Made by a program: the position numbers and the translations under genes. Below are positions 1-32,000 of a DNA stretch of 32,000 nucleotides, in pieces (within the stretch, counting starts at the first letter, position 1; every line of letters begins with the position of its first letter). Origin of the DNA: Candidatus Vampirococcus lugosii (GTDB lineage Bacteria; Patescibacteriota; Gracilibacteria; Absconditabacterales; Absconditicoccaceae). The notes below the pieces were generated by a model. The model saw only the letters and a list, made by a program, of their open reading frames with translations. It did not search any database and was not told the origin of the DNA. Where the stretch lies: NCBI RefSeq assembly GCF_018420025.1, contig NZ_JAEDAM010000008.1, forward strand, positions 6,451 through 38,450. The letters are read 5' to 3'.

Positions 1-1413
1 ACATAATCATCAAAGTTCATTTCATATAATTTCAACTTCATTATTATTTAAATTCCTACCATAAACTCTTATTGAAATGTCACCTACATAACCAGATTCA
101 TCAGAATAATTATTATCTTCTAATTTCCTGAAATTAAAACTATCAACATTAATAATAGGTGTTAAATTTGAATAAAATTCTTTAAGTTCTACAAGTGGAT
201 CTTGTATACTATCTCAAACTGTATATGCTAATATATGTAAATCTCTAAATTTTTCTCTAAACTCAGAATAACATACTCAAGATGATTGACAATCAACAGA
301 TTCATTTATAGTTTTTTTAATTATATCTTCATTTAAATATTTTGTTCAACCATCTCAATTACTTTTAATCCAATCATAAATATTTTTTCATATTTCATTA
401 TTTATCTCTTCTTCACTAAGTCATTCAAAAGAATTATTTTCTCTAATTGTTTTAAATAATATATGAGTAAATTCGTTAATTAAAGATATATTTCTTTTAT
501 TAGATGTAGCTGATAATTTACTCACCATTTTTAAGAAATTTTGTCTAGATTCTGTTTCAAAAGAAACATTAATAGGTATATTAAAATATTCTCATTCTTC
601 AACTATATCTCATACAAATATATTAGTTATATCAACATCATCACTAAAGAAATTTGACCAAGAACGTAAAAGATTTGTATCTATATATGGATTACTATCC
701 AAAAAATATTGTCACATTACAACCTCATTAGTATATCAATCATAAGGATGTTCCCAAACATTCAAAGAAGGAAATAAAAAGTTTATTAAAAATTTATTGT
801 ATTGAGATTGAGTCCTTTCATAATTATCTACAATCATATTATTAAAATTCTTTTCTTCTTCATATTTTTCATACAATGAAGAAACTTTTAAATTATTAGT
901 CAATCATACAGAAGCCAATAAAGTATCAATTTTATAAGTTCAAAGACTATAAAGAGAATCTAACTTATTATTTAAATTATCATAATTTGATTTCAAATCA
1001 AACAAAAAATATAACAGAATAAAAGTAGATAATACTCAAACAAACAATAAAGATATAAAGATCATTTTTGGACTTTTAAAATCTATTTGAGAAGAAGTTT
1101 TTTTATTCTTCTTACTTCAATTATCAAAATCATCTCAATTATCAAAATCAGAATCTCAATTATCAAAATCAGAATCTCAATCTCAATCATCAAAATTACT
1201 ATTTCAAGAATTACTTGAATAATTAGATTCAGGTTCCAATTCATCTAAATCTAAATTCACAGAATCTCATAAATCACTATTATCTGTATTTTTAGAATTA
1301 GATTTATTATCATCATTTTTTTTATTATCTCAATCATCGACTTGAAGTTCATCATTCAAATTTATATCTATTTCAAGTTCATTATTTTCCTCATTATTTT
1401 TTTTATCAAACAT
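1..1413 (-). CDS. Hypothetical bitopic membrane protein; C-terminus runs off the window start. Acidic N-tail, one TM helix, coiled coil, globular domain.
   Basis: The table-25 frame from ATG (cat 1411-1413) stays open to position 1. It starts MFDKKNNEENNELEIDINLND, has the TM segment MIFISLLFVGVLSTFILLYFLF, and contains many in-frame TGA. No family recognised. The topology resembles PilN/PilO-type proteins, which is inference only. Confidence 0.55.
1117..1197 (-). repeat. Short coding tandem repeat (18-21 bp units, tcaattatcaaaatca[gaatc]) encoding the D/F/N/G-rich acidic tail
   Basis: tcaattatcaaaatca recurs at 1117, 1135 and 1156, followed by a degenerate copy. It translates on the minus strand as DSDFDNGDSDFDNGDDFDNG. 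Confidence 0.7.
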
Positions 1414-1448
1414 TTTTATATTTTATATATTAATAATTTAAATTTATA

Positions 1449-2723
1449 TTATCTATCAACATCTACAACAAAGTCATATATTTCTCTTTCTACAGATTCT
1501 TGAATAGGAACATCAAAATCAAATGTAGAATTTAATACATTAATTTCATTTTCCTGAACAGTAACAGTTCTATCAGAGACCTCTAATGTATTAAATTTTA
1601 TTTCTTTTCAAACTATAAAGCTAGATGATCTTATAGAATTAATAAGTGTATTTGATATATATATGTGTGGATTTTTAATTCATCTATCAATCATAGATTC
1701 TATATCCTTAGCATAAGTATTAACATCTACCGAAAAAGATATATTACTAGCTCATTCTTCCATACTATTTAAAATTATAGAAAGCTGTGGCAACTCGTCT
1801 AATTCTAATTCTTCATCAATAAGCTTAATAATCTCCTTAAAAGTTTTAGAATCAAACTTATCAATATCTTTATACAAATCATCAAAATCTCAATATCTAT
1901 CACATTTTAAATTTTCATACGGATTTAAATAACAATTAACTAAATAATTTTGAATATCTTGTTCTCATCTATCAATAAAATATTTAAATTTTCTTCCCAA
2001 AAGTGATTTTTTATCCGAAGATTTTCCTATTAATTTTTCCATAAAGTCATCAAAATTATAAAAAACTTTCATAGAAGAATAAAATTTAATAGCTTCTATA
2101 GATAATAAAGCTCTTTGTATTTTAGTATTTTCTAGTATTCAATCAACTTCTTGTGGTAAATATCAATAACTAGCCAAATTATCCCTTTTATTTTCAGTAT
2201 CATCAATAAGATCTTTTATAACAGATACCGAATCTTGCATAAATTTTGATAAAGAATCTCTTTTATCTATATAAGGAGCATTTAAATTTATTTTTTCACT
2301 TATAGATTGATCAAATTGATCAATACTATCAAATTCAGATATTGATTTTAGCTTATCTAATCATACAGTAGAACTTACATTAAAATAATTAATTCAAACT
2401 ATAGAAAAAGCTGAATCTAAATATCAGTATATTTTATCTCTATTTTCTTCAAAAGAATTTATATAATTCATTTTTTCTTGAGAATTATCTTCCAAATTAT
2501 ACTTATAATATAAACTATAAAAATATACTATAGTGGAAACAAAAGCAATCAATAAAATATAAACCACTAAAATACTTGTCATTTTTTTATAAAAAGCTTC
2601 TTTCTTCATTTCCAATTTCTGTTGTTGTAATCTTTGATATTCTTTGCTATCTTCTTCTCAAACTCATTCCAAAAAACTATCAATAACATCTTCTTCTCAA
2701 ATATTACTATTTTTTTTCTTCAT
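1449..2723 (-). CDS. Hypothetical bitopic membrane protein (424 aa) with the same architecture as the upstream neighbour
   Basis: ATG (cat 2721-2723) to TAA (tta 1449-1451) is open under table 25. It absorbs the 63-aa standard-code ORF 2424-2615. TM segment: MTSILVVYILLIAFVSTIVYFYSLYY. The length is divisible by 3. Confidence 0.6.
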
Positions 2724-2756
2724 TTTTTAATAAATTATTTAAATAAATTTAACTCA

Positions 2757-2784
2757 AGTTTAAATATTATTTTTTTTTTGTCAA
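2757..2784 (-). promoter_or_regulatory. Candidate sigma70-type promoter for the 2723 gene (TTGACA-16-TAAACT on the minus strand)
   Basis: The plus strand has tgtcaa at 2779-2784 and agttta at 2757-2762. In AT-rich DNA such matches are common. Confidence 0.3.
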
Positions 2785-2867
2785 ATTTAAGTGAGTTATT
2801 TTTTATAATAAATTAAAAATTAGTTAAAATTTAAAGAAAAAATATATAAAAAATAAAGCTCCTTTAT

Positions 2868-2895
2868 TTGACATTTTTTTTTAGATCTTTATAAT
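2868..2895 (+). promoter_or_regulatory. Consensus sigma70-type promoter for the pilT operon (TTGACA-16-TATAAT)
   Basis: TTGACA lies at 2868-2873 and TATAAT at 2890-2895, about 45 nt upstream of the pilT ATG. Confidence 0.45.
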
Positions 2896-2938
2896 ATCTT
2901 CATATTAATAATTTTTAATTATACATAATTTATATATT

Positions 2939-4057
2939 ATGAAAAGTAGTACAGATAATAAATTTTATAAAATTATTTGAGATCTAATAAAATATGAACT
3001 TTCCGATATTCATATAATTGAAGATAGTGACATATATGTTAGAAAAAATAATTGATCTATAATTTCACTTAAAGATACATCATTAGATGCTGATGAAATT
3101 TATTGATTTTTGAATGATATATTAACTGCTAGTGAAATAGATAATTTAGTAAAATGATCTGAAATAGATGTATCTTATGAATTATCTTGATTTAGATTTA
3201 GAATTAATGCATTTAGATCAAATAAATGAATAAGATTAGCATTGAGAAAAGTTGTTTCTAAACCTCAAGGTATGGAAGAAATATGATTTTCTTCTACAGT
3301 AAAAGAAAGAATATTATCAAAAAATAGTTGATTAATATTAGTTACATGACAGACTTGAAGTTGAAAATCTACATCATTAGCAGCAATTATAAATGATATT
3401 AATGAAAATAAAAATGCACATATTATAACTTTGGAAGATCCTATTGAATATGTTTTTGAAAATAAAAAATCTTTAATAACACAAAGAGAAATTTGAAAAC
3501 ATAGTCATTCTCGGACTAAAGCTATAAAATATAGTTTAAGACAAGATCCTGATATAATTATGGTATGAGAAATGAGAGATTATGAAACTATATCGGCAGT
3601 ATTAACATTAGTAGAAACATGACATCAAGTTTTTAGTACTTTACATACTATGGATTCTATACAAACTATTAGTAGAATAATTGATTCATCTCCTACTAAT
3701 AGACAAAAACAGGTAGCAACTCAACTTAGTTTAGCTTTGGATTTAATAATTTCTCAATGTTTAATTAAATCAAAAACTTGAAAAAATAGAGTTCCTGCTA
3801 GAGAAATATTAATAAATACAAGTTGAATTGCTAACAATATTAGAGAAAATAATCTTCCTCAAATGTTTTGAATTTTGGAAACATCTATGAGACACTGAAT
3901 GAATACATTAGATCAAGATATTGCAAGATTAGTGTCAAAATGAATTATAGATATAAATAATGCATCTCCATATATAAGAAATCTAGAATCTTTTAAAAAT
4001 TTACTTAAATATTACAGTTATAGCAATGAATGATTATGATTTAATCCAATTGATTAA
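2939..4057 (+). CDS. pilT: Type IV pilus retraction ATPase PilT (372 aa)
   Basis: The table-25 translation gives Walker A LILVTGQTGSGKSTSLAA, then ITLEDPIEY, Walker B/Asp box DPDIIMVGEMRD, and His box VETGHQVFSTLHT. The size and the absence of a long N-domain fit PilT rather than PilB. Confidence 0.9.
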
Positions 4058-4796
4058 AGAAAATACTTCTTTGGAAAATATTAATGCTTGAAATTATCTT
4101 TTTGAAGAAAATACATCAAATAATAGTTTGTTCTATATTGAATCTTGAACAGTTTTTTTGGAAAAATGAAATAATACATTATTCTCAATATGAGCTTGAA
4201 ATATAATAGGTGAAAAAAGTTTTATTGAAGAATCTGGTAAACCTATTTCAGCAAAAGCTCAAGATTATATTGAATATTATGAGCTTAAACATTCTGATTT
4301 TATAAATTTTTCATCGGAAATTAAACTTAAGTTTTTTAAAAATTTGTCATTAATGCTTTCCAATAGAATATATAAAATTAATAATATATTAGATAATATA
4401 AAAATTATTAATAAAAAAGTTTTGAATGAAAAATTCTTTGATAATAATTGATTTGTATCAATTTTTGATAAAATAATAGAAATAGATAAATATTTTTTAT
4501 TGAAATATCAAGTAAATTCTAATTCTTATCAAAATATACTTTCAAATAACTTTTTTTCTTTAGATATAGAAGATTTTATAAATTCTTTTTTGGAAAATTG
4601 AAAAGAATTTAAAATATGAGAAAATTATATATTTATGAAATGTGGTGAGTATATATATTTTATCATGTGAGATCTACTTTTGGATAAATACATATTATCT
4701 AATAGTTTATTTTACAATATTCCTATGTTTAAATATTTATGAAGTTTTATAGAAAAAAATCAAGCAGATAAATTTTTAGAATGATTAGAACAATAA
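4026..4796 (+). CDS. Cyclic-nucleotide-binding-like (CAP/Crp beta-barrel) domain protein (256 aa)
   Basis: Sequence NAGNYLFEENTSNNSLFYIESGTVFLEKGNNTLFSIGAGNIIGEKSFIEESGKPISAKAQDYIEYYELKHSDF matches the cNMP-binding barrel pattern (G..lF.eG...lyiv.sG.v.l......l..G...GE.s.....sA.A). The phosphate-binding-cassette Arg appears replaced (KPISA). The gene overlaps the pilT 3' end by 32 nt. Confidence 0.5.
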
Positions 4797-6116
4797 ATGA
4801 CAACTAAAAAGAAAATTTATTTTTTTATATTAACTATATTTGTAATATTCTTTGCTTGGGGGTATTACATTTTTTCTATATTTAATGAAAATAATAAAGA
4901 TTTATCTGCTGATATAAACAATAAAAATCTTTCAAATACTTGAAATATAAATCAAGATATTACATTATCTGATTTATCAAAAAAAAATAATCAAACTAAT
5001 ACAAATAAAGTTTATATACATATGCCAAAATTTTTTTATGAAAGATGATTTGAAATAATTAAAAAACAATTAAAAACAAAAAATATAGAAGTTGAATATG
5101 TACTTTATTGATCTATTTGAGAACTTAATGAATTTGTTTTTGAAAATTGAGAAAATTATGATATAGCATTAGTTCCTGATTCTACTTTTTTGAGTATGTG
5201 AGATAAAATCTTGGATTTTGATTTTTCAAATGCAAATATTAGATCAGCTTTTAATTCAATTTTTTACGATTTATTTGATGAAAATATTAGTATAATACCA
5301 TATTGAATAGATCCTTGAATAAGTATTGTAAGAGACAAAGTATTTTGGAGAAGTTTTGATAATATTGATTTCAAAACTATCAAAAGATATATATTAATTA
5401 ATTGATCCAAGAATAATTTAATAAATTTTGGTTTTGGTAAAGATTTTATATCTTGAACTAAAAGATGAATAGATATAACTTATAATTATTCATCTTTACT
5501 TTTTGATGCATTAAATGCCAGTATTGATAATAATAATTTAGATTATATAGATTTTGCTTTGGAATTATGAAAAGATTGAATTTATAAATGATTTAATCCT
5601 TATTATTTTATTAGAATTTATAAAAGTATAAAATGTGATAATTATTATTCTAGTTTATGTGTATTTTTAAAATGAAAATTAGATATTCATCTATGATATT
5701 TATCAGATATTGATATTTTATCTCAACAATCATCTTTTTCCAAAAAAGATTTTATTGTATACAATTCTCCTTTTCTTAGTGAAGAAAATTATCCAACAAA
5801 ATTGTGGTGATTTGTAATAAATAAAAATTCACAAAATATAAATTGATCAGTTAATTTTATTCAATCTTACATAGATATGTGAACAAAATGAAATAGATTG
5901 TGAAACAATAATATATTGTCAGCTTTTAATTGAGTTTACTCAAAACAAATTGATAAAGAAATTTATAATTGAATTAGAAAATTTGAAAAAAATTTCAAAA
6001 ATAATAATTATAATTACAATATATGAGATTTACTTAATAATAAATTCATAATAGATTATGTTGAATGAGAAATTGCTAATTCTTTATTTTTGGAAAAATT
6101 ATCTAATTATTTTTAA
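4797..6116 (+). CDS. Hypothetical N-terminally membrane-anchored protein with a large extracytoplasmic domain (439 aa)
   Basis: Its ATG directly abuts the upstream TAA (caaTAAATGaca). TM segment: IYFFILTIFVIFFAWGYYIFSIF. The frame is open under table 25 to TAA 6114-6116. A faint resemblance to solute-binding-protein folds is not supportable without a search. Confidence 0.55.
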
Positions 6117-6426
6117 TATTTTTAATTTCTTCTATCAAAGATAAAACTGAATCATATACATTAAAAAAATCTACATTTTTAATATTTTTTTGACTTAATA
6201 TATGATTTATTATTATTTCTTGATTGTTGATTTTTATAATCAAATTATTTTTAATCTTGCTATCTTCTAAATCATCAACTTGATCTTTTGCTAATTCCAA
6301 TGATTTTTTTAAACTTAAGACCTCATTTCTAGTTTTATTTGATTTAAATTTATCATAAGATATTTTGATCATAAAAAAACTAAAAATTATAATCAAAAAG
6401 ACAAAAATATATATTAAATATTCCAT
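6103..6426 (-). CDS. Small TM + coiled-coil protein (107 aa)
   Basis: This ORF is already intact in the standard code. Its N-terminal TM is YLIYIFVFLIIIFSFFMI. Its ATG overlaps the murA stop (TAATG), so it is probably co-translated in the operon. Confidence 0.5.
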   Translation of the reverse strand: MEYLIYIFVFLIIIFSFFMIKISYDKFKSNKTRNEVLSLKKSLELAKDQVDDLEDSKIKNNLIIKINNQEIIINHILSQKNIKNVDFFNVYDSVLSLIEEIKNIKNN

Positions 6427-7646
6427 TATTTTCTGTTAATATCAACTCATAAATTTTTAAGTTTTTCTTGTATCAACTCATATCATCTCAAAATAATTTT
6501 TTCTTCAGTAATATAAGTAGTTCATTGTGCAATTATTCAAGCTAATAACATAGCTCATCATCATCTCAAATCTGTAGTACTTACATATCATCATTTTAAT
6601 TTAGTTTTTCATATTATTATAACTTGATGAGGGTTTAATATCTCTACTTTTGCTCCCAAATTTTCTAATTCTGCCAAATATGTAAATCTTCATTCAAAAA
6701 GTGTTTCATGTATTTTATTAATTCAATTTATTTGAGTCAACAAAACAGCAAATATTGACTGTAAATCTGTAGGAAATCAAGGAAATATTGTAGTTTGAAT
6801 TTTTATATTTTTATAATTTTCAATATTGTAAGAATCAACTATAATAGTTTCATTATCTATTAATTTATAATTAATTCAAATTTCATCAGCCATAGAAAAT
6901 ATAGAATATAATTCATCAACATTACATCATTTAATTTGTATTTGAGAATTTGGAACTGTTGCTCATATAGCAAAAAATGTTCAAGCTTCAATATAATCTC
7001 ATATTATTTTAAAAGATTTATTTTTTATCTTTAATTTTTGTGGTTTAATAGTAAGACTATGATCATGATTTATTTTTATATCAGTTCAAATATTTTTCAA
7101 AAAATCTATAAGATTAATAACATGAGGTTCTATTGCAATTTGTTTTATATTTACTTCATAATCTACATCTTCCAAAAAAGCTATATATGTAAGTAAACTT
7201 TCTGTTGCAGTTACACTAAATTCTTTCAAAATAATTTTTTTATTAGGTTTATTTTGTTTTGTATATTCTTTATATTTTCATTCATTTATTTGAACTCATG
7301 CTTGAATTAATGCATCATCAAATGTTGAAGTAGATCTTTTTCAAATATTACATCATCATGCACTTTCAAATTTTACTTTTCAATAATTAATAAGTCAATA
7401 AGGAATAAGAAGTATACTAGATCTAATTTTTTTTGCTTCAGGTATAGAAAGATCTAACTCTTTTTTATTTTTTGACAAAGATATTATTTTTTCCAAAACA
7501 TTGACATCATCAATTTTAGGTTTATTTTCAAGTTTTATTTGATTATTTATTATTGCATTTGCTGATATTATTGGTAGTGATGCATTTTTACTTCCTGATA
7601 CAGTTATTTGTCATTTCAAATTATTTGACTGTTTTACTACAAACAT
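6426..7646 (-). CDS. murA: UDP-N-acetylglucosamine 1-carboxyvinyltransferase MurA (406 aa)
   Basis: The table-25 translation gives MFVVKQSNNLKGQITVSGSKNASLPIISANAI..., then TDLRGGGAMLLAG, and ends EKIILRGYELIQEKLKNLG. These are classic MurA motifs. Confidence 0.9.
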
Positions 7647-7663
7647 AATATTTTATTTAATTT

Positions 7664-8596
7664 TTATTGTAAATTATTTGTCAATTTATTATAAATTCAT
7701 TTTCAATCAAATTTTACATCTTCCCAAATAAATTCTTCATTTTTTGTTCATATTTTTTCATCTGGAGATATAAATCTTATTTTACAATCTATAATTCATA
7801 TATCCCATAACTGTGATTTAATTCTATCTAAATAATTTTTATTATATATTTGATCAATTATTATAATTAATTCTTCGGTTTTTTGTAAGCTTTCCAATAT
7901 TTCTTGATTTAACTTAAAATTATGATCATGTATACAAAAAACATCATACATTAATCAAGATTCTCTTGCCAAATTTGTAAATTGTATTGTATCTTGAAGC
8001 ATACTTGCTCATACAAGTATTGTTCAATTTTCTCAAACTAATCCAAGTCATGTAAGATTTGATATTTTTCAATAAGGATCTATTCATATTGAATTATCTT
8101 TAGATAAACTACCAGTTATAGTTCTATAAGGCACTCTAATATATTTTTGTCATTTTTTAATAGTATATTCAAAAAATGTTACAAAATCATAATATTCTAA
8201 TATATCAAATTCATAATTTAATAAAGTTGAAATATCATCACTTTCCAATATATCTTTATTTATAGCAGAAGAAACTCAAGCTCATATATTTATTATTGTA
8301 AAATTAATTCAAATTGATTTTGCTTTTTTTATAAAAGGAATAATATAATTTATATTTAATTTATCAATTATAAGTAATATATTATTTGAATCTTCAACCA
8401 AAGAAATTAATTTTCAATTTATAGAAAAGTCATATCAATAATCTTCCAATGTATATATTTGAAATCATTTATATTCGTCAATAATATCTTTATCTATTTT
8501 TTCAAAAATAATAGTATCAAATATTTTTTTTCTACCCAAATTTTTCAATACAAGTCAAGATTGAATATACTTAACTATATTTATCTCATTCATCAT
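7664..8596 (-). CDS. Transketolase/DXS-like C-terminal (Pyr + TK_C) domain protein, tentative (310 aa)
   Basis: The pattern IRVPYRTI...GKISNL...GENGTILVGASMLQDTIQFTNLARESGLMYDVFCIHDHNFKLNQEILESLQKTEELIIIID resembles the C-terminal half of transketolase-family enzymes. Recognition is by pattern only. Confidence 0.4.
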
Positions 8597-8628
8597 AATT
8601 GTTTATTTATAACTTAATAAAAAATATA

Positions 8629-9009
8629 TTATATTCTCATAATTTCATATTCAACTTTTGATTCTTCCAACTTTGATTTTATAGATTTTTCATTCTTATT
8701 CAAGTTAGATTTTCAAGTTTTTATCTCCAAAAAAACTATTTTATTTAAATTTCATTCACTTAATCAATCAAATACAATATAATCAATTCATTTTCATATA
8801 AAAACTAAATCTTTGTAATTATAATTAAATTGAGGTAAAATAGGAGCAATTTTTTCATTTACTTGTCATAATATTACTGATTTAGATCTTCATATAGCAT
8901 CTTTTCTTACAGATTTATTTTTAATCCAAAAATGTATTTTTGCAAACAAATATCAAATTATTAATCATATTATTATTCAAAATAATATAAAAATAAAATC
9001 CTTTTCCAT
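8629..9009 (-). CDS. Membrane-anchored Holliday-junction-resolvase-like endonuclease (COG4741-type), 126 aa
   Basis: An N-terminal TM (FIFILFGIIIGLIIGYLFA) is followed by GKGIDYIVFDGLSEGNLNKIVFLEIKTGKSNLNKNEKSIK. This matches the restriction-endonuclease-like core of the predicted secreted Hjc-related nucleases. Confidence 0.5.
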
Positions 9010-9196
9010 TATTTTATTAGATAATAAAAAAATTAGTAATTACACTATGTAGTATAATTATTATTAAAATAAAATCAATATATTTTGCTTTTTTTGCTTT
9101 TAAAAATTATTTTACTATATATACTTAAATATAATTAAAATATATTATATTTCAACATTATATTTTATTTGAATAGTTTACAAATTTGTATTTTAC

Positions 9197-9226
9197 TTGA
9201 AAATTTTAAAAACATCTTTATATAAT
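9197..9226 (+). promoter_or_regulatory. Candidate promoter for the rhomboid gene (TTGAAA-18-TATAAT)
   Basis: TTGAAA lies at 9197-9202 and TATAAT at 9221-9226, 34 nt upstream of ATG 9260. Confidence 0.3.
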
Positions 9227-9259
9227 TAAATTAATAATTTATAATTATATTAATTAAAA

Positions 9260-9805
9260 ATGGAAAAAGTAATACAATTTATAAAATATAGCATATCTGG
9301 TAAATTAATAATATTTAATTTAATAATTTTTGTATTTATACATTTTTTATTACAAACTAATCCAAATTTGGCATATTATTTATTTTATAATATACCTTGA
9401 TTATTGTCGCCTTGAATTATTTTGTCAAATTTTGCACATAAAGAAATATTTCATATATTAATGAATTTATATTGATTATATTTATTATGACCAATTATAG
9501 AAAGAATTTCAGGTTCTAGAATATATATTAAATTAATAATTTTTTCTATGTTTTTTAATATTTTGTGAGTACAATTTTTTTCAAGTAATTCAACATTATG
9601 ATTTTCTTGAATATTGATGGGGTTTTTGTCTTTTATGTTTTTTAAGTATAAATACGAATTGTGAGCATTTAAAGAACAACTTTGATTTATATTAATATTA
9701 AATATACTTATAGGTTTGATTCCAGGTGTATCTTTAGTTTGACATATTTCATGAGCTTTTTGATGATATATTTATGCAATAATTTTAAATAAACTTTGAA
9801 AATAA
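9260..9805 (+). CDS. Rhomboid family intramembrane serine protease (181 aa)
   Basis: The protein is polytopic. It has HILMNLYGLYLLGP (the H..N motif), the catalytic GFSGILMGF (GxSG), and VGHISGAFGGYIY (catalytic His plus GxxxG). Confidence 0.8.
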
Positions 9806-9840
9806 AATATCAAAACTTTATCAATAAATAAATTACCAAA

Positions 9841-9870
9841 AAAGCATCAACTGTATACAGCTAATGCTTT
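9841..9870. terminator. Bidirectional stem-loop between convergent genes
   Basis: AAAGCAT...ATGCTTT arms enclose the perfect palindrome CTGTATACAG. The hairpin sits between the rhomboid stop (9805) and the stop of the minus-strand small gene (9886). Confidence 0.4.
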
Positions 9871-9885
9871 AATAAAAGTGAATAT

Positions 9886-10062
9886 TTATCATCTATCATT
9901 TTTTCTTAAAAAAAATAGAGAGATAAATATACAGGTTATAAACCAAAAAAAGTTTAAAAGAATGCTTGTGTATATGTCGGTATGTAAGAAATTAATATAT
10001 TGTTTTAGAAATATAAATATAATAATTCCAAACATCCATACAAAAAAAGCTATGTTTTTCAT
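9886..10062 (-). CDS. Small two-TM membrane protein (58 aa; alternative TTG start at 10158 would give 90 aa)
   Basis: MKNIAFFVWMFGIIIFIFLKQYINFLHTDIYTSILLNFFWFITCIFISLFFLRKNDRG. The ATG is preceded by TAGGAGtaaatatc, a Shine-Dalgarno-like sequence that is rare in this window. One TGA precedes the TAA stop. Confidence 0.4.
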
Positions 10063-10309
10063 GATATTTACTCCTATGAAATTGGAGAAAAGTAGTGTAG
10101 TCGCTACTAAATATAGATAGCAACACAAATAATATATTTTAAAATAATAAAAAGTCAATAGATTTTAACTTTTTATTTATTAATAAATTAATTATTTTTC
10201 TTGTTTTAAAATAAAAGTTTGATTTTTATTAAAAATTGTTTAATAATATACTTTAATTTTATTAAATAATTTGATTAAATAAATTTTATTTATTATAAAA
10301 ATATATAAA

Positions 10310-11317
10310 GTGGAAAAAGTATTAGCAATAGAGACTAGTTGTGATGATACATCAGTTGCAATAGTTAATTATGATTGAAAATTTATAAAAACTGAAAAAT
10401 CAGTTTCATATAGTCAAATAAAAGAACATAAAAAATTTGGTTGAGTAGTACCAGAAATAGCATCTAGATTACATAATGAAAAAATAATTGGTATATTGGA
10501 AAGTATATGAAAAGATAATATAGTGAAATGCGATAAAATAGTAGTTACAGCAAATCCGTGATTGCCTTGATCTTTGATAATTGGTAAAACTGTTGCAAAT
10601 ATTTTATGAGAATATTATTGAAAAGAAATTATTTATGAAAATCATATTCATTGACATATATTTTCAATACTTTTGGGTAGAGATATTGATAAAATAAATT
10701 TACCTATTGCAATATTAACAGCTTCTTGATGACACAATGATATTTATATATTATCAAAAAATGATAATAAATTTAATCTGGAACATATATGAATGACATT
10801 AGATGATGCATCATGAGAATGTTTTGATAAATGTGCAAGAATGCTTTGATGACCATATCCTTGATGAGCTTGGATTTCTAAAATTGCAAAAGATTGAAAA
10901 AATGATGATGATTTAAAAATATGACCTATATATTTAAAACAAAATGAATATAAATATAGTTTTTCTTGAATTAAATCAAAAGTTTATTATGCGATAAAAC
11001 AAATAGAAGAAAAATATTGATCTTTATCTGATCAAGATATAAAAAATATAGCATATATGACTCAAGAAGCTATTGTAAAATCTTTATGAAAAAAAATAAT
11101 ACAAGCATGTCTTGAATATGAATGTAAAACATTATCTATAGTATGATGAGTTTCTGCAAATGATAGACTGATTGAATATATTCAAAATAAAACAAAAAAA
11201 TATAATATTGATGTAATTAGACCTATTAAAAAAGAATATAGTACAGATAATGCAGATATGATATGAGCATCTTATTTATGAAAAAAATATTATTTTAATT
11301 TATCTTTAATAAATTAG
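10310..11317 (+). CDS. tsaD: tRNA N6-adenosine threonylcarbamoyltransferase TsaD (335 aa, GTG start)
   Basis: VEKVLAIETSCDDTSVAIV, GVVPEIASRLH, the metal site HIHGH (Gly = TGA 10652-10654), ILTASGGH, and IVGGVSAN. No in-frame ATG lies upstream. Confidence 0.9.
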
Positions 11318-11364
11318 TTCTTAATCTTTTTGTTGATATTATACTGATAATTCTGTTTTTGTCT

Positions 11365-11395
11365 ATTGTTAACAATTTAATATTGTTAACACAAT
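11365..11395. promoter_or_regulatory. Two operator-like ATTGTTAACA sites, 17 bp apart
   Basis: ATTGTTAACAAT at 11365-11376 is a perfect 12-bp palindrome. ATTGTTAACAcAAT lies at 11382-11395. Both are immediately upstream of the -35 box of the mini-gene promoter. Confidence 0.4.
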
Positions 11396-11410
11396 TAATA
11401 TTAAAAACTA

Positions 11411-11438
11411 TTGACTTTAATTGTTTTTTGATTATACA
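11411..11438 (+). promoter_or_regulatory. Promoter of the Cys-rich mini-gene (TTGACT-16-TATACA)
   Basis: TTGACT lies at 11411-11416 and TATACA at 11433-11438. They are followed by a roughly 45-nt leader ending in AAGGGGG (11476-11482), 5 nt before the ATG. Confidence 0.4.
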
Positions 11439-11487
11439 TTTTTTGCTGGAGTGTTTCTTTAACAACCAATTATCAAAGGGGGAAATT

Positions 11488-11670
11488 ATGACGGCTGAAC
11501 TCTTTTCAAATGAGACTGTAGAAACTCATGAACACAGTGATGGTTATTGTATAATAGTTTGCGAATATTGCGGTGTTACTATGCCGAATCATCATTGGTC
11601 TTGTAAACAAGAAGGCTATCTTCTATGTGAAGAATGCTTTCATAGCTATATAGATGGTGAGATCAACTAA
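11488..11670 (+). CDS. Small cysteine/histidine-rich metal-binding (zinc-ribbon-like) protein, 60 aa
   Basis: MTAELFSNETVETHEHSDGYCIIVCEYCGVTMPNHHWSCKQEGYLLCEECFHSYIDGEIN. The cysteine pattern is C-x3-C-x2-C...C-x7-C-x2-C. The gene has a strong SD, visibly higher GC than its surroundings, four GGN glycine codons and no TGA. Confidence 0.6.
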   Translation: MTAELFSNETVETHEHSDGYCIIVCEYCGVTMPNHHWSCKQEGYLLCEECFHSYIDGEIN

Positions 11671-11689
11671 ATAGCTATGAATTTGTGTT

Positions 11690-11717
11690 GTAGGGATTAT
11701 TTATCTCTACTTTTTTA
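11690..11717 (+). terminator. Rho-independent terminator
   Basis: GTAGGGAT-tattt-ATCTCTAC forms an 8-bp stem with one G:U pair, followed by TTTTTTAT, 20 nt after the stop codon. Confidence 0.55.
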
Positions 11718-11763
11718 TATGTATAGTAAATAAAAAATTTAAATAATATAATTATATTTAATA

Positions 11764-12399
11764 ATGAATATTTTTTTTGTAAAATCAATATGAGATATAA
11801 ATTTTTTGGAAAATAATGAATTTGAAGAAAATATAAAAAAATTATGAATAAAAAAAGATGTAATAGATATATTTGGTTTGAAATGAATTTATATAAATGA
11901 AAAGAATTTTGAAGATATTAAAGATATATTACCACTTATGAATTGAATGTTTTGAAAATATTATTTTATAGATTCTTGTATTTGAGATGATAATATAATA
12001 TTATGAAAAAATATATTTGATGTAGAATATGATGAAAAAAAATTAAAAGATATTACTGAAAATATAGAAAATATAAAAAAAGATATAAATTCTGATAAAC
12101 TTATAACAAGAACTAAAAAAGAAGAATATTTTGAAACTATAAAAGAAAGTATATATTTGATAATATCTTTTTTGATAAAAACATATTTTATACTTACCGA
12201 TACTATAGAAAATAAAGAAGAACTTGAAAAAATTATTAATTCTTCTTCTATTGAAGAATTTAAAGCAAATGCATATTTGATAAACGAAGTTTGATTTCAA
12301 AAAATAGAACTTTTAACTACAAGATTTGAAATAATATCTAAACAATTAAGTTATTTCTCATTGATAATGAATCAATATTTTAAAAATTATATAAAATAA
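11764..12399 (+). CDS. Hypothetical protein (211 aa)
   Basis: The table-25 frame is open from ATG 11764 to TAA 12397-12399, with about 9 in-frame TGA. The standard-code ORF 12043-12300 on the minus strand is its antisense shadow. No family recognised. Confidence 0.5.
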
Positions 12400-12699
12400 T
12401 AATATGATAAAATACAATATAAAAAATGAATATTATTGGTTATACTCTCAAAATAATATATGAATATATTGACCTTTTGAATCTGTTTTTGTGAAATGAG
12501 AATTTTTATGAAAAAAATTTAATTGCGATATATCTAATTTAAAAACTTGGAAACATTGTATATGATATTATAATTGAAGGATTTTTTTGTTTGAAGAAAT
12601 TAATGATAAATTATTTTTAAAAAATATTTAAAAATATCTTGCAATATTAAATATTATATGTAAATATAAGTCAATATATTTATCTATAATAAAATAATT

Positions 12700-14430
12700 A
12701 TGCAAAATAATATATCTTTTACGAGTGAAATAATAGAAACAAAAAATGGTTTTTGTGAAACTATTGATAAATTGTTAATATCGGAAGCTTTTCAAAAATC
12801 TTTTGAACTTATTTTAGATAAAAATCTAAAATATAATAAAGATTATTTTTTATGAATATTATCAAAAATAAAAAATAATCAAAATTTGGAAAAATCTGAA
12901 AAAATAGATTTTATACATTTTGTTAGTGATAAAGAAATAATTTTAACTGCAGAAAAAATAATGTTAAAATTAAAAATTATAAATTTTTCTTTGGAAGAAG
13001 TTAAAATATTTTTGGAACAATATCCAGTATCAAAAATTATTGATAATTTAATACAAAAATCTAAAAGAGAAATATTTGAAACTATGGAGTGAGATATAGT
13101 AGAAAAAATGGTTGAATATGATGATTGAGAATTACTTATATATAAACAAATTATAAATAATACAGATAAATATTGTATAAAAAAATTATGAGAAAAATTA
13201 AAAAATGAAGATTTTAAATTTAATGTTATTTTTGATGTACAAGAAATAAATTGAGAAATTTATTCTAAAGTTAAAATATGAGAAAAACAATGATATATTA
13301 AACTATGACAAGAAAATAATACAGAAAATTTAATAAAATTTGATTTAGTTTGAAATTTACAAGAAATAAATTGAGAAATTTATTATGAAGTTAAATTATG
13401 AAATATAGAATGATATATTAAATTATGAAATGAAAATGGTGATATACTTGATATAGAATATATAAAAAAAATTAATTGAAATTCAAATTTGGAACAACAA
13501 AAAGATATAAAACCAAAAAATGAATGATTAGAAATAGCAGTTGAATATCAAAATTTAGATATGAAAGTATTTAGAAAAAAAATAAAAAATATATATAAAT
13601 ATTGTACAAAAAATAATTGAGATTCTATAGAAAAAAAAGATTTTAAATTTGATTGAATTTGGGATTTACAAGAAATAAATTGAGAAATTTATTATAAAGC
13701 TAAATTATGATCAAAAGAATGATATGTTAAATTATGAGATGAAGATAATGCAGAAAATTTAATAAAATTTGATTTAGTTTGAAATTTACAAGAAATTTAT
13801 TGAGAATATTTTTATAAAACTAAATTATGATCAAAAAAATGATATATTAAATTATGAGATGAAAATAATGCAGAAAATTTAATAAAATTTGATTTAGTTT
13901 GAAATTTACAAGAAATAAATTGAAAATATTATTATAATGTATTATTATTACATAATAAAATTCAAAAAGGATGATATATTAAATTATGAGATGAAAATAA
14001 TGCAGAAAATTTAGTAAAATTTGATTGAGTTTGAAATTTACAAGAAATAAATTGAGAATATTATTATATATGAAAAATATTATCTAATAAAATTCAGAAA
14101 GAATGATATATTAAATTATGAGATGAAGATAATGCAGAAAATTTAGTAAAATTTGATTGAGTTTGAAATTTGCAAGAAATTGATTGAGAATATTATTATA
14201 TATGAAAAATATGATCAAAAAAATGATGTATAAGATTATGAGATGAAAATAATATACAAGATTTGATTAAATTTAATTGGGTTTTTAATGTAGAAAAAAG
14301 AAATTGACAAATTATTTATTATGCCTCATTATGAAATCACTTATGATATGTAATTTATTCAGAAAGTATATTTTATTTTAGTAAATCAAAATATGGCGAA
14401 AATAAAATAGAATTAAAAAATATTAAATAA
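12700..14430 (+). CDS. Tandem-repeat protein with about 8 WG-like beta-repeat units (576 aa), tentative family
   Basis: A unique N-terminal region of about 170 aa is followed by 40-44 aa units, FDLVGNLQEINGEIYYKAKLGSKEGYIKLGDENNAENLIK. The motif x-G-Y-I-K-L-G-D-E resembles the WG/KWG repeat core (GyId..Gk). The repeat glycines are encoded by TGA. No signal peptide or TM is evident. Confidence 0.6.
13222..14340 (+). repeat. 120/132-bp in-frame tandem repeats with long near-identical DNA stretches
   Basis: The marker caagaaat(a/t)(a/t)attga recurs at 13240, 13360, 13669, 13789, 13909 and 14041, with a diverged copy (caagaaattgattga) at 14173. Spacings are 120, 309, 120, 120, 132 and 132 bp. 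Blocks such as aatgcagaaaatttaataaaatttgatttagtttgaaatttacaagaaat are identical between units. Confidence 0.85.
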
Positions 14431-14466
14431 TTCTTACTAAAATATAGTAAATTAATTTAGTATTAT

Positions 14467-16425
14467 TTAAAAATAATGTTTTCACATATAATATAAGATA
14501 AATCAATAATAATATCTATGTTGCATTGTCTCTCCTTTCATTCTTTGTTTATCTCAATTATAGTTTTTCATAAGAACATATTTTTCTTGACTATCAGAAT
14601 TATTTATTACTTCATTTATCATTTGATCAAAATTTGTTCTATTTACACTAACTCATTTATTTAATAAATATTTGGATACATTTTTGTATAGATTTTCTTT
14701 ATTTGACAAAATTTGATTTTTTTCAAAATTTGATAATCTATTTGTCCAATCTTCAAGTCTTTTCAAATATAGCATTCATATATCTATATTATTTTGTATA
14801 TCTAATCTTGACTTTCTATTTCTCAATTGATTAAGACTATAGAATCAGTTTCTATCTAGCATATTTTTTATAATTTCACGATCATATCTATTTGGATGTT
14901 TTATCATATCAGAGATAACTATTCATGTTATTTGAAAAAGACCAGATGATCAACTATGGCTTACAGCTTCAGTTTCAAAAATTGATTCCATATAAACTAA
15001 TGCCAAAACATCATTTTTTTCCATTATGTCTAAATTGTAATTATCAAATTTTTCCAATATAATATTAATTATATCTTGATATCTTTCAACTATTTCATTT
15101 TCATTTATATTTTCAAATTTATTTTCATCATTTTCATCATTTTCATCATTTTCATCATTTTCATTAATTTCTATACTTTCATTTTCATTATTTCATAATA
15201 TAATTTCATATATATTTATTTCTTGACCAATATTTATTCTATTTATATTACTAATTCAATTGTTTTGATTTATTACAAATTGTTTAAAATCACTCCACTT
15301 CATAGAAGTATGATCAAATAATTTATTAAAAATACTTCTCATATTATCTCAAGATTGAATTTTATATATTCATTTTTCATTATCAAATCAATTTATATTA
15401 TTCAATCATTTTTTGAAATTGTTTATTATTTCTATTTCAACATTTTCATCACTATCATCTATTTCAATATTTTCATCATTTTCATCTATTTCAATATTTT
15501 CATCATTTTCATCTATTTCAATATTTTCATCATTTTCATCTATTTCAATATTTTCATCAATTTCATCTATTTCAATACTTTCAACACTATCAATATAAGT
15601 TTTATTATTTTTTATAAATTTTATTAATTTTTTATTTTGTATATTTCATTTATTATCAATATTGTCATCATAATACATTTCAAATATATTTATCAAATTT
15701 ATTTTATCTCATATATTTAATAAATTTTGATTATTAATATTTCTGTTTCATCAAAAATTTGTTTGATCTTGCTCCCTTATATATTTATAAAATTCTCATT
15801 GTGATATTCATGTTTCTTCAAATAAATTATTATAAATATTACTTAACCAGTAATCTCTACCTTGATTTATAATAATATTTCAATTTTCTTGTATATCATT
15901 ATATTTTGAATTTATATATTTATCAAATATATCAATAGAAACTGATTTAGAATTAGATTCTAAATTTTCTGTAGAATTATTTCAATTTATTCATTTTATA
16001 TGTTCTGATAAATCTTCTTGTGTATATGAAACAACTTGTTGTATTTCTTTTTCTTGTTGTTTTAATAATTCTTGATATTCAGGAGTTTCTCAAAATTTTT
16101 TTTCTATTAAATAATCAAAAACTTTAATTATATTTATTTTATCTCATATAGAAATAATATTTATATTTGATATTTTACTTACATTTTCAACAGCTTCAAA
16201 AAAATCGATCTCGCTTATATCTATTCAAAATAAAAATTCAGTTTGTTTATTGAAATTATTATATATTTTATTTAAATTATCTCATCTTGAGATTGTATAT
16301 ATTCAAGTTTCATTATCAAAATTATCAATATCATTAAATTTACTAATTATATTTTTTATATAATCTTCAATATTATAAATATCATTATTTTCTTCAATAG
16401 TATCTGAAATTTTTTCTAAATTCAT
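14467..16425 (-). CDS. LysM-domain lytic transglycosylase (SLT family) with acidic repeat linkers (652 aa)
   Basis: Two LysM-like segments (GIYTISRGDNLNKIYNNF; GIYKIQSGDNMRSIFNKLF...INIGQEINIY) precede a C-terminal SLT catalytic signature LALVYMESIFETEAVSHSGSSGLFQIT (the E-S...G-L-x-Q-I motif). Confidence 0.75.
15121..15163 (-). repeat. 9-bp coding tandem repeat (attttcatc x about 4.5) encoding (NDE)n
   Basis: The sequence attttcatcattttcatcattttcatcattttcat is directly visible. It translates as ENDENDENDENDEN on the minus strand. Confidence 0.85.
15453..15590 (-). repeat. 27-bp coding tandem repeat (about 5 copies) encoding (ENIEIDEND)n
   Basis: tcatctatttcaata(t/c)ttt recurs at 15455, 15482, 15509, 15536 and 15563, an exact 27-bp period. 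It also generates two spurious plus-strand ORFs in the supplied track. Confidence 0.9.
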
Positions 16426-16541
16426 TTTTTACATAATTTATGTATAAAAATATAATTATATTATATATATAAATTATGTATTGTCAAAAAATAACAATTT
16501 TTTGAATTATGATAACAAATAATAATATAAAATATTAAGAT

Positions 16542-18017
16542 TTATCAAAATTTCCAAGGAGTTCATTCTATATTTCAATTTATAGTTTGTTTTCCAAAAA
16601 TTGTTTTTTCATAAAATTCTTTCAAATTATTAGAATTTGCATAAGATAAGGAACTTGCTAATGCTCAATGAAATTTTCTAATTATTTCAAAAAATGATCA
16701 ATCTCATTTGTATGGAACTATATCATCTGCTCATTCATCAAATATAGGTCAATAATTATTTGATTGAAATCAAGAAAGTTTATTTGCTTTCAAAGATTCT
16801 TTAAAACTTGCCATTCATCTATAATCTTTATATAATTTTCAATCTATATTTCTAAGTTGTCAAACTGCTTTATCAGTACCAGCAAAAATTGATCACATCA
16901 TACCAAAATCTGCTCAAACTGCTATAGCTTTTGCCAAATTTCAAGCTTCTTTTATTCATCAATCTGCAATTATTTTAACATTATTGAATCATTTTTTATC
17001 CAAAGCTTGTCTTATTTCCCATATAGCTGATAATTGAGGTTTACCAAATCAAGTTTGAATTCTAGTTTTACAAGCTCATCAAGGTCATATTCATACCTTT
17101 AATATATCTGCTCATTCTTTTGCAAATTCTATAGCTGCTTTAGGATTATCAATATTTCAAGCTGTCAATAATATATTTGGAAAATTATTTCTAATTTTTC
17201 TCAAAACTTTTATAAATCTATCATTGTATCAATGAGCTGTATCAAAAACTATCATATCAACTCATTGAGAAACTAGTAAAGAAGTTCTATCAATAGGATC
17301 TCTATTAATTCATAATGCAGCAGCTACTACAAGTCTACCAAAATTATCTCTAGCAGAATTTGGAAATGTTTTATAAAAATCTAATCATTTTTTGGTAAAT
17401 AATCAAATTAATTTTTTTTCACTATTTAAAATAGCTAATTGTTCTACTTTTGATTTTTTAAGTTTTTTCTCTCAAATTTCCAAATCAATATTTAAATCAT
17501 TTGATTCTATATAAAATAAATCATCAAATTTTGTCATTAAATCACTTGCACAATCATTATCGCTATCTGCACTATTTATATCCCTTTTGGTAATAATTCA
17601 TTTTAAATTATTATTATCACTTACAATTAATGCTCATATTGAATATTCTTCAAAAATATTTTTTATATCTTTTACTATAGTATCAGAACTAATACTTATA
17701 GGATCTGATATTATAGGACTTGCATATTTTTTAACTTTATTTATTTGATATATTTGTTCTTGTATTTCATAATTTTGATGAATAACTCAAATTCATCACA
17801 TTAATGCCAAGTATTTAGCAAAATTTCAATCCATAACTGTAGACATATTTGCTCATAATATAGGAAGATTAAGTTTTAAATTTTTTATTTTTACTGAAAG
17901 ATCTATATTTCTTCTACTATGAATAGTAGATTTTTCATTTATCAATAAAAAAACATCATCAAATGTAAGTTTTGTTCAATCATCTGGAAAATTAAATTTG
18001 TCTTCTCGCTTTTTCAT
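16542..18017 (-). CDS. guaB: IMP dehydrogenase GuaB with CBS pair (491 aa)
   Basis: LTFDDVFLL, GGIGVIHQN, a CBS-like insert, catalytic loop KVGIGPGGACKTR (Cys retained), IADGGI, and GADFGMMGSIFAG. Confidence 0.85.
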
Positions 18018-18068
18018 TATATAATTTTATTTAAATATTAAAATTTATTTTTTTATAGTAAAAATATT

Positions 18069-19349
18069 TTAATTAAGTATTTTAAAATTTTTTTTACCTT
18101 TTCTCAAAATTCATACTTTTGATTTAATTAAATCATCTCTTGAAATTATTTTTTCTATACTTTCTATTTTTTCCTCATTAAAATATATTGCTCAAGATTT
18201 AATAATTTTTTTTGCATCAGAATTTGACGAACTTAAACCTAATTTTGTTAGTAAGTCTATTATTTTAATTTCTCAATTTATTTTTATTCAACCAGTTTCA
18301 TTTTGTGTTGCTTTTATTTCTTCTTCATCCATTGAATTTAATATATCCAATTTATTTTCTTTGGAAAACATAATTTTGGAGATTTTTTTTGCTTGATTTG
18401 ATTCTTTTTCTCCAAAAATAGTTTTAACTACATTATCAGCTAATATCTCTTGTCAAAATCTATTTTCTGGATTATTATTATGTTTTTCAATTATTTTTTG
18501 TATTTCATCAAAATTCAATATTGTATAAATTTTCAAAAATCTTTCTATATCATCATCATTACAATTCATAAAATATTGATATACAAAATATGGACTTGAT
18601 TTAGTTTTATCAAGCCAAATAGCATTTCATTCAGATTTTCCAAATTTCTTACCATTACTATCCAAAATCAACGGAGCAGACACTACAAATCATTCTTTAT
18701 TAATAATTTTTCTTATTAATTCTATTCAAGTAACTCAATTTCACCATTGATCAGAACCACATATTTGTAGTTTACAATTTTTTTCTTTATATAATTTGAC
18801 AAAATCATATGCCTGTATCAACATATAAGAAAATTCAGTATAAGAAATACTTTTGTCTGGATCTTCAATTCTCTTTTTTACAGTTTCTTTATTTATCATA
18901 TTATTTACTGTGATATATTTTCCTACATTTCTAAGAAAATCCAAAAAATTAATATTTTCATAAAAATCGTAATTATCAACAATTTCATAATCAATTTTTT
19001 TTCATAATAATTTTTCCAAATTTGATATAATTTCTTGCATTTGTTTAGATAAACTTTTTATATTTTTTTGTAAACTTTCTTTATCCAAAAATTCTCTATC
19101 ACTATCTCTTCAACTTGGATCTCATATCATACCAGTTGCTCATCAAATTAATAATATTAATTTATTTCATTTCAAAATGTAATTTAATGCATTCATAAAT
19201 ACAGTAAAATGACCTATATGCATACTATCAGCAGTAGGATCTACCCCAAAATATAATGTTTGTCATCATTTATCATATAAATCAAAAACTTCTTCATTAC
19301 TAAATTGATAAACTAATCATTTATTTTCCAATATATTTTTAAGTTTCAT
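18069..19349 (-). CDS. tyrS: Tyrosine--tRNA ligase TyrS (426 aa)
   Basis: [15 protein letters not shown] (HIGH motif), LIGGATGMIGDPSG, GSDQWGNG, KFGKS (KMSKS motif), and a C-terminal S4-like domain. Confidence 0.9.
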
Positions 19350-19736
19350 AAAATATTTGTTTAAAATTTAAATTTATTTGACAGTATATAAAAAATAAAT
19401 AATAAATCAACTTTTTTTATTGAAATAAATGTTATTTTATATATATAGAGTAAAAGACTAAAGAAATCTTTCTTCTTTTAGTTTATAGTATAAAGAAAGC
19501 AAATTTTTCTAATACTGTCTTAATACTACCTCTTAAATCTTTTAAAGGAAAAATAAATAATAATTTTAATGTATTTTTACAAAAATCAAAAAGTCTTTGA
19601 CTGAATAAAGATTCTATAGTAGATATATCTTGATTAAGGCAAATATCAAAAAAAAGAATAAATAAGAGATTATGAAAGATTTCAAAAGAAAATATATCTG
19701 AAATTGATAATAGAATTTTATTTATTTTTTGAATAA

Positions 19737-19768
19737 AAAATAAGGAGTAAATTATTACCCCTTATTTT
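19737..19768. terminator. Orphan terminator-like hairpin (14-bp stem with one mismatch, A-tract and T-tract on either side)
   Basis: AAAATAAGGAGTAA-atta-TTACCCCTTATTTT. No annotated gene ends nearby on either strand. Confidence 0.35.
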
Positions 19769-19775
19769 AGTTCCA

Positions 19776-19816
19776 CCACTTAAATTTATAAGTGGTCCAA
19801 AGATTTAAAATCTTTG
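19776..19816. other. Two further adjacent perfect hairpins
   Basis: CCACTTA-aattta-TAAGTGG lies at 19776-19795 and CAAAGAT-ttaaa-ATCTTTG at 19798-19816. This patch is locally GC-richer than the surrounding spacer. Confidence 0.35.
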
Positions 19817-19861
19817 ATAGTAAACACACTATAATAATTTTATCAATAATTGCAAGAAAAA

Positions 19862-19987
19862 ATGAAAAACTTCACAAACCTACTTTCTATTATCTTCCTA
19901 ATTTGTCTAGGATTACTTGCTTTTCATAGCAAATCTAAAATTGATTTTTCTTCAAAAATATATATTCTAATTAAAAAATTTATTTAA
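19862..19987 (+). pseudogene. Duplicated 5' fragment of the GT39-like gene (41 codons: N-terminal TM helix, then unrelated tail)
   Basis: MKNFTNLLSIIFLICLGLLAFHS matches MQNNITKFTNLLSIIFLTCLGLLAFHS at 21560. Homology ends at 19931, and the frame terminates at TAA 19985-19987. Confidence 0.55.
19871..19931 (+). repeat. Direct repeat, left copy (61 bp)
   Basis: ttcacaaacctactttctattatcttcctaatttgtctaggattacttgcttttcatagca is 59/61 identical to 21581-21641. Weaker similarity extends back to the ATG, with a 12-nt indel. Confidence 0.9.
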
Positions 19988-20000
19988 CAAAAACATTTAT

Positions 20001-21434
20001 ATGATTGATTTAAAAGCATTATTAAAAAATTTATTATTTATCTCTGAATGAGAATGATATGTTGAATTCAAAGAAAATTTTGATAAAGAAAGGGATTGAA
20101 AAAATATTTCTGCTATATCAAATATAGCACTTCTAAAATGAAAGGAATTTGGTTATATAGTTTATTGAATTGAAGATAAAACAAAAAAAGTTATTTGAAC
20201 AAAATTCAATCCAAATAATGAATTTTTTTGAAATCAAAATATAAAAATGTGGTATTCTCAAAAAATAACACCAAAACTAGACTTAGAATATCTTGAAATA
20301 GAGTATGAATGAAAAAATATTGTGATAATAAAAATCCCTTCTGCAAGTGATAAACCTATAGAATTTGACTCAAAAGCATATATAAGAATATGAGAATCAA
20401 CAACGACTCTTTCAAAATATCCTGAACTTGAAAGAAAAATATGGAATAATGAAAAAAATAAAAATTTTGAAAAACAATTAGCATCAAATAACCTAAAGGT
20501 AGATGAAATTTTAAAATTATTAGATTATGATAAATACTTTCAATTAAGTAAACAAGAATTACCTACTGAAACTTCAAAATTTCTTGAAAAAATGAATCAA
20601 GACAATTTAGTAAAGTTAAATAATGATTGAACTTATAATATAACTGTATTATGAGCAATTTTATTTGCAAGAAATATTGAAAATTTTTCTATAATAAAGA
20701 GAAAAACTATTAGAGTTATAACTTATGATTGAACAACAAAAGTAAAAAGAAAAAATGATATTGAATGAAAATATTGATATGCTATATGATTTGAATGACT
20801 AATTGATTATATCATATCTCAAGTTTGAAATAATGAAGAGATTACAAAAGCATTAAGAAAAAATACTAAAATTTATCCTGAAATAGCTTTAAGAGAGTTT
20901 ATTGCAAATGCTATAATACATCAAGATTTTTCAGTAACTTGAACTTGATCTCTTATTGAAATTTATTCAAACAGAATTGAAATAACAAATCCTTGAGTTC
21001 CTCTTATAGATACAGAAAGGTTTATAGATCATCCTCCCAGATCTAGAAATGAAGATTTAGCTTCTTTAATGAGAAGGTTTTGATTTTGTGAAGAAAGTTG
21101 ATCATGAGTTGATAGAGCTTTGATAAATATTGAATTATATCAATTACCTGCACCTAAGTTTGAAACTTTTGATGATTTTACAAAAATTACTTTATACACT
21201 CCTAGACCTTTAAAAGATATGACAAAAGATGATAAGATAAGGGCTTGTTATCAACACTGTGTATTGATGTATATAAAAATGGAAGAAAAGATGACAAATA
21301 AAAGTTTAAGAGAAAGATTAAATATTCCAGAAACAAATTATCCAGCTGCTTCAAAAATAATATCTGATACTCTAAAAGCTTGAAAAATAAAAGAATGAGA
21401 AAGATCTAAAGAATATATACCATGGTGGGCTTAA
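20001..21434 (+). CDS. Schlafen-like AlbA_2 (divergent AAA) + HATPase_c_4 + C-terminal HTH protein (COG2865-type), 477 aa
   Basis: The N-terminus has SEGEGYVEFKENF...KNIVIIKIPSASDKPI (AlbA_2 pattern). The central part has REFIANAIIHQDFSVTGTGSLIEIYSNRIEITNPGVPL (HATPase_c_4 / RecG-C-like pattern). The C-terminus has a winged-helix-like MTNKSLRERLNIPETNYPAASKIISD. Gly is heavily TGA-encoded. Confidence 0.7.
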
Positions 21435-21438
21435 TATT

Positions 21439-21544
21439 ATGTAGTGAGTATGTAGTATTTTATAAATTTAATATTAAAATACTTTAATAAAGCCTTATTT
21501 TAAAACATTTTTAACATGTAGTGAGCATGTAGTATTTTATAAAT
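21439..21544 (+). promoter_or_regulatory. Iteron-like repeats: two 29-bp direct repeats, each holding two ATGTAGT heptads
   Basis: ATGTAGTGAGTATGTAGTATTTTATAAAT lies at 21439-21467 and ATGTAGTGAGCATGTAGTATTTTATAAAT at 21516-21544. The heptads start at 21439, 21450, 21516 and 21527, giving spacings of 11, 77 and 88 bp. Confidence 0.6.
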
Positions 21545-21559
21545 AATAACTCCAAAAAA

Positions 21560-23443
21560 ATGCAAAACAATATAACAAAATTTACAAACCTACTTTCTAT
21601 TATCTTCCTAACTTGTCTAGGATTACTTGCTTTTCATAGCATATTTTGACAAGCTATTTTTTGATTTGATTTAACTAGTTACAGCTTTTGAGAATCTATT
21701 TTAAACTTACTTAAAAATCTTCAATATCCTTTAGTTATACTAGCTATATCTGTTTGAGCTTTGCTTTTTTATAGTAATAGGGAGAAGATTGAGAGTATTG
21801 AGGAGGAGCAAGAAAATGAGTTTCTTGAAGAAGAAAGGAAAAAAAGTGAGTTTGGGAGTAAGTTTCCTGTGATTAGTAGGATTCCTTTGATAAATTGGAT
21901 TGTGAAGTGGATGTATAAAGAGGGGTGGAAGTATAGTTTGGGGTTGGTTGGAATTTTAGTTTTAGCATTTATATTAAGATATATAAATTTAACTATTCTT
22001 GATCCATACAGTGATGAACCTGCACATCTTATTGCTGGTTATAATTTATTGCAAAATTGATTTGCTGAATATACTAGAGCTTTATTAGTAAGTTACAGTG
22101 TAGCATTTTTTTATTGGTTATGAAATGCATCAAGTTTTTATGAATATTTATATTGGTGAAGATTACCGTGAATAATTTTTTCATCACTTACAATAATACC
22201 ATTATATTTTTTAGCTAAAAAAATAAATAAACCTATTGCAATTATTACTATATCACTTTGGGCTATATCACCTTGGTCTATATGAGTAGCAAAATCTATA
22301 AGGGAATATGCTTTTTATCCATTTTTTGTATTAATATTTATACTTATTTGTATTAAATTTTTTGAAAATATATTTAAATGAATATTTAATAAAACAACTA
22401 TTTTTTCATGATGATTTATTTTAAGTTTCTTATATTATGTTCTGAAAATTGATACATTATCTACTTTAAAAATTTCACTATTAATTTTTGTTTCCATTTT
22501 ATGATTTTTTATAATTAAAAATTATAAAAAAGTATTTAACTTTATAAAAAATATTAAATCAAATAAAATAATTGCATCAATATTTTACATCTCTATATTA
22601 TTATTATTTTGATATATTATTTATTATGTCTTATGATCTTCACATGTAAATTTTGCATTAGAATTTAATAAAAATTATTTTAATATATTTTTAGATTGAA
22701 ATATATCATCTCCAATTCACTGGTGGAACTGATTAGAATGATATAAGTATATTTCTTATTTTTTGATTTTTTGAGCTGTATTATATTCAATATATTATAA
22801 AAAATATTATTTATTATTTATTTTAACTATATTTATTATATTAATATTCTTTTATACATTTTTATTTGATAGATATTATAAACCTAGATACATATTTTAT
22901 GTATTACCTTTTTTTACAATTTTGATTTCAACTTGAGTTTATGGATTTTACAGTTTTGTAAAATCTGCTATTTTCAAAGGAGGATTATGTAAAAAGTATA
23001 TTTCAACAGCAATTATTTTAATATTTATATTGTCTATTATTAAACCTACAAATACATTATATCCTATAACTTCAGATGAACATTGATATGTAAAAACTAC
23101 AAATGAGTATCATGATAGATTAAAAAATGCTATAAAACTTTTAGAAAATAGAATTGAAGAAAATGATGTTTTTATAAATACAATAATGTCTTCAACTCTT
23201 GAATTAGCTTTTTGAGTTGATGAAAATAACCGTTATAGATATTCTTATAAAGATGAAGATAGATTTAAAAAAGTTGATGAGATAATTGCAAATAATAATC
23301 AATGATTTATAATTTTGGACTGAAGAAGAAATGGTTATTGGGCTGAGTGATATCCTAAAGATGAATGATTTTATTCTAATGATACTTGGGTAAAAGTCTT
23401 AATGAATAAAGATTGAATTCAAATATATAGATGGAAATACTAA
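21560..23443 (+). CDS. Polytopic membrane glycosyltransferase, GT39/GT83 (PMT/ArnT)-like, with a 117-codon N-terminal extension (627 aa)
   Basis: There are more than 10 predicted TM helices. The first periplasmic loop carries DPYSDEPAHLIAGYNL (the DE motif of PMT_2/ArnT-type enzymes). A soluble C-terminal domain follows. Canonical family members would start near MYKEGWKYSLGLVGILVLAFILRYINL (about 21911). Confidence 0.5.
21581..21641 (+). repeat. Direct repeat, right copy (61 bp), inside the 5' end of the intact GT39-like gene
   Basis: See 19871-19931. The two copies are 1710 bp apart. Confidence 0.9.
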
Positions 23444-23516
23444 CAAAAACAACTGGATAAAAATAGTAAAAGTTAATAAAAAAGACTTGATTGAGTATTA
23501 ATTTACTTCAAAATAT

Positions 23517-24893
23517 TTAAATATAATCAAATTTCACAATATTTTTTATGTCAAAAATAGCAAATCATATTTTTATATTTTTATCTAGAAATTTTTGATT
23601 TTTATTTAGAAATAAAGAAACATTATTTTTTAACTGATTTATTTCTGATTGATTTATTCTATTTTCGTTTAGTTTACATTCCAAAAATACAATATTTTCT
23701 TTTTCATCTGTATAAATTATATCTATTTCATTGTTTTTTCTATCAAGCCAGGTTCATATTTTGGTAAAAGTAAAATCAAGATTTCATTTTTTATTTTCTA
23801 AAATCAAAAAATCTTTTACTAACTTTTCAAATTTAAATCATTTGTATTTTTCAAAATCTTTCAAAACATTTTCCAAAACCAAATCATAAAGTCATAATTC
23901 AAATTTATCTTTATTTGAATAAATATACTTAAACCAAAACTCTATAAAATTATCTTTAATTTTGTATTTACTTATATTTTTTTTGCTTTCCAAAAATGGA
24001 TAATCCACTTCTATGATATCATAAATATCTATAAGTTCTTTTAAATATAAATCAATTTCTCAAGTTCAAAGTCATACTTGATCCATTATTTCATTTCTTT
24101 TGTTTTTTCAAACAGAAATAGCTTCTATAATAGCAAAAAATCTTTTATATTTCATACCAAATTCTTCTATCAAAATTTCTTTTCATTCATTTTTAAATAA
24201 TGCAAACTCATCAAAAAATAAGTCTTTTAATATTTGATTTAACTCATATTTATCATAATTTTCTCTATAAATAGATTTTAAATAATAAGCAATTCAACCA
24301 AAAATAGAATAAATATCAAGTAATATTTGATGATTATAATTTTTTCCAAAAATGTCTTTTAGTATCTCTACTTGAGTATCTAAATCAAACTCTTTGATAA
24401 ACAAGTTAAAAGTAGCTCTTTTATAAAGTGGTTCTTTTGAGTTTTCAAAGATTTTTATCATAAGACTTTGTAAACTTCCAAGTACTATTATTTTTTTATT
24501 TGATTTGTTTTGATATTGGTCAATTTTCTTTTGAAAAATAGAAAAAATTGATTTATCAACATTATTAAAATTTTGAAACTCATCTATTACAAGTAAATTT
24601 AAATCAGATTGTAAAAAGAAAAAATCCAAAAAATCTTCTATAGTTTCAAAATTGTATTTTAATCAAGTTTTTTCATAGATATATTTTTCTTGTTTTTGCA
24701 AAAAAACTTTTAGATCTGATTTTTCTACAAATATATAATAAAAATCTTTTTGTAAAATGTTGTTATTTAAGTGAGTTATAAGTTCTGTTTTTCAGACTCT
24801 TCTTTTTCCAAGTAAATAAATAAACTCAAAATTATTTGAAGTTATTTTTTGTGATAAAATTTTTATTTCTTTTTCTCTATTATAAAATTTCAT
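23517..24893 (-). CDS. AAA+ ATPase of the Arch_ATPase/DUF234 type (458 aa)
   Basis: FYNREKEIKIL...FIYLLGKRRVGKTELI (Walker A), LLVIDEFQNF (Walker B), and a C-terminal DUF234-like nuclease-fold segment WLDRKNNEIDIIYTDEKENIVFLECK. Confidence 0.7.
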
Positions 24894-24954
24894 TTTTTAT
24901 GAATTATAGTATAAATTATTTATAGTATAATTATTTTATATTATAATACAAGTT

Positions 24955-26190
24955 TTATTTTAAACTCTTTCTAACTTCCCAAGCATTCAATAAAAAGTAT
25001 GGTAAATAAGAAAATGTAGTTCATATACTTGCTCATATAGCTCAATAATTTGGTATTAAATATAAATTTAAAGATATATTTACTATTATTCATATTCAAA
25101 CAAATATAGCTCTCTTGTTTGCTTTTCAGTTATAATCTAAAAAATTTCATAATAATAAAGTATTAATCATAAAAAATAAATAAATACTAAGTATTTGCAA
25201 TATAACAATACTTCATATATATTCTTGTCAAAATATGATAGGAACTAAAAAGGGTGATAAAAAAAATATTCAAAGCAATATTGGTAAAAATATCAGATTA
25301 TTTATCTTGATAGTTTTGATAAAAAGTTTTTTTAGTTCTTGTTTATTCTCTTGATTATATTTGGCAAATATGGGCATTACTCCCATAGCAATAGCCATAG
25401 TAATATGTGGTAATTTGATAATAATTTGTTTTGCAATAGCATAAACTCATACTTCTTCACTACTTGATAATATCCCTAGCATCAAAACATCTATTTCGGT
25501 AAAAACTAAAAATCCTAAACTTATAAAAAGTAAAGGTAAACTATAATTAAATATTTCTTTATAATAAGTGTTTTTTGACTCTCAAAGATTTTTATAAAAC
25601 ACAAAATAAGTTATGGCAAATCATACTATACTACTAACAATTAAAGCTACCAAAAAAGATCAAGTAATATTTAGTAAACTTTCACTAAATAGTAAAAATA
25701 TAACTACTAAAATAAATTTAAGTCAATGTTCTATAAAATTTACTATAAAATTATATTTAATCCTATGTAGTCACATAAAAATAGATTTTGTAAATTCTGT
25801 AATTCATGCAAAAAATATTAATAAAGTTCAAAGTAGCCATAAATTTGATAATTCTGGTTTGTTAAATAAGTTTATAAGTGGAAAATATAGTATCAAAAAA
25901 AGTAATGCAAATCACAAACTAAAAATCAGTCTTAGATTTAGTCAATTTTTGATAATATTTTTTATTTCTCAAGTTCAATTATGTTGTGCTATAAATTTTT
26001 TGGTACTTGCATTGATTCCAAAAAATGAGATAGTCCAAAATATAGTTATAAAAGAAAGAAAAAAAGACCATAAACCAAAAGTTTCTGGTCATAACTTTCT
26101 AGCTAAAAAAATATTTAATCAAAAAAAAAGTCAAAATGTAACTATTTTTGTTAAAAAAGACCAAACAATTTCTTTTTTAAGTTTTTTCAT
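24955..26190 (-). CDS. wzx: Oligosaccharide/polysaccharide flippase, Wzx/MOP superfamily (411 aa)
   Basis: The protein has about 12 TM helices. The N-terminus KKEIVWSFLTKIVTFGLFFGLNIFLARKLGPETFGLWSF is typical of Wzx/RfbX flippases. The 198-aa standard-code ORF on the plus strand is its antisense shadow. Confidence 0.7.
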
Positions 26191-26193
26191 AAA

Positions 26194-27093
26194 TTATTTT
26201 TTCCAATGAGATAAATCTCTATTTAAAAATTTTTCTAAATTTTCTATATCTTCAATAAAATATTTTTTTAATTTTTCTTTTGTGTTTTTATCTATTTCTG
26301 GATAAGTGTATTCTTGTAGATTCTTTTCCCTAATTTTATTTAGCATTTTTCTAATTCATAATTTTCAAATGAAATCAGTTATAAATCTAAGTTTTATTTT
26401 TTCTAAGAAATCTGGTGTTTTAAATAAAAAAGAAAGAATTTTAGATAAAAATATATTTTTTCTTTTTTTTGATGAATTAGATTTTTTAGAAATATTTTTA
26501 AATTTAAATTTATTATTAATATTTAAAAAAATACATAATTCTTTTAAAACTTTTTCAGGTTTAAATTTAATATCTTCAAAAAAAAGAATTTTTATATTTT
26601 CTTTTGGAAATATTGAAAAATAATTTGACAAATATTTATAATATTTTCATCTTTCTAAATATTCTATAGGATTTTTTTCAATAGCTTCTTCAAATGTTTT
26701 AGATTTTTCTGAATTATTTAATTGTTCTTTTAAATAAAAATATGCAGAATAAGCTCTATCAATAGGATTTCTCAATACTACAATAATTTTAATATTAGAG
26801 TTATGTTTATAAATTCTTTCTGCAACTAATTGTTCATTCATATAAGATACACTAAATTCTCATAATTTTTGTTTTTTGTTTGCAAATTTAAAAAAAGTTT
26901 TATAATAATTATTTCCTTTTAAATATCTTTTTGTAGAAGGTTTAGAAAAATGAGAAAAATCATTAAAAAACTGTATTTCTTTTATATTAGGTATGAAAAT
27001 TTCTGGATGTTGTTTAAGCATGTTTACAACCCATGTTGTTCAAGCTTTATGTGCTCATATTCAAATAAAGTCTAACTTAAAATCTTCTTTCAT
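26194..27093 (-). CDS. PAPS-dependent sulfotransferase family protein (299 aa)
   Basis: A 5'-PSB-like loop FIGIGAHKAGTTW and a 3'-PB-like VVLRNPIDRAYSAYFY are present. The stop lies 3 nt from the wzx ATG. Confidence 0.7.
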
Positions 27094-27097
27094 TTTA

Positions 27098-28174
27098 TTA
27101 TAAATTATTATATAAATTATTTAACTCAACTAAATATTTTTCTAAACTATATTTTCTTACTTCTTCTAATCAATTTTTAATCAAATCATTTCTTAAATTT
27201 AAATCTTCATACAACTTTATAATACTTTTTATTAAATCTTCAACATTTTGTTTTTCAAATAACAAAGAATTTTTATTATCCATCATTATTTCATTAATTC
27301 AAGATATATTTGAAGCTACTAATGGTATTCATATTCAATTTACTTCTAATATAGTCATTGGTAAAGCCTCTCTATGACTTGGAAAAACAAAACAATCTAA
27401 AATATTATAAAAACTCACCATATTATTTACATATCAAATATATTGAATATTTGAAATTCATTTTATTTCTTCTAAAAGTTTCTCTTTATCTGGTCAATCT
27501 CCAGCTACTAAAAACTTTATATCATATCATTTTTTTATCAAATTTTTTGCAGAATTTACAAATTCTTTCCATCATTTTGCCTCATTTAATCTACTAGCAA
27601 ATCAAATAACAAAATCATTTTTATCAAGTGAATATTTTTTTCTTTCAGTTTCTATGTCAAAATTTTCTATTTTTTTAAATTTATCTAAATCTACAAAATT
27701 GTATAATACTTTTACCTTATTATTATCATATTTAGTTTTTTGTAGTATTGCTTTTTTGATAGCATTTGAAACAGCAATATATAAATTAACTTTATTTTTA
27801 AATAAATTCATAAAAAAAGGATATATTTTTCAATCATTAAAAATTGCTCAATGTTCATGTAAAACAAGTTTAATATTTGGGAAAAATAAAGTTTTCAGAA
27901 CTCATCACATTATTTGAGATTTTGCAAGATGACAATGCAGTATTTCAATATTATTTTCTTTTATAAATTTTCTTAATTTGAATAATGGAAAAGAAAATTT
28001 ATTCTTAGAATCATATGTAAAAACATTTTGATGGTCTATTTCAATATTTATATCTCTTTTTCTCAAAGCATAAAGAAAAATATTTGAATTATTTTTTTGT
28101 TTTTCAAATATTCATTTTACAACTGTTTGAGTTCAACCTAATCACAATGTATCAACCATATGTAAAATTTTCAT
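27098..28174 (-). CDS. Glycosyltransferase family 4 (GT-B), 358 aa
   Basis: MKILHMVDTLGLGGTQ...FVFPSHREALPMTILEVNGIGIPLVASNISGINEIMMDNKNSLLFE carries the E-x7-E / GT1_4 C-terminal signature. Confidence 0.8.
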
Positions 28175-29502
28175 TACTTCACTTTACTTATAAAATATAA
28201 ATATTTTCAATTATCTAAGGATAAAATATCTTCTTGAATAATAAAATTAATTTCAACATCATCACCTAAAATAATTAACAACTTATCTTTTAATATTTTA
28301 GATTCTTTATTCCAATCATATTTGTCATTAATAACTACTTTTATATTTATTATTTTTCTAGTCTCTTGTATAAATTGATATTTTTTTATTGAATATAATC
28401 AATAAAAAGATGTTGTAAGTGCTGTTGAATCAAATGTTCATTTTTTAGTTTTTATTAAAGTTCAAACTCTACCTTCTATTCTTTTTATCTCAAATTCATT
28501 TTCTGACCTTATTCATATATCTCAAATTTCATACCTAATCAAAGGCATTGAAAAATTATTTAAAGTTGTTATATAAATTTTTCAATTTTCTCAAGGCTTT
28601 ACTGGATTTAAATTATGATCCAATATTTCTGCATAATTTTGTAAAATATTTATTTCTAGGTTTTCATTTCAATCTCTACTACAAGCAATATCTCAAACCT
28701 CTCTACTTCAATACCTATTTATAATTTTACAATTAAAAACTTCTTTTATAAGTTCTTCCATATCTGGATATAGAGTTCATGCAGAAGTAAGAATTCATCA
28801 TTTTGGAGAATAAACATCTAAATCATTTTCTTTTATAAATTTTGCAAGTTCATAAATAGATGAAACATAAGCCTCTATAACTTTTGGTTTAAATGAATTA
28901 ATAGTTTTTACATATTCTTTCATATTTTCTTCTGTCATTTTAAAACTATTACATTCAACTCTATTATAAAGCCAATTTTGTAATCTTTTTGCTAAAGTTT
29001 CTTTTTAAACAAGTAAATCTCTTTCTGATCACCAAAGTCTAAGTTCTTTTTCTCAAATATCTTTATTTAAAAAAGTCATAAAATAAAACTTTGTAGCAAC
29101 TTTCCAATCTTGTAAAACATTATCTTGAATAAATTTTACAGGCTCTCATGTACTTCATCAAGATGTATTTTCAAAAGTCTTTCTATTATTTTTAGATTTG
29201 TCTTGTAAATTATCAAACTCTTTTCTTAAGATTTCTTTATTTGTAATAGGAAGATTTTTAAAATTTTCTAAATTTACTTCTAGCTTTTCATTTACTAATT
29301 CATATTTTTCTAAAATATTTTTATAGTAAGTAATATTTTTATAACTATAAATTAATATTTTTTTTAATTTTTCATTTTTTAGGTTTCTCTTTTCTTTATT
29401 TGAAAGTTTATCAGTATTTTTAATTTCCTTAAAATAATCATAACTTTTTTGTCATGAAATTTTTAATAAAAATAAGATAATATATTTTCTCCAGTTTAGC
29501 AT
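28174..29502 (-). pseudogene. CapK/PaaK-like adenylate-forming ligase (capsule biosynthesis type) interrupted by one in-frame TAA (codon 166)
   Basis: The AMP-binding signature TSGGSTGEPVKFIQD is followed by ...ELRLWGSERDLLV-TAA-KETLAKRLQNWLYNR... in the same frame (TAA = plus-strand tta 29005-29007). The rest is open to TAA 28174-28176, which overlaps the GT4 ATG (TAATG). Confidence 0.65.
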
Positions 29503-29519
29503 AATTTTTTTATAAATTA

Positions 29520-29624
29520 TTAAATTTTAATTTTATTCTTTATATAATCAATAATATCTTTTGTTTTTAAAAAAGCTTTTCACTTTCTTTTAAATATCTC
29601 ATAATAATATTTTTTTGTTGTCAT
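29520..29624 (-). CDS. Possible small ORF (34 aa) MTTKKYYYEIFKRKGKAFLKTKDIIDYIKNKIKI; may be a gene remnant
   Basis: Its first 13 codons and upstream leader are conserved with 30822-30887. No family recognised. Confidence 0.2.
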
Positions 29625-29646
29625 AGTGGTTAAGTTAAAGGTTAAA
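29586..29646 (-). repeat. Conserved 61-bp block, copy 1
   Basis: tcttttaaatatctcataata(a/g)tatt(t/g)ttttgttgtcata...ttaaaggttaaa is shared with 30849-30909. Confidence 0.8.
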
Positions 29647-29681
29647 ATGGAAAATTTTTCTCCAGCCAATGGTTGGATTAT

Positions 29682-30710
29682 TTAATCCAATAAATTCATC
29701 TCTCTTTCTATTTCTTCAAGTGTTGGAAGCAATCATTTCAAATCTTCTGGTAAATCTTCTTTTGTGATATAAGAAGCAACTCATATAGGTTTATTGACAT
29801 CTTTTAGTGCATATTCTACTATTAACCTATTTTTGTCTTTACAAAGAATTATTCAAATAGGTAAATTTTCTCATTCTATCATATCTTGTTTTTCAAGAGC
29901 AGATAAGTACATATTCATCTTTCAAGTATATTCAGATTTGAAATTCCCAGCTTTTAGTTCTATAACAACAAAACATTTTAATTTTCTATGATATAAAAGC
30001 AAATCAATATAAAAATCTTCTCATCAAATTTCAAGTTTTACTTGTCTTCAAACAAAACTAAAATAAGTTCAAAAATTTTTCAGAGTTTTTTCTATTGAAG
30101 TAACCAAAAGATCTTCCAAAGTTTTTTCCAAAAAAGGTTCCTCCAATGAAAGCAGACTAAAATCATAACTATCTTTTACAAGCAAAGATAAATCTCAATT
30201 ATTTTTTAAATCAGGTAGAGTTTCATCAAAATTTGTTTGTCTCAAAGCCCATTTTTCAAAAGCTTTAAAATTAAGCTGTTTTTCAAGTTCTCTTTTGCTC
30301 CATCTTTCTCTTATGGACATTTTTATATAAAACTCTTTTCTTAAATCATCTTTTCAATCTCAGTAATTTGTTTTATCTAATATAAAAATATGATGACTCC
30401 ATGATATTTGTGCAACCAGTGGTTGCATTTTTAGATTATCTTTATATGAAATATATAATTTTTTCATATATAAAAGATTTCTTTTAGAAAAACCTCTTCT
30501 AAATTCAGCTTCTAAATCTTTGCTAAGTTTTCAAATAATATCATCTCACCATTTAGCTTTTTCTTGTTTTTCTATGATAGATTTTCAAATATTCCAGTAA
30601 AGATGTATAAGTTCTTTATTTACTGACTTTAAAGCATTATTTCTTGCTTGTAATATATTTTGCTTAATCTCTATTAAGAAATTTTTATAATCATTTGAAA
30701 TTTTTGTCAT
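29682..30710 (-). CDS. DUF1016/YhcG-type PD-(D/E)XK nuclease, paralog A (342 aa)
   Basis: N-terminal helical domain LYWNIGKSIIEKQEKAKWGDDIIGKLSKDL...ISWSHHIFIL. C-terminal nuclease core FSFVGRQVKLEIGGEDFYIDLLLYHRKLKCFVVIELKAGNF...GKMNMYL...PIGIILC. Confidence 0.75.
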
Positions 30711-30795
30711 AATAATATTTTTTCATTATTAAATCTTATCCCTTATAATTATTTTTTATGATTTTTAAAGTTAAAAAAGATTAATTACAAAAAGT
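30711..30795 (-). repeat. Conserved 85-bp upstream (promoter/leader) region, copy 1
   Basis: By my hand alignment it is about 90% identical to 31913-31998 (a few mismatches and one indel), starting immediately 5' of the nuclease ATG. Confidence 0.85.
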
Positions 30796-30821
30796 CTTGT
30801 AAAAACTTTATATCAATTTTG

Positions 30822-30887
30822 TTAAATCAAAAAATCTTTTTTCATAGATCTTTTAAATATCTCATAATAGTATTGTTTTGTTGTCAT
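30822..30887 (-). CDS. Possible small ORF (21 aa) MTTKQYYYEIFKRSMKKDFLI; a truncated homolog of 29520-29624
   Basis: It shares its start and first 13 codons with the other copy and then diverges. Confidence 0.15.
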   Translation of the reverse strand: MTTKQYYYEIFKRSMKKDFLI

Positions 30888-30909
30888 AAGGATTTTATTA
30901 AAGGTTAAA
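30849..30909 (-). repeat. Conserved 61-bp block, copy 2 (contains the stop codon of paralog B)
   Basis: See 29586-29646. Confidence 0.8.
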
Positions 30910-31912
30910 GATTTTCTAACTGTCTTTTAAAGTCTTCTTTTTTTGGTAAATAAAGATTATACTCTTTTGCAAAAATCATATTTTCTCATTCTGGAAGAGT
31001 GTATTCAACAACAATATCATTTTTTTCTTTACATAGAAGTATTCAAATAGTTTTATTTTCAAAATTTTGTTTTATTTCTCTATCATAATAATTCACATAC
31101 ATTTGCATTTGTCATATATCACCATGAGTTATTTTTCAGATTTTTAGATCTATCAAAACAAAACATTTAAGTAGTCTATTATAAAAAACTAAATCTACAT
31201 AAAAATGATCTACTCCAGCTGAAAATCTCTTTTGTCTTCATACAAAAGTAAATCATTTACCAAGTTCTAGTAAAAATGTTTCTAAATTATTTATAATAGC
31301 TGTTTCAAGCTCTGTTTCTGAATATGATGATCTTTCCTCTAATCATAAAAACTCCAAAATATATGGATCTTTTAAAACATCATTATAGTTTTCTATAATT
31401 TGTCATTTTTTAGATAATTCCAAAACTCACTTTTTATCTTTACTAAGTGTAAGTCTTTCATAAAGTGATGAATTTATTTGTCTATCAAGCTCTCTTACTG
31501 ACCAGCTATTTTCTATAGTTTCTATTATATAAAAACTTCTTTCATTTTCATCTCTAACGGATAATAGTCTTACTATATGAGTCCAAGATAATTTCCTCAT
31601 CAGTGATGAGGATTTTTCAAAATCTGGAAAATAAGTATAGAAATACCTCATTCTTTCTATATTTTGCACAGAAAAACCTTTTCAAAACTCTTTTGTTAAA
31701 TCTTTTGATAATTTTTTTAATAATTCTTTTCAATATTCAGCTCTTTTTTCTCATTTTTGCTCATATTCAACTATATATTTTCAAATACTAAAATATGTTT
31801 CTACTAAAATAGTATTTACTAAATTTATTGCTTTTTGTTTATTATTAGAAACTATTTTTCAAATCTCTTTTATAAGCATACTGTAATCGTTATTTGAAGA
31901 TATATTTGTCAT
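30905..31912 (-). CDS. DUF1016/YhcG-type PD-(D/E)XK nuclease, paralog B (335 aa)
   Basis: YFSIGKYIVEYEQKGEKRAEYGKELLKKLSKDL...LSWTHIVRLL, followed by FTFVGRQKRFSAGVDHFYVDLVFYNRLLKCFVLIDLKIGKI...GQMQMYV...TIGILLC. It absorbs the 80-aa standard-code ORF 31427-31669. Confidence 0.75.
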
Positions 31913-31998
31913 AATAATATTTTTTCATTATTAAATTTTAATTCTTTATAATTATTTTTTATTATTTTTAAAGTTAAAGAAGATTAATTACAAAAAGT
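31913..31998 (-). repeat. Conserved upstream region, copy 2 (runs to the window edge)
   Basis: See 30711-30795. Confidence 0.85.
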
Positions 31999-32000
31999 AT

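Follow-up and report, generated by a model that had tools for sequence, protein, structure and literature searches.

That UGA encodes glycine in SR1/Gracilibacteria has been textbook knowledge since 2013, and for table 25, the code of SR1/Gracilibacteria, Rinke et al. (2013) is reportedly among the works cited. Table 4, in which UGA is tryptophan, is used by Mycoplasma/Spiroplasma (Mycoplasmatales/Entomoplasmatales) and by some insect endosymbionts. A further change, from arginine to tryptophan at CGA and CGG, was inferred genome-wide for Absconditabacteria with Codetta by Shulgina and Eddy (2021, eLife; PMC8629427); the clades with reassigned CGR codons span a GC range of 0.26-0.38 in that study, which contains no mention of V. 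lugosii. The CGA/CGG reassignment to tryptophan is restated in PMC13092985. For Vampirococcus, the genome paper states the recoding of UGA and used Prodigal with table 25 (PMC8080830).

The stretch analysed here, referred to as the window, is a segment of 32,000 nt (1..32000) of the genome of Candidatus Vampirococcus lugosii (Absconditabacteria/SR1, Patescibacteria), which NCBI places in Candidatus Absconditibacteriota, in agreement with the statement of the initial annotation that the table 25 code is, as far as known, confined to Absconditabacteria (SR1) and Gracilibacteria. Taken as a whole, we regard it as nearly certain that this is V. lugosii DNA in which UGA is glycine, as in table 25, with CGG and probably CGA most likely standing for tryptophan. 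Under this explanation, V. lugosii translates UGA as glycine (NCBI table 25), and in a genome of 20% GC the GC-rich GGN codons have been largely displaced by UGA. UGG stays tryptophan, and UAA, rarely UAG, ends genes. UGA would be decoded by a tRNA-Gly with the anticodon UCA, with release factor 2 absent, as the lineage suggests. CGG, and probably CGA, would most likely be read as tryptophan instead of arginine, leaving AGA, AGG and CGU to encode arginine.

Reading frames and codon usage

The window has a GC content of 20.2%. With all three stops in force, its longest stop-to-stop frame has 199 codons, whereas with TAA and TAG as the only stops the longest frames reach 653, 636 and 586 codons; in 50 shuffles of the window the longest frame averaged 111 codons and never exceeded 153. 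Reading through TGA yields 26 genes at a coding density of 89.3%, with several short or overlapping junctions between genes (-32, 0, -14, -1, 17, 3, 4 and -1 nt). The initial annotation had described this layout (nothing beyond 198 aa under the standard code, read-through frames of about 650 codons covering most of the window, and frequent short gaps or overlaps between them), and each part of the description was borne out by the measurements. All 25 complete genes of the set end at TAA (23) or TAG (2) and none contains an in-frame TAA or TAG, so these two codons are still stops.

Across the 9,543 in-frame codons of the 26 genes, TGA occurs 492 times (5.16%) and is present in 25 of the 26 genes, compared with 84 GGN codons (0.88%) and a TGG share of 0.59%. 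The scarcity of GGN that had been remarked on earlier is thus a matter of 84 codons against 492, and read as glycine, UGA is the main codon for this residue (492 of 576, or 85%). Translated with code 25, the genes have a Gly content of 6.0%; code 4 would give them 0.9% Gly and a Trp content of 5.7%, which is implausible.

The window holds no tRNA genes, and neither an Rfam family, hence no SECIS-type element, nor a prfB-like gene among its Pfam matches was found in it; for the last, 32 kb are uninformative on genome-wide absence. The 12 loci from relatives that were scanned with ARAGORN contained no tRNA-Gly(UCA).

Residues at UGA positions

As had also been suggested, PilT, TsaD, GuaB, TyrS and MurA were aligned to homologs and the residue opposite each TGA was tabulated. 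Briefly, ten alignments were made to PDB homologs of these five proteins from standard-code organisms. Among 245 TGA pairs, the partner was glycine in 155, alanine in 26, serine in 11 and tryptophan in none. As a control, GGN codons were opposite glycine in 34 of 46 pairs, and TGG was opposite tryptophan in 4 of 8 and AGA opposite arginine in 58 of 101. Scored by BLOSUM62, the best fit for TGA was glycine (814), with alanine as the runner-up (54). Among codons seen 20 times or more in the PDB alignments, TGA alone has a best residue that departs from table 11; all others at this threshold fit that table, CGG and CGA occurring once each. About one third of the TGA positions are opposite residues other than glycine (A, S, N, K and others); scatter of this kind is normal where columns vary, and GGN behaves similarly. 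In distant database homologs glycine is likewise the commonest residue in TGA columns (762 cells for PilT, 843 for GuaB).

The same picture is obtained at the level of individual genes. In murA (UDP-GlcNAc enolpyruvyl transferase; 6426..7646, minus strand), glycine is opposite 16 of the 27 in-frame TGA in each of two PDB alignments, and in guaB (IMP dehydrogenase; 16542..18017, minus strand; 39 in-frame TGA) it is opposite 26 of about 35, again in each of two. The product of pilT (type IV pilus retraction ATPase; 2939..4057, plus strand) is 100% identical to the NCBI PilT of Ca. V. lugosii, with G at all 21 TGA positions, and GuaB is 100% identical to the NCBI IMPDH of this organism, with G at 39 of 39.

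Several of these codons lie within motifs that the initial annotation had singled out. The Walker A of PilT, V-T-TGA-Q-T-TGA-S-TGA-K-S-T, was found again at 3341-3373 on the plus strand with TGA at 3347, 3356 and 3362, as was the H-I-H-TGA-H of TsaD (10643-10657, plus strand) with its TGA at 10652-10654, encoded in tsaD (10310..11317, plus strand; 25 in-frame TGA), for which the GTG at 10310 is the probable start. In tyrS (18069..19349, minus strand; 19 in-frame TGA), the motif G-S-D-Q-TGG-TGA-N-TGA (18735-18758, minus strand) places a TGG for tryptophan next to a TGA for glycine, exactly as claimed, and matches the GSDQWGN of both aligned structures (1jii and 6n0w). The IMPDH catalytic loop, V-TGA-I-TGA-P-TGA-TGA-A-C-K-T-R, does carry the TGA codons attributed to it; the range given for it, 17070-17096, spans V through C only, and the full motif occupies 17061-17096 of the minus strand. 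The densest case is a repeat protein (12700..14430, plus strand), in which no Pfam family was matched and where 46 in-frame TGA make up 8% of the codons, regularly spaced in about 11 copies of the motif ..KFDLV-G-NLQEIN-G-EYYY..KL-G-..-G-YIKL-G-DENN.

Pfam scores provide a second type of evidence. With G, X or W placed at the TGA positions, the bit scores were 319, 227 and 198 for IMPDH, 177, 128 and 108 for MurA, and 207, 158 and 142 for TsaD, that is, a gain of 49-92 bits with G and a loss of 16-29 bits with W. In addition, codon exchange was followed in the DNA of orthologous genes from five relatives' genomes (Absconditabacteria). The window's TGA codons (n=498 pairs) were opposite TGA in 281 cases, GGN in 54 and TGG in none; over all ortholog pairs involving TGA (n=2177), 226 were with GGN and again none with TGG. 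Conversely, the GGA codons of the window were opposite the relatives' TGA in 10 of 12 pairs, and TGG was opposite TGG in 22 of 26. Since residue statistics, Pfam scores, ortholog codon exchange and amino-acid composition form four independent lines of evidence, the reading of UGA as glycine, and as neither a stop nor tryptophan, is supported, and the central claim of the initial annotation stands with it.

CGG, CGA and rival readings of the code

Arginine-type codons in the 9,543 are dominated by AGA (210), followed by AGG (22) and CGT (3); CGC is absent, and CGA and CGG are very rare, with one occurrence each. It could be that NCBI table 25 describes the code in full, the two being ordinary, very rare arginine codons that align with tryptophan or phenylalanine by chance. 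The window has these two CGR codons and no more, table 25 is the code applied both by NCBI and in the genome paper (PMC8080830), and the meaning of CGG is variable among Gracilibacteria according to the Codetta paper (PMC8629427). Some CGR placements in relatives also look erratic, as in the PilT of L087, where a CGA falls on the conserved Glu of a Q-R-E motif and fits neither Arg nor Trp. We nevertheless consider this reading unlikely, given how the codons align. The only CGG of the window, PilT residue 192 (3512-3514, plus strand), is opposite TGG in the genes of all five relatives, and in its column all 68 distant homologs have an aromatic residue, which is Phe in 61, against the Arg of the NCBI protein; this CGG is probably read as tryptophan. 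The only CGA, GuaB residue 4 (MKK-CGA-EDKF; 18006-18008, minus strand), lies in a poorly conserved N-terminus. The CGA is shared by the closest relative; in Absconditabacteria-like relatives at a greater distance the residue is Phe in five, Ile in one and Ser in one. Tryptophan is a possible, weakly indicated reading at this position.

The relatives add to the argument. Three further CGA/CGG codons in their genes fall on columns otherwise conserved as TGG, from which at most one other genome deviates. AGA, over 986 ortholog pairs, is never opposite CGA or CGG, while CGT is opposite AGA in 13 of 20 pairs. Moreover, a tRNA(CCG) in L001 and the tRNA(UCG) of L087 have A1:U72, G73 and U20 or G20 in place of A20, in contrast with a tRNA-Arg(UCG) taken as control from a contig that uses the standard code (L007) and has G1:C72, A73 and A20; by these positions, the two tRNAs carry tryptophan identity marks (G73, no A20, A/G1:U72), seen in the relatives only. 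Together with the genome-wide inference published for Absconditabacteria (PMC8629427), these observations, few in number but pointing the same way for the most part, argue against an exact table 25, and it is likely that V. lugosii itself uses CGG (and CGA) for tryptophan, in which case the published table-25 annotation would mistranslate these codons as Arg. The naming of table 25 as the code therefore holds for UGA as glycine; as a description of the whole code of this lineage, it is probably incomplete.

That UGA might instead be tryptophan, as in table 4, deserves mention because read-through by itself does not separate codes 4 and 25, and because many database relatives show W in TGA columns (499 for PilT, 222 for GuaB). 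The latter reflects pipelines in which table 4 was used for translation; in the NCBI entries the residue is G. Table 4 would further imply the Trp-rich and Gly-poor composition given above, and it conflicts with the adjoining TGG and TGA of the TyrRS motif and with the complete lack of TGA-TGG exchange, even though these codons are one transition apart. Table 4 is refuted by the residue, Pfam and codon-exchange tabulations, and we give it next to no credence. Equally negligible in our estimation is the reading of UGA as a true stop, in a field of pseudogenes, through sequencing artefacts or with local bypass (selenocysteine, programmed read-through), which accounts for table 11 leaving nothing open beyond 199 codons and is refuted by the conservation and density of TGA: the codon is spread over almost every called gene, sits at invariant glycines of motifs such as the Walker A and the catalytic loop of IMPDH, recurs at the equivalent site in orthologs from five further genomes (281 of 498), and runs through hundreds of codons free of in-frame TAA/TAG at 80% A+T, in a window where no SECIS-type element was found.

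Comparison with described codes

The reading of UGA as glycine in V. lugosii is correct and adds nothing new, because code 25 is already given in the genome paper (PMC8080830). In practice, annotation of the window must use UGA as glycine, since every gene is broken up under table 11, and under table 4 tryptophan would replace catalytic glycines, an error carried by many public proteins of relatives. The modest added value lies in the sign that, even with table 25, the rare codons CGG and CGA of V. lugosii are mistranslated, which would concern few residues per genome and yet be relevant to curated annotation, as well as to how AT-rich genomes capture arginine codons. If the tryptophan reading is true, PilT residue 192 and GuaB residue 4, for example, are mistranslated, the real code has three reassigned codons, and the Codetta inference extends to the member of the phylum whose morphology and ecology were the first to be characterised, with CGR reassignment at a lower GC (20%) than in the clades so far described.

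Compared with table 4, the window has in common a sense UGA in an AT-rich, reduced genome and an identical pattern of read-through ORFs, and differs in that the residue there is tryptophan, whereas here TGA is never opposite Trp or TGG. With table 25 it shares a sense UGA at glycine positions, UGG as tryptophan, the stops UAA and UAG, low GC and an Absconditabacterium as its source, and nothing differs as regards the meaning of UGA, although UGA as the dominant glycine codon goes beyond a mere addition; the difference is in CGA and CGG, which are arginine in the table and look like tryptophan in the window. The Codetta code of Absconditabacteria (PMC8629427) resembles the present case in its very rare CGA and CGG, in AGA as the main arginine codon, in CGR codons that tend to lie opposite Trp or aromatic residues, and in tRNA(UCG) and tRNA(CCG), here those of relatives, with G73, no A20 and A1:U72. 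It differs in that a genome-wide inference was made there, compared with two codons plus relatives here, and in that the 20% GC of the window falls below the 0.26-0.38 of its CGR-reassigned clades.

Open frames and gene content

At a G+C content of 20.2%, the window has no stop-to-stop frame longer than 199 codons in any of the six frames if all three standard stops are applied, versus longest frames of 653, 636, 586, 494 and 487 codons if only TAA and TAG terminate; in 50 shuffled windows read with TAA/TAG stops, the maximum was 153 codons. The initial annotation had described this difference, as well as a tiling of the window by genes under TGA read-through, and both descriptions hold: TGA read-through yields 26 convincing genes that make up 89.3% of the window, with several short or overlapping junctions. 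The coordinates it gave for TGA-bearing motifs were likewise all correct when re-checked against the sequence. TAA closes 23 of the 25 complete genes and TAG the other two; in the two off-frames of the gene set, TAA and TAG were counted 825 and 823 times, against none internally in frame and 492 in-frame TGA. Read-through of the other two stops was tried and rejected: with TAG no long frames result, and with TAA the maximum is 331 codons, and many of the frames are spurious and overlap one another.

About 11 copies of a repeat of roughly 35 residues (..KFDLV-G-NLQEIN-G-EYYY..KL-G-SK.-G-YIKL-G-DENNAENL..) make up the 576-aa read-through frame at 12700-14430 (+), which has 46 TGA codons. Whether TGA is rendered as X or as G, this protein matches no Pfam family; it may be a repeat protein of the cell surface or one resembling a beta-propeller. 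Three other orphan proteins, with G at TGA, had no Pfam match either. A 652-aa protein (14467-16425, -) carries long acidic IEIDENDEN repeats and, at its C-terminus, a weak SLT lytic-transglycosylase domain; it may serve this epibiotic predator as a factor that degrades cell walls. Two adjoining DUF1016/YhcG PDDEXK-nuclease paralogs (29682-30710 and 30905-31912, both -), might form a defence or mobile-element-like cluster together with the nearby Schlafen/AlbA_2-HATPase_c_4 (20001-21434) and ATPase_2/DUF234 (23517-24893) genes. The tsaD frame (10283-11317, +) lacks an ATG in its N-terminal part (the earliest is at 10793), and the start is likely the GTG at 10310, giving M-E-K-V-L-A-I-E-T-S. 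The stretches on either side of it (9806-10280 and 11318-11760) are intergenic or doubtful, with short TGA-free ORFs only, including a Cys/His-rich one of 60 aa (11488-11670), and contain no Rfam family and no tRNA. Another TGA-free ORF (6103-6426) matched only two short Logan contigs (SRR13241708 and SRR13241709).

The amino acid at UGA

The initial annotation had claimed that UGA is read as glycine, neither as stop nor as tryptophan; its observation is confirmed and its interpretation supported by the results below. In-frame TGA accounts for 5.16% of codons, GGN for 0.88% and TGG for 0.59%. The predicted composition would be 6.0% Gly under code 25, versus 5.7% Trp and 0.9% Gly under code 4. 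To avoid circularity, TGA was rendered as X, and GuaB (16542-18017, -), TyrS (18069-19349, -), MurA (6426-7646, -), TsaD (10310-11317, +) and PilT (2939-4057, +) were aligned to solved structures from organisms with the standard code. In these five proteins, TGA mainly faces glycine and never tryptophan (10 alignments, n=245: G 155, A 26, S 11, L 9, N 7, K 7, others; W 0). Given that GGN faces G in 34 of 46 cases in the same alignments, TGA acts as a glycine codon. The BLOSUM62 sum for TGA is 814 for G, versus 54 for A and 41 for S, and of all codons with 20 or more observations, TGA alone fits best to a residue other than that of table 11. Pfam scores follow the same order with G, X and W placed at TGA, at 319, 227 and 198 bits for IMPDH, 177, 128 and 108 for EPSP_synthase (MurA) and 207, 158 and 142 for TsaD.

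Among distant database homologs (PilT below 47% identity, GuaB below 45%), G is far ahead in the PilT TGA columns (762 G vs 49 W, the latter from a few sequences with W in nearly every such column), and in those of GuaB it is by far the commonest residue (843), with W outside the top ten. In the Absconditabacteria-like relatives, most public proteins have W in these columns (W vs G: PilT 499 vs 186, GuaB 222 vs 63), which suggests that they were translated with table 4. This would be a systematic error that places tryptophan on catalytic glycines. Scanning metagenome contigs with a GuaB alignment brought up no close relative; the IMPDH/GMP-reductase-type homologs that it gave were all distant (25-48% identity) and for the most part marine.

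A comparison independent of any existing translation was made at the DNA level, by threading codons of seven orthologous gene families on protein alignments. It covered the surroundings of pilT in five relatives (L085-L089; 22-27% GC), on contigs reached through PilT homologs, and one guaB locus (L001), the one useful relative from a scan of genome contigs, which has guaB as the sole gene in common with the window. Window genes 2939-9009 have syntenic counterparts in the pilT loci, which likewise require TGA read-through and whose PilT proteins are about 54-63% identical to that of the window outside TGA. Opposite the window's TGA (n=498) stand 281 TGA, 54 GGN and no TGG, and the window's GGA faces TGA in 10 of 12 cases. 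Over all genome pairs, of 2177 codons aligned with TGA, 226 are GGN and none is TGG. Since code 4 would make the change from TGA to TGG a synonymous and frequent transition, its absence excludes tryptophan and supports glycine, and the composition, structure and Pfam results rule out code 4 as well. That UGA is a stop, with the frames explained by pseudogenes or selenocysteine, is excluded too, because the in-frame TGA are too many, are conserved and lie on catalytic glycines, and Rfam found no RNA family over the window.

Two of the relatives' contigs belong to one assembly, GCA_964483725.1 (CAZACQ010000013, which is L001, and CAZACQ010000001, which is L085), and the title shown for L001 reads "uncultured Candidatus Peribacteria bacterium" (Peregrinibacteriota). 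This assembly requires TGA read-through, has a GC of 24-27%, is syntenic with the window and has GuaB and MurA 73% and 71% identical to those of the window. The organism label looks wrong, as the assembly behaves as an Absconditabacterium.

The assignment of UGA to glycine in Ca. V. lugosii is correct and previously published. NCBI taxonomy places the organism within Candidatus Absconditibacteriota, its genome paper states the recoding and had the genes called using Prodigal with table 25 (Moreira et al., PMC8080830), and the NCBI PilT and GuaB of this organism are the window proteins, with G at 21/21 and 39/39 TGA positions, respectively. Judging by its lineage, UGA would be decoded by a tRNA-Gly(UCA), with RF2 missing; ARAGORN found no tRNA gene over the window.

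CGA and CGG codons

Table 25 is probably incomplete for V. lugosii. CGN codons are very scarce in the window (CGT 3, CGA 1, CGG 1 and CGC 0 in 9543 codons), and its sole CGG (3512-3514, +) encodes PilT residue 192. NCBI gives Arg at this position, which is probably wrong: distant homologs have Phe 61, Trp 6 and Tyr 1 in this column (n=68), and the DNA of the relatives has TGG in 5/5. In three more columns, two in gene 4797-6116 and one in gene 7664-8596, one relative has CGA or CGG and the other genomes have TGG, either all of them or all except one. That the code is exactly table 25, with CGR (CGA and CGG) read as arginine, is unlikely. CGT is exchanged with AGA in 13 of 20 pairs, and AGA (986 pairs) is never exchanged with CGA or CGG. 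The sole CGA (18006-18008, -) is GuaB residue 4, where the closest relative also has CGA and remoter Absconditabacteria-like GuaB have Phe 5, Ile 1 and Ser 1. Firmicutes IMPDH starts with M-W-E-S-K-F, which would match the [CGA]-E-D-K-F of the window. A search of the PDB using the N-terminal part of GuaB gave an alignment that stopped short of the CGA position, and the distant metagenome GuaB loci were of no use for this N-terminus. With two codons as the window's own support, a reading of CGG as tryptophan in V. lugosii is rather likely. The CGR reading would correct the published annotation in a small way that can be tested.

One codon in a relative behaves differently. At the column of window PilT residue 184, L087 PilT (10001-11116) has CGA at the Glu of the Q-R-E motif, which is otherwise conserved (Asp in one relative). 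Neither an Arg nor a Trp reading suits this site, and the codon may come from a sequencing error, a paralog or decoding that depends on context.

ARAGORN labels as Arg a tRNA(CCG) in L001 (15580-15655, -) and a tRNA(UCG) in L087 (17582-17655, +), both with an acceptor stem of 8 bp. We re-registered them to the canonical 7-bp stem via U8, G18-G19 and A21 (for the L087 tRNA also A14), after which they have A1:U72, discriminator G73 and U20 or G20 in place of A20. These features are tryptophan-type identity marks. The tRNA-Arg(UCG) of a standard-code contig (L007), used as control, has G1:C72, A73 and A20. The same tRNA criteria were used by Shulgina & Eddy 2021 (PMC8629427), who inferred that Absconditabacteria read CGA/CGG as Trp besides UGA as Gly, as repeated in PMC13092985 (2026).

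What the first reader, a model, noticed from the sequence alone, without database searches (positions are those of the whole stretch)
19855..21641. Schlafen/AlbA_2-type gene inserted as a 1.7-kb cassette bracketed by direct repeats that duplicate the 5' end of the target glycosyltransferase gene
Seen in the sequence:
- A 61-bp segment (19871-19931) is 59/61 identical to 21581-21641. The right copy encodes the N-terminal TM helix of the GT39-like gene.
- The left copy heads a 41-codon dead-end ORF (19862-19987) that loses homology exactly at the repeat end.
- Between the repeats lie only the AlbA_2/HATPase_c_4/HTH gene (20001-21434) and an iteron-like spacer.

Inference: this is the footprint of a single-crossover or site-specific insertion that regenerated an intact target-gene 5' end. 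It behaves as an integrated mini-element without any recombinase of its own. The cargo uses TGA-Gly heavily, so it circulates within code-25 lineages. COG2865/Schlafen-like proteins are frequent in abortive-infection and defence contexts (established knowledge).
Basis: partly seen in the sequence, partly recalled or inferred. Interest (0 to 1): 0.65.

Follow-up and report, generated by a model that had tools for sequence, protein, structure and literature searches.

The report
Schlafen defence-gene module inserted by recombination
A 1.7-kb bacterial Schlafen-type gene, carrying its own pair of conserved DNA sites, was inserted into the start of a membrane-protein gene by recombination that left a duplicated gene start behind, and the same layout recurs around this gene family in unrelated bacteria.

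Summary
In detail: 19871-19931 matches 21581-21641 at 59/61, and weaker homology extends the repeat to 81-90 nt. An independent sister-strain assembly has the same structure. The cargo (20001-21434) is a prokaryotic Schlafen (AlbA_2 + GHKL ATPase + C-terminal winged helix), with TGA read as Gly.

The closest related species (L001) has the same PemK-like gene, promoter and membrane-protein gene, uninterrupted. Its promoter and start match the window's left copy. So the left copy is the resident gene start, now a dead-end stub, and 19932-21641 is the insertion.

Two results go beyond the finding. First, the "iteron-like spacer" is a family-wide signature. Two pairs of 7-9-nt words at an 11-nt period lie just after the stop codon, on the sense strand. 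The two pairs are helically phased with each other, and the word co-varies with the protein's recognition helix. They are probably its own binding sites. Second, about 10% of family loci across phyla are bracketed by repeats of a neighbouring gene's end, against 1% of control genes. The two copies are different alleles, which fits Campbell-type homologous integration rather than transposition. No recombinase lies in the 32 kb. I found neither feature described in the papers I could search.

The parts
19447..19752 (+). 5'-truncated PemK/MazF-like pseudogene. It serves as the synteny anchor to the uninterrupted locus L001.
   Evidence: tblastn with L001's upstream gene: 53% identity over 93 aa, E = 6e-23, ending at a TAA at 19750-19752. 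L001 127-550 aligns to window 19479-19901.
19793..19861 (+). Resident (ancestral) upstream/promoter region of the membrane-protein gene. It now sits in front of the stub.
   Evidence: CCAAAGATTTAAAATCTTTGATAGTAAACA is identical in L001 just upstream of its uninterrupted gene and occurs once in the window. The sequence upstream of the right copy is unrelated.
19851..19931 (+). Left repeat copy (DR-L): the resident 5' end of the membrane-protein gene, now a dead-end stub (ORF 19862-19987).
   Evidence: 73/81 identical to 21561-21641, with a 58-nt core at 57/58. Its start, MKNFTNLLS, equals the start of the L001 orthologue.
19932..20000 (+). Left end of the inserted DNA: a 19-nt junction segment, then about 50 nt of cargo upstream/promoter region.
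   Evidence: Homology with the right copy ends at 19931. Homology with cargo modules in a different genomic context (L011/L012) starts at 19951.
20001..21434 (+). Cargo gene: a 477-aa prokaryotic Schlafen (AlbA_2 nuclease-fold domain, GHKL ATPase, C-terminal winged helix), with 25 in-frame TGA = Gly codons.
   Evidence: Pfam. TGA = Gly alignment. AF2 model of homologue P0048: pLDDT 81.6, winged helix at 410-475. Foldseek hits to 3lmm, SLFN11/5/14 and GHKL kinases. Over 7,000 homologues.
21438..21456 (+). Site 1: two TATGTAGT words 11 nt apart, starting 4 nt after the stop codon.
   Evidence: Words at +4/+15. The same position and period in 43 of 83 family loci, vs 1-4 of about 80 in control regions.
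21515..21533 (+). Site 2: two (C)ATGTAGT words 11 nt apart, 77 nt (7 x 11) downstream of site 1. It marks the right end of the transferable module.
   Evidence: Homology with L011/L012 ends at 21543. In L080/L074 the 96-100% identical tract ends a few nt after site 2.
21561..21641 (+). Right repeat copy (DR-R): the regenerated 5' end of the intact gene. It has a foreign-type N-terminus (MQNNITKF) followed by the 58-nt core.
   Evidence: The N-terminus differs from the resident/L001 type. No sampled homologue has this N-terminus.
21560..23443 (+). Target gene: a 627-aa multi-pass membrane protein, probably a GT-C-type glycosyltransferase, next to a polysaccharide-synthesis cluster.
   Evidence: 27 homologues; only the remote ones carry PF13231/PF02366. 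hhalign probability 99% to a PMT/PMT_2 protein, but over low-complexity regions. No direct Pfam, NCBIfam or PDB hit. A convergent Polysacc_synt flippase downstream is conserved in relatives.

Best explanation
**What is there.** Window 19932-21641 is a roughly 1.7-kb insertion in the first 27 codons of a membrane-protein gene (probably a glycosyltransferase). The inserted DNA is a self-contained module found in many bacteria:
- a short promoter region;
- a prokaryotic Schlafen gene (AlbA_2 nuclease fold + GHKL ATPase + winged helix);
- two pairs of direct-repeat words just after the stop codon.

In this case a donor-type copy of the target gene's start follows the module.

**How it got there (inferred).**
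1. A small circular or 'ends-in' DNA carried the module plus about 80 nt of a homologous gene start.
2. It recombined once with the resident gene (Campbell-type homologous integration).
3. That duplicated the shared segment. The resident promoter and start became a dead-end 41-codon stub (left copy).
4. The incoming start, fused to the resident gene body, kept the gene intact (right copy).

No recombinase belonging to the element is needed. The stub and the gene body then act as homology arms, so the module can spread by ordinary recombination into other genomes with a related target gene.

**The word pairs (inferred).** The four words (ATGTAGT at +5, +16, +82 and +93 after the stop) are binding sites for the winged helices of the Schlafen protein itself. 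They work like a Pho-box-type direct-repeat operator. An oligomer probably contacts both sites on one face of the helix, just upstream of the regenerated start of the downstream gene.

**Shown:**
- the anatomy of the locus;
- the uninterrupted orthologous locus in a related species;
- recurrence of the repeat bracketing and of the two-site signature across phyla;
- that the two repeat copies are different alleles;
- co-variation of the word with the recognition helix.

**Inferred:**
- the circular intermediate and dependence on homologous recombination;
- DNA binding by the protein;
- any regulatory or defence role.
For: **Insertion into a formerly intact gene**
- L001 has PemK-like gene, conserved promoter motif and MKNFTNLLS start in a single copy. 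It aligns to window 19479-19901 and resumes at 21734.
- An independent sister assembly, L006, has the identical structure.

**Extent of the module**
- The cargo locus in a different context (L011/L012) is homologous from 19951 to 21543 only.
- L080 and L074 share a 96-100% identical module. Their flanking RhuM genes are 70-88% identical and the other flanks are unrelated. The tract ends just after site 2.

**Recurrent repeat bracketing**
- The best direct match between the 250 nt upstream and the 350 nt downstream of the gene scored 16 or more in 11 of 78 family loci. Control maxima were 13 (inverted) and 19 (permuted).
- Only 2 of 171 other genes in the same loci reached that score. Fisher p = 7e-5; p = 0.005 when counting only the 7 target-derived repeats.
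- Targets: RhuM (twice), HsdR (twice), ResIII, a biotin carboxylase, and this membrane protein.

**Homologous integration rather than a target-site duplication**
- Repeat copies are 85-92% identical alleles.
- L080 and L074 carry reciprocal N-terminal alleles in stub and intact gene, with the same left junction.
- In L013 the stub is composite (Res 5' end + methylase 3' end), so donor flanking fragments came along.
- L130, from an independent metagenome set, shows the opposite polarity: the 3' end of the upstream methylase gene is duplicated.
- No recombinase in the 32 kb.

**Word pairs as binding sites**
- An exact word of 7 nt or more, at period 11, lies within 60 nt after the stop in 43 of 83 loci, vs 11 of 322 control regions (p = 1e-24).
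- All are on the sense strand, in a canonical two-site layout.
- Site 1 to site 2 offsets fall on multiples of 11 (Rayleigh R = 0.66, p = 5e-5, phase 0.1 nt).
- The word type co-varies with residues 2-5 of the motif N-Y-P-A-A-S. That motif starts helix 3 of a winged helix in the AF2 model.
- All roughly 18 genuine ATGTAGT-site loci from an independent scan carry N-Y-P-x-A-S.
- No RNA structure: z = 0.24, no consensus pairs, and the spacer is not conserved.
Against: - No empty site, deletion product or circular junction was found within the same species. The only close relative has the insertion too.
- The window's 58-nt core is 57/58 identical while the adjacent 5' part is only about 69% identical. 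A Campbell event explains this only if the donor allele was mosaic (identical core, divergent start), or if the copies were later homogenised by gene conversion. No homologue with the MQNNITKF start has been sampled.
- Most family loci (about 85-90%) show no bracketing repeat, so other insertion routes must exist.
- The distance from the stub end to the cargo ATG is fairly narrow (31-107 nt), and the module's right edge is sharp. That could instead point to defined element ends.
- The word/recognition-helix co-variation is partly confounded by shared ancestry of gene and flank.
- DNA binding is untested.
Confidence: 0.68

Rival explanations
1. The module is a non-autonomous integrative element (CIME-like). 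A tyrosine or serine recombinase encoded elsewhere in the genome, or on a helper element, inserted it by site-specific recombination between an attP-like copy of the gene start and the resident attB. This would resemble SXT integrating into the 5' end of prfC.
For: - Near-perfect 58-nt core flanked by divergent sequence, as in attL/attR.
- A regenerated 5' end with a new N-terminus.
- Sharp module edges.
- The same left junction in L080 and L074.
Against: - No recombinase in the 32 kb, nor next to the module in other loci examined.
- Targets differ between closely related modules, with no shared core sequence: RhuM, HsdR, Res, a carboxylase, a methylase 3' end, and this membrane protein.
- Repeat lengths range from 19 to about 100 nt, and both polarities occur.
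- The repeats in other loci are 85-92% identical throughout and have no identical core.
Confidence: 0.12
2. The Schlafen/GHKL/winged-helix protein is itself the mobility enzyme. It binds the word pairs at the module's right end and catalyses or directs insertion next to gene starts, which would make the module an autonomous mobile element of a new kind.
For: - The word pairs mark the right edge of the transferable unit.
- They co-vary with the protein's recognition helix.
- The protein combines a nuclease fold with an ATPase.
- Bracketing repeats are about 10 times more frequent than for neighbouring genes.
- Some loci have word pairs on both sides of the gene.
Against: - The repeat copies are different alleles, not fresh duplications.
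- Donor flanking-gene fragments are carried along.
- Two unrelated neighbouring genes show the same kind of duplication.
- Characterised Schlafen domains are tRNases, and the one tested bacterial case did not damage DNA (PMC13056530).
- There are no sites at the left end in most loci.
Confidence: 0.07
3. There was no insertion event. The left copy is either the remnant of a deleted tandem paralogue of the membrane-protein gene, or a genuine small membrane-protein gene kept similar to the right copy by gene conversion.
For: - The stub is an intact 41-codon ORF with a start codon and a hydrophobic helix, and it is identical in two strains.
- The hotspot upstream of this gene is rich in duplications in relatives.
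Against: - Relatives have a single copy of the gene next to the flippase.
- L001's promoter and start are contiguous with the full gene.
- The same stub architecture recurs at unrelated targets around the same cargo family.
- The stub ORF is not on record as a called protein anywhere.
Confidence: 0.05

Closest known systems
Prokaryotic Schlafen (pSlfn) proteins of the HisKinase-HTH class, also called the 'Schlatpase' supradomain with a C-terminal HTH (PMC13056530; bioRxiv 10.64898/2026.05.29.728809)
   Same: - Same domain order: PF04326 AlbA_2, then PF13749 GHKL ATPase, then a C-terminal HTH.
- Same genomic habit: stand-alone genes in defence islands and RM operons.
- This class is reported as 19.2% of pSlfns, and over 90% of Schlatpase proteins are reported to carry an HTH.
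   Different: - Neither paper's searched text mentions the phased word pairs downstream of the gene, or the duplicated neighbouring-gene ends.
- The HisKinase-type genes tested gave no phage protection, and the constructs are described as carrying 100-150 nt of upstream sequence. So this class has no demonstrated function or trigger.
Campbell-type ('ends-in') homologous integration, also known as insertion-duplication, and homology-facilitated illegitimate recombination in naturally transformable bacteria (established knowledge)
   Same: - A single crossover between a circular or ends-in donor and the chromosome duplicates the shared segment on both sides of the insert.
- One copy is resident-type and the other donor-type.
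- No element-encoded recombinase is needed.
   Different: - Here it appears as a recurrent natural route for one defence-gene family across phyla.
- The duplicated piece is a neighbouring gene's end, so that gene stays intact.
- The circular intermediate and recA dependence are inferred, not shown.
Integrative elements that regenerate the 5' end of their target gene, such as SXT/R391 in prfC (recalled from memory as a lead)
   Same: Insertion in the first codons of a gene. The element supplies a new start and N-terminus, and direct repeats flank the insert.
   Different: - Those elements encode their own tyrosine recombinase and use a short fixed core.
- This module is 1.7 kb with one non-recombinase gene.
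- Targets and repeat lengths vary.
PhoB/OmpR-type winged-helix operators (Pho box: two 7-bp direct repeats at an 11-bp period; established knowledge)
   Same: Direct repeats of 7-9 nt at an 11-nt period, and a winged-helix domain in the cognate protein.
   Different: - The sites lie downstream of the regulator's own stop codon.
- They come as two helically phased pairs 66-110 nt apart.
- The protein is not a response regulator.
- Binding is untested.

Membership tests
Prokaryotic Schlafen, HisKinase(GHKL)-HTH class ('Schlatpase'-HTH) | N-terminal Schlafen AlbA_2 domain (PF04326) | tested here: met
   E = 1.4e-18, 68 bits against a cut-off of 25.3, residues 20-137. Foldseek hits to SLFN11/5/14 N-domains.
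Prokaryotic Schlafen, HisKinase(GHKL)-HTH class ('Schlatpase'-HTH) | GHKL-type ATPase domain (PF13749 HATPase_c_4) following the Schlafen domain | tested here: met
   E = 1.2e-19, 70.5 bits against a cut-off of 26, residues 317-398. Fold matches to PDK and histidine-kinase CA domains, and to 3lmm.
Prokaryotic Schlafen, HisKinase(GHKL)-HTH class ('Schlatpase'-HTH) | C-terminal helix-turn-helix domain | tested here: met
   AF2 model of the 60%-identical homologue P0048: H410-428, H434-441, H445-460 and a beta-hairpin wing at 464-475. The region is conserved in the window protein.
Prokaryotic Schlafen, HisKinase(GHKL)-HTH class ('Schlatpase'-HTH) | Anti-phage activity or tRNA cleavage | not testable with these tools
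   Needs experiments. Published tests of HisKinase-type pSlfns gave no protection. PADLOC gives only a partial domain-level hit.
Integrative element using a site-specific recombinase (ICE/IME/CIME type) | Recombinase gene in or next to the element | tested here: not met
   No integrase, transposase or resolvase domain in any of the 29 ORFs of the 32-kb window.
Integrative element using a site-specific recombinase (ICE/IME/CIME type) | The same short core sequence at independent insertions | tested here: not met
   Seven different target sequences with no shared core; repeats of 19 to about 100 nt; both polarities.
Integrative element using a site-specific recombinase (ICE/IME/CIME type) | Excised circular form or empty attB in the same species | tested here: inconclusive
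   No DNA match to this species in the JGI metagenome, GTDB genome or viral collections. The one sister strain is also filled.
Transposon / insertion sequence | Transposase, terminal inverted repeats, and a fixed-length identical target-site duplication | tested here: not met
   No transposase. No inverted repeats at the insert ends. Repeat copies are divergent alleles of variable length.
Campbell-type / ends-in homologous integration (insertion-duplication) | Direct duplication of a target segment on both sides of the insert | tested here: met
Campbell-type / ends-in homologous integration (insertion-duplication) | One copy of resident type and one of donor type; donor flanking DNA carried in | tested here: met
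   The window's left copy and its promoter match L001, and the right copy has a foreign start. Reciprocal alleles in L080/L074. Composite stub in L013.
Campbell-type / ends-in homologous integration (insertion-duplication) | Dependence on homologous recombination and a circular or ends-in intermediate | not testable with these tools
   Needs genetics or read-level data.
Iteron-controlled replication origin | Adjacent Rep initiator gene and an array of 17-22-bp iterons | tested here: not met
   The adjacent gene is a Schlafen/GHKL/HTH protein. The words are 7-9 nt, in two pairs. The same layout occurs next to chromosomal copies across phyla.
GT-C glycosyltransferase (PMT/PMT_2, GT39/GT83-like), for the target gene | Match to PF02366/PF13231 or to a solved GT-C structure | tested here: inconclusive
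   No direct Pfam hit at E <= 1, and no NCBIfam or PDB sequence hit. Remote homologues carry PF13231/PF02366. hhalign probability is 99% but over low-complexity regions.

The most novel reading that the evidence does not exclude
The Schlafen-GHKL-winged-helix gene with its two phased word pairs is an autonomous mobile or regulatory unit. An oligomer of the protein sits on its own 3' flank and uses those sites either to direct the module's insertion next to gene starts, or to take over transcription of the gene it lands in front of (restriction subunits, RhuM, surface glycosyltransferases). That would give the largest and so far function-less class of bacterial Schlafens a DNA-anchored mode of action.
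Probability: 0.15. Interest if true: 0.85.

Novelty: new variant of a known kind. Interest (0 to 1): 0.6.

Why it matters
Bacterial Schlafens were recently shown to be antiviral tRNases. The most common architecture (Schlafen + GHKL ATPase + HTH, tens of thousands of genes) still has no known trigger, DNA target or demonstrated activity.

**A testable DNA target.** This locus led to a precise, conserved candidate for that class. It is two helically phased pairs of direct repeats just after the stop codon, whose sequence tracks the recognition helix. The published defence assays may have left these sites out of the constructs.

**A route of spread.** The locus also shows how such single-gene defence cassettes can spread without any mobility gene. 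Recombination duplicates the end of a neighbouring gene, leaves that gene intact, and creates homology arms for the next transfer. That would explain how 'hitchhiker' genes accumulate inside restriction-modification operons and, here, next to a surface-polysaccharide locus in a TGA-recoded candidate-phyla bacterium.

Tried and rejected
- **Exact-protein look-ups.** The stub ORF and P0001 are not on record.
- **DNA scans for this species.** The resident promoter motif found nothing in JGI metagenomes or GTDB genomes, and the repeat core found nothing in viral contigs. So there is no same-species empty site.
- **P0028 '95% identical'.** This looked like a closer cargo relative but is the sister strain translated with TGA = Trp.
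- **E. coli genomes.** Tried for filled/empty allele pairs. Only 4 genomes carry a homologue, inside a larger P4-like defence island, which is uninformative.
- **RptR** (repressor of RM islands that binds direct repeats). It is an unrelated small protein.
- **RNA explanations for the spacer.** No Rfam family (one sub-threshold chance hit), no tRNA, folding z = 0.24, and no consensus structure.
- **Promoter/terminator scan.** Uninformative in 20% GC DNA: 20 sites found vs 21.8 expected.
- **Metagenome scan for ATGTAGTGRGYATGTAG.** About 100 of 120 hits were chance matches. Only about 18 were genuine module sites.
- **Pairwise locus comparison for module edges.** Gave only two or three informative pairs.
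- **Transposase-style target-site duplication.** Considered and rejected, because the repeat copies are divergent alleles.
- **Replication origin with iterons.** Considered and rejected; see the membership test.

Full report
**1.

The window is about 20% GC and reads TGA as a sense codon. Table 11 gives 4 ORFs of 80 aa or more, and table 25 gives 29. In the cargo protein, TGA aligns with invariant glycines of standard-code homologues.

- The segment 19871-19931 is 59/61 identical to 21581-21641.
- The 58-nt core occurs only at these two places, and none of 100 shuffles gave a match.
- In a gapless register the homology extends to 19845/21555 (90 nt at 88%). The ATG at 21560 then aligns with an in-frame TTG at 19850.
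- Identity drops abruptly from 57/58 in the core to about 20/29 in the first codons.
- The left copy heads a 41-codon ORF that leaves homology at 19931/19932.
- Between the copies lie one gene (20001-21434) and a 125-nt spacer with two 29-nt repeats.
- An independent assembly from another sample (L006, 99.35% identical, collinear) has the same structure with identical repeat copies. It is not an assembly artefact.

**2. The cargo**

The 477-aa product matches SLFN_AlbA_2 and HATPase_c_4 well above their cut-offs.

- An AlphaFold model of a 60%-identical standard-code homologue (pLDDT 81.6) ends in a winged helix.
- Foldseek finds the uncharacterised 3lmm, mammalian Schlafen N-domains and GHKL kinases.
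- This is the architecture recently described as the 'pSlfn-HisKinase-HTH' class (19.2% of prokaryotic Schlafens; PMC13056530).
- It is also the 'Schlatpase' supradomain, with a C-terminal HTH in over 90% of members (bioRxiv 10.64898/2026.05.29.728809).
- The family is very large and conserved. More than 7,000 hits scored below 1e-10. At least 595 loci were found in GTDB species genomes across phyla, at 41-57% identity.
- PADLOC gives only a partial domain-level hit.
- In the published defence screen only a DUF262 fusion and an Ig-like fusion protected. The HisKinase-type genes did not.
- The cargo is fully adapted to its host. 25 of its 26 Gly codons are TGA and its GC is 0.24. Its nearest true homologues (70-72%) also use in-frame TGA.
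- A hit listed at 95% identity is only the sister strain translated with TGA = Trp.

**3. It is an insertion into a formerly intact gene**

The downstream gene has only 27 homologues, the closest at 64%. That relative (L001) starts MKNFTNLLS.

- Its upstream DNA contains CCAAAGATTTAAAATCTTTGATAGTAAACA, identical to the sequence upstream of the window's left copy. The sequence upstream of the right copy is unrelated.
- L001's upstream PemK/MazF-like gene has a 5'-truncated counterpart at window 19447-19752 (53% over 93 aa, E = 6e-23).
- L001 aligns to window 19479-19901 and resumes at 21734.
- L001 is therefore an orthologous uninterrupted site. The left copy is the resident promoter and start, and 19932-21641 is the inserted DNA.
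- No empty site was found within the same species.

**4. What moved**

The cargo locus of L011/L012 sits in a different context, after a restriction-enzyme-like gene. It is homologous to the window only from 19951 to 21543. That span is the gene plus about 50 nt upstream and about 110 nt downstream, including the repeats.

In two Campylobacterota genomes (L080, L074) the module is 96-100% identical. The adjacent RhuM gene is 70-88% identical and the other flanks are unrelated. The high-identity tract ends a few bases after the second downstream site.

The transferable unit is therefore promoter + gene + site 1 + spacer + site 2.

**5. The 'iteron-like spacer' is a family signature**

Across 83 loci, an exact word of 7 nt or more repeated at a period of almost always 11 lies within 60 nt after the stop codon in 43. 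The four types of control region gave 4, 2, 4 and 1 (p = 1e-24).

- The layout is canonical. Two words lie at about +4 to +20 and two more at about +70 to +130. All are on the sense strand. The window has them at +5, +16, +82 and +93.
- Offsets between the two sites cluster at 66, 77, 88, 99 and 108 (Rayleigh R = 0.66, p = 5e-5 at period 11, mean phase 0.1 nt). The two sites face the same side of the helix.
- The word differs by lineage: ATGTAGT, ATGTAAC, ATGTGAC, ATTTGAT, TGCTTGAC, TGTTGAT.
- It co-varies with a motif in the protein:
  - N-Y-P-A-A-S with ATGTAGT;
  - N-Y-P-(I/M)-x-S-R with ATGTAAC;
  - N-Y-S-x-x-S-R with (A/G)TGTGA;
  - N-S-A-x-x-S-R with ATTTGA or TGCTTGA;
  - N-K-(S/A)-Q-A-S with TGTTGAT.
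- In the model, that motif starts helix 3, the recognition helix of the winged helix.
- An independent metagenome scan for the window-type site gave about 18 genuine cases. Each carries N-Y-P-x-A-S and lies 60-102 nt after the stop of a full-length homologue.
- The region has no RNA structure, and only the words are conserved, not the spacer.

The most economical reading is that the words are binding sites for the protein's own winged helices. They are arranged like a Pho box (direct repeats, 11-bp period). Two pairs could be bridged by an oligomer, since the GHKL domain drives tetramerisation in a related protein. Binding is inferred. Shared ancestry of gene and flank contributes to the co-variation.

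**6. Repeat bracketing recurs, and what it says about mechanism**

I compared the 250 nt upstream with the 350 nt downstream of the gene.

- 11 of 78 loci have direct matches scoring 16-65. Inverted and permuted controls reach at most 13 and 19.
- Only 2 of 171 other genes in the same loci do so (Fisher p = 7e-5).
- Four of the eleven are the word pairs themselves, present upstream as well.
- Seven duplicate the 5' end of the intact downstream gene: RhuM (twice), HsdR (twice), ResIII, a biotin carboxylase, and the window's gene.
- The duplications start at or within a few bases of the start codon and run 20 to about 100 nt. The two copies are 85-92% identical.

L080 and L074 are reciprocal. 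One has a stub starting MTNQIKTN and an intact gene starting MNENN. The other has the converse, with the same left junction. The copies are therefore different alleles, not a fresh target-site duplication.

- In L013 the stub is composite: a Res 5' end followed by a methylase 3' end. The insert therefore brought fragments of the donor's flanking genes.
- In L130 the 3' end of the upstream methylase gene is duplicated instead.
- The two control genes with bracketing repeats are also insertions in restriction-modification operons. One is an FRG-domain gene with an HsdS 3' end. The other is an unknown gene with a methylase 3' end.
- No recombinase is present in the window.

All of this fits Campbell-type ('ends-in') homologous integration of a small circularised fragment that carries the module plus a piece of a homologous neighbouring gene. 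Once formed, the stub and the gene body serve as homology arms for further spread.

A site-specific recombinase acting in trans, or a role of the Schlafen protein itself in mobility, is not excluded but is less well supported.

**7. Open points for the window**

The near-perfect 58-nt core next to a divergent start needs either a mosaic donor allele or later gene conversion. Mosaicism is plausible here. 45 of the 55 differences between the two strains lie in one 380-nt tract of the same gene (21728-22105). No homologue with the MQNNITKF start has been sampled.

The target gene is a multi-pass membrane protein next to a polysaccharide-synthesis cluster (flippase, GT4, sulfotransferase). Only remote relatives carry PMT_2/PMT domains, so 'GT39-like' remains a likely but unproven label.

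The region upstream of this gene is a variable hotspot in relatives, holding Bro-N, ORF6N, AlbA_2, RhuM and DUF1016 genes. One strain-specific 4,383-bp segment there is bracketed by repeats of at least 300 nt.

**8. Comparison with what is known, and verdict**

- The protein belongs to a known, recently characterised defence family.
- Insertion-duplication by single crossover is a textbook outcome.
- The phased two-site signature downstream of the gene, its co-variation with the recognition helix, and the recurrent duplicated neighbouring-gene ends are not mentioned in the two Schlafen papers I read. My four literature searches did not find them either.

I rate this a new variant of a known kind. 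Interest is moderate to high, because it gives the largest function-less class of bacterial Schlafens a concrete, testable DNA target and a mode of spread.

Noticed in passing
window 21728-22105: 45 of the 55 differences between the window and the sister strain L006 fall in this 380-nt stretch of the membrane-protein gene (about 12% divergent vs about 0.1% elsewhere). The stretch is GC-richer (0.32) and has no TGA codon in 77 codons. It looks like an imported allelic tract.
   Followed up: partly
window 23517-24893 (-): An ATPase_2/DUF234 gene matching PADLOC candidate PDC-S27 (1.3e-57) sits between the membrane-protein gene and the Polysacc_synt flippase. Relatives L002-L004 have the flippase directly adjacent, and L001 has a different 209-aa gene. 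This is a second variable slot, on the other side of the target gene.
   Followed up: partly
window 29682-30710 and 30905-31912 (-): Two tandem YhcG/DUF1016 PDDEXK-nuclease genes lie next to the polysaccharide cluster. The same family appears in fragments in the variable island of L004.
   Followed up: no
L004 3301-3600 / 7684-7983, and 4716-4889 / 9815-9988 (compare L002): Two strains with an identical membrane-protein product differ by a 4,383-bp segment bracketed by direct repeats of at least 300 nt (96%). A 174-nt copy (99%) of the gene's upstream region lies inside it. A 68-nt sequence family recurs 7 times between the island genes.
   Followed up: partly
L013 1273-2784 and 2771-2990; L058 608-1528: Other genes inserted in restriction-modification operons are also bracketed by duplicated ends of neighbouring genes. 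In L013 an unknown 503-aa gene has a 98-nt methylase 3' end. In L058 an FRG-domain gene has a 63-nt HsdS 3' end. L013's stub is a composite of two gene fragments.
   Followed up: partly
L029 (+6 to +221 after the stop), L020, L086, L032: In some loci the two-site array is reiterated in tandem downstream (L029, L020). In others it is also present 20-100 nt upstream of the gene (L086, L032, L026, L043). This suggests unequal crossing-over between sites, or remnants of earlier modules.
   Followed up: no
window 12700-14430 (+) and 14467-16425 (-): A 576-aa protein has about seven internal repeats of roughly 45 aa (..FDLVGNLQEINGEYYY..GYIKLGDENNAENL..) and no Pfam hit. Next to it is an SLT-domain protein with long acidic IEIDENDEN repeats.
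   Followed up: no
window 8629-9009 (-): A small membrane-anchored protein with an Endonuc_Holl domain (related to the archaeal Holliday-junction resolvase; 1.4e-36). It is the only recombination-related domain found in the window. There is no evidence linking it to the insertion.
   Followed up: no

Follow-up and report, generated by a model that had tools for sequence, protein, structure and literature searches.

Two divergent nuclease genes of Candidatus Vampirococcus lugosii, each set between flanks that are close to 90% identical to those of its partner, lie on the same strand at one end of the window, that is, the whole stretch of 32,000 nucleotides of DNA that was analysed. The evidence favours ordinary recombination, which would recently have duplicated sequence and swapped genes here, over a new mobile cassette system. 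Recombination has probably set copies of one expression slot in tandem; the array heads a polysaccharide gene cluster and carries two old subtypes of YhcG, a family also termed DUF1016. An earlier note on this DNA had proposed either a recombination-based cassette array or a strict regulatory leader shared by the two genes; all of the sequence items that it listed were found in place, and its interpretation as a whole was partly supported.

Organization of the array

The features of the array, in the direction of transcription, are as follows.

31988-32000 (-): last codons (..YFL) and TAA stop of a putative gene beyond the window end, from translation
31913-31987 (-): leader copy B, the entire intergenic region 5′ of gene B, 91% identical to copy A
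31928-31890 (-): 12-codon upstream ORF MKKYYYDKYIFK in leader copy B, overlapping the ATG of gene B
30905-31912 (-): gene B, B-type YhcG/DUF1016 PD-(D/E)XK nuclease, 335 aa, code 25
30849-30909 (-): block 2, copy B, comprising the stop codon of B, 22 nt and the first 13 codons of the downstream gene (MTTKQYYYEIFKR)
30785-30848 (-): putative duplication junction and 20-codon 3′ remnant, LGKKIFGFNKIDIKFLQDFL-stop, from ORF translation
30711-30784 (-): leader copy A, the intergenic region 5′ of gene A, by homology to copy B
30726-30685 (-): upstream ORF MKKYYYDKNFKGL in leader copy A
29682-30710 (-): gene A, A-type YhcG/DUF1016 PD-(D/E)XK nuclease, 342 aa, code 25
29647-29681 (-): 35-nt spacer, present after gene A only, also found in contig L006
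29661-29677 (-): small G+C-containing hairpin in the spacer, possibly a terminator
29586-29646 (-): block 2, copy A, continuing into a 34-codon remnant ORF (29520-29624)
29599-29615 (-): 17-nt core AAAAAATATTATTATGA, within block 2 copy A

Two old subtypes of one nuclease family

Genes A and B are read with code 25, in which UGA specifies glycine, because their in-frame TGA codons (15 in A and 14 in B) match conserved glycine positions in the alignment, as in FVGRQ. Both products are full-length members of the YhcG/DUF1016 family, with Pfam matches that span the full protein length: DUF1016_N (PF17761) is matched over its entire profile (1-137 of 137), with E-values of about 1e-43 to 1.1e-42 for A and about 2e-49 to 1.9e-48 for B, and YhcG_C (PF06250) is matched with E-values of 2e-54 for A and about 8e-58 (7.6e-58) for B. 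The predicted catalytic core, D..(D/E)XK, is intact in both proteins, as IDL..IELK in A and as the differing VDL..IDLK in B. The impression recorded in the earlier note, that the two same-strand nucleases are only distantly similar, agrees with a protein identity of 34% in the global alignment and 37% over the aligned columns.

Protein A shares 47-54% identity with cyanobacterial and other proteins, and protein B shares 59-65% identity with proteins of Bacteroidota and Patescibacteria. Their top matches among the PADLOC PDC-S02 models are different sub-models (PDLC04831, E = 7e-122, for A; PDLC04807, E = 6.5e-145, for B). On these comparisons, A and B represent different, old YhcG subfamilies, each of which is nearer to proteins from other phyla than to its partner (34%).

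To our knowledge, no function has been demonstrated for the YhcG/DUF1016 family, and the sequence search found no solved structure for it. The nuclease activity of DUF1016 proteins is a prediction in the literature (PMC9881135, PMC4316617). PADLOC treats the family of A and B as a candidate for single-gene phage defence (PDC-S02); this is a candidate class, and the titles and abstracts of papers naming PDC-S02 show no experimental validation of phage protection. Two divergent, putatively co-expressed nucleases would plausibly give wider protection or DNA degradation.

Flanks and junction

The upstream flank, for which the earlier note had estimated near 90% identity over some 85 bp, is 91% identical over about 87 nt (30711-30797 against 31913-31999; 80 of 88 aligned positions, with one indel), and the match extends through ATGACAAA. 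The downstream flank, block 2, described in the note as a near-identical 61-bp element, is identical at 53 of 61 positions (87%; 29586-29646 against 30849-30909) and does carry the start of a tiny ORF that then diverges (MTTKKYYYEIFKRKGKAFL... and MTTKQYYYEIFKRSMKKDFLI). By the same alignment procedure, random segment pairs from the window are 54 ± 3.5% identical, with a maximum of 67%, and each flank occurs in two copies only within the 32 kb. The divergence of the two flanks is alike (9% upstream and 13% downstream), as expected if one event duplicated them.

The aligned codons of A and B are 56% identical in nucleotides, and their third positions are 52% identical, which is the background level. 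This alignment of flanks against coding sequences, which the earlier note had proposed as a check, upholds its view that the array is not an old simple duplication, since the coding sequences are saturated while the flanks remain about 90% identical. The unequal similarity of the parts of the unit (flanks 87-91%, coding sequence 56% in nucleotides and 34% in protein) also excludes plain duplication alone, and requires that the cargo was replaced or that another strain served as donor.

At 30848/30849, where block 2 copy B is truncated (at 30849), codon 13 of the downstream ORF is fused to the 20-codon remnant of the 3′ end of another ORF, which stops where leader copy A starts. The codons ..YFL-stop at 31988-32000 are homologous to the DFL-stop at 30793-30785, and leader copy B starts directly after them; the 20-codon remnant probably represents the 3′ end of the upstream gene. 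The joint has the structure of a head-to-tail tandem-duplication junction, in which the distal end of one unit is joined to the proximal end of the other. An independent contig confirms the joint from B to A: Logan contig L009 (SRR13241709), from a separate assembly, is 1230 nt long and 100% identical to window positions 31934-30705, covering B, block 2, the junction and the second leader, and it ends within the leaders. The Logan contigs with matches to the window derive from SRR13241708 and SRR13241709.

The neighbouring genes from which these ends derive can be named only tentatively. The 20-codon remnant may resemble the C-terminus of an AAA_14/DUF4143 ATPase, the likeness spanning 13 residues at the end (..NIIDLEKILSEYL-stop) of the ATPase encoded directly 5′ of the A-type gene in L004 and L005; the remnant is without HMM support and has no PADLOC match. 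The block 2 ORF comprises 53 codons in L006, where its product matches a V. lugosii hypothetical protein with 100% identity, and a large protein search with this ORF returned solely the identical V. lugosii ORF. Pfam gave no match for the 53-aa and 34-aa ORFs of block 2, and no intact homologue of block 2 was found in any related locus fetched. In a tblastn search against plasmids, block 2 gave matches with E-values of 0.2-9 only, three of six on ATP-grasp amidoligase genes, a weak hint that it might be the start of an ATP-grasp (TupA-like) gene. The ORF at 29520-29624 appears to be a decayed 5′ remnant of the gene that opens the polysaccharide cluster.

Judged by their sequence, the flanks are copied ends of neighbouring genes and do not have the look of dedicated recombination sites. 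They likely contain a promoter, a 5′ untranslated region and a start codon, so that each nuclease could be expressed. A promoter scan returned 29 matches against 21 ± 4 expected, with the leader element TTGTAA-17-TAAAAA below threshold; such matches are uninformative because the DNA of the window is too A+T-rich (20% G+C).

Proposed history of the expression slot

The unit would consist of the last ~20 codons of the upstream gene, a leader of ~75 nt, a YhcG gene and the first 13 codons of the downstream gene, and two such units, with subtypes A and B, would stand head to tail, joined at 30848/30849. Beyond 32000, leader copy B would be preceded by an intact upstream gene or, alternatively, by a third unit. 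Within the population, the slot would have contained an A body in some strains and a B body in others, a polymorphism that the one-step model has to assume because neither an empty slot nor a B-only strain was found. A segment from a relative diverged by ~10%, or a sister copy later replaced by another allele, would then have been added beside the resident copy, one side of the added segment recombining homologously and the other illegitimately; ends of these two kinds would leave both flanks duplicated at equal, moderate divergence around unrelated gene bodies. DNA uptake through ComEC, ComEA and type IV pili has been proposed for V. lugosii (PMC8080830), which makes the route by a foreign segment plausible.

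Related code-25 contigs

Orthologues of the A-type protein (69-99% aa identity) are encoded in L002, L003, L004, L006, L007 and L008, and an orthologue of B (77% aa identity) in L008. The related code-25 contigs repeat the pattern seen in the window, with lineage-specific flanks, variable partners and leftover gene ends. In L007, the last ~60 nt of a neighbouring ORF (FkbM-like in a by-eye reading), the spacer and the first codons are copied three times, each copy standing before a different gene, namely a RhuM, a YhcG or an AlbA_2-type gene. In L004, ~27 nt of upstream sequence and the first 8 codons are common to four consecutive genes, and in L003 both YhcG genes are preceded by an 88-nt repeat. 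The order in L008 is A then B, opposite to that of the window, with a 66-nt A-type 3′ remnant after B and 50-nt repeats bracketing the block. L002 contains an eight-copy and a four-copy family of intergenic repeats among toxin-antitoxin, Abi, RhuM and YhcG genes. The reshuffling that the earlier note had proposed to look for is thus present, as both the content and the order of the arrays vary among related genomes.

Gene starts match within a genome and differ between genomes (MT[KN]IS.., MELKNNDY and MTKEI[IT]TS), and the N-termini appear to follow the genome and not the orthologue. Across Gracilibacteria, the N-termini of A and B show a loose common pattern, MxLQNNDY, so the similarity of the first codons may partly be a family trait.

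BLASTN comparison of L002-L004 and L006-L008 with the window region gave a non-coding match only in L006; the window and L006 part at 29569, and the polysaccharide cluster itself differs between these two close strains. Short-word BLAST of the window flanks against L001-L005 gave A+T-rich chance matches only, among the matches listed. An exact 23-mer of the leader had one match in genome contigs, in L001 (Marinilabiliaceae, 42% G+C), which was taken as chance, and was absent from the metagenome and viral contig collections. The JGI metagenomes returned four loci, each with a single YhcG match and no tandem pair, in surroundings that were phage-like or held toxin-antitoxin genes or IS200/IS605.

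DUF1016 genes ride mobile elements and insert in restriction-modification loci, often together with RhuM (PMC9881135, PMC4316617). In the related contigs studied here, RhuM, AlbA_2 and Abi genes accompany YhcG. The defence-island context suggested by the earlier note held in part: a few PADLOC defence-candidate genes lie nearby, but the array heads a polysaccharide gene cluster.

Alternative explanations

A and B could instead be long-standing neighbours, with conversion or unequal crossing-over homogenizing the flanks and first codons only, since conversion tracts would end where the diverged bodies start. This concerted evolution is consistent with the adjacency of A and B, or of fragments of both, in the lineages of the window, L008 and L004, with flanks that are alike within a genome and different between genomes, and with N-termini that agree with the in-genome partner. 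We consider it rather unlikely, however, as conversion requires pre-existing homology and the flanks copy whichever genes adjoin in each lineage; copies of the current neighbours would be newly duplicated and not kept from an ancient duplicate. The sharp 30848/30849 junction is also a duplication scar and not the end of a conversion tract. Conversion and duplication are compatible, and conversion may have followed the duplication proposed here. A different objection is that assembly or whole-genome amplification joined the alleles of two strains at a single locus into a false tandem. The V. lugosii data come from amplified DNA of about ten consortia per experiment (PMC8080830), and Logan contigs break within a 31-mer shared by the leaders. 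Such an artefact is nevertheless scarcely credible, because the flank copies differ by 9-13% and so do not represent a collapsed or expanded bubble, the unique junction sequence is reproduced exactly in the independent assembly, and tandem YhcG pairs also occur in the unrelated assemblies L003, L004 and L008.

The strict regulatory leader of the earlier note, which might be an operator, attenuator or leader peptide held by purifying selection for co-regulation, would fit the high identity between the upstream stop codon and the ATG and the short upstream ORF (MKKYYYDK..), which overlaps the start codon in both leaders. It is highly improbable and largely refuted by cross-genome comparison: A-type orthologues with 81-84% DNA identity (L002, L007 and L008) carry unrelated upstream sequence, so the leader is not conserved across lineages, and no similarity to it was found 5′ of the A-type orthologues in L002, L003, L004, L007 and L008. 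Folding of the leader, which the note had recommended, revealed no significant structure, and no Rfam family was matched; conservation is just as high in the downstream block and in the 3′ gene remnant, although these are pseudogenic scraps, and the upstream ORF looks like a copied start of the downstream gene. The only Rfam match of the flanks, sub-threshold and to a plant snoRNA, was rejected as not credible.

A true mobile-cassette system, integron-like or att-site-like, would exchange single genes (YhcG, RhuM, AlbA_2 and others) by site-specific recombination, with the start codon inside a short core and the recombinase encoded elsewhere. The 17-nt core recurs exactly at 30707-30723 and 31909-31925 and with two mismatches at 30862-30878, has the same frame (KKYYY) in the upstream ORF of the leader and in block 2, and brackets gene A exactly and gene B with the two mismatches. 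For random pairs of 100-nt window segments, the chance of sharing a 17-mer is ~0.0008 and that of sharing a 13-mer ~0.007. Plain segmental duplication leaves this bracketing unexplained, and it could mark an insertion of earlier date or a site of recombination. The single L007 repeat that precedes three unrelated cargo genes and the eight-copy and four-copy repeat families of L002 also favour cassettes. Against them, the core is of low complexity, and comparison with L006 and copy B indicates that the ancestral match was probably only 13 nt; the region between the units is a full double flank, so that the B-A repeat reproduces the ends of both neighbouring genes in full and is not a single core. 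No integrase, transposase or other recombinase was found in the window or called in L002-L008, and 18 of the larger ORFs of the window had no recombinase or transposase match in Pfam; a few ORFs were named by eye only. Hairpins or symmetry of the attC type were not detected: the leader and junction regions gave fold z-scores of +0.98 and -0.22, and the block 2 regions -1.6 and -1.2, not better than shuffles. The attC core GTTRRRY was absent by inspection (GTTAAAA and GTTAAAG fail at position 7), and there is no tRNA usable as an integration target. A dedicated cassette system is very unlikely.

A broader conjecture, in our estimate improbable, is that bacteria of the Absconditabacteria/Vampirococcus type possess a recombinase-independent or trans-acting cassette mechanism for single defence-type genes in expression slots, by which YhcG subtypes, RhuM, AlbA_2/Schlafen, Abi and toxin modules would be captured, duplicated and swapped. 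With recombination at a start-codon core, an incoming body would inherit the promoter and first codons of the slot, and the mechanism, if true, would be a functional analogue of the integron in reduced, naturally transformable CPR genomes. In a bolder variant, the YhcG nucleases would promote their own copying by cutting DNA close to the slot, like free-standing homing endonucleases.

Relation to known systems and significance

The duplicated slot that we favour has parallels in capsule or O-antigen locus switching and in the homology-facilitated illegitimate recombination of naturally transformable bacteria. It shares with segmental duplication and allelic replacement the collinear units, the head-to-tail junction, the equal divergence of the flanks and the position at the edge of a strain-variable polysaccharide cluster, and differs from segmental duplication in that the units carry cargo at a non-homologous level (34% aa). 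[quoted passage not shown] The Borrelia genes encode surface lipoproteins under immune selection and their shared part is a signal peptide, whereas the array here encodes cytoplasmic nucleases and shares only 4-8 codons and scraps of neighbouring genes. The variable lipoprotein loci of Mycoplasma are a further parallel to the Borrelia-type arrangement. In chromosomal integrons, the attC repeats are uniform within an array and species-specific. The present array resembles integron arrays in its same-strand single-gene units, in repeats that are uniform within a genome and different between lineages, and in accessory cargo of toxin or defence type, but it is without an integrase, attC hairpin or symmetry, and its repeats are ends of neighbouring genes.

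A literature search found no description of tandem divergent DUF1016 genes in duplicated flanks. Should the favoured reading hold, the locus documents clearly, on a small scale, the building and reshuffling of an accessory or defence gene array by ordinary recombination in a reduced, alternative-code genome: a promoter-bearing slot would have been duplicated with its scars and then filled by old subtypes of one nuclease family, a process that would recur in related lineages with the ends of other neighbours. It also cautions that strong conservation of flanks around diverged genes need not imply a dedicated cassette system. The locus is silent on the function of the YhcG nucleases; its two intact, divergent copies under near-identical leaders would be handy for tests of anti-phage activity or DNA scavenging in a predatory CPR bacterium.

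Two Distantly Related YhcG Genes Between Conserved Flanks

The G+C content of the window is 20%, and in-frame TGA occurs 15 times in gene A and 14 times in gene B of its nuclease tandem, in alignment with conserved glycines (as in FVGRQ), which indicates that genetic code 25 applies and that the window can be read sensibly only with TGA as a sense codon. The principal features of the array, in the order of transcription, are as follows.

30905–31912, minus strand: gene B, a complete YhcG/DUF1016 protein (335 aa)
30847–30785, minus strand: 20-codon ORF remnant LGKKIFGFNKIDIKFLQDFL, closed by the stop codon at which leader copy A starts
29682–30710, minus strand: gene A, a complete YhcG/DUF1016 protein (342 aa), which comes after gene B

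Both proteins carry DUF1016_N and the YhcG PD-(D/E)XK domain (Pfam, E 1e-43 to 8e-58) with intact D..(D/E)XK cores, which identifies them by sequence as members of the YhcG/DUF1016 family. In PADLOC, this family is classed among the single-gene defence candidates (PDC-S02), with a predicted role; no solved structure for the family was detectable by sequence. DUF1016 genes have been described as hitch-hikers on mobile elements and within restriction-modification loci, frequently with RhuM adjoining (PMC9881135, PMC4316617). The protein identity between A and B is 34% in a global alignment and is far exceeded by their identities to other proteins: A is 47–54% identical to cyanobacterial and other-phylum proteins, and B is 59–65% identical to proteins of Bacteroidota, Melioribacteraceae, and other Patescibacteria. 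The best PADLOC sub-model also differs between the two, and these comparisons indicate that A and B are old, separate YhcG subtypes.

The earlier note had described conserved flanks around diverged genes, and its coordinates, flank and protein similarities, and ORF starts were all borne out. The leader, comprising 87 nt 5′ of each ATG, is 91% identical between copies (80/88, one indel), and block 2, a 61-nt segment downstream of each nuclease, is 87% identical; neither occurs elsewhere in the 32 kb beyond its own pair. The aligned codons of A and B are 56% identical and their third positions 52%, which is at the background for random segment pairs from the same A+T-rich window (54 ± 3.5%, maximum 67%). 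Thus, the flanks lie far above the third positions, and a plain tandem duplication, already doubted in that note, does not account for cargo so much less similar than the flanks.

The leader starts precisely at a stop codon (..YFL-stop at the window edge in copy B, DFL-stop in copy A), and block 2, which begins at or just past the stop codon of the nuclease, includes the ORF start MTTK(K/Q)YYYEIFKR; therefore, the leader is the whole intergenic region and block 2 represents the start of a gene. The block 2 ORF has 34 codons after gene A, whereas in L006, a closely related contig of V. lugosii type (97.5% identity to the window over gene A), it extends to 53 codons and matches a Candidatus Vampirococcus lugosii hypothetical protein at 100% identity. 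A Pfam search of this ORF returned nothing; its tail in L006 (..DLDNPKTFN) gave weak tblastn matches, 3/6 of them on ATP-grasp amidoligase genes, and we tentatively identify it as the start of such a gene. The 20-codon remnant is probably the 3′ end of an upstream gene, as it resembles the C-terminus ..NIIDLEKILSEYL of an AAA_14/DUF4143 ATPase whose gene immediately precedes the A-type gene in two related contigs (L004 and L005), a likeness of 13 residues only and without profile support (PADLOC).

A core 17-mer, AAAAAATATTATTATGA, provides the nuclease ATG at the leader end and is repeated within block 2 in the same KKYYY frame, so that each nuclease body is bracketed by the core. Its sequence is of low complexity, and a match of this kind would arise by chance with a probability of ~0.001 (~0.007 for an older form, which, judged from L006 and copy B, was probably 13 nt). 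The core possibly dates from an earlier insertion or promoter capture. In another frame, an upstream ORF of 12–13 codons (MKKYYYDK..; 30685–30726 and 31890–31928, minus strand) overlaps each nuclease start codon and appears to have been copied from the beginning of the downstream gene.

The Joint Between the Two Units

After gene B, the match of the block 2 ORF extends over exactly 13 codons and breaks off at 30849. At 30848/30849, in the interval separating the two nuclease genes, the downstream gene is joined at its codon 13 to the last ~20 codons of the probable upstream gene. To judge from the sequence, this joint is the scar expected from head-to-tail duplication of one unit consisting of the upstream-gene 3′ end, the intergenic leader, the nuclease gene, and the downstream-gene 5′ end. 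The two units are collinear with unrelated cargo, and both flanks are equally and moderately diverged. An assembly artefact is unlikely: the copies differ by 9–13%, tandem pairs are present in unrelated assemblies, and a Logan contig from SRR13241709 (L009) is 100% identical to window positions 31934–30705, so that the joint of B, block 2, junction, and leader A is reproduced by an independent assembly.

Arrays in Related Contigs

Related code-25 contigs, a comparison proposed in the earlier note, revealed that the partners and the order of the arrays vary.

L002: one A-like gene amid toxin-antitoxin, Abi, RhuM, and KilA-N genes; several families of intergenic repeats are present in multiple copies
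L003: third YhcG type, then an A-like gene, with an 88-nt repeat upstream of both
L004: A-like gene, truncated fourth type, truncated B-like gene, unrelated gene
L007: three copies of the last ~60 nt of a neighbouring ORF (..EKWHNGHPFADTVLVCY, then stop), a spacer, and first codons
L008: A-like gene, B-like gene, polysaccharide genes, in the order opposite to the window

In L008, B is followed by 66 nt left over from the 3′ end of an A-type gene, and copies of a 50-nt repeat lie on both sides of the block; in L004, ~27 nt upstream and the first 8 codons are common to all four genes. The L007 copies stand before RhuM, an A-type YhcG gene, and an AlbA_2-type gene, and the neighbouring ORF is putatively FkbM-like on a by-eye reading. 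First codons match among neighbours within a genome (MT[KN]IS, MELKNNDY, MTKEI[IT]TS, MNLQ[DE]) and not among orthologues elsewhere, although a loose MxLQNNDY pattern is common to the A and B subtypes in this group. Across lineages, the gene bodies persist, and their junctions are renewed per lineage from adjoining genes.

Several further features were observed in these and other contigs. In L002:1300–16560, an eight-copy ~85-nt intergenic repeat with a perfect palindrome (AATGATTATAATTTAT / ATAAATTATAATCATT) and a second family (..CATAGTCTGCTTATAACGAGTGTTCAGGGATAGAAACGATTTAAC.., about 4–5 copies) are scattered between PemK, AbiEii, RhuM, KilA-N, YhcG, and small ORFs; the duplication of an AbiEii pair shows 91% identity. 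L010:1–9649, from a standard-code bacterium, encodes a B-type relative of 447 aa that contains an insertion and is surrounded by the genes of a typical defence island (SNF2 helicase, reverse transcriptase, DUF4391, GmrSD, two methyltransferases). In L013:1740–4070, a 142-aa C-terminal piece of an A-type YhcG gene adjoins two ORFs read by eye as a putative IS200/IS605-type TnpB and TnpA pair.

Origin of the Array

The earlier note had offered a recombination-based array or a strict regulatory leader. The latter is contradicted by the A-type orthologues of L002, L007, and L008: their DNA is 81–84% identical over a span from near codon 5 through the stop, yet their upstream sequence is unrelated. 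Folds of the leader, junction, and block 2 regions were no better than those of shuffled sequence (z +1.0 to −1.6), an Rfam search gave no credible match, and the window contains no tRNA. The recombination reading stands as far as two units with a scar and unrelated cargo are concerned, but an integron cassette array is rejected, as neither of its defining features, attC hairpins and an integrase, was found: Pfam detected no integrase, recombinase, or transposase among the 18 larger window ORFs scanned, and no recombinases were called in the related loci. The array is not demonstrably an att-type integrated element; its bracketing core is ambiguous, and no integrase was detected. It is unlikely that a genuine cassette mechanism operates at the start-codon core in CPR bacteria.

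The most likely reading is that the locus works as an expression slot that was duplicated and whose cargo was swapped. Situated between the polysaccharide cluster and the upstream gene, this slot would have held an A or a B body, differing by strain, and an allelic segment of a ~10%-diverged relative would have been placed beside the resident copy, with one end joined by homologous recombination and the other illegitimately. Alternatively, an internal duplication may have been followed by allele replacement; gene conversion between the leaders may contribute later. The window is 97.5% identical to L006 up to 29569 (L006 position 1165) and then abruptly unrelated, which puts a breakpoint of strain-level replacement in the polysaccharide cluster at this position, within its decayed first gene and beside the nuclease array. 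The array thus adjoins a stretch in which two close strains differ. ComEC, ComEA, and type IV pili have been reported in V. lugosii, and uptake of host DNA has been proposed (PMC8080830). These competence genes, the strain-variable border, the PDC-S02 candidacy, and the hitch-hiking of DUF1016 genes fit a swapped-cargo history.

Our literature search found no description of such an arrangement for DUF1016 genes. Borrelia reportedly possesses a family of divergent genes with a common upstream homology box, which is the nearest published analogue of a slot with swapped cargo. Allelic replacement occurs at polysaccharide loci of transformable bacteria and offers another parallel.

Other Genes in the Window

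A CapK/AMP-ligase-like gene (28174–29526, minus strand) is split by one in-frame TAA at 29005–29007 (..WGSERDLLV*KETLA..), which marks either a pseudogene or an amplification error; the gene is entirely absent from L006, in which the longer ORF remnant and then a glycosyltransferase gene come next after the nuclease. The polysaccharide genes are flanked by a Schlafen AlbA_2 + HATPase_c_4 protein (19971–21434, plus strand) and a DUF234/ATPase_2 protein (PADLOC PDC-S27; 23517–24896, minus strand); AlbA_2-type genes also occur within the L007 and L008 arrays. Two large proteins contain internal tandem repeats (14467–16428, minus strand; 12670–14430, plus strand): one combines an SLT transglycosylase domain with stretches of acidic ENDENIEID-type repeats, and the other (576 aa, no Pfam match) has repeated ..NLIKFDLVGNLQEINGEYYY.. 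units. A small membrane-anchored protein (8629–9039, minus strand) matches Endonuc_Holl (E 1e-36), a family related to archaeal Holliday-junction resolvases, and is a nuclease unrelated to the array.
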